In this document: piece by piece, positions 1 to 64,000 of the stretch | Numbering within the stretch: position 1 is the stretch's first letter | Layout: every line of letters begins with the position of its first letter | NCBI GenBank assembly: GCA_042263625.1 | Contig: JBHKFL010000006.1 | Span: 3,766-67,765, forward strand | Source: Candidatus Malihini olakiniferum | GTDB taxonomy: Bacteria > Pseudomonadota > Gammaproteobacteria > Enterobacterales > Enterobacteriaceae | Length of the DNA: 64,000 nt | Reading direction: 5' to 3' | Translations under genes and position numbers: made by a program | Notes under the pieces: generated by a model | What the model saw: the letters and a program-made list of their open reading frames with translations, nothing else | Databases searched by the model: none | What the model was told of the DNA's origin: nothing

Positions 1-127
1 AAGCGCAGGGGCACATTACGTACTCCTAGGACTGATAAATAGCTAGCTAGCTATGAGGCGAAGCGCACAATGGAGCCGTATTGGCCCAATCCTAGTTATT
101 GGCAATGAGCGTTTTAATATCTTTTAT
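1..127 (-). pseudogene. can: carbonic anhydrase, 5' remnant (runs off window)
   Basis: Minus strand reads IKDIKTLIANN*DWAN, matching the Can N-terminus (MKEIxxLIANN). ATG is now ATA, there is an in-frame TAG at 94-92, and it is divergent from yadG as in enterics. Confidence 0.7.
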
Positions 128-241
128 GAAAGTAAATGGCGTGTGATAAAAATGGGGAAGTGAAAGCTAATATACGGCAAGCATGAATGTTTTAAATTTG
201 AAACTGAGTTACTCATTGATAATAGGGCAAGTTAATTTGTT

Positions 242-1195
242 ATGAAATATGCACTTGAACTGGAGAAACTGACCAAAACGTACCCTGGGGCCGTCAAGGC
301 AGTGCGCGGTATCGATCTGCGCGTGAAAGCTGGGGATTTTTATGCGCTATTGGGGCCGAACGGTGCAGGAAAATCGACCACGATTGGTATCATCAGCTCA
401 CTGGTAAATAAATCTTCTGGTAAGGTGCGCGTTTTTGGCTACGATTTGGAGCGCGATATCGTTAACGCCAAACGTCAACTCGGACTGGTGCCTCAAGAGT
501 TTAACTTCAACCTATTTGAGACAGTACTGCAAATCGTCACTCACCAGGCAGGCTTTTATGGTGTTTCACATCAAGATGCACTGCAACGAGCGGAAAAATA
601 CCTCAAACAGCTCGACTTATGGGAAAAACGGCAGGAAAAAGCGCGTATGCTTTCCGGCGGGATGAAACGCCGGTTAATGATTGGGCGTGCCTTGATGCAC
701 GAGCCGAAGTTACTGATCCTCGATGAACCTACTGCTGGGGTGGATATCGAACTGCGTCGTTCCATGTGGAGGTTCTTCAAGGCGTTGAATGCACAGGGTA
801 CTACTATCATTTTAACCACGCATTACCTGGAAGAGGCAGAGATGCTGTGCCGCAATATCGGTATTATTCAAGATGGCGAGCTAGTGGAGAACTCTTCCAT
901 TAAGGCGTTGCTGGCCAAAGTGAAATCGGAAACCTTCATTCTTGATTTAGCTCCAAAAAGTCCACTTCCTAAGCTGGAAGGCTATGTCTACCGACTGATG
1001 GATACGGCAACGCTTGAAGTCGACGTGATGCGGGAGCAGGGGCTGAATGGGGTTTTCAGCCAATTAACCGCCCAGCGGATTCAAATATTGAGTATGCGTA
1101 ACAAGGCGAACCGTCTGGAAGAGCTGTTTCTTTCCATGATAAACGGTGAAAAAATGAAGAGCGAAAATACGAACGGTGAGGCGAAAACAGTATGA
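242..1195 (+). CDS. yadG: ABC transporter ATP-binding protein
   Basis: 317 aa with Walker A GPNGAGKST, signature LSGGMKRR and Walker B LLILDEPT. Confidence 0.93.
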   Translation: MKYALELEKLTKTYPGAVKAVRGIDLRVKAGDFYALLGPNGAGKSTTIGIISSLVNKSSGKVRVFGYDLERDIVNAKRQLGLVPQEFNFNLFETVLQIVTHQAGFYGVSHQDALQRAEKYLKQLDLWEKRQEKARMLSGGMKRRLMIGRALMHEPKLLILDEPTAGVDIELRRSMWRFFKALNAQGTTIILTTHYLEEAEMLCRNIGIIQDGELVENSSIKALLAKVKSETFILDLAPKSPLPKLEGYVYRLMDTATLEVDVMREQGLNGVFSQLTAQRIQILSMRNKANRLEELFLSMINGEKMKSENTNGEAKTV

Positions 1196-1962
1196 TGAAA
1201 TTATATTGGATCGCCCTGAAGAGTATCTGGACTAAAGAGATCAACCGCTTTAGTCGTATCTGGATACAAACGCTAGTGCCGCCAGTGATCACAATGACGC
1301 TCTATTTCATTATCTTTGGTAGTCTGATTGGTTCTCATATCGGTGAAATGCATGGTTTCGATTATATGCAGTTTATTGTTCCTGGTCTTATAATGATGGC
1401 TGTGATCACCAACGCCTATGCTAACGTCGCTGCTTCTTTCTTCAGCGCCAAATTTCAGCGCAATATCGAAGAACTGCTAGTGGCTCCTGTCCCGACACAT
1501 ATAGTGATTGCTGGTTACGTGGGGGGCGGTGTAGCCCGCGGCGTATGCGTTGGCGTGCTGGTCACTGCAGTTTCTCTGTTTTTTGTTCCGCTACATGTGC
1601 ATGCCTGGTGGGTGGTGGTAGTCACGCTACTGCTGACCTCGGTCCTGTTCTCCCTAGCGGGGTTACTGAATGCAGTATTCGCAAAAACCTTTGATTACAT
1701 CAGCCTAATCCCTACTTTTGTGCTGACACCCTTAACCTATCTTGGCGGCGTATTTTACTCGTTAACGCTGTTGCCGTCATTCTGGCAAGTGGTGTCCAAG
1801 CTTAACCCGGTAGTGTATATGATAAGTGGTTTCCGCTTTGGTTTTCTCGGCATTCAAGACGTACCACTGGCCTTAACCATGACGGTATTACTAGCGTTTA
1901 TTCTAGTTTTTTACGTATTGGCGTGGTGGTTAATTGAACGTGGGAGCGGTCTACGTAGTTGA
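1192..1962 (+). CDS. yadH: ABC-2 type permease
   Basis: 256 aa, hydrophobic, begins MMKLYWIALKSIW; 4-bp overlap with yadG. Confidence 0.93.
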   Translation: MMKLYWIALKSIWTKEINRFSRIWIQTLVPPVITMTLYFIIFGSLIGSHIGEMHGFDYMQFIVPGLIMMAVITNAYANVAASFFSAKFQRNIEELLVAPVPTHIVIAGYVGGGVARGVCVGVLVTAVSLFFVPLHVHAWWVVVVTLLLTSVLFSLAGLLNAVFAKTFDYISLIPTFVLTPLTYLGGVFYSLTLLPSFWQVVSKLNPVVYMISGFRFGFLGIQDVPLALTMTVLLAFILVFYVLAWWLIERGSGLRS

Positions 1963-2020
1963 GATAGAAACGGGGAGTCCATTACAGCCTTGTTTTCTTA
2001 GGAGACTCCAACCGAAATGG

Positions 2021-2052
2021 CATCCGCCTGAAGGGACATCTTCAGGCGGATG
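2021..2052. repeat. perfect inverted repeat, 13-bp arms, 6-nt loop
   Basis: CATCCGCCTGAAG-ggacat-CTTCAGGCGGATG, overlapping the panD remnant. Confidence 0.95.
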
Positions 2053-2350
2053 ATGCAGGCGTGCTTCTTCATCTTCATCTAATCAATTTATCGCCAACGC
2101 AGGCATAGCGTGCTACTGCATTGTTAACAAAAATAATGCGTGACTCTCTTTCTACTATACTGCAATAGCATAAATAGAGAAACGCTCTACCTTCTATCTT
2201 CTGGCTATCAAGAACTTCATCTTCCAGAATGCCAGTAGCATCCATAAATTTTTAATCAGTAGCACAAGAACCTTCATAGATCTAGATCTGCCTAAATTAC
2301 TTTTACCCCCCCGAGGCACCTTACTTTGCAGCATAGTGTGCGTACATCAC
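2040..2350 (-). pseudogene. panD: aspartate 1-decarboxylase remnant
   Basis: Fragments MLQSK, YEGSCATD*KFMDATGIL, ERFSIYAIA, RIIFVNNAVARYACVGDKLI and DEEARLHHP, with stops and frameshifts. Confidence 0.85.
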
Positions 2351-2384
2351 TGTCTATTACCTAGATTAATGTCTATCCTGCCTG

Positions 2385-2660
2385 TCAGTCGAAGACCAGC
2401 TCAACATCGATCTACTGGTTATCAATCAAAAGGTTTTTCCTAGACCTGGCAAAGCCGCCATCAATGTCGAGAATATAGAGCTCATCTGGCGTAAACACAG
2501 TTTCACTTAATGACTCTGCGGCGCTAGTTAGTGTTTCTTCCGACTAGTCGCCATTGCTCAGCTTCTTTACTGCTTGATCCATGATGCGTTTAAGCGCTGT
2601 GGCTAAATGAGCCTCTTAGGGCTAAGATAACTGACGAATTAGCGCTAACTGTTGTTAATC
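2385..2660 (-). pseudogene. panC: pantothenate synthetase, C-terminal remnant
   Basis: KRIMDQAVKKLSNGD*...FTPDELYI...LIDNQ* matches the PanC C-terminus. Confidence 0.8.
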
Positions 2661-2769
2661 CTGTTTACCAAAACAGGCTATGTTAGGTTGTACTATGTTG
2701 AACAGCTTGCTGACACCGGACGAGACTTGTGCCTTCTAACATGGAAGAGAGCCCAGAAAATTCGACAAA

Positions 2770-2990
2770 CGATTATTGAAACAGTCGATTAAGATCGACG
2801 ACTTCTAGAAACAGAAGGTCGGAAATCAGTAGGTTTAATCGCTCTGCGCGCTGTATGCAGCGTGCTTGATGCGATTTTACTTTCAGTGACCGTAAGCGAG
2901 GAATCATATCCAGAGAGTCACCAAACATCATAACGCGAATACCATTTTGTAGGTGGAATAGAAGGAGGTAAGGCATAGCGATAAATTCAC
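2770..2990 (-). pseudogene. panB: ketopantoate hydroxymethyltransferase, N-terminal remnant
   Basis: NGIRVMMFGDSLDM resembles QGIKVLLVGDSLGM, followed by LLISDLLF; syntenic position. Confidence 0.75.
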
Positions 2991-3022
2991 AGTTGAAGGG
3001 TCAAACTGTGACTGATGTGGTC

Positions 3023-3514
3023 TCAGTCCTGCTCATTCCACAGAGTCATGCCGTTACGCGGTACAGAATCCAGGCGAGACATCAACGCTTCACTATCGGG
3101 AAAGTGTAGATCCGGGGCGATATCAGCTAACGGATATAACATGAATTCTCTGTTTTTCATATCATAGTGGGGAACTATTAAACGCGCGGTGTTAAGGGTT
3201 TCGTTACCATACAGTAAAATATCCAGATCTAAGGTACGTGGCCCCCAGCGATGCACTTTATGCTCACGGCCGTGCTGCTGTTCAATCGCCTGGGTGTGAT
3301 CCAGTAAGGCTTCTGGTACGAGTACCGTTTCCAGAGCGACTACAGCATTGAGATAATCAGGCTGATCCTGCAGCCCTAGTGGGCGGCTACGATAAAACGG
3401 AGAGCAGCACAGTACACGCGTGAGTGGCAAGGTATCCAGTACGGACAGCGCAGAGTTGACTTGTTGTAACGGATGCTCCAAGTTGCTACCCAGCGCAAGA
3501 TAAACACGCGTCAC
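3023..3514 (-). CDS. folK: 2-amino-4-hydroxy-6-hydroxymethyldihydropteridine diphosphokinase
   Basis: VYLALGSNL and [15 protein letters not shown] motifs; GTG start overlaps the pcnB stop (GTGA). Confidence 0.95.
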
Positions 3515-4914
3515 GAGATTCTTTCTCGGCATGGCGCAGTCTGCTTGCGCGGACAATAACGTCGACGTAGCGGACGAACGTCATCCAGCGTGCTCAGCAT
3601 TGTTTTCTGATGCGGCGTTGCAGCTACCTGAAACTCTTCCCACCATTGTGTTAGACGTTGCAGCTCTGGCTGACGCTCTATCTCAACACGCAAGCTTAAC
3701 AGATTATAAGCGGCACGGAATTTTGGATGTTCCATCAACTGGTAGGCGCGTTTGCCTTGGCGTCGTGAAAAGCACAGTTGCAACTGCCAGATATCACGCA
3801 CTAGCGAAGTGATGTGTTTAGGAATGGCTAGAGAGCGGCATTGTTCGGACAGAATGTCGTTAGTGGCGAGGACGAAGGAATCGAAATAGGTTAAACCACT
3901 CTTCTGTGCGAGCTTCTTGGCATGTTCAATTAACGGATACCACAGCATGGCGGAAAACAGGAACGCTGGATTAACGCGCATCTTGTTTTGCAACCGCTGG
4001 TCTGTATTTTTCAACACTAGCGCCACCATCTCTTCCAAATGGCTATCTCTATTAGATGTAAAATAACGGCTGATCAGAGGGAAAAGCGGTTGAAAAAGTT
4101 GATATTTGCACAGCAAGCGGTAGGTCTGGCAGCCGTGGCCTGCCTGCAACAGTTTCAATGACTCTTCGAATAAACGTGCTGCTGGGATATCGTGTAGCAG
4201 TGCTGCCAGACGCGGAATAGGCTCGACAGTTTCCGGACTGATCGCCATATTCAGTTTGGCAGCAAATCGTATGGCGCGCAGCATCCGCACCGGATCCTCT
4301 CGGTAACGGGTTTCTGGATCGCCAATTAACCGAATGACACCTTGAAGCAGATCGTTTAATCCGCCAGTATAATCGCGTACGCTAAAGTCAGCGACACTGT
4401 AATAGAGGCTGTTAATGGTGAAATCGCGGCGTTGTGCATCTTCTTCAATACTGCCAAAAATATTATCGCGCAGCAGCATACCGTTTTGCCCCTGCCGAGA
4501 GGTGGTTGTTAGCTGTTGTTCCTGATGTTGCTCGTGATGACCGCGAGAGGTCGCAACTTCGATCACTTCAGGGCCAAACATCACGTGAGCGAGCCGAAAA
4601 CGACGCCCCACTAAACGACAGTTACGGAATAGCTTTCGTACCTGTTCTGGGGTGGCATTCGTGGTGATATCGAAATCTTTTGGTTTTTTCCTTAGCAGGA
4701 GATCTCTAACGCCGCCGCCAACTAGATAGGCTTCATAACCAGCCTTGTTCAGACGATAAAGCACCTTCAGCGCATTTTCACTAATTTCGCTGCGCGAAAT
4801 GATATGCTGGTCTCGCGGAATCACGGTCATGCACTGAGGTGCGTGCTCCGCTCTAGCCACAGTATTGTCTCGGTTGAGTGCCTTGCAACAGAAATTAGCG
4901 ACTCGGGTAAAGAT
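3511..4914 (-). CDS. pcnB: poly(A) polymerase I, probable ATC start
   Basis: [10 protein letters not shown]-terminus, [15 protein letters not shown] and RRDFTIN motifs; GAGGT SD 5 nt before ATC at 4914. Confidence 0.93.
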
Positions 4915-4994
4915 GGCACACCTCGATAATAATGAAAAATAATGGTACAACAAAAAACATCGGATAATCATAGTTCACAGGGCCATCATTGAGA

Positions 4995-5559
4995 ATGGCG
5001 ATGTTGACTTGCTCACATCGTGTTTCCCCCTATTGACAGAACAGATGCACGAGACCCATGGCTAACGACTCACTGTGGGCTTAACAGAAAGACCTCAGAT
5101 CTCCATCTGGTAGGGCGGGTTGAGGAGCAGCGAAAAGTGGTGGAATATATGATGGCATCCAGATCGGATCCTTCAACTACTAGCGCTGGTTCTGCATATA
5201 ATTCTTCACGGAGCCCATCGCTAAAATGATGGATAGGCTGACGCGTGCAATTGCACTAGTAGCATAGATGGCATACTTTCAACGCAACCAGGATTTCTTG
5301 ATAATGTGCAGGCCGTTGAGACTGATAAAGCAAAGGAAAATCCACTACAAACCAATAGTGTTGGTCTAACTTGACAAGAATGCGAATTGTTGCACAGGCG
5401 ACTTCGCAAGAAGGATCGATGTGTCTGCAAAATGCGCACTAGCCAACGAACACGATTGGAATGCGTCTATAAATAGAGACTATAGCTGCCTAATGCGGCG
5501 ATCAGGGAACCAAATGCAGATCACCGAAGTGATAGGGCAAGGCATCCGGTATTAGGCAT
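4995..5559 (-). pseudogene. gluQ: glutamyl-Q tRNA(Asp) synthetase remnant
   Basis: After ATG 5559 the sequence gives GDLH-GSLIAALGSY with frameshifts; lies between dksA and pcnB. Confidence 0.8.
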
Positions 5560-5663
5560 GCGGGTGAACGTGCTGCCGGGCCAGTCCTACGGCAACTAAT
5601 GCAGGAGTGCCCCCCGGCGGCAAAAACGTAAATAAGAACAGCTTTTCCTCTCTACAGAGCGGA

Positions 5664-6119
5664 CTATCCCGCCATCTGTTTCTCTCGGATTTCCGCCAAC
5701 GTTTTGCAATCAATGCATAAATCGGCGGTGGGTCGTGCTTCCAAGCGACGGATACCAATTTTAACACCACAGGATTCACAGTAGCCGAAGTCCTTGTCTT
5801 CGATTTTCTGTAGTGTCTTCGCAATTTTTTTGATCAGCTTACGTTCTCGATCACGGTTACGCAGTTCCAGACTGAACTCTTCTTCCTGTGTAGCTCGATC
5901 GATCGGATCAGGGAAATTGGCAGCTTCATCTCGCATATGGGATACGGTGCGATCTACTTCATCCCTGAGTTGATTGCGCCATGCTTCAAGAATACGCTTG
6001 AAATGACCTATTTGGGCGTCGTTCATGTACTCTTCGCCAGGCTTTTCCTGATACGGCTCCACTCCGGCAAATGCTAGAATGCTCAGAGAAGATGTATTAC
6101 GATTTTGCTCTTCTTGCAT
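5664..6119 (-). CDS. dksA: RNA polymerase-binding transcription factor DksA
   Basis: 151 aa with DPIDRA tip and CESC/CIDC zinc finger. Confidence 0.97.
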
Positions 6120-6339
6120 GTTGCTTCTCCTACATAACACGACATGCACTATCGATCCCTAATGGGGGGCGGAAACAGGCCGCTATAAATAGCAGATGGA
6201 ACTAGAGTTGGCAATAAGTAGGCCTTATACCGTCTGAGAAACCTCATCGTCACATCCGATAACAAAAAATAGGTCAATATACTTGCTGTTTTTATCTGAT
6301 TTCGGTTAACGGAAACAGCTGTGTAAACGCAATAGTGTC

Positions 6340-6545
6340 GGAATTACATGTAGTGGTATAGCAAAAAAATTCAACCCCTTTTGCTAAGCTTCGCAAAATA
6401 ATACTGTATAGTAGACAGCAATGTGATGCGCAGGCGCGACCTCAGCAGTGCCTGCGTACAGCAGAGCTTAGCTTCATGCATTATTTGATTTGCGCTTAGC
6501 GTATTGACAAAAATCCAGTGCTCTTCAACCGTATTGGCGAAGTAC
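6340..6545 (-). pseudogene. sfsA: sugar fermentation stimulation protein remnant
   Basis: Fragments IFVNTLSANQIMHEA and VAPAHHIAVYY..EA*QKG. Confidence 0.7.
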
Positions 6546-6629
6546 TGGTCCTAACAAATTGATCTTTAGGAGTTGATAACGCGCTATTACCCTGCTACAG
6601 GCAGTAGGCATCTGCCGTTACGCTATCAT

Positions 6630-6910
6630 GACGATCAGCCTCTGGTGCTTTCGGTGCGTATGCAGGGGATATTTGGCGAGCAGCAAAATCAGATGTAGGG
6701 GGGAGTGTTTCCAGAGTGTTTCCGTTGTGTTAGAACTTCGTTACCTTGCGCATCTGCCTATGCTAATTACTCGCAATCTAGCCGCGTTCTAGAAAAAAGT
6801 AGCGTATTGTGTGAGGCGCAGAAAGAGATTAAATGCCATTATCCTAAGCACGTATAGCCGGACGATCGTGCCAATACCACGCTAACGCGACGCACGAAGA
6901 AATAGCAAAT
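6630..6910 (+). pseudogene. hrpB: ATP-dependent helicase HrpB, C-terminal remnant
   Basis: VRMQGIFGEQ, VVLEL..LAAF* and EAQKEIKCHYPKHV*PDDRANTTLTRRTKK*. Confidence 0.88.
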
Positions 6911-7054
6911 GCCCTGCTACTTTTTTGCAACGTATTTCAGACGGTTCTTCTTTCCTGAAAGCTGACGGAATAACAGAGTAAGCGCAACGATAGCCAGCAC
7001 TAACCTTTAGATTGGCGCTATTGCTGTCTTTAACCTGATGGAGAAGTAACCGCA

Positions 7055-7229
7055 ATGTCAAAACAGGACGATAGTAAACCTATAGGACGAAAGGGAAAAG
7101 CGTCAGGCCGAGAACTGCCACGCCCTCAGGCGACTACTACTTCATAGTAGAAAGAATGACATTGAGGAAGAGGAAGAAAGAGGATGAGTACGACATTAGA
7201 AAAACCCAGTGTAAAAAAGATTATGGCTA
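7055..7229 (+). pseudogene. disconnected 5' part of mrcB (cytoplasmic tail of PBP1B)
   Basis: ATG 7055 gives MSKQDDSKPIGRKGK (PBP1B-alpha N-terminus) ending at TAG 7145; there is also an in-frame TAA at 7212. Confidence 0.7.
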
Positions 7230-9506
7230 GTGTTGTTTCTTAAGCTTTCGTTGGTCTTCGCCGTAGTTCTGGCACTCTATGGCGTCTATCTCGACAATCA
7301 GATTCGTAGCCGAATCGAAGGCAAAGTCTGGCAACTGCCTGCAGCGGTTTATAGCCGGATAGTGAATCTGGAGCCTGGCATTTCCTATAGCCAGAAAGAG
7401 ATGGTAAATCTGCTAGAAGGAATGCAATACCGTCAGATATCGCCTATCACTCGGTTGGGTGAATCTGGAGAATTCAGTGTGGGCGGCAATACCATTGATA
7501 TACTCCGTCGCCCATTTGACTTTCCCGATGGTAAGGAAGGGAAGATTAATGCTAGATTAATCTTTATCAAAGATCGCCTTTCTCAGATCAAGAATATTGA
7601 AAATCAACGTAATTTTGGTTTCTTCCGTCTTGATCCACGTCTGCTTACCATGATGCAATCACCCAATGGTGAACAGCGCCTGTTTGTGCAGAGATCCGGT
7701 TTCCCCGATTTACTGGTGGATACGCTGGTCGCTACGGAAGATCGCCATTTTTACCAACATGATGGTATCAGCTTCCTCGCCATTGGCCGCGCTTTCCTAG
7801 CGAATATCACAGCTGGTCGTGCTGTGCAGGGCGGGAGTACCCTGACGCAGCAGTTGGTAAAAAATCTGTTTCTTATCAACGAACGATCTCTGTGGCGTAA
7901 GGCGAATGAAGCCTATATGGCGCTGATTATGGATTACCGTTACAGTAAGGATCGGATCCTTGAGCTCTACCTGAACGAAGTGTATCTCGGCCAGAATGGC
8001 AACGATCAGATTCGGGGTTTCCCACTAGCCAGCCTTTACTACTTTGGTCGTCCGGTAAATGAGTTAAGTCTGGATCAGCAGGCGCTACTGGTAGGCATGG
8101 TAAAGGGTGCTTCGCTCTATAACCCGTGGCGTAACCCGCAACTGATGTTAGAACGACGGAATCTAGTGCTACGTTTGCTTCAAAATCAGCAAATTATTGA
8201 CGAATACCTCTACAACAGGCTCAGCGCTCGCCCGTTAGGGATACAGCCTAAAGGGGGCGTAATCTCGCCGCAACCTGCTTTTATGCAGATGGTGCGCCAA
8301 GAGTTGCAACAGCATTTGGGGGATAAGGTAAAAGATCTCTCCGGCGTGAAGATTTTCACAACGTTAGATCCAGTATCACAGGATGCGGCTGAAAAAGCGG
8401 TAGAAGAAGAAATTCCTGCGCTACGCGCGGCGCGTAACCTTAACGATCTGGAAACAGCAATGGTCGTTGTCGATCGTTTCAGCGGTGAAGTTCGCGCTAT
8501 GGTGGGCGGGGCACAAACACAATTCCCCGGCTTTAACCGTGCGATGCATGCTCGTCGCCCTATTGGATCACTAGCAAAACCAGCAACATATCTTACAGCC
8601 TTGTGTCAAGAGGATAACTTCCGTCTCAATACCTGGCTAGCGGATGAGCCGTTATCGCTTAAGCAGCCAAATGGACAAGATTGGCAACCGAATAACTACG
8701 ATCGCCAGTTCCGTGGACGTGTGATGCTGGTAGATGCATTAGCCCACTCGCTCAATGTGCCTACGGTCAATCTGGGAATGATCGTAGGGTTGGAGCAGAT
8801 CAGCAATACGCTGCAACGTCTCGGGATCTCAAAAAAAGTAATCAAAACGGTTCCCGCTATGCTGTTGGGAGCAATCAGCCTAACCCCGATAGAAGTGGCT
8901 CAGGAGTATCAAACCATCGCTAGTGGTGGAAATCGTGCCCCCTTATCCGCATTACGCTCGGTAGTTGCGGAAGACGGTAGCGTGCTGTATCAAAGCTTCC
9001 CGCAGGCTGAGCGTGCGGTTCCTGCTCAGGCGGCGTACCTGACACTGTATAGCATGCAACAGGTGGTAGAGCAGGGGACGTCGCGTTCACTGTCGGTTAA
9101 ATTTCCTAATTACCATCTGGCGGCAAAAACTGGGACCACCAATGACCTGCGCGATAGTTGGTTTGCCGGTGTTGATGGTAAAGAAGTGGCGATTACCTGG
9201 GTTGGGAGGGATAACAACGGCCCGGCAAAACTGACCGGTGCTAACGGTGCGTTAACCCTTTATCGCCGCTATCTGGAAAAACAGACGCCGATGGCGCTGA
9301 GGTTAACGCCGCCGGAAGGCATCGCTACCATGACCGTTGACGCCGGAGGCCGATTTATCTGTAATGGCAGTGCAGGCAGGGCCTTGCCAGTGTGGACGAA
9401 AAATCTGGAGTCGCTATGCCAGAGTGTGCAACAGCAACAACAAGTGCCAGCGCAGAAAAATGACAGCGGTGTTGCTGACTGGATAAAAGAGATATTTGTT
9501 CAGTAG
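7230..9506 (+). CDS. mrcB: penicillin-binding protein 1B (N-terminally truncated)
   Basis: TM helix, UB2H region, glycosyltransferase [14 protein letters not shown], transpeptidase SLAK, SLN and KTG. Confidence 0.93.
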
Positions 9507-9534
9507 TCGCTTATTTTCTCTAATTGATGACTTA

Positions 9535-9577
9535 CTCCCCAAGACAGCAATCCTATCTGGGGGCGTTTTGTTTTTTT
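9535..9577 (+). terminator. probable intrinsic terminator after mrcB
   Basis: Imperfect CCCCAAGA...TCTGGGGG stem followed by a T tract. Confidence 0.5.
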
Positions 9578-10182
9578 AGACGCACATTTCCTATCCTGCG
9601 CCGTAATAAAAAGCCCCTGATGATTCTAGTGCTATCCGCGCTTTTTTTGTGCTTTGTTCGTTCTAGTTGGGGTTCCATTTGAGAAAGGTGTTAAAAGGAG
9701 TATACTGCAAATACTTCTTCTGTAAACTGAAATGCATTCAGCGCTATCTACGTAGTCCTCAGCGCGCTGGGATTTTTCTTCTCTGGACTCATGACCTTAG
9801 GGAAATATTTGTGGTGCGTCGTGTTTCGCTAAAAGCAAAGACTGGTAGTTCAAGGATTGAAAGCACGTTGGCAGTCTTCTGTAGTTTAGGAACTTTTAGC
9901 CCTATATGGTGCCGAAAATAAAGGACAACTACTTAATTTTTTCAATGCTTATCACCTACCCCTTTAGAGTAACATTAATGGCCAAGTTTTTAGGCTAGTA
10001 ACCTCTTTATTCTTCGAATTAGCTCGAACAAACACTGCAACGGCAAGAAGGATGTGCTAGAAAAAAGCATAGCTAATGCAGACAAGTGCAAACCTTATTT
10101 CCTACTATTGGATAGTAAGGTACTATTAGAATAAGATAAAAAATGCCACGCCCAATAAAAGATAAGCTGGGAGTACAAAACA

Positions 10183-10530
10183 ATGAGCGATAAAGGAATG
10201 GCTGTGCCTCTGCAATTTACCGATGCAGCGGCAAAAAAGGTGAAACTCTTGATTGCTGATGAAGAGAACCAGAAGATGAAACTTCGCGTCTACATCACTG
10301 GGGGTGGGTGTAGCGGTTTCCAATATAGTTTTACGTTCGACGATAAGATTAACGACGGCGACATGACAATTGAAAAGCACGGCGTAGCTCTGGTAGTAGA
10401 CCTGATGAGTCTGCAATATCTAGTCGGTGGCTCTGTGGATTACACCGAAGGTCTAGAAGGTTCTCGCTTCGTGGTCACTAATCCTAATGCGAAAAGCACC
10501 TGTGGCTGTGGCTCTTCTTTCAGAATCTAA
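10183..10530 (+). CDS. erpA: iron-sulfur cluster insertion protein ErpA
   Basis: GGGCSGFQY and CGCGSSF motifs. Confidence 0.96.
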
Positions 10531-10599
10531 TTATCCAGACAGGAAATGTCAATAAAGAATTGCACTGCTTGCTGAGAACCGAACCACGCCCTCATTTTA

Positions 10600-10780
10600 T
10601 CTCATAGAGTGGAGACCCTTAATCTCATATTGATTTACCCGTTGGTGCTCAATGCATAGTAGTAGCTAGCGTGCGTGGCCACACTGATTATTTATTCGCT
10701 GAGCGATGACATGATGGCACCCCTAACCAATAAAATGAGCAGGCATTCTATCGCCAGAAGATAGAAGAAGAGAACACGCA
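10600..10780 (-). pseudogene. possible btuF remnant
   Basis: Position directly downstream of mtnN; only weak residual similarity. Confidence 0.3.
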
Positions 10781-11482
10781 TCAGGCTTTTCCGGAAAGCT
10801 CTTCTAACATGGCTTCGACTATGCGTGATGATTGCTTGGTTGCCACAGCTAGAAAATCGTCAAAACTTAGTTTTGAGTCTTTGCCTGCGACATCAGAGAT
10901 GGCGCGTACCACCACGAAAGGAACATAGAACTGATGGCATACATGGGCAATAGCCGTTGCTTCCATTTCGACGGCGACGGACTGCGGGAAGGTACGGCGA
11001 ATACGGGATAGCGGTTCTGCACTATTGATAAAGGAATCACCACTGACGATAAGCCCTTGGACCGCATGCAGTTGCAGAGACGTAATCGCACGCTCTGCCA
11101 ATGCAATAAGCGATACGTCTGCAGGAAATGCTGCCGGACAGCCAGCCATCTGACCCGCTTCATAACCGAACGCGGTGACATCCACATCATGATAGCGTGC
11201 TTCGCTTGATATCACGATATCGCCGACGTTTAAAGTCGGCGATAGGCCGCCAGCAGAGCCGGTATTGATGATGATATCGGGTTGTGCGTATTCCAGAAGC
11301 AGCGTTGTGCCCATCGCGGCGGAAACCTTACCAATACCGGATTGTAGCAGCGTTATCTCTAAGCCTCTCAACCAGCCGATATAGATTACGCATCCGGCGC
11401 GCGTAAAGGTTGTAAGCTTTTCAATGCGATCGCGAAGAAGCGTCACTTCTTGTTTCATGGCACCGATAATGCCGACTTTCAT
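10781..11482 (-). CDS. mtnN: 5'-methylthioadenosine/S-adenosylhomocysteine nucleosidase
   Basis: [22 protein letters not shown] and VRAISD motifs. Confidence 0.95.
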
Positions 11483-11619
11483 AAGCTTTCCCACAACATT
11501 TCGAACAGAGAGTCGAAGTCTGCATTCTATAGCCTATCATGGCTAACGGTATGAAATGAAGTTCAGGTGTGGTGTTAGCAGCGCAAAAGAAAAATGTATC
11601 CGATAGCTATTCTTCTAAG

Positions 11620-12300
11620 AAGAAGAGCGTTCAGCGGGCCTCTTAGTCAACCAATTACGATTGAGAGTGAATGTGATATTTTTTATTTATTTGAACAATG
11701 ATAGGAGACGGTCTCATCAACTCCGCCCTGATTAGCCATTTACAAAAAAAAGACGAAAGTGTTTCCGCTAGAGCGGAACGCCGCCGAATGCGGATGATAG
11801 GAAACTCAGCTATTCTGCATTACCATGCAGAATAGCTGAGTCTATTTTTTGGTGCATACTCTGCGTAAGCAGAACCTTATAGCCTAATTTGTTGTATTCT
11901 AAAAATGTCTAGAGAGGCTCTTATATTGTTGATTTGTATTACACATATCTTTAATAGATGGGCTACTCTTCTTTCCTAAGAAGCTTTTATTGCTGAGTTG
12001 CGAAAGCAACTATCACTGGACGAATACCATCGCTTCCCGCTCACCCTATATTATGGAAGCGGTTAACGACATCTCCTACTGCGTCGTCCTAACCAGTAAA
12101 CAATTAATTATATCTGCCGCCACTCTAGACATGGCGGGGATAGAGAGCTTCCGCATTTTTCTAAAAACAGTAGAGTAGGTCTACAAAAGCCGAAAACAGC
12201 ATTTCGGGTGCAGTACCTACAGTCAATGTTTTATGCTGTTGCATGTTAATACCGTGTGGCGCTGGTGGTACTATATACCTTATATGTCGCATCTTTTTCT
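11620..12300 (+). pseudogene. dgt: dGTP triphosphohydrolase remnant
   Basis: LINSALISHLQKK-KVFPLERNAA and YIMEAVNDISYCV fragments. Confidence 0.85.
11804..11841. repeat. perfect inverted repeat, 17-bp arms, 4-nt loop
   Basis: ACTCAGCTATTCTGCAT-tacc-ATGCAGAATAGCTGAGT inside the dgt remnant. Confidence 0.95.
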
Positions 12301-12726
12301 TAAAAAGGACCTTCCAGTTAGGATAGCTCTTTTGATGAGGCGTTGCTAGAGGATAAGGGCGCGCAGGGCAGGATAAGCTATTGCGAGTATTTAAAAATGG
12401 TATATAATTATATGTTTAATAATGTAGATTCTCAAAATGTATTATGACCCTTTCAGCCTGAAAGGGAAAGATGATGCATCCGCATTATTCTATTGAACTC
12501 AGGTTGTCCGATAACTTTCCAGCAAGCATAGCTTTGGCTTATCGTGAAGCCACGCCTCAGACTTTCCTCTCTCGTGCGTTGGAAATCTATTATTGTGCAC
12601 GATTTAGTCAGTACTTGATCAGTGAGATGACATAATCTTTACGCTTATGGAGAAAATACCGGCAGCATAACAATGCTATGAAAAGCAGTTCCGTAATTAC
12701 TTACGTTTAGTCTGGCGCATAGTGAT

Positions 12727-12753
12727 GAACTTTGTGCTTTCTTCTGTATCTGA
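12727..12753 (+). promoter_or_regulatory. sigmaE promoter of degP
   Basis: GAACTT-16 bp-TCTGA consensus, 48 nt upstream of the ATG. Confidence 0.8.
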
Positions 12754-12801
12754 TATAGCGGAACTCCAATTGAACCTGCTGATACGACGAGATAATAGAT
12801 C

Positions 12802-14235
12802 ATGAAAAGAAAATCATTGGTTCTGAGTGCATTGGCGCTGAGTCTGGTAATGAGCATGTGGCAAGTCGCCGCGGCGACAGAGGCGACAAGATTAACATCC
12901 AGCCAGATGCCAAGTCTGGCTCCGATGCTCGAGAAAGTGATGCCTTCCGCCGTTAGCATCTCTATTGAAGGGCATACCGACATCAAGCGCAGCAATATTC
13001 CGCAGCAGATTCAACCTTTCTTTGGCGAAAATTCACCGTTCTGTCAGGAAGGTTCTCCCTTCCAACACTCCCCGATTTGTCAGGGAGGTGAAGATGAAGG
13101 AGAAGAGAGCGTGCCTGCGAATCGTGAGCATTTTCAGGCACTTGGTTCTGGCGTGGTGATTAACGCAGAGAAAGGCTATGTGGTAACTAATAACCACGTG
13201 GTAGAAAACGCGGATAAGATTCAGGTACGGCTCTACGACGGACGCAGATACGACGCTAAAGTGATTGGCAAAGACACGCGTACCGATATTGCATTAATCC
13301 AACTAATTGATTTTAAAAGACTAACAGCCATTAAGATCGCTGATTCCGATCAGTTATGCGTGGGTGATTATACAGTCGCGATTGGTAATCCGTATGGCTT
13401 AGGCCAGACGGCTACGTCCGGCATTGTTTCCGCGCTGGGGCGCAGCGGACTCAATATCGAAAATTATGAAAACTTTATCCAGACCGATGCAGCAATCAAC
13501 CGAGGCAACTCAGGTGGCGCATTAGTTAACCTCAATGGTGAACTTATCGGTCTGAACACTGCTATCCTTGCACCGGACGGCGGGAATATCGGTATTGGCT
13601 TTGCGATTCCTAGCAATATGGTGAAAAATCTGACAGCGCAACTGCTTGAATATGGCGATGTGAAACGCGGTGAGCTAGGTATTACCGGCACTGAGCTAAA
13701 CTCCGATTTGGCACAGGCGCTGAAAGTAGATGCGCAGCGCGGCGCGTTTGTCAGCCAGGTCAGGGCGAAATCAGCAGCAGATGACGCTGGCATCAAGGCT
13801 GGTGACGTAATTTTGACGCTGAATAATAAACCGATCAGCAGCTTTTCTGCACTACGTGCACAGGTTGGTTCTTTGCCAGTTGGAAGTAAGATCAAGCTAG
13901 GCTTGCTGCGTGAGGGTAAACCATTAACAGTAGAAGTGACCTTACAGCAGGCAAATCAGACGCAGATGGCCTCTGGCAATCTCTATCCTGGGATCAGCGG
14001 AGCATCACTCAGCAACACCGAAATCGAAGGACAGAAAGGTGTGAAGGTGGATGATGTAAAAGTTAGTTCGGCTGCAGCGAAAATTGGTTTGAAGAAGAAT
14101 GACGTGATACTTGCTGTTAATCAGCAACCGGTGCAGAATCTCGGCGAACTGCGTACAATCCTGGACAGCAAGCCTACTGTATTGGCACTGAATGTGCGAC
14201 GTGGAGATATAACACTTTATCTATTAGCACAATAA
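12802..14235 (+). CDS. degP: periplasmic serine endoprotease DegP
   Basis: Signal peptide, TNNHV and GNSGG catalytic motifs, two PDZ domains. Confidence 0.96.
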   Translation: MKRKSLVLSALALSLVMSMWQVAAATEATRLTSSQMPSLAPMLEKVMPSAVSISIEGHTDIKRSNIPQQIQPFFGENSPFCQEGSPFQHSPICQGGEDEGEESVPANREHFQALGSGVVINAEKGYVVTNNHVVENADKIQVRLYDGRRYDAKVIGKDTRTDIALIQLIDFKRLTAIKIADSDQLCVGDYTVAIGNPYGLGQTATSGIVSALGRSGLNIENYENFIQTDAAINRGNSGGALVNLNGELIGLNTAILAPDGGNIGIGFAIPSNMVKNLTAQLLEYGDVKRGELGITGTELNSDLAQALKVDAQRGAFVSQVRAKSAADDAGIKAGDVILTLNNKPISSFSALRAQVGSLPVGSKIKLGLLREGKPLTVEVTLQQANQTQMASGNLYPGISGASLSNTEIEGQKGVKVDDVKVSSAAAKIGLKKNDVILAVNQQPVQNLGELRTILDSKPTVLALNVRRGDITLYLLAQ

Positions 14236-14244
14236 ATAATAGAA

Positions 14245-14276
14245 GCCCTTTCAAACTGAAAGGAGCGTATTCTTTT
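14245..14276 (+). terminator. intrinsic terminator of degP
   Basis: CCTTTCA-aac-TGAAAGG stem followed by a T-rich tract. Confidence 0.6.
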
Positions 14277-14379
14277 CGCTCCTTTTTATTTTGGCTTTTG
14301 CAAACCTCCCTTTTGCCAACTGGGCAATGTTCTGCTAGCCTGGGAAAATGCGATCGGTTGGATATTAGTACATAGTCGA

Positions 14380-14690
14380 TATCTATTTTAGTAGAGAGGC
14401 CGGTAGCAGAATCTTTTATGGATAAAGTGATTGAGTGTAAAGGCACGCAAAAACAGGCTAAAGCTTATCTGAAATACCTCTGCGGGGATGCACACTGCAC
14501 TGCGTAATGCTTCGATAGCCGAAGAGTTTAAAGGTAATCTTGGTTTTAATCTTATTTTAGATAGATGAATTAGCTATTTAAATTTGATTTTATTGATCTT
14601 AGTGTCATCTATTCCACTTACAGTACTGTATAAAACCAATAGGTTTATTGTTTAGCTATGTTTCTTTCTACGCTGGTTAGGACTGGTTTT
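14380..14690 (+). pseudogene. possible LysR-family (yfeR-like) remnant
   Basis: Fragments FSR-AGSRI and EEFKGNLGFNLILDR* resemble a LysR HTH; orientation fits yfeR next to valU. Weak. Confidence 0.3.
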
Positions 14691-15469
14691 GCTTTGGCAT
14701 TTGCACGCGTAGTAAGGAAAGGAATAGGAATACGGTTCGGTGATACTTATTACGGGGAATATTCGGTTTAAAAATTTCCCCTCCCTTTCTGATTGCATCC
14801 AAGTTTAATTAGTATTAACTGCAAGGTAACTGCAAGGGTAAAATTAGTTGCAGCGTTTAGGCTATTGGTTTCTTTCATTATAATACTAATTGCATAGAAT
14901 AGGTACTTGCTATCTCTGCACGAGCTCCTAAGGCTAAAAACGCGCACGCACCTATTATATACTGGTAACGCTAGCTTAGCTTGTAGTTTTTCTGCTGCTG
15001 ATATTGCCATGATTGATAGTACTGATCTAGGAGTTGATGAATGCGTTGGTACATTCTAGAATGTGATTTCTAAACTCGAAACCTAATTGCCAGGCATTTT
15101 TACTCAACTCATTTTATAGTAAAATTAATGGTAGCTGCGCTGAGCAATATTAATAATTAACCCTATGTATATTCAAAATATTTTGTGAAAGACAACATAG
15201 CGTAGTGTCCCCCTTTTAGTAGGGTAGAGAAAGCAAATTCATTTAACATAGCTAGTTAAACTTGCTGTGTTAGTTACGATAACAAGCTCGTAGCCGGTAA
15301 CATAGTGAAAAATTAACGTTAAAAAATAGAGAAGACACAAAGACGGATAGGAAAAAAATGCAAATAGAGACATAAGCGTTCATAGTTAATAAACATAGTT
15401 TTTGTTTGCACGATGTTTTAGATAGGAAAACGTGGCCTTTAAGAAGTAATAAAAGAATTTTTACAGAAA

Positions 15470-15545
15470 TGGTGGGTCGTGCAAGATTCGAACCTGCGAC
15501 CAATTGATTAAAAGTCAACTGCTCTACCGACTGAGCTAACGACCC
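15470..15545 (-). tRNA. tRNA-Lys(TTT)
   Basis: 76 nt, GGGTCGTTAGCTCAG...ACTTTTAATC...CCCACCA, near-identical to enterobacterial lysV. Confidence 0.97.
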
Positions 15546-15552
15546 ATAGAAG

Positions 15553-15628
15553 TGGTGGGTGATGACGGTATCGAACCGCCGACCCCCTCCTTGTAAGGGA
15601 GGTGCTCTCCCAGCTGAGCTAATCACCC
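15553..15628 (-). tRNA. tRNA-Val(TAC)
   Basis: 76 nt, GGGTGATTAGCTCAG...CTTACAA...CCCACCA; T-loop reads TTCGATA. Confidence 0.97.
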
Positions 15629-15878
15629 TCACTGTCTAAAGATGATTATAGGGATAGTTGAAAGTGAGTCAACGGTTTTTTAAATGCAAAATTTATGTTC
15701 ATCATAAAATCAAAAAAGTCTCTTTTTTAGAGAGACCGGTTGATAATTCGGTGGATTGTTTACCCTAGTGCACGCTCAATATGTTTGCAGCATTGAAGAA
15801 TCAGGGAAAAGTGATAGAATACTAGTGCTGTTGCTAGTGCCTTTCAGGGAGGCGTAAGTAAGAACGCTTATTATCCTA

Positions 15879-17294
15879 ATGAAAATTAAAACTCGTTTCG
15901 CGCCAAGCCCCACTGGATATCTGCATGTCGGAGGCGCTCGTACTGCGCTTTACTCGTGGCTCTTTGCACGTCACCATGGGGGTAAGTTTGTTTTACGCAT
16001 TGAAGACACTGATCTAGAACGCTCAACTCAGGATGCTATCAATGCCATTATGGACAGTATGAAGTGGTTGAGCCTGGATTGGGATGAGGGTCCGTACTAC
16101 CAAACTAAGCGTTTCGATCGCTATAACGCAGTGATTGACGAAATGTTAGTGCAGGGTACCGCCTATAAGTGCTATTGCAGCCGTGAACGTTTGGAAGCAC
16201 TCCGGGAAGATCAAATAAAAAAGGGTGAAAAACCTCGCTATGACGGCTACTGCCGCGATTTTCATAAGCATCCTGTAGCAGATGAACCTGACGTAGTCCG
16301 TTTTCGGAATCCGCAAGACGGTTTAGTGATTTTTAACGACCGTATTCGTGGTCCGATCGAATTCAGTAACCAGGAATTGGACGATCTGATTATTCGACGT
16401 ACTGATGGTTCGCCTACTTATAACTTCTGCGTAGTGATTGACGACTGGGATATGGAAATTACGCATGTTATCCGTGGGGAAGATCATATCAGTAACACCC
16501 CACGTCAAATTAACATCCTGAAAGCGTTGGGTGCACCGGTTCCGGAATACGCCCATGTGTCGATGATTCTCGGCGATGATGGAAAGAAACTGTCCAAGCG
16601 TCATGGTGCAGTGGGTGTTATGCAGTATCGTGATGATGGTTATCTGCCGGAAGTTCTACTCAACTATCTAGTTCGTCTAGGTTGGGCGAATGGCAATCAG
16701 GAAATTTTTTCCATTAAGGAGATGACGCAGTTGTTTACACTGGATGCTGTAAGCAAATCAGCCAGTATTTTTAATACCGAAAAGTTACAGTGGCTCGATC
16801 ACCACTATATTAATCATTTACCTGCTGAATATGTAGCGACGCACCTGTCATGGCATATTCAGCAAGCTGGGATCGATACCCGCATCGGGCCACAACTCAG
16901 TGAACTGGTAACACTGCTGGGTGAGCGCTGTAAAACGCTGAAAGAGATCGCGGCATCTTGTCGTTATTTCTATGAGGATTTTGGCGAATTTGATGCCAAT
17001 GCTGTCAAGAAATATCTGTGTCCAGTCGATCGACAACCGCTGGAGCTAGTACGTGAGAAACTTGCCCATATCAGTGACTGGATGCCGGAAAACATTCATC
17101 ATGCTATTCAGAGCACAGCAGATGAGCTACAACAAGGCATGGGTAAAGTAGGTATGCCACTGCGTGTAGCTATAACTGGTGCAGGTCAATCACCTAGAGT
17201 GGATGTCACGGTGCATGCGATTGGTCAGCAACGGGCATTGGCACGCATCGATAAAGCTCTATCCTTTATCGTCGAGCGTGAAGTACAGCAATAA
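15879..17294 (+). CDS. gltX: glutamate--tRNA ligase
   Basis: [11 protein letters not shown] and KLSKR motifs; divergent from the valU-type cluster. Confidence 0.97.
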
Positions 17295-17839
17295 ATACCT
17301 AACTCACAAGATCAATTTGCGCTCATTGCAGCTTTCCCTTATGAAGAACCCGCTACCGTGGGGCATTTTTTATGATCCACTCGTTTTATAAACGAGATGC
17401 CTTTATGTTCTGTTATGCTAGCCTTTTAAAAAATTACTGTGATGTAAGTGCCACCTTTATGATTTTGCCCCCGTATGGGAGATCACACGCCAAACTGAAG
17501 TAGCTCTTTGTGTTTTCAGAAAATGTTGCGACAGGGGCTGTCCCCGTATGCGCAAAAGGCTAGAGGCGATCATGTTACTAAGCACAATAGGAAAATAGCG
17601 TATAAAGACCTATTTAGGTTATATTGAGTGAGTAAAAATATGAAAAAATACGGTATCCTTACCAAGGATTTTTCTGTTTTTACGCTGGGCAGCACATCAA
17701 CAACGCCAATAAAAGCGGAGAACTAGCCTCTTTTTTCAGCGATTACTTGTTGGAGTAAGTAGATTTGGCCGTTGACGCAAATGAGGGGGTTGCATATTAG
17801 GCATGCCGTAATATGTGCCACTGTCTGATGTAATGTAAT

Positions 17840-17915
17840 GGGGCTATAGCTTAGCAGGCAGAGCGCTTGCATGGCATGCAAGAGGTCAGCGGTTCGATCC
17901 CGCTTAGCTCCAACA
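17840..17915 (+). tRNA. tRNA-Ala(GGC), degenerate, no encoded CCA
   Basis: alaW/X-like; G3:U70 and GGC anticodon intact; D-arm reads GCTTAGCAGGCAGAGC; 3' end ACA. Confidence 0.85.
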
Positions 17916-18051
17916 CTCTCTTCTTATTTGAATTTTCTATTTGCTTTTCTCTAAAAGATTTCTTATGCGCCCGAGTATAAGGTCTTTCTGCCCTTCTTCC
18001 AAGATCGCAGACAGTTTGCGTTGTGTCCTCCCGCCTGCATAAGCGAATTCA

Positions 18052-18741
18052 TTACCGATCCGAATCTGGTAGGCGTGGCATCCAGTCAATGCGAGAGAAT
18101 CCTTTCTGTGTCAATAATTGATTCGTTTTAGAAAAATGGTGGCAACCTAAAAAACCACGGTGTGCTGAAAGTGGCGACGGATGCGGAGATTTCAGCACAT
18201 AATGGTGCTGAGTATCGATAATGCTACACTTTTTCTGAGCATGGCAACCCCACAACAGAAACACAATGTCTTCACATTTTTCATTTAACAAGCTTATCAC
18301 GCGATCGGTAAAGGTTTCCCAGTAGAGGCTGTCGTGTGAATGTGCCTTTCCTGACTCTACCGTTAATACGGTATTTAACAGTAGCACCCCTTGCTCTGCC
18401 CAGCTTTGTAAGCAGCCATGTTGGGGAACGGTAAAACCCAAGATATCGTTCGCCAGTTCTTTATATATATTCATCAATGATGGCGGTGCGTGAATGCCTG
18501 GACGGACAGAAAATGACAGGCCGTGTGCCTGATTAGGCCCGTAGTACGGATCTTGTCCCAATATGACGACTTTGACCTGATTAAACTCCGTATACCGAAA
18601 TGCATTAAACACATCTTTCTGCGGGGGATAAATTACCTTTCCGGCGGAGCGGGCCTTACCAATAAATTGCAACGTTTGCACAAAATAAGGCTTCTGCTTT
18701 TCCTGTGCCAAAATATCATGCCACGTTAGTACGGTTGTCAT
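18052..18741 (-). CDS. ung: uracil-DNA glycosylase
   Basis: GQDPY, GVLLLN and HPSPLS motifs. Confidence 0.96.
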
Positions 18742-19042
18742 TCTGTCCTCGATGCTTATGTTGTGAAAGAGGACTGTATCTTACCGATCCCTAAGCTAGG
18801 GATAAAATACTGCAATAGAAAAATTCAATCTATAAAAAGGTAAATTATAAAAAATTAAAAAAATTATAAAACACTGCATCGTTTCTTTTGGTTAACTTTG
18901 ATGCTGAAAAATTAATTGCTTGCTGAGTGTTTTTTTATACTAAATGAATTGCTTTAAATCGAAGTTAAAACCTCGTAGCCTTAGTGAGTACTGCAACCCT
19001 TTCCAGTTTCAGACCCGATTACGCGATTTTACAGAGACTGTT

Positions 19043-19433
19043 ATAGTTACTGGCATTTAAATTACTAAAGAATAAAAACAATGCGCTGATTAACTCTTTT
19101 TGGCTGCTTAATAAAAAAATCAGAAGCACGATGCATATGCGCTAAAGCAGACTAGGATAAAAACTAGATCGTTCCCCAGTGAGCGATCTGATGGGTTTGA
19201 ATATCGTGACGTTCCGTTTAGAAAACAAACAGATAGTCTGTGTTGAAGTTAGCCAACATCTATCTGAACATAAAGGTTTTACGTCATGCAACGCTGTAAG
19301 ATACGGTAAAATAACCTAAAAAATACTCTCGGCTAAAACGATCCGAGTTGCTATTTATACTATGCGTTTCACTTAACTGACTCTAGAACAGCAATGTGAT
19401 ATGAGCAACAATGCTTTTATAGAAAGTCTGTAA
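19043..19433 (+). pseudogene. grcA: autonomous glycyl radical cofactor, full-length pseudogene
   Basis: VTGI*ITK..LINSFWLL..EARCICAKA...EQQCD..FIESL*, with multiple stops and frameshifts. Confidence 0.92.
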
Positions 19434-19450
19434 TCGCACTCTTCTGATGA

Positions 19451-19485
19451 TAAAAAGAGGGAGTAAAAGATCCCCTTTTGAAAAA
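19451..19485. terminator. probable bidirectional terminator between srmB and grcA
   Basis: AAAAGAGGGA..TCCCCTTTT stem between convergent genes. Confidence 0.5.
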
Positions 19486-19486
19486 A

Positions 19487-20818
19487 TTACTCTGCGCCAA
19501 AAGTCGCATCGTCCGTTTTCTGCGTTGGCTGTCGGCGCTTACCTACGTTCTTTCTGTCTCGGTAACGTATTTTTACTTTTGTTTTTTCTTTCTTCTTTTT
19601 CTTATCCTCTATACGTCTTGCCCGCACTTTTTTTGAAGGTTTACCATTATTTTTTTCGCTTGGCGCTTTATTTTTCGGGCGTAACTCATCAATAACGCGC
19701 GCTTTTAGCAGCTCCTTTAAATAGCGATTAATTTTTCTAAGGAGAAGATGATCGTGTGCTTCTACCAGTGAAATAGCATACCCTTTTTTTCCTGCGCGTC
19801 CGGTACGCCCAATACGGTGCAAGTAGGTATCGGCTGTCAGCGGCAGGTCAAAGTTGAAGACATGGCTGACATCGTTGATGTCTAATCCGCGGGCGGCAAC
19901 GTCAGTTGCAATCAATACATTAACCAGTCCATCTCTTAAATTCTTGATGGCTTGATTGCGTTTAGCCTGCACTATTTCTCCTTCCAGGTGGCAAGTGTTG
20001 ATACCTGCTTCTCGAAGCCAGGCAGCGAGTTCGTGCAAGCGCTCTCGCTTACGTACAAAAACAATGGAACGGGTAGCTTCTGGTTGTTTTAGAAGATGAG
20101 CTAGTAGTGCGGTTTTATGCTCAATACCATCAGCACGGTAAAAGCATTGCAAAAAATTTTTACGCTCTCCCCGTGAAGGGTCTGCTTCTATTTCTATCGC
20201 CTCTTTTAAGAGGCGCGCTGCAAAATCTTTTACAGCATAGCCTTCTAACGTGGCGGAAAACAGAAAGGTTTGTGTGCGCCAACGAGTTTTACCGGCAATA
20301 AGCTCAATATCTTTGATAAATCCCATATCGAGCATACGATCCGCTTCGTCTAGAATCAGTATTTCTACTGCCTGGCAGTTAAAGTTTTCTTCTTTGATGT
20401 ATTGCAGCAGACGTCCTGTTGTTGCTACAACAATATCTTGGTTCTCGCTGAAGACTTCAGCGTGGTTCATATACGCCACACCGCCAGTAATAGTTGCTAC
20501 ATCCAGATGAGTGTAAGCTGCTAAAGCTTTAGCCTGTTCGGCAACCTGCATCGTCAGTTCACGCGTGGGAGTTAAAATCAAAATTCGCGGTGGCCCTGTT
20601 TTTTCACGTGGGAACTCAATCAGATGCTGCAACGCAGGCAGTAAATAAGCTGCTGTTTTTCCTGTTCCTGTTGGCGCAGAGCCGAGAATATCCCTCCCTT
20701 CTCTTGCTAGTGGGATAACTGCAAGTTGAATGGTGGTAGGCCGCTCATACCCCAAATCACGCAAGGCATCTAGTAGGCTCTTATCAAGATCAAGATCAAA
20801 AAATTGGGTTGCAGTCAT
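19487..20818 (-). CDS. srmB: DEAD-box RNA helicase SrmB
   Basis: PTGTGKT, DEAD, SAT and HRIGRTGR motifs; basic C-terminal tail. Confidence 0.96.
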   Translation of the reverse strand: MTATQFFDLDLDKSLLDALRDLGYERPTTIQLAVIPLAREGRDILGSAPTGTGKTAAYLLPALQHLIEFPREKTGPPRILILTPTRELTMQVAEQAKALAAYTHLDVATITGGVAYMNHAEVFSENQDIVVATTGRLLQYIKEENFNCQAVEILILDEADRMLDMGFIKDIELIAGKTRWRTQTFLFSATLEGYAVKDFAARLLKEAIEIEADPSRGERKNFLQCFYRADGIEHKTALLAHLLKQPEATRSIVFVRKRERLHELAAWLREAGINTCHLEGEIVQAKRNQAIKNLRDGLVNVLIATDVAARGLDINDVSHVFNFDLPLTADTYLHRIGRTGRAGKKGYAISLVEAHDHLLLRKINRYLKELLKARVIDELRPKNKAPSEKNNGKPSKKVRARRIEDKKKKKEKTKVKIRYRDRKNVGKRRQPTQKTDDATFGAE

Positions 20819-20987
20819 GGTCTACTCTGTTTATAGCGCTGATTATAGACGCATTATGCGTACGCTTTATCCTCTGTTTACACCACATATATTTCATACT
20901 ACACACTTGTACGTTTCATTTTTTGTGCCTTCTCCTGTTCTAGAGATTCACTTATGCTCTGGTACTTTTTAGGAGGATTAGCCCATC

Positions 20988-21739
20988 ATGCATCAGCACG
21001 CAGCGCAAGTACAAACATTGCGGCGTAATGAGTTTTCACGTTTAAACAATTTTTTCTTTCTCACGATCTTTTCGTGATGAAAGTAGGCACGGATGCGATC
21101 CTCTTCGGTGCCTAGCTCCAGTGCCGAACTGGTCGTATTCTTAATATGAGCTATGGTTTAGGATTTATAGTCCTAATGTTAGCTTAGCGTAGCCTAGAAA
21201 CATTAATGATCAATGTTCTGGAGTTAGCTCTCTAAGTCAGTACGTAACTAAAAAACCAGCAATCACCCCCTCTTGAAATCATATATCACCTTGATAACAT
21301 TGTTATTTTTAGAAAGTAAACGGCTTTACTGTACGCCTTTATTTTCAGTAATCCTCAGTTTTTGTCAAGATGTGTTTATCGAACTCCGGAACTCAGAAAA
21401 GCCCGTTATTCTGAGTCGTTGCTCGAGTGTACCGCCATATTATATTTCTGGAGCCGGAGGGCTACTTTTGTGGTGCTGCCAATTCCGATTACAAGTAATT
21501 TTGTGTGCTGATTACAAGTAATTTTGTGTGCTATAGATAGCATGCCACCTACTGTTGGTTTCTATACGTCAACGTCTAATGGTACACAAGCGAACGGATA
21601 GAAAGCCCCATCGGGAACTCGAGACCTTTTCGAAGAAAAGGCGGTCTCTAATACGGAAACGCTTATCGTGCGTACAGATGATGGTGGCTATTCTTTTGAA
21701 TTTCGCGCACTGACAAAAGAGTTCTATTTATTGATGTAA
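20988..21739 (+). pseudogene. yfiC: tRNA1(Val) A37 N6-methyltransferase pseudogene
   Basis: LRRN-FKQFF-HD-MKVGTDAILFGA*, SVPPYY (was NPPY), FRALTKEFYL*. Confidence 0.9.
21487..21532. repeat. exact tandem duplication, 23 bp x2
   Basis: GATTACAAGTAATTTTGTGTGCT repeated head to tail inside yfiC. Confidence 0.95.
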
Positions 21740-22133
21740 GATATCCCCGTACAATTGGATGTTACAGGTGTGTTGGCGATGATCACGTATCCGAACGCTT
21801 GCCTGAGCCTGAGTAAGCGCATTAGGATAATGAACCTCATCCAGAAGGTTCTCTCTATGGCCAGCACAATCGCTATTCAAAACGTTAATACTTTGTCCTG
21901 GAACTTGAATTCTCTAAGATATAGTGTCGCTAAGCAAGTAGAGAGGGTACTAAAGACTCGCACGGTGCTATTAAGCGCTTTTTCACGTCTTATCCCCTGA
22001 CTTGTCCTGATGAAAGAAAAGAATAGAAATCTGCCCGGAATGTAAGAGTGTAAACTTCGACGCGCGAAGATACATGGGGTAGGCTGAGCAATATAAAAAA
22101 GAAAAAACTCTAAAGAAAGAAAAATGCCGTCTG

Positions 22134-22160
22134 GAACTTTTTTTGATGGATACTGTCTGC
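22134..22160 (+). promoter_or_regulatory. sigmaE autoregulatory promoter of rpoE (P2-like)
   Basis: GAACTT-16 bp-TCTGC; the -10 deviates from TCTAA/TCTGA. Confidence 0.6.
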
Positions 22161-22248
22161 TTAAAAGCTTGCTCAGATTATTCAATAACGACATGGCTGG
22201 CAGTACTATTTCACGTGTGGAGACCGGTTTGAGGAGATATTACCTCGG

Positions 22249-22824
22249 ATGAGCGAGCAGGTAGCGGATCGCGTTCTGGTTGAACGTGTCCAGAAAGGCG
22301 AACAGAAATCGTTTAATTTGCTGGTGGTTCGATACCAGCAAAAAGTGGCAAACCTGGTTTCACGGTATGTTCCTCCTGGAGATGTGCCCGACGTAGTGCA
22401 GGAGTCCTTTATTAAAGCCTATCGTGCATTGGCATCGTTTCGGGGTGATAGCGCATTTTACACCTGGCTGTATCGTATTTCCGTCAATACAGCTAAAAAT
22501 TATCTAGTTTCCCAAGGGCGGAGGCCACCATCTAGCGATGTTGATGCCAATGACGCTGAAAATTATGAAACTGCCAGTGCATTAAAAGAAATATCAAACC
22601 CTGAGAACTTAATGCTCTCAGAAGAGTTGAGAAGTATTGTTTTTCGAACGATTGAATCGTTGCCAGAAAATTTACGGATGGCGATTACGCTACGTGAACT
22701 TGATGGCTTGAGTTATGAAGAAATAGCCGCCATTATGGATTGTCCGGTCGGCACTGTGCGTTCCCGTATTTTTCGTGCGCGAGAGGCGATCGATACTAAA
22801 GTACAACCGTTAATTCAACGTTAG
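22249..22824 (+). CDS. rpoE: RNA polymerase sigma factor RpoE
   Basis: 191 aa, highly similar to enterobacterial sigmaE. Confidence 0.98.
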   Translation: MSEQVADRVLVERVQKGEQKSFNLLVVRYQQKVANLVSRYVPPGDVPDVVQESFIKAYRALASFRGDSAFYTWLYRISVNTAKNYLVSQGRRPPSSDVDANDAENYETASALKEISNPENLMLSEELRSIVFRTIESLPENLRMAITLRELDGLSYEEIAAIMDCPVGTVRSRIFRAREAIDTKVQPLIQR

Positions 22825-22868
22825 ACACGGTTTTTCGTTAACCATCATGGAGTTGATAAGGTAAAGTC

Positions 22869-23180
22869 AGGCAGAAAGAGAAGCTTTGCTACTGTAGTGG
22901 ACGGCAAAGCCGCAAATACTCAATTTCTTAACACATTAGAGCCTGAGCCTGGTGTTGAACCATATAACAGCTGCCAAAGCTGCCTTTAGTTCTGGTATTC
23001 TGCGTGGTGACGTAGCTTCAGATTGAAGTAAAAAGTAACTAACGGCATCAATGTCATGTTGCATGACTACGAATTACAGCGTCTTCTCCAATCTATTCTA
23101 AGACATTAGCTGGAAGTACCCGCAGAATGAAAAATAGCAGGCAGCGATTCAGGTACTGAACTCGGTACTCAATCATGGGT
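22869..23180 (+). pseudogene. rseA: anti-sigmaE factor RseA remnant
   Basis: ATG is now AGG, followed by QKEKL..VDG; INVMLHDYELQR and GTQS present; the TM region is deleted. Confidence 0.88.
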
Positions 23181-23625
23181 GATGAAGCTCTTTCGGTTTA
23201 ATTTTTAATTAATACTCATCAGTTTATCTTATTCAACTACCACACTGGTGGATCGTGTAGAGAGATAGGGATATCAGCTATTTTAATTCAGATCTTGAAT
23301 CTTTTTGCTCTCTTGCGATCAAGTTTTTTGATCTCTTTCTCCATCCGAATCTTCGTAAACGAAGATTCGCAATCACTTTCTGCATTCTATGCTTTCATTC
23401 CAGAGGAATGAACAGTGCGTATAGCCGATCCCCTACTGGGTATCACAAAAGCGGTTAAAACACTTAACCTGACCTGGATTCGTGAGTAGCTTTTTCATTG
23501 GACGAAGAGTCCATACAGTAATTCGCAATGGTTATGAACTTACGTGGTGGGTGAATTATCCAAAGAAACGCTAAACACATTGCTAATAATATTCTTTTTC
23601 AATCACACACACTAAGTGATGTGTA
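23181..23625 (+). pseudogene. rseB: RseB remnant
   Basis: C-terminal VVGELSKET-KHIANNILF; position between rseA and rseC. Confidence 0.72.
23346..23369. repeat. perfect inverted repeat, 11-bp arms, 2-nt loop
   Basis: CGAATCTTCGT-aa-ACGAAGATTCG inside rseB. Confidence 0.93.
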
Positions 23626-23635
23626 GGGTGCTTTT

Positions 23636-24073
23636 ATGATAAAAGAGTGGGCGACTGTGGTTGTCTGGCACGATGGCATAGCTGTCTTGCATTGTGAGCA
23701 AGGTTACGGGTGTATCGGTTGTCAATCGCGTAAAACTTGTGGCACGGGTCTTCTAAGTGAATTGGAAGGGTTTGCAGAACAAGTACTACAGGTTCCCTGC
23801 GAGCAGCCCTTGATTCCTGGTCAACGTGTTGAGTTGGGTGTTTCGGAAAGCAGCCTGCTTCGCTTCTCTGTATTGGTTTATTTAGTGCCATTACTGGGAT
23901 TATTTATGGGATCTGGGCTGTTGCAATCGTTGTTCAGAACCGATTTGGCTGCGGTGCTCGGTGCCGTGTTGGGCGCGGCGTTGGCGTTCATATTGGTGCG
24001 AGGTTTCTCGCTAAAGTTAGGCAAAAAATGCCATTATCGTCCAGTTATTTTACAGATATCCCCTCCGGGATAA
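23636..24073 (+). CDS. rseC: SoxR reducing system protein RseC
   Basis: MIKEWATVV, Cys-rich CIGCQSRKTCG, two TM segments. Confidence 0.92.
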   Translation: MIKEWATVVVWHDGIAVLHCEQGYGCIGCQSRKTCGTGLLSELEGFAEQVLQVPCEQPLIPGQRVELGVSESSLLRFSVLVYLVPLLGLFMGSGLLQSLFRTDLAAVLGAVLGAALAFILVRGFSLKLGKKCHYRPVILQISPPG

Positions 24074-24199
24074 CCGCTGCAAATGGCAGCCTGAGCTTCA
24101 TTTACTCAGAGAGTGCTAGCCTCTCTCTGAGATTTTTTATCATGTGATAACAGCAGACGTCAAGAATTTTTACAATACAAAGGTAGCAAAACATTTCTA

Positions 24200-25990
24200 A
24201 TGAATCATATACGAAACTTCTCTATTATTGCCCATATCGACCACGGTAAGTCGACGATCTCTGATCGCATCATTCAACTTTGCGGGGGTTTATCTAACCG
24301 TGAAATGGCGGAGCAGGTGTTGGACTCGATGGATCTGGAACGTGAACGCGGCATCACCATTAAAGCGCAGAGCGTAACGCTGCATTACCATGCTAAAGAT
24401 GGTAAAATTTACCAGTTAAATTTTATCGATACGCCTGGACATGTTGACTTCTCCTATGAAGTGTCACGTTCATTGGCTGCGTGTGAAGGCGCGCTGTTGG
24501 TGGTAGATACAGGACAAGGCGTAGAGGCACAAACGCTTGCTACCTGCTATTCCGCTATAGAAATGAATCTGGAAGTGGTCCCGGTGCTGAACAAGATTGA
24601 TCTGCCTGCCGCTGATCCAGAACGTGTTGCAGAAGAGATTGAAGATATTGTCGGTATCGATGCGAACGACGCAGTGCGCTGCTCAGCGAAAACCGGCGTC
24701 GGTATTCCAGATGTACTCGAGCGCCTGATAAAAGAAATTTCACCCCCAGAAGGTGATCCCAACGCACCGCTTCAGGCTCTGATCATTGATTCCTGGTTCG
24801 ATAACTACCTCGGTGTAGTCTCTCTGATCCGTATCAAAAACGGGGTATTGCGCAAGGGCAACAAGATCAAGGTTATCAGTACCGGTCAGGCATATAACGT
24901 CGATCGTCTGGGGATTTTTACGCCTAAGCAGGTCGATCGTGATATGCTTAACTGCGGTGAGGTAGGCTGGCTAGTGTGTGCTATCAAAGATATCCTGGGG
25001 GCTCCTGTGGGCGATACCTTGACACTGGCTCGCCAACCCGCTAAAAAAGCGTTGCCTGGCTTTAAAAAGGTCACACCTCAGGTTTATGCAGGCTTGTTCC
25101 CGGTCAGCTCCCATCATTATGAAAACTTTCGCGATGCCTTGGGCAAGCTAAGCCTCAATGACTCCTCTCTGTTCTACGAACCTGAAATATCGACAGCGCT
25201 TGGCTTTGGCTTCCGTTGTGGCTTTCTGGGTCTTTTGCATATGGAGATTATTCAGGAGCGTCTAGAGCGTGAATATGCTCTAGATCTGATCACCACTGCA
25301 CCAACCGTTATTTTCGAGGTAATGACCATACGCCAGGAAATTATTTACGTAGACAGCCCTTCCAAGCTACCGAAGTTAAATAATATCGAAGAGCTACGTG
25401 AACCGATTGTAGAATGTCACATGCTTTTACCACAGGCATATCTAGGCAACGTAATCACCCTGTGTACTAAGAAACGCGGTGTACAGACCAACCTCGTTTA
25501 CCACGGAAATCAGGTTTCATTGACGTATGAAATCCCAATGGCGGAAGTGGTGCTCGATTTCTTCGATCGATTGAAATCGACCTCATGCGGTTATGCGTCT
25601 CTTGATTATAGCTTCAAACGTTTCCAAGTCTCTGACTTGGTGCGGGTTGACGTGATGATTAACGGTAAACGTATTGATGCTCTGGCACTGATTACCCACC
25701 GCGATCATTCACAGTATCTCGCTCATGAGTTGGTAGAAAAAATAAAAAAGCTGATCCCGCGTCAACAATTTGATATTCCCATTCAGGCGGCTATGGGTAG
25801 CCATATTATAGCATGTTCAACCGTGAAACAATTGCGCAAAAACGTATTAGCAAAATGTTACGGAGGCGACGTTAGTCGTAAGAAAAAGCTATTGCAGAAA
25901 CAGAAAGCTGGTAAGAAGCGCATGAAGCAGATCGGCAACGTTGTATTGCCGAAAGAAGCCTTCCTAGCCATTTTACACGTTGGCAAATAG
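24200..25990 (+). CDS. lepA: elongation factor 4
   Basis: AHIDHGKST and DTPGH motifs; C-terminal KCYGGD. Confidence 0.98.
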
Positions 25991-26015
25991 AGCAAATAAC
26001 TCATGAGGAGTTGGC

Positions 26016-26975
26016 ATGGCCAATATGTTTGCCTTGGTTTTAGCGCTGGCGACGCCAGTCACTGGCATAGTCTGGTGTTTTGAACGCTTTAAATGGGCGC
26101 CAGAACGCAATGCAAGAGCTGAGTCTGCGCTCAACTCGCAGCAGAATAGCAGCAGTGACGTTTTCACAATTAAAACACCTGGCTGGATTGAAACCAGTGC
26201 TTCGGTATTTCCCGTGCTGACACTGGTGTTTATTCTTCGCTCCTTTATATATGAGCCGTTCCAAATTCCGTCTGGTTCGATGATGCCGACCCTACTGATT
26301 GGTGATTTTATTCTGGTAGAAAAGTTTGCCTATGGCATAAAAGACCCTATCACGCAGACGACGCTGATCCCAACTGGGCATCCACGGCACGGTGATATCG
26401 CAGTATTTAAGTACCCTGAAAATCCACGTTTAGACTATATCAAGCGTGTGATTGGTTTGCCTGGTGACCGGGTTTCTTACGATCCGCTGAGTAAACAAGT
26501 TACGGTGCGCCCGGCGTGTGAAGAAACAGCCTATGATAGCGCCCTCGCAGTGACCTACAGTAACCTTGAAGCCAGTGATTTTTCCCAAACCTTGGGCCGT
26601 CCTGGCACGGAAAAGAGCAGAGGTTTGTACTCACTTCCAGTCGGCCAAGAAAAATCTGGCGGTGTGGTTATCGGAGTTCGTCAGGAGAAGATGGGTGATG
26701 TATCGCATCAGATCTTAGTAATGCCAGGAAGTCAGGATCAACTGGGGATGTATTACCAACAGGCTCGCCAGCCGCTGGCCACTTGGGTGGTGCCGAACGG
26801 ACACTATTTCATGATGGGTGATAATCGCGATAACAGCACGGATAGCCGCTACTGGGGTTTCGTTCCTGAAAAGAACCTGGTAGGTCGGGCAACAGCAATC
26901 TGGATGAGCTTTGAAAAAAAAGAAGGTGAGTGGCCGACCGGTGTACGTTTCAGTCGTATTGGTCGAATTCATTAA
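26016..26975 (+). CDS. lepB: signal peptidase I
   Basis: IPSGSMMPTL, DYIKR and GDNRDNS motifs. Confidence 0.97.
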   Translation: MANMFALVLALATPVTGIVWCFERFKWAPERNARAESALNSQQNSSSDVFTIKTPGWIETSASVFPVLTLVFILRSFIYEPFQIPSGSMMPTLLIGDFILVEKFAYGIKDPITQTTLIPTGHPRHGDIAVFKYPENPRLDYIKRVIGLPGDRVSYDPLSKQVTVRPACEETAYDSALAVTYSNLEASDFSQTLGRPGTEKSRGLYSLPVGQEKSGGVVIGVRQEKMGDVSHQILVMPGSQDQLGMYYQQARQPLATWVVPNGHYFMMGDNRDNSTDSRYWGFVPEKNLVGRATAIWMSFEKKEGEWPTGVRFSRIGRIH

Positions 26976-27132
26976 TTACAGTGATAAACCCGCAGCATTA
27001 TTTTTAGGTGCGTTGTAGAGTTAACAAAACGGCTTTCATGTTATATTGCGCGAAACAAAGCGCGATCAGGGAAGGAGTATTCCGTCTGCTGCGGTAAACA
27101 GGTATCAGGTATCTATGATTTATTGGTAACAA

Positions 27133-27813
27133 ATGAACTCAATTTTAATAAATCGGTTACAAAGAAAGCTGGGCTACACTTTCCAGCAGAATGACCTGTT
27201 ATTGCAGGCCTTAACGCACCGCAGTGCTAATAGTAAGCATAATGAACGCCTTGAATTTCTCGGTGACTCCATTCTGAGTTTTGTGATTGCAAATGCGCTT
27301 TATCATCGCTTTTTTTTCGTGGATGAAGGAGAAATGAGCCGCATGCGTGCCTCGCTTGTACGCGGCAATACGCTAGCGGAAATTGCGCGTGAATTTGAAT
27401 TAGGCGAGTGCCTGCGTCTTGGTCCAGGCGAGTTCAAAAGCGGTGGTTGTCGCCGAGAGTCTCTTCTGGCAGACACCATCGAAGCGCTGATTGGCGGTAT
27501 TTTTCTCGACAGCGATATTCAAAATGTCGAAAGACTAATTCTGAATTGGTATCAGACCCGTCTGGATAAACTAAGTCCAGGAGATAAACAAAAAGATCCA
27601 AAGACTCGGTTGCAGGAGTTTCTACAAGGCTGTCATCTACCACTACCTGCCTATCTGGTGGTACAGGTTCGCGGTGAAGCACACGAGCAGGTATTTACTA
27701 TCCATTGTCAGATTAGTTGTTTTGACGAACTGGTGATTGGTACAGGTTCAAGCCGCCGTAAAGCAGAGCAGGAAGCGGCAAAAAAAGCGTTGAAAAAACT
27801 GGAGATTGAATGA
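27133..27813 (+). CDS. rnc: ribonuclease III
   Basis: [10 protein letters not shown] motif and dsRBD. Confidence 0.97.
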
Positions 27814-28715
27814 GCGAAGAACAAACCTATTGCAGTTTCGTCACTATTATTGGGAGACCCAATGTTGGTAAATCCACATTGCTAAACGAACTGCTGGGGC
27901 AAAAAGTCTCCATTACTTCTCGTAAGCCTCAAACTACGCGACACCCCATTATGGGGATCCATACCAAAGGCCCCTATCAAGCTATTTATGTAGATACGCC
28001 GGGGCTGTATTTAAAAAAAAAACATGAGATCAACCGCCTGATGAATCGCGCTTCCAGTAATTCAATCTATGACGTTCAGCTGATTATCTTTGTTGTGGAA
28101 GGTATAAACTGGACTGACGATGATGAAATGGTCGTTGGCAAGTTGCGTGATCAAAATAGTCCTGTACTGTTGGCGATCAATAAGATTGATAACCTAATAG
28201 ATAAAACAAAGCTGTTGCCTCATATTCTGCTTTTAAGCAAAAAGATGAATTTTCTAGACGTAGTCCCCCTTTCTACAGAAAAGGGGGTTAACGTTGACAC
28301 TATTGCCAGAATCGTGCGTAAACATCTGCCCGTTGCTGAGCATCACTTTCCAAAAAATTTTATTACAGATCGGTCAAAAAGCTTTATGGCAGCAGAAATT
28401 ATTCGTGAAAAGCTGATGCGCTTCCTGGACGAAGAGTTGCCATATTCGGTGACAGTAGGGATCGAACGTTTCGTTACCAACGATTGTGGTGGCTATGATA
28501 TCAACGCCATAATTCTGGTTGAGCGTGATGGTCAGAAGAAAATAGTGATCGGTAATAAAGGCGGCAAAATAAAAATAATTGGTATCAAAGCACGCCAGGA
28601 TATGGAAATCATGTTTGAAGTCAAGGTACACCTTGAACTGTGGGTGAAAGTAAAATCCAGCTGGGCTGATGAAGAACAGAAACTACGTAGTATTGGCTAT
28701 ATCGACGATAAATAA
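27810..28715 (+). CDS. era: GTPase Era
   Basis: [13 protein letters not shown] and NKID motifs; KH domain. Confidence 0.97.
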
Positions 28716-28727
28716 GCTCCATTCCGA

Positions 28728-29190
28728 TTGAATGGCTAGCAGTAAGCGTTTATCTAAAATTGACTGGATAGTCTGACAATGAAATCTGACAATGAAATCT
28801 GGACTTCTGCTGGATCACTAAAAATGAATGGCTTATGCGCATTTTGGCGAAGGGGGATGCGCATGCTCTTCGTTTTCCGCTCAGAGAGGTATTTGCAACC
28901 GGTCACACCGCTGCTGGTGTGTTTTAGTGGGCTGCAGAAAAATGAAAACGCTGCCTAATGTTAAGCTAGTCTAGGCTATCTAGCCTTACCACTCACTCAC
29001 TGGAAGCATGCTTTATGGTGGCCTCTGCGCACATGAATTGCTCATTCGTGTGCTAGAAGTCAGAGCACAAAACCAACTATTGGATGGCGCTCAAGCCCTA
29101 TTCTGTTAGGAAACCGTTAAAAAGTAGTAATCTTTTTTAGAAATCAGCTAGTTTACGACTTTCTATCCCTCCTCTCCGACGACGGAGGAA
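28728..29190 (+). pseudogene. recO: DNA repair protein RecO remnant
   Basis: G*Q*AF, ILAKG, LQPVTPLL, LYGGL..ELLIRVLE and MALKPY fragments. Confidence 0.9.
28772..28797. repeat. exact tandem duplication, 13 bp x2
   Basis: TCTGACAATGAAA x2 inside recO. Confidence 0.9.
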
Positions 29191-29310
29191 TACTGATCAA
29201 AGCGGAAATCCGAACGGCGATTCTGTGCTAGAAGGTGGCGACTGTAGTAACTAACTAAAAGTGCAGTGTACACTGCTCACCTAACGGTAATTTTAGTGAG
29301 GACTGATGTA

Positions 29311-30042
29311 ATGGCTGAGCTTTTGCTAGGTGTAAATATCGATCACGTGGCGACTCTACGCAATGCACGTGGTACGGCATACCCAGATCCTGTGCAGGCT
29401 GCATTTGTTGCCGAGCAAACCGGTGCAGATCGCATTACGGTTCACCTACGCGAAGATCGCCGTCACATCACCGATCGCGACGTGCGTTTATTACGCCAAA
29501 CGTTGCAGACACACATGAATCTTGAAATAGCCGTAACAGAAGAGATGCTGGAGATAGCCTGTGAACTTCGCGTACACTTCTGCTGCCTGGTGCCTGAAAA
29601 ACGAGAGGAAGTGACGACAGAAGGCGGGCTTGATGTAGCAGGTCAATTACCGCGCATGATATCAGCTGTAGCGCGCTTGCGAGAGGCGGGCATTCTGGTT
29701 TCTCTGTTTATCGATCCGGAACGGGTGCAAATTGATGCCGCGATAGCAGTAGGTGCGCCTTATATTGAAATCCATACTGGTGCTTATGCTGATGCACAGG
29801 ACGATACACTGCGCCAACAAGAGTGCGCTCGTATTCGCGATGCGGCGTTTTATGCTGTTAGTAAAGGGCTTAAGGTAAATGCAGGGCATGGTCTTACGTA
29901 CCATAACGTACATGCTATTGCTGCATTACCTGAAATCCATGAGCTTAATATCGGGCACGCCATTATTGGTCGCGCAGTCATGAGTGGTTTACCTGATGCC
30001 GTAGCGAAAATGAAAGCGTTGATGAGGGAAGCCCGTCGCTAA
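29311..30042 (+). CDS. pdxJ: pyridoxine 5'-phosphate synthase
   Basis: [24 protein letters not shown] and NAGHGL motifs. Confidence 0.97.
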
Positions 30043-30431
30043 TGCTTATTCTGGAGCTAAGTTCGGATATTGTCGAGAGCGCTGGGATTGAGGCGATTAT
30101 CGCCCGCTCAGGCGAGCGTCTAGCGCGCAGAGCAGAGTCTTGTCTGCACAAGAGTGGTTGCACTATCAACGGCACTAGAACAGGCCGCCTGCTGCTTTGC
30201 CAAGCACTTCTGCCGTCAAAGAAGAAACAGTGGAGAACGCGTTAGGTACTGGCATTAGCTAATGATGGGCCTCCGAACGAAGAGTTTGAAGTCTTTAACG
30301 ATCCGCTTAGTAAACCTTGCTTTCGGCTGTGGAAATACACGCAATCGATAGCGGACCGCTTCTGTACAGATAAGATTCACCTAACTATCTCTGATAAACG
30401 ATACTATGCATGTAGCATGGTAATCTTTTAG
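30042..30431 (+). pseudogene. acpS: holo-ACP synthase, frameshifted
   Basis: The N-terminal DIVE..IIARSGERLARR frame stops at 30245; the C-terminal FEVFNDPLSKP..ISDKRYYAC lies in another frame and ends at 30431. Confidence 0.88.
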
Positions 30432-30451
30432 CGGTGAACGAAAACGCTAGA

Positions 30452-30775
<324 letters not shown>

Positions 30776-30999
30776 TTATAACTGCAACCTAGCAGAGGAC
30801 CCTCCTTCCTGTCGAATAAAATACCCATAGTTAGTATGTAAGATAAATAATAAAGTTTATTGTTGCTATACAGATAAGTATATTTTTATATAAGTAGGCT
30901 AATAGCGTATCGCATTAGGTATTAGGATAATAATGTATAGGGCAGCAGTGGAATTTGGCGGTTTTACAGGCACTTCCTTCTAAACTCGGAGATGCAGCA

Positions 31000-31560
31000 A
31001 GTTGTAAAGATTATTATTGGCATCCTTGACAGAGAGATGATATTATTTTTCGTATATCTAGTATTCTGTTAGAATACATAGATAGCCACTGAGCTGCTTA
31101 CCTCATTTTTCCATCTTGGTTATGCTTTGCAATTACAGAAATCATTCCGTGCTTTCTAAAGACATCTTGACGATGTTTCCCGAAATGCAGCACTTTTAGC
31201 TGAATAATTTCTATTCTAGTAGCGTAGCCAATTTCTCACCATTGATACAAGTACAATATGTACTGACTGTATCAAACGTACTCGGGAGTTATTTGTTTTC
31301 CTGCAAAAGACGAGGAATGCCCTCATCTGCCCTATTCGTTAGGGGCCGATCCTTTGGCTTTTTTTGTGATTAGATTGTCGCCAAAGTGGCTCGAACGACA
31401 GTGCATACTCATGCAGACTAGGGCTGATGCAGTGCAATGATTTTCTTTCCCTCGCTCAACCATTGAGAATGTCATCGACCTGAAATCTAGGTTATAAGGG
31501 CTTTGCAGGCCATTTAAATCTAGCTGATCTATCTCGCTCTTGCAATATCGACAAATATGA
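31000..31560 (-). pseudogene. possible murQ/yfhH(murR) remnants
   Basis: Syntenic slot; only short SGR-IL-like similarity to the MurQ TSGRLGIL motif. Confidence 0.3.
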
Positions 31561-31829
31561 TTATTTTTATTTTATCTTCCTTTCTCTGCTCGCACTGCTT
31601 GTCAGAGCCTGAAGTACGTTCCTAAGAGGAAAAGTTAAAATAGTTTTTATATTGTTACTGATTAATAGATTGACTTTTTCCGCTCTTAATTGGCGGTCTG
31701 CAGTCTTGCAAGTCTTCATAGTAAGTGAAATAATTTTCTATTGAAGACAATATTAGGAATAAAATGAAAAAATTAGGTTTTTATTTGCCGAAAATAAGCA
31801 ATAATCGTATTGAAATTCTTAATGTTTTT

Positions 31830-32646
<817 letters not shown>

Positions 32647-32679
32647 CTGCTCAGAAATACTCACAATAATTAGGAGAGA

Positions 32680-33230
32680 GCCGCCAGCAATTTCCAGCCA
32701 ATGTCATGGGTATTTTTCGTAAATAGCCTTTGTAAATCCGGTAAAATTTTGTCGATAGCACTCAGGAAAATCGACATATTGACATAATCAAACTCACCAA
32801 CTAAAACTAAAGGCTGTCATCCTGCGCGCAATATTTTACCAGGTTACGCGTTCCTCGTCGCTTAGATCGAGAGCGAACAAAAGCTGCGGGTGAATGCAAT
32901 GCTCTGCATCAAACCGATAGTAACGGAGTCCGCTAATGTATAATCCAATGCGCCTCAAGCCTTCTATTTGAGGAAGGCTTGAGGCTGCTTCTAAGTTCAA
33001 TGCCGAATATTTATCGTTTTCAAATCACGTAGCATAGCGGTATGGGCTGAGCCCGATGTGACTGCTAACCGACCTTTGAACTTTTCCAGGTTTTTGGGGC
33101 GCGTTGTCCCCTTGCGATAAACCAGTTGCTACGAATCGGTGGCCGTATGGTCTTTCTGTCTGTAAGTGAATTTTTTGATCTACTCTTACAGAGAGTGTGG
33201 AATTTTGCTTAACAAAGCGCCAGTGTGCCA
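32680..33230 (-). pseudogene. mltF: membrane-bound lytic murein transglycosylase F remnant
   Basis: QLVYRKGTTRPK..GRLAVTSGSAH, LDYTLADSVTI and FDYV..FLSAID..WKLLAA fragments. Confidence 0.9.
32952..32985. repeat. perfect inverted repeat, 13-bp arms, 8-nt loop
   Basis: GCCTCAAGCCTTC-tatttgag-GAAGGCTTGAGGC inside mltF. Confidence 0.93.
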
Positions 33231-33288
33231 TAGTTATCCATCAGGTTAAGGTTTGACCACGACGAAAATAATATGTGCAACAAACTCT

Positions 33289-33327
33289 GCACAAAAGGTT
33301 TCGTCTGGCGTCACAATTCTTTATAAT
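33289..33327 (+). promoter_or_regulatory. purL promoter with degenerate PurR box
   Basis: GCACAAAAGGTTTCGT (33289-33304) resembles the purL operator; TATAAT at 33322-33327. Confidence 0.6.
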
Positions 33328-33418
33328 GACGCATCTTTCCGCCACTTAACTGCGCGAAAAAGTAGCGACTACTGACGGACTGAAAGTCAGCACATCGAAG
33401 ACAAGGAGAGATTTTTAG

Positions 33419-36400
33419 ATGATGGAAACACTGCGTGGTTCACCTGCCCTATCGGCCTTCCATATAAACAAGTTGCTGACGCGCTGCAAAGATCACTTTT
33501 TATCACTTAGCGAGATCTATGGGGAATACGTGCACTTTGCCTCTGTGCGGTCTCCATTGAATAGCGATGAGCAGGTAAAACTGACACGACTATTGAACTA
33601 TGGCTATTCGCATTCTCTTGCGAAGCAAGAGCCGAGTGGGCGATTACTGTTGGTCATACCGCGTCCAGGGACCATTTCTCCCTGGTCTTCAAAAGCTACC
33701 GACATTGCCCGTAACTGCGGTCTGGACAAGGTAACTCGTCTGGAACGCGGATTAGCCTTCTATATTCATGCGCCGACATTAAGAGATGAACAGTGGCAGC
33801 AATTGAGCGGTCTACTGCATGACCGTATGACGGAAACCGTCTTTAATGAAATGGCGCAGGCAGCGAAGCTATTTGCGCAATATCAACCCGCACCACTGAA
33901 ACGCGTTGACGTACTGCTTCGCGGGCGTCAGGCGTTGGAACAGTTTAACGTGCTTTTAGGATTGGCGCTTTCGGAAGATGAAATCGATTATCTATTGGAT
34001 GCTTTTACCCGATTGGGACGCAACCCGACTGATATCGAACTCTATATGTTTGCGCAGGCTAACTCCGAGCATTGCCGTCACAAGATTTTTAATGCCGACT
34101 GGGTGATTGATGGAGAAGAACAGCCAAAGTCCTTATTTGAAATGATCAAGAATACCTTCGTAAATGTGCCGGAGCACGTGTTGTCTGCTTATAAAGATAA
34201 CGCTGCTGTGATGGAAGGCTCTGAAGCAGGGCGCTTTTTTGCCGATCCACAAGGGCACTATGCCTATCATCAGGAGCCAACACATATTCTGATGAAAGTA
34301 GAAACGCATAACCACCCGACAGCCATTTCTCCCGGGCCGGGGGCGGCCACGGGTTCTGGAGGTGAGATTCGTGATGAAGGAGCGACGGGACGCGGCTCGA
34401 AACCCAAAGCTGGTCTGATTGGGTTCTCTGTATCTAACCTCCGCATCCCTAACTTCGAACAGCCGTGGGAAAAGGATTTCGGTAAGCCAGATCGTATCGT
34501 CAGCGCGTTAGATATCATGCTCGATGGCCCATTGGGTAGCGCTGCATTTAACAATGAATTTGGTCATCCTGCTCTGACAGGTTATTTCCGTACCTATGAA
34601 GAGCAGGTTGACAGCCATAACGGTAACGAGTTGCGTGGTTATCATAAGCCTGTCATGTTGGCAGGGGGTATTGGTAATATCCGTGCCGATCATGTAAAAA
34701 AAGGGAAGATCACCGTAGGGGCTAAGCTGATTGTTCTGGGCGGACATTCCATGAATATCGGGCTAGGTGGTAGTTCCGCCTCCTCAATGGCCTTTTGCCA
34801 GTTAGATGCTGAGCTTGATTTTGCATCAATACAGCGTCATAACCCGGAAATGGAACGCCGTTGCCAAGAAGTGATTGATCGCTGTTGGCAACTGGGTGAA
34901 GAGAATCCGATTCTGTTTATCCATGACGTAGGGGCTGGGGGATTATCCAATGCTATGCCGGAATTGCTGAGTGATAGCGGGCTCGGCGGGCGCTTTGAGC
35001 TTCGAGATATCCTTAATTACGAGCCAGGAATGAGCCCTCTTGAAGTATGGTGTAACGAATCACAAGAGCGCTATGTGCTAGCAGTGGAACCAAAAAAACT
35101 AGAGTTGTTTGAGAAACTCTGCTGTCGTGAGCGTGCACCTTATGCGGTGATTGGAGAAGCCACGGAAGAGCGGCATTTAACCCTGAATGACCGCCATTTT
35201 AACAACCAGCCAATTGACTTGCCGCTAGACGTACTCCTGTACAAAATGCCAAAAATGCTGCGCGACGTTAAGCGACAGACTACAGAGGGTAGATTGCTAA
35301 ATCGTGATGGTATATTCCTAGCTGGAGCGTTAGAGCGCGTAATGCACATTCCGGTGGTGGCGGAGAAAACCTTCCTAATTACCATTGGTGACCGTTCCGT
35401 TAGCGGAATGGTAGCTCGCGATCAGATGGTGGGGCCATGGCAGATTCCGATAGCAAACTGTGCTGTAACTACCGCAAGTCTCGACAGCTACAAGGGTGAG
35501 GCCATGTCCATCGGCGAACGTGCACCTGTGGCTTTGCGTAATTTTGGTGCATCCGCGCGTCTAGCCGTAGGTGAAGCGTTAACCAATCTTGCTGCTACCC
35601 AGATTGGCGCGTTGACGCGAGTGAAGCTCTCTGCAAACTGGATGTCGGCAGCCGGACATCCAGGTGAAGATGCCGGACTCTACGAAGCAGTAAAAGCCAT
35701 CGGTGAAGAACTCTGTCCAGCATTAGGATTAACCATCCCGGTAGGTAAAGACTCTATGTCGATGAAACTCTGTTGGCAAGATGGGAATCAAGAGAGTAGT
35801 GTAATTTCGCCACTTTCCTTGGTAATCACGGCATTCGCCCGCGTGGAAGATGTGCGTAAAACGATCACGCCGCAACTGCGCGCTGATCGTGATAACGTGC
35901 TGCTGCTCATCGATCTGGGTGCTGGGCACCAGACACTGGGTGCAACAGCCTTGGCGCAGGTATACCGGCAGTTTGGTCGCTATACTGCAGATGTGCGTGA
36001 CCCAAAACAGCTGGCCAGATTCTTTAATGCGATCCAGACACTGGTGTCGGAGGATGCGTTGTTAGCCTACCACGACCGTTCTGATGGGGGTCTGGTGGTA
36101 ATGCTAGCAGAAATGGCCTTTACCGGTCACTGTGGTATCCATGTTAATATCGCGGTATTGGGTAATGATACCCTAGCCTCATTGTTTACCGAAGAGTTGG
36201 GTGCCGTGATTCAGGTGGCAGCTAACCGCCTAGCGTATGTTGAACAGGTTCTGGCCGATTACGGACTGACTGATATTGTTCACCGATTGGGCCATGCTTC
36301 TCAGGATAATCGCTTTGTGATTACGCATGGTAACGACTTGGTATATCAGGAGAGCTGTACCACGCTGCGCACCTGGTGGGCGGAAACGACCTGGAAAATG

Positions 36401-37312
36401 CAGCGTTTGCGCGATAACCCACACTGTGCCGATCAAGAACATGCGGCGAAGCAGGATGAGAATGACCCAGGTCTAAATGTCAGGTTAACGTTTGAACCGG
36501 AACAGGATATTGCAGCGCCGTTCATTGCGAAGGGGATTCGCCCTAAAGTAGCGGTGCTGCGTGAGCAAGGCATTAACTCTCACGTTGAAATGGCAGCTGC
36601 GTTTCATCGCGCTGGTTTTGATGCCATCGATGTACATATGAGTGATTTGCTAGAAGGCCGTCGCTCACTGCAAGATTTCCAGGCACTGGTAGCTTGCGGT
36701 GGTTTCTCTTACGGAGATGTGCTAGGAGCGGGTGAAGGCTGGGCTAAATCTATTTTATTCAATACGCGTGTTCGTGATGAATTTATAGATTTCTTTCTGC
36801 GTCCACAAACGGTAGCACTCGGCGTTTGTAATGGTTGCCAGATGATGTCGAACTTACGAGAGTTGATCCCTGGTGCTGAGCATTGGCCACGTTTTGTGCG
36901 CAACTTATCCGATCGTTTTGAGGCGCGGTTTAGTCTAGTTGAAGTTACGAAAAGTCCATCATTGTTTATGAATGAAATGGCTGGATCGCGAATGCCAATT
37001 GCAGTCTCCCACAGTGAAGGACGAGTTGAAGTGCTTGACGAGGCTCACTTGGCTGCATTGGAACACGAACATCTAGTCGCACTGCGTTTTGTGAATAACT
37101 TTGGACAGATGACAAATCATTACCCAGCTAATCCGAACGGCTCTCCGAACGGGATCACAGCAGTAACTAGTGCCAGTGGCCGTGCCACGGTGATGATGCC
37201 ACATCCAGAACGCGTTTTCCGTACCGTGAGTAACTCCTGGCACCCAGAAACGTGGGGTGAAGACAGCCCGTGGATGCGCATATTCCGTAACGCGCGTCGT
37301 CAGCTTAGCTAG
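33419..37312 (+). CDS. purL: phosphoribosylformylglycinamidine synthase
   Basis: 1297 aa; [26 protein letters not shown] and MPHPER motifs. Confidence 0.98.
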
Positions 37313-37359
37313 TTTAGCTATATGTACTAATTTGCCTTAAGATAATCCATACAGAGACT

Positions 37360-37632
37360 GAGTTTGATATCACACACGGTGCCGGGCCGAAACGACATTA
37401 CTGATGCGCGTTATCGATCCTCTCTATTCTAGAGAGAGGTGCACTGCAAGGCATGCTTTTTAAGCTTTTCTATTAGAAAAGCACTAGCGTAAAAAGTCAC
37501 GATAAAAAATCAGCTGGCTTGGATTAAGCATTTCGCGCTATTGCATTCGTCGTATATCAGGTGGGTGAGCCTGATATCGGTAGATAATATAGCTGATCTC
37601 TAATGATACGATAGAGTATTTTAATACGTCTT
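37360..37632 (-). pseudogene. hmp: flavohemoprotein remnant with decayed NsrR-like box
   Basis: IEKLKKHA and C-FGP fragments; AAGACGTATTAAAATACTCT at 37612-37632 resembles the NsrR operator; divergent from glyA. Confidence 0.5.
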
Positions 37633-37774
37633 ATTCGACGTAGTACAATATTGTTAAATCCCTTCTTATGTTTGTTTTTAGTATGTTAACAGAAATGTAA
37701 AATGCAGATAAAGAAAACTCCGTTATCAAAGTGCCTAATCATTAGGCTGCAAAGAGCCCCTAGCTCTGCCTAAG

Positions 37775-37790
37775 AGCTAATCGTTTGCTT
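37775..37790 (+). promoter_or_regulatory. PurR box upstream of glyA
   Basis: AGCTAATCGTTTGCTT, close to the enterobacterial glyA operator AGGTAATCGTTTGCGT. Confidence 0.65.
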
Positions 37791-37922
37791 AAAACTCTCT
37801 CAAGGCATATCATAAATAGGTAATTACACTTCTTGGTAGTTTTATCTTTTATGCGATTTTACTGTACCTCATGTCGTTTAACTGTACATAAAGTTAGGGG
37901 TTAGCTGAGTCAGGAGATGCGG

Positions 37923-39176
37923 ATGTTACAGCGTGAAATGAATATTGCCGATTACGATGCCGAACTGTGGCACGCAATGCAGCAAGAAGTGGTGCGTCAG
38001 GAAGAACATATTGAACTGATAGCGTCAGAAAATTATACCAGCCCACGTGTTATGGAAGCTCAAGGGTCTCAGTTAACTAATAAATATGCAGAAGGATATC
38101 CCGGTAAACGTTACTATGGCGGCTGCGAATACGTTGATATCGTAGAGCAACTTGCGATTGACCGTGCTAAATCGCTATTCGGTGCCGATTACGCTAACGT
38201 GCAACCGCACTCTGGTTCTCAGGCTAATTTTGCTGTGTATACCGCGTTGCTGCAACCTGGAGACAAAATTCTGGGAATGAATCTGGCCCATGGTGGGCAT
38301 CTGACTCACGGATCTCCGGTTAATCTATCGGGTAAGCTATACAAAGTGATTCCTTATGGTATTAATGAAATTGGTAAAATCGATTACGCAGAAATGGCTG
38401 AATTGGCGCACATGCACAAACCAAAAATGATTTTAGGCGGTTTCTCTGCCTACTCAGGCGTGGTTGACTGGGCAAAAATGCGTGAAATTGCTGATAGCAT
38501 TGGAGCTTATCTGTTTGTGGATATGGCGCATGTTGCAGGTCTAGTCGCGGCTGATGTTTATCCTAACCCGGTTCCTCATGCGCATATGGTCACTACCACG
38601 ACCCACAAAACGCTGTCTGGTCCACGTGGCGGGCTGATTCTAGCCAAGGGCGGTGACGAAGAACTGTATAAGAAACTGAACTCTGCTGTATTCCCTGGAG
38701 GGCAGGGTGGCCCTTTGATGCACGTTATTGCGGGTAAAGCGGTTGCACTAAAAGAAGCGATGGAGCCTGAGTTTAAAGTTTATCAGCAACAAGTAGAGAA
38801 GAATGCTAAAGCGATGGTTAAAGATTTCCTAGCACGCGGATTTAATGTGGTCTCAGGCGGCACTAGCAACCATCTGTTCTTACTCGATCTAGTAGGAAAG
38901 AATCTGACGGGTAAAGAAGCCGATGCCGCTTTAGGGCTCGCTAACATTACTGTCAATAAAAACAGTGTCCCACATGATCCGAAGAGTCCGTTTATCACCT
39001 CGGGGATCCGTATTGGTACCCCAGCAGCAACGCGCCGTGGCTTTAAAGAAACTGAAGTGCGTGAGCTTACAGGCTGGATCTGTGATATATTGGAGAATAT
39101 AAATGACAAAAGTACCATTGAAGGTATTAAACAAAAAGTACTCATTACTTGCGAGCGTTTCCCTGTTTATGCCTAA
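37923..39176 (+). CDS. glyA: serine hydroxymethyltransferase
   Basis: LIASENY and TTTTHKTL motifs; GGAG SD before ATG 37923. Confidence 0.98.
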
Positions 39177-39422
39177 ATACCAGTAACTTATAGGTTAACG
39201 CTAGACTATTATGGGCTGGCTTTTTATCGCTCTGCCTCATCATCTTCTCATTTTGCTAATGAGTGCCCTGAAGAAATAGGGCATGGATGGATTTCTTAAA
39301 CATACTGTTAACAGTAGCCTGAATTCATTCAGGATGTAATAAATTTTAAAAATGATCAGCTTTGATCTTATTGAAATACGATACATTATTTTAATAGGAA
39401 CGAAACGGGATAAAAGACTATC

Positions 39423-40226
39423 TTAGCGTTTAAGCGCTTCGCTAAGTTCTTTACGGATAGTGTAAAGAATGGACTTCACAACTCGCGGGTTTCCCGCGAC
39501 TAGGTTACCCGAAAAGAGATAGTTGTGGCCGCCTAAGAAGTCAGTGACAAGTCCACCGGCTTCACGAACAATCAATTCGCCACCAGCAAAATCCCAGGGC
39601 TTCAGGCCAATCTCGAAAAAACCATCTACGCGACCTGCTGCCACATAGGCTAGATCCAGCGCAGTGGATCCAGTACGACGGAAGTCACCGCAGGTGGTAA
39701 AGAGAGCAGAAACCATATTGATATAAGAGGTGGCGTGCTCCTTCTGCTTAAAAGGAAAACCAGTTGCTAGAATAGTGCCATCTAGATCTCGAGCATTGCT
39801 GCTGCGTAGACGATAGCCGTTCAACTGTGCGCCTTGACCGCGTGTTGCGGTAAACAGCTCATTGCGCATCGGATCATAAACCACAACCACTTCAGTACGA
39901 GATTTGATGCGCACAGCAATGGAAACAGCAAAATGGGGGAGGCGTTTAAAGAAATTGGTGACGCCATCCATCGGATTGATAATCCATTGAATTGTTTCGT
40001 TTTCACCGACTAATTCACCGCACTCTTCACCAATAATGGTATGCTGTGGATAGGATTTGCGGATCACCTCAATAAGTAGGTGCTCAGCATTTCGGTTAAC
40101 GTTTGTGATAAAATCGTTACTGCTTTTTCGGCTCGCGTCAACGACGTCAGGGATTTCATAATTCTTGGCAATTAAATTCCCGCCCTTGCGCACAGCGCGC
40201 ACAGCGATGTTAAGCATCGGATGCAT
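39423..40226 (-). CDS. suhB: SuhB (Nus factor / inositol monophosphatase family)
   Basis: MHPMLNIAVRA, RRTGSTALDLAYVA and PWDFAGG motifs. Confidence 0.96.
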   Translation of the reverse strand: MHPMLNIAVRAVRKGGNLIAKNYEIPDVVDASRKSSNDFITNVNRNAEHLLIEVIRKSYPQHTIIGEECGELVGENETIQWIINPMDGVTNFFKRLPHFAVSIAVRIKSRTEVVVVYDPMRNELFTATRGQGAQLNGYRLRSSNARDLDGTILATGFPFKQKEHATSYINMVSALFTTCGDFRRTGSTALDLAYVAAGRVDGFFEIGLKPWDFAGGELIVREAGGLVTDFLGGHNYLFSGNLVAGNPRVVKSILYTIRKELSEALKR

Positions 40227-40243
40227 GGTCTCGTCCACTGGGA

Positions 40244-40255
40244 TGTTAAAGAACA
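40244..40255 (-). promoter_or_regulatory. boxA element in suhB 5' UTR
   Basis: TGTTCTTTAACA 17 nt upstream of the ATG, matching the known Nus-factor autoregulatory site. Confidence 0.8.
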
Positions 40256-40361
40256 TAAAGCGAAGCGCAGTATAGCAGGAGAAAGAGAAAATAGCGAATT
40301 CTGTAATATACTAATCCTGTTTTTTACTCTTTCTTTTCTTTCTTACTGCTGAATTAGCATA

Positions 40362-40830
40362 GTAGAGAAAATTTGCATCGTTCTGGTGGAAACCGTGCTT
40401 ACAAGACTATGAGGGGTTAAAGAACTTCTATTTAGTGAATCTACTGATGAAACCAAACCGGATTCACAAGCAATCGCTGTGAACTTGTAGGGTTGACTAA
40501 TGTTAACTCATGACAAACTACAAACATGACAGTAACACGCGTACATTCCCGCCAACCCAGAGTATAGTTTGTTAAAATCTGATTATGAGGTTCTTATTGT
40601 ACATCTCGATCTAATGGCGCAAAAGCAGCACCAGAAATCACGGAAGAACCTTACCCGTTGTGGTTGAGACTGAGAACATTGCTATACCTACATTAGAAGA
40701 CACTCTGCCCTACACCGGTTTTATTTGAAAGGCACATTTTAGGGGAAAGTGATGCACAAGCTACTCCGCTTGTTTGCCCGTGCTCGCCCGGAAGAATAGG
40801 AACTGGCCATTTTACGCGCTATAAAAAAGA
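40362..40830 (+). pseudogene. trmJ: tRNA (C32/U32-2'-O)-methyltransferase remnant
   Basis: IVLVET, KTM-LKN-YLVN, PDSQAIA, IPANPEYS and RLFARARPEE* fragments. Confidence 0.9.
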
Positions 40831-40844
40831 GCGTTGTAGAAAAA

Positions 40845-40894
40845 ATACCTGAGTAAACTACTTGGTTAAGTGGTTGATTAAAATATTCGAGTAT
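40845..40894 (+). promoter_or_regulatory. tandem type-1 IscR sites at iscR promoter
   Basis: Two adjacent 25-mers, ATACCTGAGTAAACTACTTGGTTAA and GTGGTTGATTAAAATATTCGAGTAT, aligning with the enterobacterial iscR operator. Confidence 0.75.
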
Positions 40895-40996
40895 GTAAAA
40901 CTAAAATTTTTGCTTTGCAAAGCAAATGCATACCTAGTGGATAGGTCTATCAATCAAGTTTAATAATAAGCTATTTTATCTTCGAGCACCCTTATC

Positions 40997-41518
40997 ATGA
41001 GACTGATATCAAAAGCCCGTTATGCCATTAACGCCATGCTAGATGTAGCGTTGCACTCCAAAGAAGGGCCGGTTTCTTTAGCTCATATTTCCGAGCGGAA
41101 GGGAATATCACTGTCGTATCTAGAGAAACTGTTCTCTCTTTTGCGCAAAAATGGGCTGGTTTCCAGTGTTCGCGGACCGGGCGGTGGATACCTGCTAGGC
41201 AAAAACGCAAATGAAATTGCTGTTAGCGCTGTGATTTCCGCTTTTGACGAATCCGTCGATGCGACCAGCTGCCAAGGGCGTAAAGGCTGCCAGAGCGGCG
41301 ATCGCTGCCTGACACACACGCTATGGCGCGATCTCAGAGACCGTATAACCGATTTCTTGAACAAGATCACGTTGGACGAACTGGTAAGTAACCAAGAAGT
41401 GCTGGACATAGCGGACCGTCAAGATGCTGATATTTACCGCACTGCCAACGGACGTATTCAAAAAACCATTAATGTTAATCAGCGCGCTGCTGACAATTCA
41501 TCCTCACAGGGACAATAA
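40997..41518 (+). CDS. iscR: Fe-S cluster transcriptional regulator IscR
   Basis: Rrf2 wHTH; Cys-Cys-Cys-His ligands retained ([17 protein letters not shown]); short C-terminal read-through. Confidence 0.95.
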
Positions 41519-41567
41519 AAACAAAAACCATTGTACGTTTTGAAGTGATGTACGGAGTTTAGGAGCA

Positions 41568-42782
41568 ATGAAGTTACCCATTTATCTAGACTATTCAGCC
41601 ACAACTCCGGTTGATCCGCGAGTAGCTGAAAAAATGATGCAGTTTTTGACCCTAGACGGTACGTTTGGGAACCCGGCTTCCCGCTCCCACATCTTTGGAT
41701 GGCAGGCGGAAGAGGCCGTGGATATTGCGCGTAACCAAATCGCTGAACTGGTAGGAGCCGATCCGCGTGAGATCGTGTTCACTTCAGGCGCGACCGAAGC
41801 CGACAACCTCGCTATCAAGGGTGCTGCTCACTTCTATCGGAAGAAAGGAAAGCACATCATTACCAGCAAGACTGAACACAAGGTCGTTCTAGATACCTGC
41901 CGTCAGTTAGAGCGTGAAGGCTTTGAGGTAACTTACCTTTCTCCGCAGCGTAGCGGTATTATCGCTCTGCATGAACTTGAAGAGGCAATGCGTAAAGACA
42001 CCATTTTGGTTTCCATTATGCACGTCAACAACGAAATCGGTGTGGTACAGGATATTTCTGCTATTGGCGAGATGTGCCGCATTCGTGGCATTGTGTTCCA
42101 CGTTGATGCGACGCAGGGCGTAGGAAAAATACCTATCGATCTCAGAAAGACAAAAGTGGATTTGATGTCTTTTTCTGGGCATAAGATGTATGGCCCGAAA
42201 GGGATTGGTGCATTGTATATACGTCGTAAACCCCGTATCCGTATAGAACCGCAGATGCACGGAGGAGATCACGAACTCGGTATGCGTTCCGGTACTTTGC
42301 CCGTGCACCAGATCGTAGGCATGGGTGAAGCTTACCGCATTGCTAAAGAAGAGATGGCAACGGAAGTCGTTTGTTTAAACGCGCTGCGTCATCGTCTTTG
42401 GAACGGTATCAAGGAGATTCAAGAGGTGTACATCAATGGAGACCTGGAGCAGGGCGTTCCGAATATACTAAATGTCAGCTTTAACTATGTTGAAAGTGAA
42501 TCCCTGATGATGCTACTAAAAGATTTGGCTGTCTCCTCCGGTTCCGCCTGTACCTCTGAGAGCCTGGAGCCATCCTATGTGCTGCGTGCTTTAGGCATAG
42601 ATGATGAATTGGCGCACAGCTCTATTCGCTTTTCTCTCGGTCGTTTTACCACCGAAGAAGAGATCGACTACGCCATTGCCCTAGTTCAGAAATCCATTGA
42701 GCGCCTACGCGATCTTTCTCCGTTGTGGGGGATCTTCAAGCAGAGCTTAAATGTTTCCACTATTAAATGGGCTCATCATTAA
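41568..42782 (+). CDS. iscS: cysteine desulfurase
   Basis: [10 protein letters not shown] (PLP Lys) and SSGSACTS (catalytic Cys). Confidence 0.97.
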
Positions 42783-42806
42783 TTCGTAGCACAGAGAGCT
42801 CTAATC

Positions 42807-43010
42807 ATGGCATATGATATATGGCATATGGCATATAGCGAAAAGTTATTGATCTTTAAAATCTAAGCCATGTGGGCTTGGTTGATAACGCCGATTCTTC
42901 GAATCTAAGACACACGGTTTAAAATCTACGGTTGTGTCTCCGCCATTGCTGCCAGTTAGCTGATCACTGAATAGAAGAAAGAAAAGTCTCCGGAAGAAGC
43001 CGAATCGATA
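42807..43010 (+). pseudogene. iscU: Fe-S scaffold IscU remnant
   Basis: MAYSEK and RFKIYGCVSAIAAS*LITE* fragments; internal deletions; triplicated ATGGCAT. Confidence 0.9.
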
Positions 43011-43024
43011 TTGATAGTAAGAGA

Positions 43025-43144
43025 CTGATTTATCTCTATGGCATAGAGATGGATTTCGTCAAAGACGGTTTGAACGAAGGATTCAAGTTGAATCATCCCA
43101 ACGTGACCGGCGAATGTGGCTGTAGCGTAAGCTTTAGGGTCTGA
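43025..43144 (+). pseudogene. iscA: IscA, C-terminal remnant
   Basis: [38 protein letters not shown]; no 5' half. Confidence 0.9.
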
Positions 43145-43237
43145 TTCTTTTTTTCCTTATTAACAGGGGAATGATTGTTACGCCTGCTAGCGCAGGGACT
43201 GATCTCCCCAGTTAGCGCTAGCATATTCTAGCGCACT

Positions 43238-43285
43238 GTGGATTATGTTACGTTATTCTATCTGCAGGTTCACCCTGATAAAAAG
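43238..43285 (+). pseudogene. hscB: HscB remnant
   Basis: VDYVTLF joined to QVHPD (HscB MDYFTLF...HPD). Confidence 0.65.
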
Positions 43286-43653
43286 GATAAGACAGACTGT
43301 CTGACGGGTATTTTTTTGGCATGATCAGCGATGTTCAGAAATATTCTAAGAACAGCACCTGTTAGGTGTAACCTAAGCAGGTATAGTTTACACGCAAATC
43401 CCAGCACTGAATCATCCAAAGATAATAAATTACGCTGCGAGCATGTGATCACAGGGTGATTGCCATAAACTGCATACTTATGCAATAGTGTCTCTACAGG
43501 CGTAATGACGTGACAAAAAGATACTATTTTTAGTAAAGGTTATATGCCCTGATAGGCAAGTGTAGGCAAGTGAATGTGTTGCCACCCTATTATATGCAAT
43601 ATAATAATTTTTTAAGCCTGGCGTTATTAGCTTGTAATATATTGAGGTCTAAT

Positions 43654-44085
43654 ATGACGGTAGAACGTACCTTTTCCATCGTAAAACCTAATGCCGTAGC
43701 CAAAAATGCCATCGGTGCCATCTATGCGCGTTTTGAGAAGGAAGGCTTCACCCTGGTGGCCGCCAAAATGGTGAAATTAACGCTTAAGCAGGCTGAAGGG
43801 TTCTATGCCGAGCATCAGGGAAAACCATTTTTTGACGGTCTGGTAGCTTTCATGAAATCTGGTCCGATCATGGTGCAAGTATTGGAAGGGGAAAACGCGA
43901 TTCAGCGTAACCGGGACATCATAGGTGCTACAAATCCTGCAAATGCGATGGCGGGTACTCTGCGCGCTGAGTACGCAGACAGTTTTACCGAAAATGCCGT
44001 ACATGGCTCTTCTTCACAAGAATCTGCTACGCGTGAGATTGCTTATTTCTTCAGTCCTGAAGAAATCTACCCGCGTAGCCGTTAA
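43654..44085 (+). CDS. ndk: nucleoside diphosphate kinase
   Basis: 143 aa; [12 protein letters not shown] and NAVHGS motifs. Confidence 0.97.
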
Positions 44086-44269
44086 ATCCGTTGCAGCGAT
44101 TTTCTTCTGTCAAACGTAAAAATGCAAAAGGGGTAGCGTCGCTGTTTTAAACATTAAATAAAGCAGCGCCCAAGATGGGCACACGCTCGCTGTTTTTTTT
44201 AGTGTTTCTTTGTCAAAGTCACCTTCTTCATTTTGTAATAAAAATGAGGTGAAAGCCATTCCGTACTGA

Positions 44270-44990
44270 ATAGGTGATGAAGACTATGACGGACAAAAAC
44301 AAGGTTTTACGTCAGTAATTATAGCAGATCGCTAAGATCTATGCATAGGAGGTGTTGGCTAAATAGAGCTCCTCGAAGCGGTACTATACAGATTGCGATT
44401 CTGTTCGTTGTATGGCCAACCTGTGGAAACAGTGGACATTCCGAAAGGGAATCGAACCACGCGCTGCTTTTCCTTTCAGCTTGGTTATGCCCTTGAATGC
44501 GAGTTTTACTCCATCGCATAGCGATGCGATTTAACCATAATCTTTCTGTTTCAGAAATTATTGATCAGGTATGGCGTTCCGTAACATTATCAGTTTCTCA
44601 ACAGTCACTGGTCAGAACCTGAACAATTTTTTGCTATGGAGATCATGCTAGATGATCTTCTGCGTTGGTTTTTCTAAGCACCAAGTGAGGGGCTCTCTCT
44701 ACTTTCGGAGAAGGTACCCGCGCTGGATAACTTTGGTGAGGTGATATGATTGAGGTTGCACTGTGGAAATCGCTGCACGCGCTAACAGCTAAGATCAATA
44801 ATAAAATAATAAAATTCTGCTGATCAACAAAAATGGCAGCGCAATGAATAATTGTGATGTGTTTCTTTTTAGCGCTACAATCGATCCGATTAGATCTTTA
44901 TCACCATAGCCTTCCGGCTAGCTTATCATCACTATGCGCCGCTATTGTGGCGCATAGTGATGATAAGCGTAACTGTCATGGCGATAGGCC
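44270..44990 (+). pseudogene. rlmN: dual-specificity RNA methyltransferase RlmN remnant
   Basis: MTDKNKVLR, VETVDIP, GYALECEFYS, FNHNLSVSEIIDQVWR and AMEIMLDD fragments. Confidence 0.92.
44921..44968. repeat. perfect inverted repeat, 20-bp arms, 8-nt loop
   Basis: GCTTATCATCACTATGCGCC-gctattgt-GGCGCATAGTGATGATAAGC. Confidence 0.96.
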
Positions 44991-45059
44991 TGAGGCAAAG
45001 TTTTCTACACTCTAAAAACAACAAGAAGTTCCTAGCTAAGGAATACTGAAGCTACTCTA

Positions 45060-45696
45060 GAGAATACCACCTCAGCCACTCCTAGCGAATATCTTCGTAA
45101 GGCGAGCGAGCATAGGGGATTGATGCAGCAAACTGTCGCTGAACGTTTATACCTTAAAGTTACATAGTACGTGAGATCGAAGAGGGCAGCCTCTCGCTAG
45201 ATTTGGCTCCCACCGTTTTGCGTTGGTATATCCGTTTTTATGCAAAAATGGTACATTTTCTCGAAATTGCACTGCTGCCTATGTTGGATAAACATCGTGG
45301 TGCTAAAATTTGCCAACGTGACATCAATGCAAGGTATGGCTGGTTGATGTCCTTTACCTGTCTGGCTGGTAGTCGTATTAGGTCTTATCGGAGCCTGGTG
45401 GTTGCAGAATGACCAGATTTAGCAGCAGGAGCAGGAGATCAGCATAATGAATGATCGATCAGTCTCCGGCCACTAGCCACTAATGCACCAGAAGGGGTTC
45501 TTATAGGCAAACAGCTTTTCAGATCGAAAATAGCAGATTGCAGACCTTCGATCTAAAGACGCAGCAGGCAAAACTATAGAGCGGCGTGCTGCGAAGCGGT
45601 AGAAGTGCCTTAAACCTGAGCTGCCATGCATCCTATCGATTGAGCCTGCTTTTAAGAAGCAACAAAGTTGCTCGTCTGACGCTTGCAGCGCAGTAG
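45060..45696 (+). pseudogene. rodZ: cytoskeleton protein RodZ remnant
   Basis: QQTVAERLYLKV, LRWYIRFYAKMV, GWLMSFT and KVARLTLAAQ* fragments, frameshifted. Confidence 0.9.
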
Positions 45697-45736
45697 TTTC
45701 CGATATTAGTGATGCTGTAAACGTGGAGAAGAATTA

Positions 45737-46858
45737 ATGAATAACCCTGCACTCATTGTCCGTCGTAAATCAACGCGCATTTACGTCGGCAAGGTTCCTA
45801 TTGGTGATGGCGCACCGATCGCAGTGCAGTCAATGACCAGTACTAGAACTACTGATGTGGATGCTACGGTAAAACAGATCAAATCGCTTGAGCGGGTTGG
45901 CGTGGACATTGTACGCGTTTCCTTGCCCACCATGGATGCGGTGAAAGCCTTTAGACTTGTCAAACAGCAAGTCAATGTACCGCTGGTTGCGGATATCCAT
46001 TTTGACTATCGCATCGCACTGAAAGTGTCGGAATATGGTGTAGATTGCTTGCGTATCAACCCCTGTAATATTGGAAATGAAGAGCGTATCCGCTCTGTGG
46101 TTGCTTGCGCGCGTTATAACAACATTCCTATTCGCATCGGAGTCAATGGCGGCTCTCTAGAAAGAGATCTTCAGAAAAAATATGGTGAGCCTACGCCGGA
46201 AGCGTTGCTTGAATCTGCAATGCGTCATGTAGATATTTTAGATCGCTTAAACTTCGATCAGTTTAAGGTAAGCGTTAAAGCGTCTGATGTTTTTTTAGCG
46301 GTGCAATCTTATCGCTTGCTGGCAACGCGTATTGATCAGCCTTTGCATCTCGGGATCACTGAAGCTGGCGATGCGCGAAGTGGCGCAGTCAAATCTGCAA
46401 TCGGTCTTGGGCTATTACTTTCTGAAGGAATTGGAGATACCCTGCGTATTTCGCTGGCGGCCGATCCGGTTGAAGAGGTCAAAGTCGGTTTTGATATCCT
46501 AAAAACGCTTCGCATTCGCGAGCGTGGAATCAACTTTATCGCTTGTCCTACTTGCTCTCGTCAGGAGTTCGATGTTATCGGCACAGTTAACGCGCTGGAA
46601 CAGCGTCTGGAAGACATCATCACACCGATGGACGTTTCCATTATTGGTTGTGTGGTTAACGGGCCTGGTGAAGCGCTAGTTTCAACGTTAGGCGTGACCG
46701 GAGGTAACAACAAAAGCGGCTTTTATGAAGATGGCATACGACAGAGAGAGCGCTTCGATAACAATGACATGATTGACCATCTGGAAGCAAAAATTCGCGC
46801 TAAAGCAGCGATGTTGGATGAAACCAAGCGCATCACGGTTAAGGTGGTAGATAAGTAA
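45737..46858 (+). CDS. ispG: HMBPP synthase
   Basis: VQSMT, CPTCSR and GCVVNGPGE motifs. Confidence 0.97.
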
Positions 46859-46992
46859 TCTACCACCTCATCAGCAGTGAGATCATGACTCGGTCATAGC
46901 TTCAACATTGAACAAACCGTCTTAAACCCCCTAGAACGCGGTTTTATCGACCAAACGGTTTTAAACCGCATAGAGAACGATAGAGAACTGAT

Positions 46993-48276
46993 GTGGCAAA
47001 AAATCTCCAAGCCATTCGTGGCATGAATGATTATCTTCCTGCCGAAACGGCCTTATGGCAGCATATTGAAGATAGCCTGAAAAAATCACTCCGAAGTTAC
47101 GGTTACAGTGAGATCCGTCTGCCAATCGTTGAAAAAACCACGTTGTTTAAACGGGCAATTGGCGAAGTGACTGATGTATTCGAAAAAGAGATGTATACCT
47201 TTGAAGACCGTAACGGCGATAGCCTCTCACTGCGTCCAGAAGGAACAGCAGGGTGCGTTCGCGCCGGTATTGAACATGGCATTCTCTATAATCAGGAACA
47301 GCGGATGTGGTATATGGGGCCGATGTTTCGTCACGCACGCCCACAAAAAGGGCGCTATCGTCAATTCCATCAACTGGGTTGTGAAGTCTTTGGGTTGCAA
47401 GGGCCAGATATTGATGCCGAGTTAATTCTGCTCACTGCGCGCTGTTGGCGTGAGCTCGGAATTGCCGAACATGTTTCGCTAGAACTGAACTCCATCGGTT
47501 CGCTGGAAGCGAGAGCTCGATATCGTGAAGCATTGATCGCTTTCCTTGAAAAACACAAATATCAACTAGATGAAGATTGCTTGCGTCGCATGTACACTAA
47601 CCCGCTGCGCGTACTGGACTCCAAAAATGCACAAGTACAGACGTTGCTAAACGATGCACCGGTGCTACCGGATTATCTGGATGATGAATCTCGCCAACAT
47701 TTTGAACAATTAGGTGAACTTTTAACGCAGTCAGGTATACCATTTACTGTGAATCCGCGTTTGGTGCGCGGACTAGATTATTACAACCGCACCGTGTTCG
47801 AGTGGATCACTACCAGTCTTGGGTCGCAGGGTACCGTGTGTGCTGGCGGTCGCTATGACGGTATGGTGGAGCACCTCGAAGGGCATGCAACAACGCCAGC
47901 AGTAGGTTTTGCTATGGGGATAGATCGTTTGGTGCTGTTGGTGCAGTCCATTAATCCGGATTTAACAGCATTACCCGCCGTGGATGTGTATCTAATTTCC
48001 TCCGGCGTCGTTACGCAGTCAGCGGCAATGCAATTGGCTGAAACACTCCGTGATGCGTTACCTGCACTGAAATTGATGACCAACTACGGAGGCGGCAATT
48101 TTAAGAAACAGTTTGCTCGCGCAGATAAATGGAGAGCGCGTATTGCTCTGGTTCTGGGTGAAAACGAAGTGGCTTCCGGTCAGGTGATTGTAAAAAATCT
48201 GAGCAGTGGCGAGCAGGATTCCTTATCGCAGGCGGACATTGCCGCGCGACTGACAACGTTACTCGATTTAGATTAA
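46993..48276 (+). CDS. hisS: histidine--tRNA ligase
   Basis: GMNDYLP, RGLDYY and GGRYD motifs. Confidence 0.97.
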
Positions 48277-48288
48277 CAAGAAGACAGC

Positions 48289-49635
48289 GTGGAAGGCTAT
48301 ACCACTGAGAATGAGCAAGTTGGTGCGTTGCGCCGATTCTTTTCCTGCGACAAATGGGTCGTAGGCGAATCCGCTACATGCATTGCAGGCGTTGTTGCAC
48401 AGGCGTTGTTGCATATGAAATTAAATCACCTGATAAGGGCTAAGAGAAACATCATACCCTTGGGTAAAACACTTATAGTTTTGATGCTTTCTCTGACTTT
48501 TTTGAGCGGATGTTCGTTATTCAGAGGCGAAGAAGATGTAGTGACTATGTCACCGCTTCACAAGGTAGAGAACCAGTTTATACCGATAAAAGTCTGGAGC
48601 AGCTCTGTGGGGAGTGGCCTCGACGGGCACTATTCCAACTTGCGTCCAGCCTGGATAGGCGGAAGCATCTTTGCAGCCGATCGTAAAGGATTAGTAAAAG
48701 CGATGGCTTTGGCGAACGGAAAAGAGCTGTGGAGTGCCGATCTGTCCAAAAAACGTGGACTTCTCTCTTCGCGTGAATCCGCGCTACTTTCCGGCGGCGT
48801 GACGGTCTCTGGCGATCATCTATATGTCGGTAGCGAGCGAGCAGAAGTTTTTAGGCTCAATGCGGCAGACGGTACGATCGAATGGAAAGCCACAGCATCG
48901 GGTGAAGTGTTATCACGCCCTGTAGTGAGTGATGGCGCGGTGCTGGTTCACACCAGCAATGGCATGTTGCAAGCGCTAAACGAAAGTGACGGAGCCATCA
49001 AATGGACAGTAAACCTGGCTATCCCGACGCTTTCGCTGCGCGGTGAATCTGCGCCAGCAACGGCGTTTGGTGCAGCCATAGTAGGCGGAGATAACGGTCG
49101 TGTGAACGCTGTGCTGATTAACCAAGGGCAACTGATTTGGCAACAGCGCATCGCTCAAGCGAGCGGTTCGACCGAAATCGATCATCTGAATGATGTAGAC
49201 ACTACGCCAGTTGTAGTCGGTAAACTAGTGTATGCACTGGGTTATAACGGCAATATGACGGCGCTGGATCTACGATCTGGTCAGATCGTATGGAAACGCG
49301 AACTGGGCAGCGTACAAGATTTCGTGATTAATGGTGATGGCATTTTTGTCGTGGATCAAAATGATCGCGTGGTAGCACTCAGTACTAAAAGTGGCGTTAA
49401 TTTATGGCGGCAAAGCAATCTGCTGCACCGTAATCTTACAGGCCCGGCACTGTATAATGGTGATCTGGTGGTGGGAGATTCTGAAGGTTACCTACATTGG
49501 ATTAATACTACAGATGGTCGTTTCGTTGCACAGTATAAAGTGGATAGTTCCGGCTTTCTAAGCGCCCCGATGTTGGCTAGTGACAAGCTGCTGATTCAGG
49601 CGAAGAACGGTGAAGTCTACGCGTTTACCCGCTAA
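48289..49635 (+). CDS. bamB: BamB lipoprotein fused in-frame to a YfgM remnant
   Basis: YfgM N-terminus (YTTENEQV-ALRRFF) and C-terminus (LL-MKLN-L) precede lipobox LSGC and PQQ-like repeats. Confidence 0.92.
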   Translation: MEGYTTENEQVGALRRFFSCDKWVVGESATCIAGVVAQALLHMKLNHLIRAKRNIIPLGKTLIVLMLSLTFLSGCSLFRGEEDVVTMSPLHKVENQFIPIKVWSSSVGSGLDGHYSNLRPAWIGGSIFAADRKGLVKAMALANGKELWSADLSKKRGLLSSRESALLSGGVTVSGDHLYVGSERAEVFRLNAADGTIEWKATASGEVLSRPVVSDGAVLVHTSNGMLQALNESDGAIKWTVNLAIPTLSLRGESAPATAFGAAIVGGDNGRVNAVLINQGQLIWQQRIAQASGSTEIDHLNDVDTTPVVVGKLVYALGYNGNMTALDLRSGQIVWKRELGSVQDFVINGDGIFVVDQNDRVVALSTKSGVNLWRQSNLLHRNLTGPALYNGDLVVGDSEGYLHWINTTDGRFVAQYKVDSSGFLSAPMLASDKLLIQAKNGEVYAFTR

Positions 49636-49747
49636 ACAGATTGTATCTTGATATAGATTAAGAATAAATCAGTCATCGTTTCGATTTTTAAATATCAGCG
49701 ATCCTATTTTCTATCACATATTCAACTATAAATAATAAGGTGGTGAA

Positions 49748-51232
49748 ATGATACCTGTCGTCGCGCTCGTTGGGCGCCCGAATGTGGGAAAATCTACCCT
49801 ATTTAACCACCTGACACGTACGCGTGACGCCCTGGTGGCTGATTTTCCTGGGCTTACGCGTGACCGTAAGTACGGTCGGGCTGAGATAGAAGGGAAGGAG
49901 TTCATTATCATTGATACTGTCGGTATCGAGGTTTCGGAAAAGGGAGTGGAAACCTGTATGGCTGGGCAATCTCTGGTCGCTATTGAAGAAGCGAATATCG
50001 TATTATTTATGGTGGATGCGCGCGCGGGCCTGATGCCTGCAGATAAGGGCATTGCACAACATTTGCGCAGCCTCGGAAAAGAGACCATTCTGGTTGCTAA
50101 CAAAATTGATGGTGTTGATGCCGATAGCGCAATGGCTGAGTTTTATGCGCTTGGGCTAGGGGAATTGTACCCCATGGTGGCCTCTCATGGTCTCGGCGTG
50201 ATGTTTTTGCTGGAAAACGTGCTGCTTCCTTATGCTAAAGAAGAAGAGGAACCAGTTGAACTGACGGAAGAAGAAAGCAATGCTGCCTATTGGGCAGAGC
50301 ATTTAGGAAAAAATACTGAGACTGAAAGCGAAACTGAAGATATTTCTGATCCAGAAAGCATGCCCATCAGACTAGCTATTGTCGGGCGCCCTAATGTAGG
50401 AAAATCCACCCTAACCAACCGCATTCTCGGTGACGAGAGAGTGGTGGTATTTGATATACCGGGAACGACACGTGACAGCATCTATATTCCGATGAAACGC
50501 GATGGTCGTGACTATGTGCTGATCGATACCGCTGGAGTACGTAAGCGCGGCAAGATAATGGAAAACATAGAGAAATTCTCAGTAATAAAAACGCTGCAAG
50601 CAATCGAAGATGCCAATGTCGTATTGCTTGTGATCGATGCAGTCGAAGGTATTTGCAATCAAGATCTCTCACTGCTGAGCTTTATTCTGAATACCAGTCG
50701 TTCTCTGGTTATTGCGGTAAATAAATGGGACAAGCTGTCGCTGGAGATCAAAGACCAAGTAAAAGAGATGCTTGATCTGCGATTGGGATTCATTGATTTT
50801 GCTCGTACGCACTTCATCTCTGCATTGCATGGTATCGGAGTCGACAACCTGTTTGAGTCCGTACATGAAGCCTACACCTGCGCGAATAAGCGCGTCAGTA
50901 CTGCGCTATTGACACGTATTCTGCAAATGGCCTCTTCTGATCATCATCCTCCACTGGTACGCAGCCGTCGCGTGAAGCTGAAATATGCGCATGCCGGGGG
51001 CTATAATCCTCCGATTGTGGTGATCCACGGCAATCAGGTCAAAGATCTACCAGATTCCTATAAGCGATACCTGATGAACTACTACCGTCGTTCGCTGAAC
51101 GTGATGGGTACACCTATTCGCATTCAATTTAAAGAGGGAAAAAACCCCTTTTCTGAGAAGCGTAATACCCTCACGAAAAATCAGCTGCGTAAGCGTAAGC
51201 GTTTGATGCAACATATCAAGAAAGGAAAATAA
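49748..51232 (+). CDS. der: ribosome biogenesis GTPase Der
   Basis: Two GRPNVGKS G-domains with an acidic linker. Confidence 0.97.
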
Positions 51233-51299
51233 TCAGAATGGAGCAGAATGGAGGATTGTCACCACATGTTATGGTTGCATTGGATGGTAATGACCCTCT

Positions 51300-52016
51300 T
51301 CTAACTTTACCATGCACACCTGTTGATCTTGCTGATGGGGGCGTAGTTAGATGACGCTTTGTGCGATGCAGTTTGGGTACTATTACCAGGTTTTATTGCT
51401 CCAATAACGAAAAGGGTGTACTCTTCAGCAAGAAAGCGCTGCTGACCAGCATTGCGACCAACCATCTTCTTATATTTCGTGTCCTATTCCAAGCCTAGAT
51501 AGGCGATGCCTGATTTGCATGTTTAAGTTGGGATTGCAGTATCCTGGCGAAAATCTAAATTTCAAGATCATGCTGCGCACTAGTAACGTTGCAGCACTCT
51601 CCACAGTGGCTAAACTAGTGGTCATACCAGGGGAGTAAAGGCTACGCTTTGGGCTTACTTCATAACTGACGGCGCTGAAGACGGGAATATCCTTAAATCT
51701 CCAGAGATCTTCCAGCGAACCGCCACCACGGCACAGCAATCACTCTATCACACTCCTGCTGTTGGTTGGCAAGCTGGATGGGGCGAACAATGTGCACTGC
51801 ACTGGGATATCTTCACCGCGGCGCGGGCTGCATACTCTACTGCCAGTAGTTAGTAATCCCCCTCCGGATTCGTTCGTATAGGGTATAGAAGAACAATCAC
51901 AAGTCGCTTGCTGGTACGAAACATAGTGCATCGTACCTCAGTTTCTAGAAACAATCGCCTGACCGTTTGATTGAAGCGTCTGACACTAAAAATAGTGGAC
52001 GATGGCGCTTGGAACA
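51300..52016 (-). pseudogene. xseA: exonuclease VII large subunit remnant
   Basis: RFNQTVR and RGGGSLEDLW-F-IPVFSAV fragments with large deletions; divergent from guaB. Confidence 0.9.
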
Positions 52017-52079
52017 TAATGTTAGCCAAGCTGGCTTTATGAGAAAAATCAAATATTAAAACAGAGGGTTAATTACCAG

Positions 52080-52152
52080 ATTATACAGAGCCTAATCGCT
52101 TGCCTCCAGCTTTCATAAAAAGCTGGAGGCAAGCGATTAGGCTCTGTATAAT
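52080..52152. repeat. perfect inverted repeat, 34-bp arms, 5-nt loop
   Basis: ATTATACAGAGCCTAATCGCTTGCCTCCAGCTTT-cataa-AAAGCTGGAGGCAAGCGATTAGGCTCTGTATAAT. Confidence 0.97.
52124..52152 (+). promoter_or_regulatory. guaB promoter with overlapping PurR-like box
   Basis: TGGAGG-17 bp-TATAAT aligns with the enterobacterial guaB promoter (TAGATG-17-TATAAT). Confidence 0.75.
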
Positions 52153-52195
52153 GCAACGGCAATATTTTACACATCCCAATATGAGATATTGCCCA

Positions 52196-53683
52196 ATGCT
52201 ACGTATTGCCAAAGAAGCACTGACGTTTGATGACGTACTCCTGATTCCCGCTCACTCTACGGTTCTACCGAATACTGCTGACCTCAGTACTCGTCTCACG
52301 AAGAACATTCGTCTGAATATTCCTATGCTCTCTGCCGCCATGGATACCGTCACTGAATCCAGCTTGGCTATCGCATTGGCACAGGAAGGTGGTTTGGGTT
52401 TTATTCATAAAAACATGTCGATTGCGCGTCAGGCAGAAGAAGTCAGTCGTGTAAAACGCTATGAAAGCGGCGTTGTAGTTTATCCACAAACGGTGACCCC
52501 GAGCACCACATTGCGTCAAGTAAAAGAATTGACCGAGCGTAACGGTTTTGCCGGTTACCCGGTGGTGACGGACGATAACGAGTTGGCAGGTATTATAACC
52601 GGTCGTGATGTGCGTTTTGTGACTGATTTGGAATGCCAAGTCAGCGTAGTGATGACGCCGAAAGAACGCCTCGTAACGGTGCCTGAAGGAGAAGCGCGGG
52701 AGGTCGTGCTACAAAAAATGCACGAGAAACGTATTGAAAAAGCGCTGGTTGTAGATGATAGATTCCATCTACTTGGCCTTATTACCGTAAAAGATTTCGA
52801 GAAAGCAGAACGAAAACCTAACGCCTGTAAAGACGAGTATGGCCGCTTGCGCGTTGGTGCTGCTGTCGGCGCAGGGGGTGCGGGTAACGAAGAACGTGAA
52901 GAACGTGTTGATGCGTTAGTTTCTGCCTGTGTTGACGTGTTGCTAATTGACTCCTCACATGGCCACTCCGAAAGGGTATTACAGTGCATTCGTGAAACTC
53001 ATGAAAAATATCCTGATCTGCAGATTATCGGTGGTAACGTTGCGACTGGAGCTGGTGCCAAGGCGCTGGCTGAAGCGGGTGTGAGCGCAGTAAAAGTAGG
53101 CATTGGCCCTGGGTCTATTTGTACTACCCGTATCGTTACCGGTGTAGGTGTACCGCAGATTACCGCAATTTACGACGCTGTAGAAGCGCTTGAAGGTACG
53201 GGCATTCCTGTGATTGCTGACGGCGGAATCCGTTTTTCCGGTGATATTGCCAAAGCTATTGCAGCGGGAGCATCCTGTGTGATGGTGGGATCTATGCTAG
53301 CTGGAACTGAAGAATCTCCTGGTGAGATCGAGCTTTATCAGGGACGTGCATTTAAATCTTACCGTGGGATGGGATCTCCGGGTGCTATGTCCAAAGGATC
53401 TTCTGATCGATACTTCCAAAGCGACAATGCTGCTGACAAACTAGTACCGGAAGGAATTGAAGGGTGTGTAGCTTATAAAGGCCGCCTAAAAGAGATCGTG
53501 CATCAGCAGATGGGGGGCTTGCGTTCTTCGATGGGGCTAACAGGCTGCGGTACGATCGACGCATTGCGCAAGGCTGAGTTTATACGCATCAGCGGTGCTG
53601 GTATTCAGGAAGGACATGTACATGATGTCAGTATCACCAAGGAATCCCCGAACTATCGCATGGGTTTATTTGAAGCTGGCTAA
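52196..53683 (+). CDS. guaB: IMP dehydrogenase
   Basis: [17 protein letters not shown] pair, [11 protein letters not shown] catalytic loop. Confidence 0.97.
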
Positions 53684-53783
53684 TCTGCCGATTTTGATGA
53701 ACTGTTTTTACAGAAAGTCTTAACGTTTACCTAGTTCTCTGATGTTGTTTGCTCCTTACGTATTTTGGAATGCGCCTCCTCTC

Positions 53784-55361
53784 ATGACAGAAAATATTCA
53801 TCAACACCGCATACTCATTCTAGATTTTGGATCACAGTATATAGAACTGGCTGCACGTCGTGTGCGTGAACTTGGCGTTTATTGTGAGCTCTGGGCATGG
53901 AACGTGACCGAAGTACAGATTCGCGAATTCAATCCAAACGGAATCATCCTTTCTGGCGGCCCAGAAAGCACAACTGAGCACAATAGTCCGCGTGCACCGG
54001 AATACGTATTCCAAGCAGGTATACCTGTGCTGGGTGTGTGTTATGGCATGCAGACTATGGCCATGCAACTTGGCGGGCATGTTGAAGGCTCTACTGAGCG
54101 TGAATTTGGTTATGCGCAGGTTAAAATTAAAATCGAAAGTGCGCTACTGCGCGATATCCAGGACGCATTGAGTGACAGCGGCGTTCCATTGCTGGATGTA
54201 TGGATGAGCCACGGTGATAAAGTGATGGCACTGCCTTCTAATTTCGTTACCGTTGCCAGCACCGATACCTGTCCGTTTGCCATTATAGCTAACGAAGAAA
54301 AACGCTTCTATGGTGTACAGTTCCATCCAGAAGTGACCCATACCCGTCAGGGGAAACGCATACTGGAGCGCTTTGTACGTGATATCTGCCAGTGTGATGC
54401 ATTGTGGACTCCAGCTAAAATTATTGATGATACGGTGGTGCGACTGCGTGAACAGGTTGGTAATGATCGCGTGATCCTTGGCCTTTCTGGTGGCATAGAT
54501 TCCTCTGTAACGGCGATGCTGCTACATCGTGCTATTGGCGATCGTCTAATCTGCGTATGTGTAGATAATGGCTTGCTACGTTTACACGAAACAGACCAAG
54601 TTTTACAAATGTTTAGTGACCACTTTGGCCTGAATATTATACACGTTGCAGCGGAAGATCGTTTTTTATCTGAATTAGCCGGTGAAAACGATCCAGAAGC
54701 TAAGCGCAAAATTATTGGTCGCGCGTTCGTCGAAGTCTTCGATGAAGAAGCGAGCAAACAGACTGAAGTAAAATGGCTAGCGCAGGGTACTATTTACCCT
54801 GACGTAATTGAATCTGCTGTGTCTAAAACCGGTAAATCGCACGTTATTAAATCCCATCACAATGTAGGTGGCTTGCCGAAAGAGATGAAGCTGGGTCTAG
54901 TTGAACCGTTGAAAGAGTTGTTTAAAGACGAAGTGCGTAAGATTGGGCTTGAACTAGGCTTGCCGTACAACATGTTATACCGTCATCCGTTCCCGGGTCC
55001 TGGTCTTGGCGTGCGTGTACTGGGCGAAGTGAAGAAAGAGTATTGCGATCTACTACGTCGTGCCGACGCTATTTTCATCGAAGAGCTGCACAAAGCTAAC
55101 CTGTACCACAAAGTGAGCCAGGCGTTTACCGTATTCCTGCCGGTGCGTTCCGTTGGTGTGATGGGAGATCGTCGTAAATATGACTGGGTAGTTTCTCTGC
55201 GCGCAATTGCAAGCATCGACTTTATGACTGCGGACTGGGCACACCTGCCTTATGACTTTCTTGGCCGAGTTTCCAACCGTATTATCAATGAAGTTGATGG
55301 TATTTCTCGCGTGCTTTACGACGTTTCGGGCAAACCGCCCGCAACGATCGAGTGGGAATGA
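53784..55361 (+). CDS. guaA: GMP synthase (glutamine-hydrolysing)
   Basis: GVCYG, QFHPE, SGGIDS and KPPATIEWE motifs. Confidence 0.98.
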
Positions 55362-55519
55362 TTTAACGTCTGGCAATAGAGACTGCACGTATAAGAAGTA
55401 TAACCTCTTTAAAAACCATATGATTTGCGGCTTTTTCGTATTTTGAGCATGGTTTGTCAGCGCGTAATATTTTATCATTCTTTCTTTCACTTTGAATAGC
55501 TGAAAGCACGCGAATCGCG

Positions 55520-55640
55520 GTGCACAGCGGTTAGCGGCCACACCCGCCCACTGCCAATAGCGATCACTAAAGTATCACTAGAAAACCAAAAATCGGGGGG
55601 CGAGAAGGTTACACATTGTGCTGCATTAGGAAACTGTCGT
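55520..55640 (-). pseudogene. possible yegS lipid kinase remnant
   Basis: CVTF and TLVIAIGSG weakly resemble VRVTW and TVVAGGGDG; lies downstream of yegQ. Confidence 0.25.
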
Positions 55641-55727
55641 TTCTGCTAGCCGAGATCGTGTTTGTATGCTAACTACTTTTTATAAAAAAAGTTACAGGAC
55701 AAGACTGGAAAGTCTGATTACGCTGCC

Positions 55728-57092
55728 TTACGCCGCATTTGGGTTGCACGTAGTCACTTCACTCGGAAGATTACGCAGCAATAAAGCAAACTCTAGCGCT
55801 ACATCATCCGGCACCGGGATGTATACTATATGCCCGCTTCCTGGAGCGATATCAATGGCTTCGCCTTTGGCGTTTTGCAACGTATCGAGAGTGAACTGAA
55901 TGTTGCCGTTCGGCGTCACCATTTCCACGCTGTCACCAAGGCAGAACTTGTTTTTTACCGCGACTTCAGTCAATCCGTTGCGCCGCTCACCGGTAAATTC
56001 ACCGACGAACTGTTGGCGATTCGATACCGAATATCCGTATTCGTAGTTCTGGTAATCTTCATGAAGATGACGGCGCAGAAAGCCTTCGGTATAGCCTCTG
56101 TGCGCTAAACCTTCCAGGGTTTGCAGCAGTGTCGGATCAAAAGGTTTACCTGCGGCTGCATCGTCGATCGCCTGACGGTAAACCTGTGCTGTACGGGCGC
56201 AGTAATAGAAGGATTTAGTGCGGCCTCCAATCTTTAGTGAATGCACTTGCATTTTGGTTAAGCGCTCAACGTGCTGAATAGCGCGTAGATCGCGTGAGTT
56301 CATGATATAGGTACCATGCTCATCTTCAAAAGCACTCATATACTCGCCCGGGCGCTGTCTCTCTTCCAGCATAAACAATTTTTCAGTAGGCTCACCAATG
56401 CCGAGCGTGGGTTCTCCCATCCGCACCGGAATCGGCTCGTGTCTATGAACGATATTGCCCGTGTCGTCTTCTTTTCCTTCCTGTACCTTGTACTCCCAAC
56501 GGCAAGCATTAGTGCAGGTGCCTTGATTTGGGTCGCGCTTGTTAATATAACCGGAAAGTAGGCAGCGGCCAGAGTAAGCCATGCATAAAGCACCGTGCAC
56601 GAAAATTTCCAGTTCCATTTTAGGAACCTGCTGGCGGATTTCGCCAATCTCTTCCAGAGATAATTCGCGGGAAAGGATTACTCGACTCATCCCCATTTGC
56701 TGCCAGAATTTTACCGTTGCCCAATTCACAGCGTTGGCCTGTACTGAAAGATGAACTGGCATTTGTGGGAAGTTTTCTTTTACCAGCATGATCAGACCGG
56801 GATCGGATATGATCAACGCATCTGGCTCCATATCAATCACTGGCTGCAGGTCGCATAGGAAGGTTTTCAGCTTAGCGTTGTGCGGAGCAATGTTTACCAC
56901 CACGTAGAATTTTTTTTTCAGCTCGTGAGCTTCATTGATGGCAAACGCCAGAGTCTTATGGTTGAATTCGTTATTACGTACCCGCAGGCTGTAACGAGGT
57001 TGCCCGGCATAAATCGCATCAGCTCCATACGCAAAGGCGTAGCGCATATTTTTTAGCGTACCGGCTGGAGAAAGCAGTTCCGGTTTAAACAT
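55728..57092 (-). CDS. trhP: U32-family tRNA U34 hydroxylation protein (YegQ)
   Basis: MFKPELLSPAG and HGALCMAYSGRC..CTNACRW motifs. Confidence 0.95.
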   Translation of the reverse strand: MFKPELLSPAGTLKNMRYAFAYGADAIYAGQPRYSLRVRNNEFNHKTLAFAINEAHELKKKFYVVVNIAPHNAKLKTFLCDLQPVIDMEPDALIISDPGLIMLVKENFPQMPVHLSVQANAVNWATVKFWQQMGMSRVILSRELSLEEIGEIRQQVPKMELEIFVHGALCMAYSGRCLLSGYINKRDPNQGTCTNACRWEYKVQEGKEDDTGNIVHRHEPIPVRMGEPTLGIGEPTEKLFMLEERQRPGEYMSAFEDEHGTYIMNSRDLRAIQHVERLTKMQVHSLKIGGRTKSFYYCARTAQVYRQAIDDAAAGKPFDPTLLQTLEGLAHRGYTEGFLRRHLHEDYQNYEYGYSVSNRQQFVGEFTGERRNGLTEVAVKNKFCLGDSVEMVTPNGNIQFTLDTLQNAKGEAIDIAPGSGHIVYIPVPDDVALEFALLLRNLPSEVTTCNPNAA

Positions 57093-57269
57093 TATGACTC
57101 TCTAGTCTGATCAAAAGTCAGACTATTCCTAAAGGAATAATAAACGGAGGGTGATTATAGCGCTAATTCTGGTAAAAATCACCTAACGGAGGAGAAAAGT
57201 GTGGCTATTGTATTGCCCACACGCGTATTGGCGTAGGGAATTATTTTCGTAAGGCTAGCGCGGTTGTGC

Positions 57270-57380
57270 GCATGCGGTAAATCAACCTATGGGGGAAACT
57301 AGCGGCAAAATCCCCATCCGGTTTAGCCACAGGATCCCATAGTAATGATCAAAATAGCGAATATTGCATTCGAACGTACT
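57270..57380 (-). pseudogene. mdtC: RND transporter MdtC, N-terminal remnant
   Basis: PVA and ILPLVSP-VDLP resemble LLPVSPLPQVDFP. Confidence 0.45.
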
Positions 57381-57449
57381 GGTAGGTAATAGCCAATCAG
57401 TTGCTCTGCGCTCTTCGTCGATTCCGGTGGCTCTTTCGGATGCGTTTAG

Positions 57450-57700
57450 GTTAATACTACAATACCTATGCTGTCACCGCTGCACTTCTGCGCTGGCGAC
57501 AGACCTTTCATCGGCCTGGATACTGCCTTCTGTCTGATGGACTTGTGCTACCTGTCAGTTTTTCTACCGGGAGATCAGATAGGTTGTAATCAGTTGTTGA
57601 TAACGCGCTAGATCATGACGGATGTTGGACAGAGCAAGTCTGATCGTTATCTAACGGCCCTTGTAACTGCGTTAACGAAAACTAACTGGTGCTGGCATTG
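57450..57700 (-). pseudogene. mdtA: membrane fusion protein MdtA remnant
   Basis: ALSNIRHDLARYQQLITTYLISR*..QTEGSIQADERSVASA. Confidence 0.85.
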
Positions 57701-57999
57701 CGTGCGGGAGCCGCGTTGCTACTGGTGTTCTGATTAGAGAAGGAAGTCTCTGTAAGGGAATCGGGCAGATCGAAAGTGACGATAGATGCTAATATATGAG
57801 ATAATTGCGAATACAAGAAACAGCAGATGTAAAGACTGGGTATTCATTATTCTTTACAAATCGACTAGCAATCAGTATTAACACAATAAGCCTAGTCTTA
57901 GGACTTCTTACTCAAAAAATAAGTAAATATAGAATATATATCATAGTTTTAGTAGATGGTATGCAACCAGATATCCGACCAAATAAGTATGAGTAGATA

Positions 58000-59190
58000 T
58001 TATAGCACCAGCCCTGCGATTGATGCCGAGAGAACGCTAACCAGCGTGGAGCCGTAAACTAACTTGAGACCGAAGCGGGAAATCACGTTACCCTGATTTT
58101 CGTTCAAACCCTTGATAGCACCGGAAATGATACCAATGGATGAAAAGTTGGCGAAAGACACCAGAAACACGGAAAGAATCCCTATGCTAGGTGCAGAAAG
58201 TTGGCTTGCAACTTTCTGCAGTTCCAACATAGCGACGAATTCATTGGATACCAGTTTGGTGGCCATAATACTGCCGACCTGTAACGCTTCGTTAGCAGGA
58301 ATTCCCATGATCCAGGCAAAGGGGAAGAATACATATCCCAGCATTTCCTGGAAACTAATACCGAACACAGCGCTGAAAATAGCGTTAACCATTGTAATTA
58401 GTGAGATAAATCCGATTAGCATAGCGGCAACAATACAAGCCACTTTGAAGCCTGCCAGGATATATTCTCCCAGCATTTCAAAGAAACTCTGGTTTTCATG
58501 TAGATCTCGTAGTTGCAGCTCAGGCTCGGCGTCTACTTTATACGGGTTGATCAATGACAATACGATAAAGGTGCTGAACATATTCAGAATCAGAGCCACC
58601 ACTACATATTTAGAATCCAGCATGGTCATATAGGCACCTACGATGGACATCGATACGGTCGACATGGCTGTTGCTGCCATGGTATACATGCGTTTTTCTG
58701 ACATCTTTCCAAGGATCTCTTTATAGGCAATGAAGTTTTCTGATTGTCCGAGAATCAACGAACTGACAGCATTAAACGATTCTAGCTTACCCATACCGTT
58801 CACTTTGGACAGCGTAGTACCGATGGCAAGAATAACGATGGGCAGTACTTTTATGTGCTGGAGGATCCCTATCAGTGCCGAAATAAACACGATAGGGCAA
58901 AGCACTTTGAAGAAGAATGAAATAAGGTTCTTCTCGTGGTTAACCATATCGCCAAACACAAAATCAGTCCCTTTTCCGGCAAAACCCAGCAATTTATCAA
59001 AGACGGCGGAAAACCCCTTTATAAAGCCCAACCCTACGTTAGAATATAGGAAGAACCAGGCAAGCAGAATTTCAATCACTAACAGTTGAATAATAAATCG
59101 GATACGAATGCTTTTACGATCGCGGCAGGCAAGCAACGCCAAACCAGGCACGACAAGCAATGCCAACGCAAATTGCGCAATATGAGTCAT
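58000..59190 (-). CDS. nupC: concentrative nucleoside transporter (NupC family)
   Basis: [21 protein letters not shown] and SFANFSS motifs; GGAG SD before ATG 59190. Confidence 0.9.
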
Positions 59191-59881
59191 GAGGGCTCCG
59201 AATATAGTAGGCGTATTAACGTTTGCCATATTACTCTAGGTGATGAAAAGCTAAAAGTGCGATAACATAAGAAAAAGTATACTTATATCTTGGGATATAG
59301 CGCTAAGTTGAATAGTTTAGCGCAGTGAGCAGCAATGTAGGAATGGTAAGCAAACATAACTAATTTAGAAAGAAAAGAGTTGCCATTAGGGACATTTAAA
59401 GCGAGATGCAGAGAAAAATGCAAGTTATCGATTGTGATGATCCAGTTTCTTTTTTTTGAAAAAAAGAAAAATATATTTTACGAGCTGCGTGTATATCGCA
59501 ATCGTTAATCTAACGGTGTGGTATCCTGCTGACCGATTGTCTACGGCAGATCATGATATTGCTGTAGGACAGAATGCTGGAGCATTTTTGCTCCTTGTCT
59601 TCGCCGTACTCTTTGTACTTTTAACGGCCATTTACTCATATTGCAAATGATCTCAATATTGCCAGAGGTACCAATATTATATAAACAATAAAAATAGCAG
59701 CGCGTTTATAACGCTATTTGTTTCTGTTAAATTATAGCCAATAATGCCATTACAAATAAAGATACCCGTCATACTGCAAGTTGCATAGAAGTTTTCTTCA
59801 CTTATTCATACGAATCAATTACCTGATTATATGCACATCAGGGTTCATTTACTTGAAGCCTTGCTAGGTATTACGAAAAAA

Positions 59882-59915
59882 CAAATAAAAAATACGCAAC
59901 GGTATTTTTTATTTG
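59882..59915 (-). terminator. AT-rich hairpin, probable purEK terminator
   Basis: Perfect 14-bp arms CAAATAAAAAATAC/GTATTTTTTATTTG, with a T tract following on the minus strand. Confidence 0.55.
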
Positions 59916-59997
59916 CATCAATAATATTCGTGATAAGATAAGAAAAGGAGCAACTTCCAGATAACTCGCAAAGCCGTAAGGCGAAAAGAGAACTGTT

Positions 59998-61062
59998 TTA
60001 AATCATCGATTGCGCCCACTGTAATCCAGAACGATAGTCTTCAGGTAATAATAGCATTAGTGACTGCAACGTATTCTGTAATTCAATGTGATCGCTGCGC
60101 GTTAAGTTCAAGTGACCGACTTTACGCGCTGGACGCACTTCTTTATCATACCAATGAAGATGAACAATCGGCAGTGAGAGCCAATCCTGATTCACCTTTA
60201 TGCCGATCAGATTGATCATAACTGCAGGTGCCTCAATCACTGGTTTTGGTAATGGAAGACCGAGAAGGACACGCAAGTGCAATTCAAACTGGCTGATAGA
60301 AGCGCCATTTTGTGTCCAATGGCCGCTGTTATGCACGCGTGGAGCTAATTCGTTAATAAGCAAACGATCGCCAACAATAAAGCACTCCATTGCCATCACG
60401 CCGATGTAACCCAGATCATTCATAATAGCGGCAAGCATGTTTTCTGCCTGTTGCTGCATGCGTGCGTCCGGATCCGGGAGTGCAACGCAGACGCGCAGAA
60501 TGCGATTCTCATGTAAATTATGCGTCAGCGGATAGAAGATACAGTGTCCATCCGCACTGCGTGCACCTACCATTGACACTTCACCGGAAAAGGCAATGTC
60601 CTGTTCTACAATGCACTCGCCATAGCATTCTTGCGGCAGCGTATGAGTAGTCTCATACAGTAAGCCCCACTGCCCACGGCCATCATAGCCACCTACGCGA
60701 CTCTTAACAATCACCCGTTCACCCAGACGGGTGAAGATCTCTGCCCACTCTTGCTCTCTGGTTAGTAATTGCCAGAGAGCCGTGGGTAATTGCAAAGAAT
60801 CCAACAGCTGTTTTTGCGTAAGGCGATCGGACAGACACGGAAAAATATCACGATTAATGAAGGCAGCATGCTCAGCCAGTTCACGCGTCAAGGCAGTTTC
60901 TGGCCAGTGTTCGATCTCTGCAGTGATAACGGCCTGATGAAAAGGCACAGATTTAGGCTCTGCATCCAATCCCACTGGGTAAACCGCAATGCCCAAGGGT
61001 TCACCAGCTTGACGTAACATTCGTCCCAGTTGGCCGTTTCCTAATACACAAATGGGTTTCAT
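59998..61062 (-). CDS. purK: N5-CAIR synthase
   Basis: [15 protein letters not shown] and APRVHNSGH motifs. Confidence 0.96.
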
Positions 61063-61568
61063 GCATCCTCTCTCGGATCGGGATGGGCCAATACCTCATT
61101 GGTTTGCTGTTGACGCCAAGCGGAGAGACGAACAGCCAGCTCTCCATCATGTAAGGCTAGAATCTGTGCGGCGAGCAGGGCAGCATTGGCGGCCCCTGCT
61201 TTGCCGATAGCCAGAGTGCCCACGGGAATACCACGCGGCATTTGTACAATAGAGTACAGGCTGTCAACGCTGCTTAATGCTGCACTCTGTATCGGCACAC
61301 CTAGTATCGGAACCAATGTTTTCGCTGCTAGCATGCCGGGTAAGTGAGCTGCTTCCCCGGCGCCTGCGATGATCACGCTAAAACCGTTTTGAGTAGCTTG
61401 CTCTGCAAAGCTAAACAGCTTATCCGGTGTACGATGCGCTGAAACAACTTCGGTGTGACATGGGATAGCGAGTGTGGTGAGAATTTCCACAGAAAACCGC
61501 ATCGTAGCCCAGTCACTCATTGAACCCATGACAATGGCAATTTTAGCTGGAGCAGCTTTAGATGACAT
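61059..61568 (-). CDS. purE: N5-CAIR mutase
   Basis: MGSMSD, SAHRTP and [10 protein letters not shown] motifs. Confidence 0.96.
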
Positions 61569-61674
61569 ACTTGTGGTGCTTCTGTAATATTGTATTGAGA
61601 TGCATTTCTGCAGCGGCCAGAAAGAGATAAAATTCTAGGTTGAATAAGGAAGATCATATCATAAAATTGTGAGA

Positions 61675-61690
61675 AGGAAAACGGTTGCGT
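61675..61690 (-). promoter_or_regulatory. PurR box of purE
   Basis: Minus strand reads ACGCAACCGTTTTCCT, as in the enterobacterial purE operator. Confidence 0.85.
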
Positions 61691-61765
61691 AGAGGTAAAA
61701 TGGCGGTACTCAGCCGAGTGATACGTTATTTGTTTACAACAAAGTCAGCGAAAAGCTTGAAGAGA

Positions 61766-62488
61766 TCAGAAGAGAGATGAAATCAATGCGGTATCATCAG
61801 ATGTGACTTTTATCATCCACCCTTGTTCATGCCAGGCACCAAGTACAGCACGTTGTACTTCGCCGCTTTCTGTAATAAAAGTATGAATAGCTGGTCGATG
61901 GGTATGACCGTGAATCAACATTTTTGCTGCATGCGTCTGAAAAAATACCTGCACAGCTTGCGGGTTGACATCCATGATCTGCTGAGATTTTTGTCGGTTT
62001 ACCTGCTGGCTTGCATCGCGCATTCTGTCTGCAATCTTAAGACGAAAACTTAACGGTAAATGTAGGAATATCCATTGGATAACCGGCTTGTGTACGCATC
62101 GGCGATATTTCTGGTAGGCCTCATCATCACTGCACAGGGTATCGCCGTGCATGATCAGTATCCGGCGACCATAGAGTTCCACTAGCTGTTCTGTGGGCAG
62201 CAGTGTCATGCCTGCCCGTTTGGCAAAACGTTTGCCTAGCAGAAAGTCACGGTTTCCGTGAATGAAGTAGCAGGGAACGCCAGACTGTTGCAACTGATGC
62301 AGTGCCTCGGCGACAATCGCATGCAGCGATTGAGGATCGTCATCGCCAATCCAGGCATCGAATAGATCGCCCAATATGTAGAGCGCCTCAGCCTGTTGTG
62401 CATCACGCTTAAGAAAACGCAGAAAAATGGCGGTAATCGACGGTTCCTGTGCGTTAAGATGCAGGTCGGAAATAAACAGTGTCACCAT
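61766..62488 (-). CDS. lpxH: UDP-2,3-diacylglucosamine diphosphatase
   Basis: SDLH, LGDLFD, GNRD, HGD and HGHTH metallophosphoesterase motifs. Confidence 0.96.
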
Positions 62489-62499
62489 ATTGTCCGCAA

Positions 62500-63006
62500 T
62501 TATTCGATGAGGATAATTCTGGTTACAATCACATTTTTAGAACGTCTTGGTACATGCAGCTGCAGCCTGTTGTTACGCTTTTGATCTTATCAAAAGCGTT
62601 CATGGTTTCAGTTACTTACTGCAAACACACAGTAACCCAAGCCTTCTGCACTCTTCAGAACAGAAGAGAAAATCTTTATCAACCAGGTTAATAAAAAACT
62701 GTGCGGTAGCTGAATTCGGATCGTTAGTGCGCACCATGGACAGCACGCCATGCGTGTTTTTTAATCTGTTGTTAGCTTCATTAGCGATAGGCTCCTGTGT
62801 CACTTTCTTTGCTGAATGTTTGTCTGCAAACATGTTAATGATGAGGTCACTGAATTTATTATATAATGTGCTCATAATGAGCAAACGCTGATAATCAGAA
62901 GGATGAGATAAGAACCGCCAGGCAGCTTTGTCTGCACAAAGGCTGAATAATCAAGGCTCTCTTATAGCATAACTGGTTGCGTGAGTCAGTAATGTGCAGG
63001 AACCAT
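62500..63006 (-). pseudogene. ppiB: peptidyl-prolyl isomerase B pseudogene
   Basis: [29 protein letters not shown] and DKIKSVTTG fragments, frameshifted. Confidence 0.92.
62575..62599. repeat. perfect inverted repeat, 11-bp arms, 3-nt loop
   Basis: ACGCTTTTGAT-ctt-ATCAAAAGCGT inside ppiB. Confidence 0.93.
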
Positions 63007-63226
63007 TTTCTAGAACAACTGTAGATGGTTTATTTAAAATAAATATCAATTATATTGACTATATCTGTCATAAGGTGACGGTTTTTAAAAATGTTTTGAT
63101 GATTGTAGATCAAGCAGTACTGCTTAGGGAGTAAGAATTTTCAGTTAATCTAGATTAGTTTTAAGTGACTTGTATTACTGACTTTATTAACAATACTAAA
63201 CAGCTGGATAATGCTAAAATCAATTA

Positions 63227-63616
63227 ATGGTTTTTTTTGATAAAACTGATGCAGACAAACTGCTACTGTGTCTCGATTTTGTCCTTTTTTTGATTTTTCA
63301 TAGTTGTCACACAGTTATCAAGGGGGTCGGTACCATTGTGGATATGATGACAAACGCGGGATTACCGACGTTTATTCCGTATAGGGAATGTTCGGGTGAA
63401 GTGGTTGCCACAATCTTATTAATTTTCAGTATTCTAGAGCGTTCTTCAGTGTAATTATCGCTCAGTTTCTTCCTGCATCTTGCGGGCTTTTTCCACTTTT
63501 TACAAAAGGAGCTCAGGGTGTTGAGCCCGTACCATTTTTCTTCTTTTTTTGCACTAGCTATTGCCCAGTTAGGTAGCAGAAAACACTCCACAATGAGTAA
63601 CCTGAATTTGCGTTAA
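63227..63616 (+). pseudogene. DoxX-family membrane protein pseudogene
   Basis: KLLLCL..FH..GVG..AGLPTFIPY..GEVVA and AIAQLGSRKHSTMSN*, with an internal stop at 63454. Confidence 0.65.
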
Positions 63617-63804
63617 CGCGTATTCTGTTTTTTTGATTCTTATCAATTTTACTTCTATCATACAGGCGGCGCAGTCTTGCAAGAAATAGGCCTCAGTTCA
63701 GGTTTCAATACGCTGCCAGGCTTGCAGAACCTTCCTTTTTTGGAGAGCGTTTCTTTGCCACGAACACTTATTCTGTTTTTCTGCAAACACCATGGAATTC
63801 TTTG

Positions 63805-64000
63805 ATGTTAAAGATTTTTAATACTCTAAGTCGCCAAAAAGAGGAATTCAAACCTATTCATGCTGGAAACGTAGGCATGTATGTATGTGGGATTACTGTA
63901 TATGACCTGTGTCATATCGGTCACGGGCGTACTTTTATCGCATTCGATATCGTTGCCAGGTATTTGCGCTATTTGGGATATTCGCTGAAATATGTGCGCA
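63805..64000 (+). CDS. cysS: cysteine--tRNA ligase (5' part, runs off window)
   Basis: [42 protein letters not shown]. Confidence 0.97.

Follow-up and report, generated by a model that had tools for sequence, protein, structure and literature searches.

How a stretch of bacterial DNA comes to carry many perfect hairpins that share no sequence is the question raised by the 64-kb segment analyzed here, the whole of which we call the window. The DNA comes from an insect symbiont of the Symbiopectobacterium/"Ca. Malihini" clade (Pectobacteriaceae) that evolves fast and is rich in pseudogenes.

Hairpin density in the window and at comparison loci

We scanned the window for perfect arms of at least 9 bp with loops of 0 to 12 nt. 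All ten hairpins of the initial annotation were recovered at their positions and with their arm lengths (10/10), together with others at 46842 (11-bp arms), 58192 (12 bp), 59446 (11 bp, an A/T run), and 11218 and 44045 (10 bp each), as well as ten further 9-bp hairpins that it had lacked. At minimum arm lengths of 9, 10, 11, 12, and 13 bp, the window held 25, 13, 11, 7, and 6 hairpins, respectively, versus 2.7, 0.53, 0.2, 0.07, and 0 in 30 dinucleotide-preserving shuffles, bearing out the expected enrichment over composition-matched sequence at the scale of the window. Chance accounts for about 2 of the 12 hairpins with 9-bp arms and not for the long ones. Ten of the 11 hairpins with arms of at least 11 bp lay outside intact coding sequence; the intact coding sequence itself (40.9 kb) contained 9 hairpins versus approximately 1.7 expected from shuffles. 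No repeat family or common sequence linked the window hairpins, in agreement with the view that they are not REP, ERIC, or MITE elements, and we found no terminal repeats or target duplications at them. A single 15-nt match between 12708 and 44943 was at chance level for 64 kb.

The shuffles were too lenient a null and inflated the apparent excess, because other Enterobacterales loci also far exceeded the shuffle expectation. When guaB ± 10 kb from 80 other Enterobacterales (1.62 Mb) was scanned as the window was, the counts for minimum arm lengths of 9, 11, and 13 bp came to 13.8, 4.7, and 1.4 per 64 kb; the original chance expectation of well below 1 for arms of at least 11 bp was thus the wrong null. 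The corresponding window counts (25, 11, and 6) represent about 2 to 4 times this density, so that the window is also enriched relative to other Enterobacterales. Its guaB-centered 21 kb held 11, 7, and 3 such hairpins, above all 80 loci (maxima, 10, 5, and 2). Orthologous coding sequence contained 5 hairpins in 22.3 kb of the window, 2 in 67.5 kb of nondegenerate relatives, and 3 in 14 kb of degenerate Malihini. The noncoding density of the window (about 4.3 per 10 kb, arms of at least 11 bp) did not clearly exceed the intergenic density of free-living relatives, so the accumulation could partly reflect tolerance in dead DNA.

Ancestral states of the hairpins

Polarity from outgroups covered the hairpins other than those at 2021, 32952, 58192, 43032, 44045, 35638, 37464, 40909, and 7542. 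At five sites (52080, 44921, 11804, 23346, and 62575), the orthologues compared had no hairpin, and alignment shows the window hairpins to be new or rewritten on one side. The hairpin at 52080 to 52152 (34-bp arms, 5-nt loop CATAA) lies in the xseA-guaB spacer and overlaps the guaB promoter. Its right arm (52119 to 52152) holds the -35/-10 region, with TATAAT at 52147 to 52152, and is identical to Symbiopectobacterium, Pectobacterium, and Edaphovirga at 32 of 34 positions. The left arm is complementary to the right arm at 34 of 34 positions and identical at 16 of 34 to the unrelated ancestral sequence, of about equal length, that it displaced. At 44921 to 44968 (20-bp arms, loop of 8 nt), where a spacer separates the rlmN and rodZ pseudogenes, the right arm is identical to relatives L009 and L011 at 15 of 20 positions and the left arm at 10 of 20, with pairing having risen from 9/20 to 20/20; this stretch aligns with the rlmN-rodZ spacer at the orthologous place in relatives. 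The hairpin at 62575 to 62599 (11-bp arms, loop of 3 nt), in a frameshifted ppiB pseudogene, replaced an ancestral 5-bp palindrome, TTGAT-CTT-ATCAA. Its right arm changed from CCACA/CCATA to AAGCG, which now complements the left arm; of five contiguous positions, four acquired the base that pairs with the opposite arm, and pairing went from 5 to 7 of 11 to 11 of 11.

The remaining two lie in pseudogenes whose background divergence (25 to 30%) makes their arm-by-arm polarity approximate. The 17-bp hairpin at 11804 to 11841 (plus strand, loop of 4 nt followed by a T-run) adjoins a deletion of about 380 bp in the dgt pseudogene and looks like a de novo terminator. The ancestral sequence (L081 and L091) has no hairpin and contributes only the parts ACTCAGCTATT and GGTAATGCA, and the origin of the window hairpin needs at least two events. 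At 23346 to 23369 (11-bp arms, loop of 2 nt), in the rseB pseudogene, no hairpin was present in S. purcellii, the "North America" strain, or Malihini, relative to which the window carries 8 extra nucleotides and a new left arm.

A second group (46842, 12448, 11218, and 22317) consists, by the same alignments, of ancestral imperfect palindromes since made perfect, and here, as at 60753, all changes increased pairing. The 11-bp hairpin at 46842 to 46868, which spans the ispG stop codon, had an ancestral pairing of 7/11 and became perfect through five changes over both arms. At 12448 to 12466 (9-bp arms, loop of 1 nt; dgt pseudogene), four clustered changes around a contiguous core, TCAG-C-CTGA, raised pairing from 6/9 to 9/9. 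Within intact genes, two adjacent substitutions (CC to AT) perfected a 10-bp hairpin in mtn (11218 to 11244; 8/10 ancestrally), a single C-to-A change perfected a 9-bp hairpin in rpoE (22317 to 22342; 8/9), and five clustered changes raised a 9-bp hairpin in purK (60753 to 60780) from the 5/9 seen in Malihini to 9/9. In bamB (49271 to 49290, 9-bp arms), three synonymous changes to A raised pairing from 6/9 to 9/9, which could be A/T drift. The 12-bp hairpin in intact nupC (58192 to 58220, codons 337 to 346) keeps the reading frame, and its right arm differs by two residues (T to Q and P to A) from E. coli, which is too distant for polarity. In Malihini, an rseB quasipalindrome (L090:4606) was independently perfected from 15/20 to 20/20. 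Alignment to orthologues thus revealed the clustered changes in one arm, complementary to the other, that had been anticipated, at 52080, 44921, 62575, 12448, and 46842. The hairpins had also been placed mostly in dead reading frames. Of the ten annotated hairpins, six do lie there: dgt has 11804 and 12448, rseB has 23346, mltF has 32952, ppiB has 62575, and iscA has 43032, a 9-bp hairpin with a 1-nt loop at 43032 to 43050 in an iscU/iscA remnant. The two largest, 52080 and 44921, are intergenic.

A minority of hairpins have the form of rho-independent terminators, that is, a G+C-containing stem and a T-run after a gene. The 9-bp hairpins at 14259 to 14285 (plus strand, degP) and 24105 to 24131 (plus strand, rseC) directly follow stop codons and are ancestral terminators; the first has an identical stem in L081, and the second is conserved in position in relatives, with its stem altered by paired substitutions. 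The A/T-rich 14-bp hairpin at 59882 to 59915 (minus strand, loop of 6 nt) lies 83 nt downstream of purK with a minus-strand T-run. Relatives have an imperfect A/T-rich inverted repeat there, in a poor alignment, and it is probably an ancestral terminator later perfected. Of these three, only 59882 figured in the initial annotation, which took its hairpins not to be ancestral terminators.

Loop inversions in a related strain

We next compared six hairpins, which were not picked blind, with assembler contigs of a public run from a relative about 95 to 97% identical to the window (strain X1; about 3 to 5% diverged); polymorphism within the X1 population is not visible in such contigs. The X1 contigs hold the arms of 2021, 11804, 23346, 32952, 46842, and 52080 (both arms in the last case) within the same flanks, so these hairpins are not assembly artefacts. 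At 11804, the loop TACC is GGTA in X1, and at 23346 AA is TT; both are exact inversions, the arms are unchanged at both sites, and X1 keeps the ancestral orientation in each case. At 2021 to 2052 (13-bp arms, loop of 6 nt), between the yadH stop codon and a panD pseudogene remnant and possibly within the panD 3' end, X1 has the same arms, and its loop reads AGTCC in place of GGACAT, one T short of the reverse complement ATGTCC. At 32952 to 32985 (13-bp arms, loop of 8 nt), in a minus-strand mltF pseudogene remnant (32688 to 33128, matching MltF residues 131 to 306), the loop TATTTGAG is TAAATA in X1, nearer to the reverse complement CTCAAATA, with one arm difference. This is a remodeled loop rather than a clean flip, probably by inversion. 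The hairpin at 46842, whose loop includes coding sequence and the stop codon, is the same in X1, and the degP terminator shows point changes and no flip.

We used as a baseline 65 hairpin comparisons from 15 pairs of related loci 1 to 12% apart, almost all from other Enterobacterales and mostly functional terminators of free-living species, among which there were no exact flips. Against this baseline, flips between the window and X1 were in excess whether two of six (Fisher test, P value = 0.006) or four of six (P value = 1.5 × 10−5) were counted. The arms were conserved, with 1 difference in 130 arm bases where local divergence predicts about 5.5 (P value = 0.027). With k = 31 exceeding the arm lengths of 11 to 17 bp, de Bruijn assembly could not have made the loop flips. 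Inversions between close strains, which the initial annotation had not anticipated, are strong support for template switching. X1 also carries three hairpin-associated deletions: 24096 to 24133, with the entire rseC hairpin; the 460-bp segment (44619 to 45078) in which 44921 sits; and 942 bp starting 21 nt downstream of 2021. The process had initially been called a structural driver of genome decay, a role that it may have and for which the evidence consists of only these three deletions.

Exonuclease and repair genes

As initially annotated, xseA and recO are pseudogene fragments in the window. Detectable are residues 1 to 99 and 177 to 239 of 458 of xseA (51659 to 52017, minus strand, 39% identity) and only residues 62 to 101 and 211 to 241 of 244 of recO (28930 to 29176, plus strand). 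In seven relatives (L001, L002, L003, L006, L009, L011, and L015), xseA is intact (457 to 462 amino acids). Both ExoI and ExoVII reportedly abort quasipalindrome template-switch events, with ExoI as the stronger suppressor (bioRxiv 10.1101/2020.10.27.357855); sbcB (ExoI) is not in the 64-kb window. The loss of xseA and recO may be linked to hairpin formation, as initially proposed.

Alternative explanations

Simple retention of ancestral terminators or regulatory palindromes would fit the hairpins after degP, rseC, and purK, and in intact relatives nearly all hairpins sit in spacers 3' of genes. As a general account it is unlikely, since a stem with a T-run occurs in only 4 of 25 window hairpins, one of which (11804) is new and inside dead dgt; six or seven hairpins lie inside former coding sequence, and the orthologues without hairpins refute it for the five rewritten sites. 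Chance combined with A/T-biased mutation would suit the arms at 24403, 59446, 7542, and 59882 (0 to 14% G+C), the synonymous changes in bamB, and the roughly two 9-bp hairpins predicted by shuffles, and several 9-bp hairpins within intact genes may have arisen in this way. It is rejected for arms of at least 11 bp by the shuffle counts, and 18 coordinated changes at 52080 or exact reverse complements of loops are beyond it, which makes it very improbable overall. Least credible of all are mobile-element remnants or insertions (MITE, REP, or IS ends) or assembly artefacts. The 460-bp segment missing from X1 and a 459-nt insertion in X1 at 10658 might suggest mobility, but the former aligns with the relatives' spacer, the latter is the site of btuF in relatives, the hairpins lack shared sequence, terminal repeats, and target duplications, and the independent X1 assembly repeats the arms.

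A possible though doubtful account is that template switching proceeds at the normal bacterial rate and that its products are tolerated in dead DNA, which makes up one-third of the window, with the loss of xseA and recO being irrelevant. The location of 10 of the 11 long hairpins outside intact coding sequence and the excess over shuffles in free-living genomes agree with it, as do reports that template switching perfects inverted repeats in ordinary Proteobacteria (PMC5941160). Against it, two to four of six loops flipped at about 3 to 5% divergence versus none of 65 at 1 to 12% in other lineages, and the orientation of a terminator loop should be nearly neutral anywhere; intact orthologous genes hold about 7 times more 9-bp hairpins than those of nondegenerate relatives, in small numbers.

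Template switching as the proposed source

Most of the long perfect hairpins in the window are probably products of short-range replication template switching, a reading that is well supported. From the differences between strains and from the patterns in the sequence and their polarity, we infer that a nascent strand would quit its template, copy a nearby stretch as its reverse complement, with either itself or the opposite strand as the source, and go back to the template, the switch points setting the outcome. A new inverted copy would overwrite existing sequence at the five rewritten sites, imperfect palindromes would become perfect (46842, 12448, 11218, and 22317), arms would stay identical through time, and loops would invert (11804, 23346, 2021, and probably 32952). 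Deletions also begin at or remove hairpins, as at 24105, 44921, and beside 2021 in X1, and a minority of hairpins are plain ancestral terminators.

Quasipalindrome template-switch mutation, the system to which the lacZ QP5/QP6 reporters belong, was reportedly described in E. coli and phage T4 by Ripley in 1982, Viswanathan et al. in 2000, and Dutra and Lovett in 2006. As in that system, clustered changes templated by the opposite arm perfect repeats in the window (46842, 12448, 11218, 22317, and 62575) and at the Malihini rseB site. Laboratory events alter a few bases at reporter sites, whereas in the window whole arms of 20 to 34 nt were rewritten and fixed in a natural lineage, and xseA, whose product is reported to abort such events, is dead. 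Small loops between perfect stems in chloroplast noncoding DNA are said to flip recurrently among close lineages, independent of phylogeny (reportedly noted by Kelchner and Wendel in 1996), a likeness found here in a bacterium rather than an organelle genome. Under the four-point model of short template-switch mutations (Loytynoja and Goldman 2017, PMC5453318; Monttinen and Loytynoja 2022, PMC8794818), template switching makes hairpins, and of the evidence for the model, loop inversion is rated the strongest (PMC8794818). The window shares with such events equal-length replacement by a neighbor's reverse complement, new perfect stems, several simultaneous compensatory changes, and loop inversions. 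Those cases come mainly from primate genomes and rRNA or miRNA genes, whereas the events in the window lie in a bacterial symbiont chromosome, mostly in nonfunctional DNA, and one of them overwrote a housekeeping promoter in its upstream half. The excess of perfect inverted repeats over chance grows with arm length, as in Proteobacteria (PMC5941160), and arms evolve in concert while spacers invert, as in yeast, where template switching homogenizes repeat arms and inverts spacers (PMC8604942). Those genomes are free-living; the window is 2- to 4-fold denser, and its loop flips are much more frequent than those at the loci used here for comparison. Unlike rho-independent terminators, most window hairpins have no T-run, lie within coding sequence, whether dead or live, and have no counterpart at orthologous sites. 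In the literature searched, we found no bacterial counterpart with loop flips at this frequency. The initial interpretation is thus partly supported, its observation of the hairpins being confirmed. Template switching is already known, and the window is a new and unusually active instance of it, in a lineage where its rate, beyond tolerance, may be elevated.

Gene content and affiliation of the window

NCBIfam scans of the window returned a syntenic, enterobacterial gene set made up of yadGH, folK-pcnB, mrcB, erpA, mtn, degP, gltX, ung, srmB, rpoE, rseC, lepAB-rnc-era, pdxJ-acpS, tadA, purL, glyA, suhB, iscRS, ndk, ispG-hisS-bamB-der, guaBA, trhP, nupC, and purKE-lpxH. About 23 kb of the 64 kb lies outside intact genes. 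Searching by tblastn with proteins of E. coli and relatives, we located pseudogene fragments of panD/panC (2081-2844), dgt (11639-12632), trmN, rseB (23240-23435), recO (28930-29176), mltF (32688-33128), iscU/iscA (42909-43141), rlmN (44199-44746), rodZ (45042-45461), xseA (51659-52017), and a frameshifted ppiB (62535-62875). The top protein matches of the window, whose G+C content is 45%, are to Symbiopectobacterium and "Candidatus Malihini olakiniferum" (84-92% identity). These matches, together with the pseudogene fragments, indicate that the window comes from a fast-evolving, degenerate member of the Symbiopectobacterium/Malihini clade. Malihini is a psyllid co-symbiont with genome decay at an early stage (PMC12360927).

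The order degP-gltX-ung-grcA-srmB (12802-20818) is common to the window and "Ca. Malihini olakiniferum" GCA_051305815 (locus L091), while the closest non-degenerate assembly (locus L081) has yfeC/yfeD after gltX instead, which suggests a closer affinity of the window lineage to Malihini. The window alone has the guaA-trhP-nupC-purK junction. The closest non-degenerate relative, GCA_015548865 (loci L002 and L081-L082, JADMXW01), is labelled Serratia marcescens, yet it shares 85-88% DNA identity with the window and resembles Symbiopectobacterium in gene order; the assembly has probably been mislabelled or is a mixture. The window also carries genes for tRNA-Lys(UUU), tRNA-Val(UAC), and tRNA-Ala(GGC) at 15470-15628 and 17839-17914. 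Over these genes, the contigs of X1, a public sequencing run holding a close relative of the window, have a depth raised 2- to 4-fold, as expected for multi-copy tRNA genes.

Perfect hairpins are enriched in the window

The initial annotation had listed ten perfect hairpins, all of which we found at their positions (hairpins are named here by start coordinate). A full scan of the window for perfect arms with loops of 0-12 nt gave 25 hairpins with arms of at least 9 bp, 11 with arms of at least 11 bp, and 6 with arms of at least 13 bp, compared with 2.7 and 0.2 expected from dinucleotide shuffles for the first two classes. These shuffles are too lenient a null, because the identical scan, run on the guaB regions of 80 other Enterobacterales (1.62 Mb in all), also gives many hairpins (13.8, 4.7, and 1.4 per 64 kb for the three classes). 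The enrichment was seen against these Enterobacterales as well as against the shuffles, and in its guaB-centered 21 kb the window has a hairpin count above that of every one of the 80 loci. Perfect inverted repeats are known to be enriched and conserved in Proteobacteria (PMC5941160).

We considered whether the hairpins belong to a REP, ERIC, or MITE family. A repeat search of the window found no consensus common to any two hairpins and linked no two of them into a family, in agreement with the initial annotation. The right arm of 44921 also matches the window at 12708 over 15 nt; this was rejected as a shared element, about two such matches being expected by chance in 64 kb. Rho-independent termination was likewise rejected as their general identity: a stem followed by a T-run is found in four hairpins only (11804, 14259, 24105, and 59882), and the other 21 either lack a T-run or lie within (former) coding sequence. 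From their conserved orthologous sites and T-runs, 14259 and 24105 are ancestral terminators, and 59882 is probably one too, while 11804 has the form of a terminator but is new. The earlier statement that the hairpins are not ancestral terminators holds for most of them; among the ten that it covered, 59882 is the probable exception.

Hairpin arms compared with orthologues

To assign polarity, we used orthologous DNA from Symbiopectobacterium purcellii, three to five other Symbiopectobacterium assemblies, GCA_015548865 (the closest non-degenerate assembly among the outgroups used), Pectobacterium, and two Malihini assemblies. The S. purcellii sequence around era (±10 kb) stops short of mltF/purL, leaving 32952 without an outgroup, and E. 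coli nupC is too diverged for polarity at 58192.

At 52080, 44921, and 62575, one arm has been rewritten as the complement of the other, the pattern expected from a template-switch origin. The right arm of 52080 (34 bp) is the conserved guaB promoter, identical at 32/34 positions in all relatives; the left arm is identical to the ancestral A/T-rich upstream sequence at 16/34 positions and complementary to the right arm at 34/34. Eighteen of 34 bases have changed in the left arm versus 2 of 34 in the right, and the replacement is of about equal length (34 nt versus 34-37 nt), so that, as a sequence pattern, 52080 reads as a textbook template-switch replacement. At 44921 (20 bp, in the rlmN-rodZ spacer), ancestral identity is 15/20 for the right arm and 10/20 for the left, pairing has risen from 9/20 to 20/20, and the loop is 3 nt longer than in relatives. 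At 62575, in the ppiB pseudogene, ancestral CCACA/CCATA has been replaced by AAGCG, which is complementary to the left arm; four of five adjacent bases have changed, and the arms now pair at 11/11. At all three sites the new tract is fully the reverse complement of the neighbouring arm (52080, 34/34; 44921, 20/20; 62575, 11/11), and this templating arm is conserved in the outgroups.

Hairpins 11804 (dgt pseudogene) and 23346 (rseB pseudogene) had no hairpin counterpart in any relative compared. The former adjoins a deletion and has gained about 6 T, a T-run with which it is now shaped like an intrinsic terminator upstream of degP; the latter has gained 8 nt. Length is roughly unchanged at 62575, 46842, and 12448 as well as at 52080, unlike at 44921, 23346, and 11804. 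Changes relative to the ancestor fall close together, between conserved flanks, at 52080, 62575, and 12448 (four changes within 19 nt at the last). Imperfect ancestral palindromes have been perfected at 46842, 12448, 60753, 11218, 22317, and 49271, where each lineage-specific change in the arms increases pairing. Malihini has six hairpins with arms of at least 11 bp in 42 kb, and in its rseB a 15/20 quasipalindrome has become a 20/20 hairpin independently of the window.

Loop inversions relative to a close relative

The relative in X1, known as assembler contigs, is about 95-97% identical to the window, and its contigs have the same hairpin arms and the same flanks. The loops differ in a particular way. 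At 11804 (window, TACC; X1, GGTA) and 23346 (AA; TT), the X1 loop is the exact reverse complement of the window loop, and at 2021 (GGACAT; AGTCC), it is the reverse complement minus one T. The loop of 32952 (TATTTGAG; TAAATA) has been remodelled and is closer to the reverse complement, an ambiguous case. The loop of 46842, which contains the ispG stop codon, is unchanged (AAGTA in both), and that of 14259, an ancestral terminator, has point changes only (TATTCTTTT; TATTATTTT). Since the outgroups show that X1 has kept the ancestral orientation at 11804 and 23346, the window lineage is the one that flipped.

As a baseline, we used 15 pairs of related loci that are 1-12% apart, nearly all from other Enterobacterales. 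Exact flips were absent among the 65 hairpins whose loops could be mapped: 37 loops were identical within the pair, and the other 28 differed by point changes. The difference from the six window hairpins, which were not chosen blind, was significant whether two or four flips were counted (Fisher's test, P value = 0.006 and 1.5e-5, respectively). The arms had a single difference from X1 over 130 positions, compared with about 5.5 predicted from local divergence (P value = 0.027). An artefact of the de Bruijn graph was rejected for arms of <30 nt, because the assembler's k is greater than arm lengths of 11-17 nt; hairpin 52080, whose 34-nt arms exceed that k, stands outside the flip count. Template switching creates and maintains hairpins, with loop inversion described as its strongest support (PMC8794818), and in inverted repeats arms are homogenized and spacers inverted (PMC8604942). 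Together, outgroup polarity and loop inversion support the template-switch interpretation for the long hairpins. In the proposed mechanism, the switch would arise in replication, with the nascent strand switching strands; a four-point model has been described (PMC5453318).

Deletions and other differences between strains

Among the differences listed between the window and X1, three are hairpin-associated deletions in X1: hairpin 24105 is precisely deleted (24096-24133), a 460-bp block containing 44921 is missing (44619-45078), and a 942-bp deletion starts 21 nt from hairpin 2021. An additional 700 bp is gone at the xseA remnant (51250-51949). X1 also lacks 37312-37399 and 328 bp inside iscR (40966-41293), a gene intact in the window; the genes being lost are not the same in the two strains. 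At 10658, where relatives carry btuF, X1 has 459 extra nt. A moving element was rejected as the source of the 459- and 460-bp indels, given btuF at the first site in relatives and the alignment of 44619-45078 to orthologous spacer, and the near-equal sizes look like coincidence.

A 14.9-kb X1 contig begins inside the right arm of the 52080 hairpin and matches the window over about 140 nt (52123-52260). There is no X1 coverage of 52.7-64 kb (guaBA, trhP, nupC, purKE, and lpxH), with 44-64 kb compared at a level of at least 85%. In the X1 strain, a rearrangement or loss seems to start just downstream of this hairpin. At the glyA start (38073-38281), short X1 contigs with a depth of about 400-fold match at lower identity and probably derive from a more abundant co-resident bacterium in the sample. 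Slippage-type events go along with the hairpin events: the trmN pseudogene has a perfect 23-bp tandem duplication (two copies of GATTACAAGTAATTTTGTGTGCT, 21487-21532), and X1 has a 6-bp tandem duplication, CCTCAT, directly after hairpin 46842.

Tolerance, a possibly raised rate, and exonuclease loss as a proposed cause

The excess of hairpins could reflect tolerance in dead DNA, a higher rate of formation, or both. Ten of the 11 long hairpins lie outside intact genes, and hairpin density per non-coding kilobase is not clearly greater than in the intergenic DNA of free-living relatives; tolerance therefore accounts for part of the excess. The intact genes of the window hold 9 hairpins in 40.9 kb, where shuffles predict about 1.7. 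For orthologous coding sequence, the counts are 5 in 22.3 kb for the window, 3 in 14 kb for Malihini, and 2 in 67.5 kb for non-degenerate relatives, a comparison of small numbers among relatives that are not mutually independent. These hairpins in intact genes and the loop flips (2-4 of 6 versus 0 of 65), both few in number, are suggestive of a higher template-switch rate besides tolerance.

Regarding the cause, the initial annotation had pointed to the loss of xseA and recO, and tblastn confirmed that only fragments of both, now dead, remain in the window, while seven relatives keep an intact xseA. Quasipalindrome mutations are reported to be aborted by ExoI and ExoVII, ExoI (sbcB/xonA) being the more important (bioRxiv 10.1101/2020.10.27.357855). 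Both xseB and sbcB lie beyond the 64 kb of the window, and in Malihini the purK contig (L095) breaks off without reaching a guaB/xseA region. Exonuclease (xseA) loss is a plausible hypothesis for the template switching, and template switching as a driver of genome decay is likewise put forward as a hypothesis.

Discussion

The mutational mechanism is established through Ripley's quasipalindrome model and E. coli reporter work, and we found no report of template-switch hairpins in insect endosymbionts in the literature searched. We therefore regard the window as a new case, and an unusually active one, of a mutational process that is already known. Among its notable consequences, the upstream half of the guaB promoter has been overwritten and a terminator-shaped hairpin has been born in a dead gene.

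A broader reading, which we hold only tentatively and think somewhat improbable, is that intramolecular template switching has become heritably more frequent in the degenerate Symbiopectobacterium/Malihini branch, plausibly following the loss of ssDNA exonucleases such as ExoVII. Hairpin birth, perfecting, loop flipping, and hairpin-anchored deletion would then together make up a mode of early genome decay that is distinct and measurable and that also rewires live regulatory DNA, as at the guaB promoter and with the hairpin upstream of degP in dead dgt.

Accounts of early genome decay in symbionts usually invoke point mutations, frameshifts, IS activity, and deletions. Should the loss of ssDNA exonucleases and recombination mediators leave template switching unusually active, it would add a mutational mode that makes multi-base changes in a single step, creating and maintaining secondary structure in neutral DNA, seeding deletions, altering promoters, and making terminators from nothing. 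Tests of the link between exonuclease loss and template switching have so far been made mainly in E. coli reporters, and related lineages with differing repair-gene losses and many neutral pseudogenes would provide a natural test system. For symbiont phylogenetics and rate estimates, loop flips and clustered hairpin changes will be miscounted as many independent substitutions.

Follow-up and report, generated by a model that had tools for sequence, protein, structure and literature searches.

We consider it quite probable that the signal layer of the sigmaE envelope stress response (RseA, RseB and DegS) has been lost in the genome of the host-restricted psyllid symbiont analyzed here, that sigmaE itself has been kept by selection, and that its activity has become independent of signals. 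The description of a signal-blind sigmaE is well supported, while its constitutive, signal-independent activity would be expected from E. coli genetics.

The window (the whole 64,000-nucleotide stretch of DNA that was analyzed) lies within contig C6 of a draft genome (G000; 1.07 Mb, eight contigs, 44-45% GC), which was placed in the Symbiopectobacterium/"Ca. Malihini" clade (GTDB genus Symbiopectobacterium) via the loci recovered with RseC. The assembly is 95% complete, and every genome-wide search reported below has this scope, in that ~4.5% of the genome may be unassembled. The Malihini genome of Pariaconus hina is 1.07 Mbp in size, and the symbiont of P. crassiorcalix lies across the deepest Malihini split (PMC12360927). 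Two Malihini lineages were compared, G000 and one further species representative: the second-closest genome, G012 ("Candidatus Malihini olakiniferum" PCRASS from the psyllid Pariaconus crassiorcalix). For rseA and rseB, the alignment reference was G009 (5.4 Mb), the nearest relative with a large genome. Site patterns in rpoE favored the topology ((G000,G012),G009) by 6:1:1, with 11 changes common to all three genomes, which makes G009 the slowly evolving sister of the two Malihini.

From left to right, the locus consists of srmB (minus strand), a decayed trmN, a sigmaE-type promoter, a leader ORF, rpoE, a gap of 811 bp, rseC, lepA and lepB. The rpoE gene (22249..22824, plus strand) is an intact open frame encoding 191 aa, 88% identical to E. 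coli RpoE. The stop-free product scored 319.5 bits against TIGR02939 (cut-off 236.15) over model positions 1-190 and is thus a full-length member of the family in which regions 2 and 4 are both intact; E. coli RpoE has exactly the same -35-binding region 4.2 helix (VGTVRSRIFRAREAID). It is preceded by an rseD-like leader ORF (22193..22252, plus strand) of 19 codons, if one counts from the first ATG downstream of the predicted start site, and its stop codon and the start codon of rpoE share bases (ATGA); an alternative, longer frame of 42 codons begins at 22124. Both the leader ORF (annotated in E. coli as "rpoE leader peptide RseD") and the ATGA overlap have been kept from E. coli to G000. On the upstream side, trmN is reduced to fragments between srmB and rpoE (window 20900-21750), among which the frame at 21555-21713 matches the C-terminal part of G009 TrmN. 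The nadB gene, located here in E. coli, is absent from this interval and also from that between trmN and rpoE in G009.

Downstream of rpoE, the 811 bp preceding rseC contain no ORF longer than 42 aa. In E. coli, this interval is occupied by rseA (651 bp) and rseB (957 bp), and the operon of G009 is intact (220, 325 and 152 aa for RseA, RseB and RseC respectively). Alignment with the G009 operon resolved the G000 interval into two pseudogene remnants. In the rseA remnant (22869..23182, plus strand), the start codon has changed from ATG to AGG (22869-22871), a 6-bp deletion takes out the upstream GTG, frameshifts and an early in-frame TAG are present, and the loss of 353 bp after 23017 has taken away roughly residues 50-170, the transmembrane segment among them. 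Of the protein sequence, no more than ~18 residues from the periplasmic C-terminal part can still be recognized (23041-23094), so that the open frame with RseA_N (PF03872), membrane segment and RseA_C that defines RseA is missing. The rseB remnant (23182..23612, plus strand) has lost 200, 204 and 149 bp in three deletions and also contains stops and frameshifts; instead of an open MucB/RseB frame of ~320 aa, its matches are five short pieces (12-47 residues) in three frames. In total, rseA and rseB have lost ~930 bp of a combined length of roughly 1,640 bp. Thus the alignment bore out the initial annotation, which had described an intact rpoE followed by an rseA devoid of its start codon and transmembrane region and by a fragmented rseB.

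The next gene, rseC (23636..24073, plus strand; 145 aa), is intact and 84% identical to that of G009. Wherever the downstream region was fully read in the genus (G009, G012 and G010), rseC is intact regardless of the state of rpoE, rseA and rseB, a persistence in line with its annotation, which makes it a SoxR-reducing system protein and not a regulator of sigmaE. A GAACTT-N17-TCCAA motif was found within the rseB remnant (window 23536-23563), 72 nt before rseC, in G000 only, the corresponding sequence being GAAGTA/GAAGTG in G009 and G012. The chance expectation for such motifs is ~0.02 per 800 bp, and this one may be either a newly arisen sigmaE-type promoter of rseC or a chance match.

RseA keeps sigmaE membrane-bound in E. 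coli until the buildup of unfolded porins causes DegS and then RseP to cut RseA, and the two proteases matter through freeing sigmaE from RseA (PMC12421810, PMC11481867). In G000, degS is dead and rseP is intact. The best true degS remnant reached 39.7 bits against TIGR02038 (cut-off 422.95) and contains a stop. At the syntenic position, the 1.16-kb yhcB-murA interval, only fragments of degQ and degS with stops were found; in G009, degQ and degS adjoin murA. A second TIGR02038 match in G000 (268 bits) was rejected as degS, being degP. The latter is the only HtrA-family protease left in G000; degQ is a decayed pseudogene beside the degS remnant (contig C7:573322-573626, outside the window). On the other hand, rseP is an open frame of 451 aa that scored 485.2 bits against TIGR00054 (cut-off 147.55) and belongs to that family. 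Moreover hfq, csrA, dksA and sspB are present; CsrA, the rpoE leader ORF and DksA all modulate sigmaE in E. coli.

Both rseA and rseB are broken in G012 too, and three lesions are common to G000 and G012: i) a 1-bp deletion in rseA (CCATTT to CC-TTT); ii) a GGA-to-TGA change in rseB (~23409-23411 in G000); iii) a TGG-to-TAG change in rseB (~23487-23489 in G000). The remaining Symbiopectobacterium genomes have the intact states at all three sites. Since the lesions are shared by the two Malihini genomes and absent elsewhere in the genus, they point to a single inactivation before the two Malihini lineages split, while the start-codon loss and the large deletions in rseA and rseB came later and in the G000 lineage only. 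The host radiation has been dated to 3-3.5 million years (PMC11970012), and the state with rpoE kept and rseA and rseB dead is older than this radiation.

Of the 13 Symbiopectobacterium genomes, 11 have an open rseA and nine an intact degS. Four states were distinguished: i) the full system, in nine large genomes; ii) degS and rseB broken with rseA and rpoE open, in G002 (2.0 Mb); iii) degS, rseA and rseB dead with rpoE kept, in the two Malihini; iv) rpoE frameshifted and its promoter gone, rseA scrambled, degS broken and rseC intact, in Symbiopectobacterium sp. C28 (G010). In G002, whose assembly is fragmented (180 contigs), degS carries a frameshift and four TGA codons, but the frames of rseA (220 aa) and rpoE (191 aa) are uninterrupted, so this genome possibly represents an earlier stage of the same decay. 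A classification of G010 as "degS broken, rseA intact" was rejected: its rpoE is split by frameshifts into pieces of 98 and 110 aa, the sigmaE promoter of rpoE is destroyed, and its rseA has a scrambled stretch and a short duplication; its rseC is an intact 152-aa frame.

In the family-wide survey, 137 of 401 genomes were without RseA_N, those listed being mostly small. Among the small genomes without RseA_N, 16 of the 19 sampled had no rpoE match at E <= 1e-20; in G046 and G086, two sampled genomes with weak rseA remnants, only rpoE pseudogenes were found. Outside the genus, rpoE is kept in G079 (no RseA_N match) and in G396 and G032 (weak rseA remnants only); degS is a pseudogene or absent in all three, and no ORF of at least 90 aa follows rpoE in G079 and G032. 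G063 (1.4 Mb) retains rpoE, rseA and degS, and G000 is the smallest rpoE-keeping genome in this sample. Two or three further reduced symbiont genomes, from two genera, thus show the state with rpoE kept and rseA and degS lost, and retention of sigmaE after loss of brake and sensor has therefore arisen at least three times. It is uncommon, since in most lineages sigmaE is lost in turn. The rpoE-only state may be transitional, with complete loss to follow, as the frameshifted rpoE of G010 and the 16 of 19 small genomes suggest.

A variant of our explanation makes the loss of rseA adaptive and not neutral: degS was lost first by drift, sigmaE was thereby locked under RseA to the detriment of the cell, and selection then favored the loss of rseA, which acted as a suppressor. 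We regard this order of events as possible yet doubtful. Deletion of rseA does rescue degS mutants in E. coli; G002, with degS and rseB broken and rseA and rpoE open, might be the earlier stage; and in each of the four or five lineages that retain rpoE without rseA, degS shares the fate of rseA, being dead or absent. The importance of degS and rseP for the release of sigmaE from RseA (PMC11481867, PMC12421810) also fits this order. However, an initial loss of rseA, leaving degS without a use, would predict the co-loss just as well; neither Malihini has a living copy of either gene from which to read the order of losses; and G002 is a single intermediate genome in 180 contigs.

Whichever came first, rpoE and its former neighbors have since evolved very differently. 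Between G000 and G012, rpoE has a synonymous divergence of 0.29 and a non-synonymous divergence of 0.033 (dN/dS 0.11). Its dN/dS of 0.09-0.11 in the comparisons of G000 with G012 and G009 is far below 1 but about five times the 0.02 found between free-living relatives: rpoE is under purifying selection, less tightly than in free-living relatives. The nucleotide difference between G000 and G012 is 25% in the rseA/rseB remnants versus 8% in rpoE, i.e., the remnants have diverged about three times faster since the Malihini split. As 25% is near the synonymous rate of 0.29, the remnants evolve at about the neutral rate.

Promoters that sigmaE could use were called as motif matches only, by a -35 element GGAACTT, a spacer of 16 +/- 1 and a -10 element TCnnA (TCAAA-like; Rhodius et al., PMC1312014). 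A scan for GAACTT-N15-17-TC returned 59 sites in both strands of G000 (2.1 Mb), and the sites of rpoE, degP, rpoH and uppS are among the few that fall outside coding sequence a short way upstream of long ORFs. With ~0.004 chance matches expected per 150-nt upstream region, these four sites are unlikely to be chance matches. The predicted promoters of degP, rpoH and uppS match in the -35, the spacer and the -10 (TCnnA). rpoE, degP and rpoH are classical sigmaE targets (PMC1312014), while uppS heads the cdsA-rseP-bamA cluster in G000. The degP promoter (12727..12753, plus strand) is made up of GAACTT (12727-12732), a 16-nt spacer and TCTGA (12749-12753), just as the consensus sigmaE promoter reported for degP in the initial annotation. 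Its -10 ends 49 nt before the ATG of the intact degP (12803..14236, plus strand; 477 aa), a member of the sigmaE regulon.

The autoregulatory promoter of rpoE (22133..22160, plus strand) has GGAACTT (22133-22139), a 16-nt spacer and TCTGC (22156-22160), so that the -35 and the spacer match the sigmaE criteria and the -10 has a C at its fifth base. This base is an A in 77 of 77 other Enterobacterales species and a C in G000 only. The -10 in those species reads TCTAA in 46 (including E. coli, Brenneria and Pectobacterium), TCCAA in 19, TCCGA in six (Symbiopectobacterium only), TCAAA in four, and TCTGA and TCGAA in one each, with positions 1, 2 and 5 (T, C and A) invariant. The TCTGC reading was thus right in the initial annotation, which had however compared it with TCTAA, while the ancestral -10 of the genus is TCCGA. 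Since the -10 of G012 is still TCCGA, the change to TCTGC in G000 is younger than the loss of rseA. Mutation bias in symbionts is usually AT-ward, and the A-to-C change runs counter to it. The earlier idea of a weakened autoregulatory -10 gains from the contrast between the C of G000 and the A of all 77 other species, and the change could conceivably lower autoregulation and so down-tune the positive feedback. Being off an invariant base, the -10 was counted against our explanation.

The sigmaE-dependent small RNAs MicA (RF00078) and RybB (RF00110) had no covariance-model match above the gathering score in G000, and both were found in G012 and G009. As neither is detectable, part of the sigmaE regulon is gone. 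SdsR/RyeB (RF00111) was likewise undetectable in G000 and present in G012 and G009. The ompA gene is a pseudogene (contig C7:31775-32119, outside the window) in which a remnant of the C-terminal domain with stops is left and the barrel is gone; one OmpC-like porin is intact (C7:204429-205550). Together, the undetectable MicA and RybB and the ompA pseudogene mean that the regulon has shrunk, which was also counted against our explanation.

Such observations would be expected if the sigmaE system were obsolete, with rpoE open by chance or time lag and contributing little. Besides the altered invariant base of the -10 and the loss of MicA and RybB, this reading could draw on the dN/dS of rpoE, ~5-fold that of free-living bacteria (0.1 vs. 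0.02), on the frameshifted rpoE of Symbiopectobacterium sp. C28, and on the absence of rpoE from most of the small Enterobacterales symbiont genomes sampled. We nevertheless consider it improbable: i) the frame is open in both Malihini across a synonymous divergence of 0.29, while its neighbors lost ~930 bp and gained many stops; ii) a dN/dS of 0.1 is far below 1, and the DNA-binding helix is unchanged; iii) sigmaE-type promoters persist before intact degP, rpoH and the bamA cluster.

Persistence of regulation through a second rseA copy or through a non-homologous factor that restrains sigmaE is very unlikely. Anti-sigmaE factors other than RseA do exist in other bacteria, e.g., in Neisseria (PMC2893595), and such a gene might reside in the 4.5% of G000 that may be unassembled. 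However, searches of the 95%-complete genome by tblastn and by the RseA_N HMM in six frames, at any threshold used, revealed no intact rseA and no second rseB; tblastn matched nothing beyond the remnant, no ZAS-type or zf-HC2 zinc-finger anti-sigma domain was matched, the interval between rpoE and rseC is free of ORFs longer than 42 aa, and gain of a gene is unlikely in a shrinking 1.07-Mb genome. That the rseA and rseB lesions are an assembly or sequencing artefact of a metagenome-assembled genome can practically be discounted even for a draft of eight contigs, given that hundreds of bp are deleted and many substituted, that three lesions are shared with the independently assembled G012 from a different host species, and that the deposited annotation of G012 is also without a gene between rpoE and rseC. 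With rseA, rseB and degS dead and no substitute found, control by RseA, RseB and DegS is therefore gone, leaving sigmaE independent of envelope signals.

A plausible mechanism starts with the inactivation of rseA and rseB in the common ancestor of both Malihini lineages, the two genes having drifted neutrally since. Without RseA at the membrane, sigmaE would be free as soon as it is made, and its activity would no longer report unfolded outer-membrane proteins. That activity would be set only by sigmaE output (promoter strength, leader-coupled translation and CsrA) and by competition for core polymerase (DksA/ppGpp), and sigmaE would still drive its remaining promoters, namely those of degP, rpoH, rpoE itself and the uppS-to-bamA cluster. 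E. coli rseA nulls are viable, with strongly raised sigmaE activity and a dispensable degS. By analogy, the genotype of G000 predicts a sigmaE that is active whenever it is made, and degS would have been dispensable once rseA was gone. This activity need not be high, given the altered rpoE promoter, the persisting translational and ppGpp/DksA inputs and the missing small-RNA arm, and sigmaE may be produced in small amounts. A likeness to the constitutive GroEL of symbionts, proposed in the initial annotation, is speculation.

Tentatively, genome reduction may take the sigmaE pathway apart in the same order each time, with degS and rseB lost first, then rseA, and sigmaE only much later. Between the last two steps there would be a long-lived stage with an unregulated, housekeeping-like sigmaE for outer-membrane biogenesis, re-tuned by the A-to-C change in the -10 and by loss of porin-repressing small RNAs. 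If true, this would amount to a re-run of E. coli suppressor genetics over millions of years. The sigmaE system is a textbook case of regulated intramembrane proteolysis, in which essentiality and the tolerable level of unrestrained activity are still debated, and a lineage that has long lived with sigmaE in the absence of RseA, RseB and DegS puts both questions to the test in nature. Moreover the recurrence of this state and the graded series in the genus (full system; degS and rseB lost; rseA lost; rpoE lost) make the order in which a stress-signaling module collapses testable.

Our literature search found no description of rseA loss with retained rpoE in a symbiont, and the published Malihini papers make no mention of rpoE, rseA, sigma or envelope. 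What we describe is a natural variant of the well-known sigmaE system that is new for a symbiont; it reveals no new mechanism, and its outcome is as E. coli genetics predicts. The likeness to E. coli extends to the operon order (leader, rpoE, rseA, rseB, rseC, lepA) with srmB as upstream neighbor, to the -35 and spacer of the autoregulatory promoter, to the 88% identity of RpoE and to the presence of RseP, DegP, SspB, CsrA and DksA in G000. In genotype, G000 corresponds to the viable laboratory delta-rseA or delta-rseA delta-degS mutant of E. coli, where sigmaE is not bound by RseA and the cell can do without degS. Unlike those mutants, the state of G000 arose in nature and predates the host radiation, and it occurs in a 1.07-Mb genome without MicA, RybB and OmpA and with a -10 of TCTGC instead of TCTAA.

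The pattern also resembles the regulatory decay of insect endosymbionts in general, where sensors and repressors are lost and effector genes are retained; in Malihini genomes, for example, fur, phoQ and like regulators have been lost in parallel (PMC12360927). However, most of the smaller symbionts sampled are without rpoE, and G000 has preserved an intermediate state that is seldom seen. The closest natural precedent is the loss of mucA in Pseudomonas aeruginosa (e.g., mucA22), where an anti-sigma factor of the RseA family is likewise lost naturally during long-term life in a host: in chronic infection, this loss frees AlgU and results in constitutive activity of a sigmaE homologue (PMC6737893). 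Yet the P. aeruginosa mutants emerge in individual patients in the course of years, retain their proteases and are selected for alginate production, whereas in G000 the loss is fixed in the lineage, rseB and degS have decayed as well, and there is no known selected output.

Follow-up and report, generated by a model that had tools for sequence, protein, structure and literature searches.

How does a bacterium whose holo-ACP synthase gene has decayed keep the pathways that depend on holo-ACP? The question is raised by a 64,000-nucleotide stretch of 'Candidatus Malihini olakiniferum' (the window), in which a preliminary description had found acpS inactivated beside persisting lipid A and outer-membrane genes, and had offered three ways out: another phosphopantetheinyl transferase (PPTase) substitutes, the host or a co-symbiont supplies the lipids or the activity, or the LPS pathway is in delayed decay. 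The evidence assembled below makes it very likely that holo-ACP is made by the sole PPTase remaining in this genome, a group II, F/KES, PcpS-like enzyme of 245 aa, in place of the dead AcpS. In neither of the published descriptions of the symbiont clade (PMC11425488, PMC12360927) does the main text refer to acpS or to PPTases.

Genomes and searches

The genome containing the window (G000) is the metagenome-assembled draft of a psyllid symbiont (1,072,111 bp, or 1.07 Mb, in 8 contigs, with ~44.5% GC and 95% completeness). Malihini shares its host with one or two further symbionts, on which it depends metabolically (PMC11425488, PMC12360927), and its genome from P. gracilis has been described as 1.1 Mb long in 8 contigs, with a GC content of 44.4% and with the B6 and CoA pathways intact (PMC11425488). 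The two descriptions conflict over size, the values for the symbionts of P. gracilis and P. hina being reversed between them: 1.1 and 1.3 Mb, respectively, in one (PMC11425488) versus 1.35 and 1.07 Mbp in the other (PMC12360927).

The genus set comprised 13 genomes of Symbiopectobacterium/'Ca. Malihini', G000 included, among them that of 'Ca. Malihini olakiniferum' of Pariaconus crassiorcalix (G012) and those of two bed-bug symbionts (G002 and G010). A wider sample of 30 relatives in the order (Enterobacterales sensu GTDB) was scored for AcpS and PPTases. The acpS region was aligned to acpS of ten related genomes, of which G009 holds the closest intact homologue, and genes were inventoried with E. 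coli K-12 genes as tblastn queries against the whole G000 genome. A genuine AcpS was expected to appear as one unbroken ORF of ~125-140 codons with a score exceeding the cut-off of its model (TIGR00516, 59.8 bits), and the models for the PPTase superfamily (PF01648) and for carrier proteins (PF00550) were both run genome-wide on G000.

acpS is a long-dead pseudogene

Gene order in the window is that of E. coli, rnc-era-(recO remnant)-pdxJ-acpS with yfhL convergent, and the acpS remnant and its neighbours are as follows (window coordinates).

29311-30042, plus strand: pdxJ, intact upstream neighbour, used as a control gene under selection (omega 0.14 versus G009)
30042-30476, plus strand: acpS pseudogene (group I PPTase, holo-ACP synthase), assigned by alignment, HMM and dN/dS
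30452-30712, minus strand: yfhL ferredoxin, intact convergent neighbour, supporting the E. coli synteny

The stop codon of pdxJ and the ATG of acpS overlap (TAATG), and the frame opened by this ATG at 30042 closes after 67 codons. Relative to G009, the gene has acquired six insertions (5 bp at 30135-30139, 2 bp at 30182-30183, 1 bp at 30211, 3 bp at 30225-30227, 4 bp at 30279-30282 and 1 bp at 30429) and its ancestral frame is interrupted by four stops (CAG to TAG at 30176, CAA to TAA at 30260, GGA to TGA at 30263 and a change to TAG at 30448). No uninterrupted ORF above the AcpS cut-off is present in the window copy; TIGR00516 instead picks up a pair of fragments that lie in different frames and fall below threshold, at 32.9 and 18 bits. 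Translation along the ancestral frame gives ELS for GLG in the N-terminal motif and KEAVEN for KEAAAK. Nucleotide divergence from G009 is ~21% across the gene, and dN against the same genome is 0.193 with an omega of 0.50, versus 0.041 and 0.14 for the adjoining pdxJ. Homology extends to ~30476, beyond the end at 30431 given in the preliminary description, because AcpS is extended at its C-terminus in this genus. The earlier reading of acpS as frameshifted and heavily substituted is thus borne out: with ten lesions in 417 bp and a dN of 0.19, it is a long-dead pseudogene in a conserved pdxJ-acpS-yfhL position, and so many lesions mean that its state is not an assembly error.

The recO gene between era and pdxJ (window 28750-29270) is one more dead gene of the rnc-era-pdxJ operon. 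Unlike the intact rnc, era and pdxJ, it is down to ~520 bp, to which tblastn with E. coli RecO gave no match.

The demand for holo-ACP is real

The outer-membrane genes of the window and the remnants of its pantothenate genes are as follows (window coordinates).

2081-2844, minus strand: panD and panC remnants (2081-2278 and 2628-2844), short fragments with stops
12913-14223, plus strand: degP, intact, full-length TIGR02037 match (515 bits) without stops
48469-49629, plus strand: bamB, intact, full-length TIGR03300 match (426 bits) without stops
61766-62488, minus strand: lpxH, intact, 61% identity to E. coli LpxH over residues 1-236, without stops

Both bamB and degP score above their NCBIfam cut-offs, and lpxH can be aligned with E. 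coli LpxH from end to end at 61781-62488; these three genes are as intact as had been described. Beyond the window, acpP is intact (87% identity to E. coli ACP by tblastn), and by the same search the genes for fatty acid synthesis (fabH, fabD, fabG, fabA, fabZ and fabI), for acetyl-CoA carboxylase (accA, accB, accC and accD), and for CoA synthesis (coaA, coaBC, coaD and coaE) are intact, full length and without stops, as are lipA, lipB, birA, lpxA, lpxC, lpxD and lpxB. The inventory also counts fabB as intact, although it is split between two contigs (C6:79907-80401 and C7:3-854, encoding residues 1-166 and 121-404); as these halves overlap and lie at contig ends, C6 and C7 must be adjacent and overlapping. 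In the whole genome, fabF gave no tblastn match. A plsX pseudogene with stops lies directly upstream of the intact fabH-fabD-fabG-acpP, and the remnants of plsX and panF are found at G000:C7:42339-43092 and C7:596663-596895, respectively. Taken as a set, the intact acpP, fab, acc, lpx, lip and coa genes show that the demand for holo-ACP is real.

AcpP is the only PP-binding carrier protein that PF00550 detects anywhere in G000. A second candidate, a weak match on contig C5, was rejected, being ribosomal protein L7/L12. The DSLD motif and helix II of AcpP are identical in 13/13 genomes of the genus and the four changes in the G000 protein are all peripheral, so co-adaptation of AcpP to a new transferase was rejected.

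The loss of panBCD, which had been noted earlier, is likewise upheld, as panD and panC survive only as fragments and panB gave no tblastn match in the whole genome. As panF, too, is no more than a short remnant behind accBC, some precursor at the level of pantothenate has to be taken up by a non-PanF route.

Lipid A synthesis is probably truncated and not uniformly decaying

The genes required to make and export the lipid A precursor remain. In addition to those already listed, among them lpxA and lpxD for the early steps that depend on ACP, lpxH, lpxK and msbA are intact, full length and without stops by tblastn, lptA, lptB and lptC are intact by the same search, and lptF and lptG are intact by Pfam. 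In contrast, the following genes of the Kdo branch and of late acylation are pseudogenes.

G000:C4:12549-13807: waaA
G000:C7:125664-125771: kdsA
G000:C7:177285-178241: lpxM
G000:C7:207576-208320: kdsB
G000:C7:580345-581940: kdsD and kdsC

Similarly, lpxL gave no tblastn match in the whole genome. Delayed decay, as first proposed for the LPS pathway, therefore describes only part of it: kdsA, kdsB, kdsC, kdsD, waaA and lpxM are dead, but the six steps to lipid IVA and MsbA/Lpt export have been kept. To judge from this gene content, the lipid A (Raetz) pathway probably ends at Kdo-free lipid IVA that is still exported, and lipid IVA is the predicted outer-leaflet lipid since the organism has lost the Kdo branch and the late acyltransferases but kept the early steps and export.

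MsbA (G000:C7:209549-211294) carries a D498A substitution beside Walker B (LLRDCPIL to LLRACPIL), found only in G000 among the 13 genus genomes and E. coli. This change may be an adaptation to lipid IVA flipping, which we regard as a lead and not a finding; changes at MsbA residue 498 are what we take to be suppressors of Kdo-less E. coli.

A single PcpS-like transferase remains

The PPTase profile search found a second intact transferase, which removes the premise on which the paradox had been built and supports the first of the three alternatives originally offered.

G000:C7:533419-534153, minus strand: Sfp-type PPTase, the sole PF01648 match in the genome, outside the window

Exactly one gene in G000 is recognised by PF01648, and tblastn with E. 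coli AcpS, EntD and AcpT against the genome returned nothing beyond the acpS remnant and this gene (hereafter the C7 PPTase); an AcpT-type PPTase was rejected as E. coli AcpT gave no match. The ORF encodes 245 aa, a length equal in 7 congeners, and has the two-domain architecture of group II enzymes (~230-250 aa, 4PPT_N plus ACPS), with both domains over their cut-offs (PF17837, 81.8 bits; PF01648, 46.6 bits). The motifs KRRAEFLAGR, GSLSH, GVDVE and FSAKESLFKA are invariant in an 11-sequence alignment and include the metal, CoA and catalytic motifs of group II (G-x-D-x-E, (F/W)(S/C/T)xKE(S/A)xxK and the His of SxSH); the last three align with their counterparts in Pseudomonas aeruginosa PcpS, and the FSAKES motif places the protein in the F/KES subfamily. 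It scores below the NCBIfam cut-offs of the EntD, PptT and AcpT models and lies outside the EntD equivalog family (NF007604, 106.4 bits versus a cut-off of 169). PcpS (7BCZ) is its best solved relative by sequence (E 2.4e-26). The AlphaFold model (pLDDT 86.9, pTM 0.86) has the pseudo-twofold alpha/beta fold of group II and was matched by Foldseek to PcpS 7BCZ over its full length (TM 0.85-0.86, 240 columns), with TM values of 0.64-0.69 to PptT and PptAb. The C7 PPTase is thus an intact group II, Sfp-type, PcpS-like enzyme, and the only PPTase of a genome in which AcpP-dependent pathways are present.

The gene is also under purifying selection (omega ~0.1). Its dN/dS is 0.098 versus G009, 0.079 versus G005 and 0.19 versus G012, values like those of the housekeeping gene pdxJ, and it carries no lesion in 738 bp where ~18 would be expected at the lesion density of acpS (P ~2e-8, a rough Poisson estimate). 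In the free-living G005, the PPTase starts 35 bp after a nupC-like transporter gene and is followed by large genes; in G000 the upstream nupC-like gene and the downstream genes have decayed, leaving the PPTase as an intact island. The Shine-Dalgarno stretch before its ATG matches that of free-living relatives. As its former upstream neighbour is now dead and a consensus scan found no sigma-70-like promoter upstream, expression of the PPTase in the symbiont is presumed.

The two transferases are lost alternately across the genus

The state of both genes was compared across the 13 genomes of the genus set.

G004, G005, G006, G008, G009 and G011 (3.9-5.7 Mb): acpS intact, Sfp-type PPTase intact
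G000 (1.07 Mb): acpS dead, Sfp-type PPTase intact
G012 (2.5 Mb): acpS dead, Sfp-type PPTase intact
G002 (2.0 Mb): acpS intact, Sfp-type PPTase riddled with stops
G010 (2.6 Mb): acpS intact, Sfp-type PPTase riddled with stops
G001 and G007 (4.5 and 4.0 Mb): acpS intact, no trace of the Sfp-type PPTase found
G003 (4.6 Mb): acpS intact, Sfp-type PPTase in two frames near codon 28, a probable frameshift

None of the 13 genomes lacks both genes. This distribution suggests that AcpS and the PcpS-like PPTase were redundant in a free-living Symbiopectobacterium ancestor and that erosion resolved the pair in opposite directions, with the psyllid Malihini keeping the Sfp-type enzyme and the bed-bug symbionts keeping AcpS, a history that we consider likely. 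The acpS gene of G012 has lost 21 bp in one deletion, gained a 7-bp poly-C stretch by insertion and acquired three small indels. No indel clearly common to G000 and G012 was found in the alignment, so the visible lesions are independent, and the use of shared lesions to date a single loss was rejected. As both genomes belong to the monophyletic Malihini clade, the two deaths may nonetheless go back to one earlier functional loss.

Life without AcpS is common in the order, as no match to AcpS was obtained in 5/30 sampled relatives (G016, G019, G020, G026 and G029), whose PPTases are exclusively Sfp-type and of the W/KEA subfamily. For example, G016 (L078), a member of the same family with a free-living-sized genome (4.6 Mb, 100% complete), encodes a single W/KEA Sfp-type PPTase and has no AcpS match by TIGR00516 or PF01648.

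Comparison with known transferases

The closest parallel is provided by PcpS, an Sfp-type enzyme on which both fatty-acid and siderophore synthesis rely in P. aeruginosa. According to the paper that deposited its structure (7BCZ), PcpS is the only PPTase of that organism, is essential and activates both the FAS ACP and NRPSs (PMC8433221); it has also been shown to convert AcpP1 fully to its holo form (PMC5686131). Like PcpS, the C7 PPTase is a two-domain group II enzyme of ~245 aa in the F/KES subfamily and the sole PPTase of its genome, and for this last reason each of the two must serve AcpP. However, identity is only ~30% across the structural alignment, and the activity of the C7 PPTase is inferred. 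The settings also differ: AcpS is absent from the whole Pseudomonas lineage and PcpS serves NRPSs as well, whereas in G000 the loss of AcpS is recent enough for the pseudogene to be still visible and no NRPS or other carrier is left.

The C7 PPTase shares its Pfam architecture and F/KES motif with E. coli EntD (36% identity over 157 residues), but falls well short of the EntD model (106 bits versus 169) and has no linkage to enterobactin genes, standing alone beside the nupC-like transporter in the free-living G005. EntD acts poorly on apo-ACP, and activity on AcpP is therefore not automatic for the F/KES subfamily. In E. coli, EntD is not known to replace AcpS.

Similarly, G000 resembles AcpS-less relatives (e.g. 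Haemophilus-type genomes) in relying on an Sfp-type PPTase, although their W/KEA (AcpT-like) enzymes share just 21-29% identity with the C7 PPTase in partial alignments. Bacillus subtilis Sfp is a broad-specificity group II PPTase that can take over primary metabolism from AcpS, a substitution obtained in the laboratory and not a natural replacement. The likeness to the C7 PPTase is one of general principle only, as the two proteins are distant (Foldseek TM ~0.5-0.56, 16-17% identity).

A proposed route to holo-ACP and its alternatives

In the route that we propose, CoA would be made by the intact coaA, coaBC, coaD and coaE products from imported pantothenate or pantetheine, and the PcpS-like PPTase would then transfer 4'-phosphopantetheine from CoA onto Ser36 of an unchanged AcpP. 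The resulting holo-AcpP would supply the intact FAS II as well as LpxA/LpxD, PlsB and LipB. In this scheme the transfer step alone goes beyond what the sequence itself shows. An ancestor would have carried both transferases, redundant for AcpP, of which decay would have removed one or the other depending on the symbiont lineage. From the sequence evidence we infer that the C7 PPTase modifies AcpP in vivo. Purifying selection and the genus-wide alternate loss support the FAS ACP as its substrate, though only indirectly, and given the conserved DSLD motif and helix II the enzyme evidently needs no altered substrate. The 8-contig draft, at 95% completeness, also leaves room for a further PPTase gene in an assembly gap, which is conceivable.

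A recent, unreplaced death of acpS, after which acpP, fab and lpx have merely not yet mutated, would fit a genome that is actively decaying, with many pseudogenes, and in which the kds, waaA, lpxM, plsX and pan genes are already dead. This explanation is very improbable, since acpS has been dead long enough to gather ten disabling lesions and a dN of 0.19, a period over which >25 ACP-dependent or ACP-supplying genes have remained stop-free and the C7 PPTase has kept an omega of ~0.1; moreover, the same situation is found in G012, where the lesions are different. Equally improbable is provision from outside, in which the psyllid host or a co-symbiont (Carsonella or Makana) would supply holo-ACP formation or the lipids themselves. 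Metabolic dependence on one or two co-symbionts (PMC11425488, PMC12360927) and the need to import a pantothenate-level precursor, panBCD and panF being dead, speak for such provision, but it is made unnecessary by the organism's own intact PPTase, which is under selection and has AcpP as its only possible substrate; lipid import would leave a complete FAS II without purpose, and the account based on the symbiont's own PPTase requires no precedent for protein import.

There is even less reason to believe that the Sfp-type PPTase is kept for another substrate while AcpP is modified by an unrecognised enzyme. In free-living relatives the PPTase presumably serves carrier proteins of secondary metabolism, and its score below the EntD equivalog cut-off gives no indication of a native partner, but neither another PP-binding carrier domain nor another member of the PPTase superfamily is detectable in G000. 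Finally, that reads would restore the acpS frame of this metagenome-assembled draft has practically no chance of being true in view of six separate insertions, four stops by point mutation, ~21% divergence from G009, the absence of acpS indels in long homopolymers and a clean neighbouring pdxJ.

Implications for symbiont genome reduction

The apparent paradox of a dead essential gene beside live dependent pathways is thus removed by the second PPTase. Essentiality defined in E. coli can mislead the reconstruction of symbiont pathways, and an enzyme of the same function elsewhere in the genome should be sought first. If the proposed redundancy is real, the ancestral enterobacterial F/KES PPTase would already have been competent on unmodified AcpP, and the F/KES PPTase of Symbiopectobacterium is predicted to be of broad specificity. 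The alternate retention of AcpS and the PcpS-like enzyme in sister symbiont lineages speaks to contingency in reductive evolution, and would constitute a natural experiment in which the 'essential' gene that survives genome reduction is itself contingent.

Follow-up and report, generated by a model that had tools for sequence, protein, structure and literature searches.

How did a long, perfect inverted repeat come to stand directly upstream of guaB in this genome, and what has it done to the promoter out of which it is built? A repeat search of the window (the whole stretch of DNA that was analysed, 64 kb in length) found an inverted repeat of 73 bp at 52080-52152, with arms that are complementary at 34 of 34 positions around a 5-nt loop. 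It reads ATTATACAGAGCCTAATCGCTTGCCTCCAGCTTT-CATAA-AAAGCTGGAGGCAAGCGATTAGGCTCTGTATAAT and is the longest inverted repeat in the window. When up to three mismatches are allowed, the arm matches only its own two sites within the 64 kb, and no match at all was obtained in 100 dinucleotide-preserving shuffles. Folded as single-stranded DNA, the hairpin has a predicted energy of -43.7 kcal/mol (z = -14.7 against shuffles), and its perfect 34-bp arms and AT-rich centre (TTTCATAAAAA) give it the structure of a cruciform-forming palindrome. An earlier sequence-only reading had described exact 34-bp arms with a 5-nt loop, and all of its coordinates proved correct; it had also placed a mirrored TATAAT about 60 nt from the start of the xseA remnant, a distance that we measure as 63 nt. 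The features to which we refer below are these.

51233 to 52017, minus strand: pseudogene remnant of xseA (exonuclease VII large subunit), with the conserved start codon at 52017-52015 and many stops.
52038 to 52054, no strand assigned: CRP-box-like sequence TATGAGAAAAATCAAAT, the orthologue of E. coli TGTGAGCGAGATCAAAT, assigned by homology only.
52080 to 52113, minus strand: left arm, a derived reverse-complement copy of the guaB core promoter.
52085 to 52080 and 52108 to 52103, minus strand: -10 TATAAT and -35-like TGGAGG of the left arm (the plus strand reads ATTATA at 52080-52085).
52102 to 52112, plus strand: position of the distal UP subsite (about -57 to -47, for a +1 at about 52159), now GCCTCCAGCTT and ancestrally a T-tract.
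52114 to 52118, no strand assigned: loop CATAA, by alignment the remnant of the centre of an ancestral T6-7-AT-A5-7 palindrome in the UP element.
52119 to 52152, plus strand: right arm, the native guaB core promoter including the proximal A-tract.
52124 to 52129, about 52127 to 52142, and 52147 to 52152, plus strand: -35-like TGGAGG, PurR-like box and -10 TATAAT of the right arm, assigned by homology to E. coli PguaB.
52196 to 53683, plus strand: guaB (IMP dehydrogenase), intact, 495 aa, with its ATG at 52196.
53784 to 55361, plus strand: guaA (GMP synthase), intact, 525 aa, with length and position as in the related loci L082-L088.

The genome resembles that of an insect symbiont and is in decay. 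Genes in the window run in the order glyA, suhB, iscR, iscS, ndk, remnants of rlmN and rodZ, ispG, hisS, bamB, der, the xseA remnant, guaB, guaA, trhP and a nupC-like gene; open reading frames of at least 150 aa cover only about 62% of its length, and its G+C content is 45.5%. About 785 nt are left of an xseA gene of about 1370 nt that is intact in other loci of the comparison (L084, L085 and L091). Malihini, a relative of Symbiopectobacterium, Pectobacterium and Dickeya, was acquired recently as a co-symbiont by Hawaiian psyllids of the genus Pariaconus (PMC12360927). The GuaB protein of the window is 89-91% identical to those of Symbiopectobacterium and 'Candidatus Malihini olakiniferum' (91% for the best match among GTDB species representatives). 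Synteny is shared with the Malihini contig L087, as are a degraded xseA and the lack of yfgM, which is missing between hisS and bamB in both, at a DNA identity of only about 85-88%. Losses at 44100-45700 and 48276-48460 concern rlmN and rodZ, which are frameshifted and truncated remnants (rlmN is intact in L087), and the missing yfgM; the isc operon appears to stop after iscS (gap at 42783-43570). GuaB itself is intact but fast-evolving. It carries an in-frame EER-EER tandem duplication at residues ~232-237 with an extra G nearby, a five-residue C-terminal extension (LFEAG) relative to relatives, and substitutions at positions that are identical in four aligned relatives, among them R to C and G to R within the motif HSEGVLQR. 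An extra A ahead of the gene (CCCAATG against CCCATG) brings an upstream ATG at 52181 into frame with guaB.

The right arm is the native guaB promoter. We compared the locus with about 90 relatives, comprising E. coli, 80 loci from GTDB species representatives and further Symbiopectobacterium and Malihini contigs, and an orthologue of the right arm, equally far from the ATG of guaB, is present in E. coli and in about 88 further loci of Enterobacterales, which bears out the earlier identification of this arm. The conserved promoter stretch reads AAAAAGCTGGAGGCAACCGATTACGCTCTGTATAATGCC, for which the E. coli counterpart is AAAAAGGGGTAGATGCAATCGGTTACGCTCTGTATAATGCC. In E. coli, PguaB comprises a -10 element, a weak -35, PurR and DnaA operators and an UP element from -59 to -38, with a CRP site near -117.5; it is 'strongly enhanced' by the UP element, and a derivative that spans -37 to +36 gave transcripts too low for quantification when FIS was present (PMC2885671). 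The locus described here resembles that promoter in its TATAAT -10, weak -35, PurR-like and CRP-like boxes, leader, and a DnaA box within the coding region (TTATCCACA, 52480-52488). It differs in that the distal UP subsite and the DNA from about -47 to -79 have been replaced by the mirrored promoter, and in that xseA is a pseudogene. The CRP-like box is situated upstream of the palindrome, at a distance from the promoter that has changed by no more than a few nucleotides. In the leader there is an 8-bp inverted repeat (GGCAATAT at 52158-52165 and ATATTGCC at 52186-52193) that is kept in most of about 80 enterobacterial loci (L001-L081); judged from its position, it would pair the predicted 5' end of the guaB mRNA with the region next to the Shine-Dalgarno sequence. 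We know of no described function for this conserved repeat.

The left arm has a different history. The palindrome was absent from all of the roughly 90 relatives examined, in which no inverted repeat longer than 11 bp was found upstream of guaB, and these include the closest relatives, namely three Ca. Malihini olakiniferum assemblies and several Symbiopectobacterium. A metagenome scan for the mirrored guaB -10 region (ATTATACAGRGC-N20-50-GCYCTGTATAAT) gave one match, which lies on a microsatellite-bearing, eukaryote-like contig and is unrelated. It follows that the palindrome is a derived feature, specific to this lineage; the sequence-only reading had named ancestry in free-living relatives as one observation that would overturn its account, and the alignment of related symbionts and other Enterobacterales speaks for the opposite. 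Both flanks are collinear with Symbiopectobacterium in multiple alignments. Identity to Symbiopectobacterium is 70/91 between the xseA start and the left arm, drops to 16/34 in the left arm, and recovers to 32/34 in the right arm and 39/43 in the leader, so that an arm which matches at fewer than half of its positions lies between flanks that are 77-94% identical (Fisher p = 1.4e-5 for the clustering of mismatches). About 34 ancestral nucleotides (ACTACCTTGCCTGAAAGGTTAATCAAGTTTT...) have been exchanged for a 32-nt stretch that repeats the right arm in reverse complement, and the length of the spacer is nearly unchanged. This supports the earlier claim that a template switch overwrote ancestral DNA. 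A net insertion of 31 nt after GGTTAAT was also considered and was rejected, because the alignment shows GGTTAAT to be the upstream copy and the change to be a near length-neutral replacement.

The same alignments show what was there before. At the centre of symmetry the ancestor had a perfect palindrome of A and T, which was no part of the earlier reading; it is T7-AT-A7 in Symbiopectobacterium, is T6-AT-A5 in Malihini, and forms the A/T-tract of the UP element; the position equivalent to the loop reads TTTTTT(T)ATAAAAA(AA) in relatives. When the orthologous regions of eight relatives were folded, this short AT hairpin was the only stable one predicted, and the folding energies of the regions upstream of guaB were no better than those of shuffles. 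About half of the ancestral positions already match the left arm, partly through the T-run and the AT ends that they have in common, and the outer junction has a 2-nt AT microhomology. Two lineage-specific C-to-G substitutions in the PurR-like box are carried by both arms, and the copy was therefore made after those two changes. The closest relative is about 13% diverged in DNA, and for this reason the exact switch points and the change in the loop (T to C at 52114) are placed only approximately. As a separate observation on the same spacer, Symbiopectobacterium sp. GCA_051710525.1 (L083, ~2300-2350) carries a 23-nt tandem duplication (ACAGAGGGTTAATTGATTAATAT twice) between xseA and guaB, and slippage-type rearrangement of this interval has therefore occurred in other symbiont lineages too. 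One record of the comparison set, L003 (JADMXW010000017.1, labelled Serratia marcescens), has a guaB upstream region that equals those of Symbiopectobacterium L007 and L008 over the 110 nt shown and is unlike those of the other Serratia loci (L013, L015, L016 and L042); it may be mislabelled or contaminated.

Taken together, an orthologous donor arm, an overwritten left arm and a derived palindrome are best read as the result of a template switch, and three marks by which such events are recognised are present: one arm is the exact reverse complement of the other, the donor arm is ancestral and the mismatches are localised in a cluster, and an inverted repeat or microhomology pre-existed at the switch points. 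We consider it likely that the palindrome is the product of a single short-range switch of replication template, which took place after the split from Ca. Malihini and Symbiopectobacterium. Within this account the reverse-complement identity, the ancestral state, the location of the change and the seed palindrome are demonstrated. In the course of such an event a nascent strand would pause at the AT palindrome (T6-7 AT A5-7) of the ancestral UP element and would then either fold back on itself, an intrastrand switch that would involve the lagging nascent strand, or cross over to the opposite template, in which case the switch would be interstrand and the leading nascent strand would make it. 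The strand would copy about 31 nt of the core promoter of guaB in reverse complement before it returned to its original template at the 2-nt AT microhomology, and some 34 ancestral nucleotides would thereby become 32 nt, in the 1-4-3-2 pattern of the four-point model. That pattern is among the two commonest for template switches and yields single perfect inverted repeats (PMC7954356). GC skew is positive over the window as a whole (+0.057), which marks the plus strand as leading and gives a fork direction from xseA to guaB. The data fit an intrastrand and an interstrand switch alike, and it is the switching strand and the origin in vivo that we infer.

That last point has to be weighed against the possibility that the palindrome was formed in vitro, as an assembly, library or amplification artefact in which a strand folded back or an inverted chimera was made, for instance during end repair or multiple displacement amplification. 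Strand-displacing amplification is known to yield inverted chimeras. Exact-protein look-ups of the GuaB, Der and GuaA sequences of the window matched no second assembly, and perfect inverted repeats with arms of at least 17 nt are unusually many in the window, which a systematic artefact could also bring about. The structure of the locus, however, argues the other way. A chimeric junction would invert one flank, whereas at guaB the two flanks keep the order seen in relatives and the change is limited to about 32 nt, so that two precisely placed switches would be required; these considerations make an artefact unlikely. In addition, a palindrome that was already there marks the centre of the switch, as it does in events in vivo, the left arm contains the two substitutions of the lineage itself, and a consensus of many reads would normally not fix a rare chimera. 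We therefore hold an artefact to be improbable.

A template switch of this kind has close counterparts elsewhere. In the quasipalindrome mutations of E. coli, which belong to a classical class of bacterial mutation (the Ripley model, the thyA hotspot, and the lacZ QP5 and QP6 reporters of the Lovett laboratory), one arm is likewise copied onto the other during replication, a pre-existing hairpin acts as the seed and the outcome is a perfect repeat. The laboratory events correct a few bases in repeats that are already near-perfect, whereas at guaB an AT stem of 7-9 bp was brought to 34 bp, with about 27-31 newly templated nucleotides, and in natural evolution. We did consider the guaB event as the correction of a near-perfect repeat and rejected this reading, since the ancestral region is not a significant quasipalindrome and holds only the short AT hairpin. 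As the energies of the ancestral hairpin do not rise above those of shuffles, the event is better described as the extension of a short palindrome. Switches that follow the four-point model (Loytynoja and Goldman 2017, PMC5453318; Walker et al. 2021, PMC7954356) share with it the single reverse-complement copy, the 1-4-3-2 pattern, the perfect repeat and the very stable hairpin. In primates such short-range switches explain mutation clusters, create perfect hairpins and have given rise to miRNAs de novo (PMC5453318, PMC7954356, PMC10710096). Those events were found in primate genomes, while the present one belongs to a bacterial symbiont and duplicated a complete sigma-70 core promoter. A closer parallel in location is yeast GRE2, where template switching was reported in 2026 to expand promoter inverted repeats with an effect on expression (PMC13100816). 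In both cases an inverted repeat inside a promoter was expanded by a template switch; the GRE2 promoter is a Pol II promoter with transcription-factor sites, for which engineered mutants demonstrated the change in expression, while at guaB the copied unit is the region recognised by RNA polymerase and is known from sequence. The expansion of inverted repeats by template switching, promoters included, is thus a phenomenon that has already been described. What sets the guaB case apart is the length of the templated tract, the copying of an entire bacterial core promoter, and the dead ExoVII gene that adjoins it. As a natural instance of a long switch in bacteria (about 31 nt) it is unusually clean, and from relatives one can recover the ancestral state, the palindrome that served as seed, and both junctions.

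Judged by alignment with E. coli, PguaB appears to have kept its -35, -10, PurR-like box and proximal A-tract and to have lost its distal UP subsite. What remains of the UP element is the proximal A-tract CATAAAAA alone, the distal T-tract having become GCCTCCAGCTT in both promoter copies. Since PguaB of E. coli depends strongly on its UP element (PMC2885671), it is plausible that the guaBA promoter has become weaker. An identical predicted core promoter now appears to face the xseA pseudogene, and about 86 bp would separate the two predicted starts: the mirrored copy would start near 52073, 56 nt before the ATG of the xseA remnant, and its transcript would read into the pseudogene and then antisense into der. 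By symmetry the two copies share their -35, their -10 and the DNA upstream of these, and the mirrored one has the discriminator CTGGTAA against GCAACGG. Its -10 is a perfect TATAAT, its -35, TGGAGG, matches the consensus at three of six positions with a spacing of 17 nt, and as an UP element it has the proximal A-tract only. A scan with the sigma-70 consensus called no site on either strand in this region; even the native guaB promoter was passed over, in keeping with the weak -35. The earlier description of identical twin promoters accordingly stands for the letters of the -35 and -10 elements; as a statement about promoters it goes too far, in that the -35 is weak (3/6), no sigma-70 site was called and the distal UP subsite has been lost from both.

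Divergent transcription from sequence symmetry is familiar in bacteria in another form. Warman et al. 2021 are said to have described bidirectional promoters that arise from the symmetry of the -10 element itself, with overlapping -10 elements and starts about 18-23 bp apart. The guaB locus is alike in that symmetry of sequence would underlie divergent transcription, and differs in having two full predicted promoters arranged back to back; the distance between their predicted starts, about 86 bp, places it outside the symmetric -10 class. The palindrome might be a regulatory device maintained by selection, whether as a pair of bidirectional promoters, as a cruciform or supercoiling switch for guaBA, or as a doubled operator with two PurR-like and two DnaA-like boxes. 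Identity between its arms is still complete, guaB and guaA have stayed intact amid many pseudogene neighbours, and in yeast a promoter did change its expression when an inverted repeat within it expanded (PMC13100816). Extrusion of a cruciform is physically plausible with 34-bp arms and such a centre, and it would bury both promoters. An AT-rich palindrome centre, such as the one found here, favours extrusion. Yet the palindrome is confined to one lineage and its mirrored promoter points at a pseudogene, a recent origin explains the perfect identity of the arms equally well, and half of an element on which PguaB of E. coli relies was lost in the event. Selection is, moreover, relaxed all around the locus, with rlmN, rodZ and xseA dead and yfgM missing. 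A selected function is on these grounds distinctly improbable. The palindrome is probably a neutral or slightly deleterious mutational scar that is tolerated under relaxed selection, and not a switch that evolved.

A long perfect hairpin in an intergenic region might also be an inserted mobile or repeated element of the REP or MITE type, a structured RNA or a terminator. Matches to generic miRNA hairpin models of Rfam, all of them sub-threshold, could be taken in the same direction; the only Rfam models matched were eukaryotic miRNA hairpins, and all scores were far below the gathering scores. An inserted element would consist of foreign DNA, however, and the arm is local promoter sequence with no further copies in the 64-kb window. 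The predicted transcription starts lie outside the palindrome, so that no RNA hairpin is expected and the structure would be found in neither transcript. No intrinsic terminator was called in 51900-52300 on either strand, and no T-run follows either arm. This explanation is extremely improbable and effectively refuted.

Other inverted repeats in the window hint that template switching may be unusually active in this lineage. At 44921-44968, between the rlmN and rodZ remnants, there is a perfect palindrome with 20-nt arms and an 8-nt loop. Compared with Malihini L087 (~2760-2840), the flanks CGGCTAGC and GATGATAAGC are conserved and the interior has been replaced, such that about 51 intervening nucleotides in Malihini, with only a small CGCC/GGCG hairpin, stand against 36 nt that complete the palindrome here; of the right arm, just the outermost 10 nt count as ancestral in this comparison. 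To judge from this alignment, it looks like a second extension by template switch. At 58192-58220, within the nupC-like coding sequence (58000-59229, minus strand), a perfect 12-nt inverted repeat (TGCAGAAAGTTG-GCTTG-CAACTTTCTGCA) differs from L087 at 9 of 29 positions, against about 10% in its flanks, and is possibly a quasipalindrome-perfecting event within a coding region. Both of these sites were compared with Malihini alone, and the changes may have occurred in either lineage. In the 16 kb of the window that could be compared, all three perfect inverted repeats with arms of at least 12 nt (34, 20 and 12) coincide with clusters of mismatches. Perfect inverted repeats with arms of at least 17 nt number 3 in the 64 kb of the window against 3 in 657 kb of the guaB loci of relatives, an excess of about tenfold (Poisson p ~0.003), in a test that is weak because the comparison set is mostly coding and represents largely the same orthologous region. 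A further repeat, at 11804-11841, has perfect 17-nt arms and a 4-nt loop followed by CTATTTTTTGG, and lies in a gap of 1.3 kb between mtnN (minus strand) and degP, an interval that in the gene order of E. coli is presumably occupied by dgt; it could be a terminator or a derived palindrome in a lost gene.

The dead xseA gene next to the guaB palindrome encodes the large subunit of ExoVII. In E. coli, ExoVII is one of two exonucleases, with ExoI, that abort quasipalindrome template switching (bioRxiv 10.1101/2020.10.27.357855), and two further papers also describe these events as suppressed by ExoI and ExoVII (PMC7202029, PMC6357072). It is conceivable, though in our view rather unlikely, that the guaB palindrome is one product of a lineage-wide regime in which early symbionts that lose ExoVII, and perhaps other hairpin or 3'-end nucleases, accumulate long palindromes extended by template switching. 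If this were so, some of these extensions would duplicate promoters in inverted orientation and give rise to new divergent transcription. The dead xseA and the role of ExoVII provide a testable link between the loss of DNA-repair genes and the mutation spectra of genomes that are approaching host restriction. The guaB locus itself indicates that inverted copying of a complete core promoter in a single step is a possible route to new divergent promoters, and that the same type of event can damage an existing upstream activating element. Even if the palindrome is no more than a neutral scar, it matters in practice, as the mark of a site where assembly, cloning and amplification are difficult. 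Near the first letter of the window, positions 32-57 (ATAGCTAGCTAGCTATGAG) hold a short palindromic tetranucleotide run, (AGCT)3 or (TAGC)3, with stops in several frames; it lies directly upstream of a gene for an ABC-transporter ATPase and is probably due to chance.
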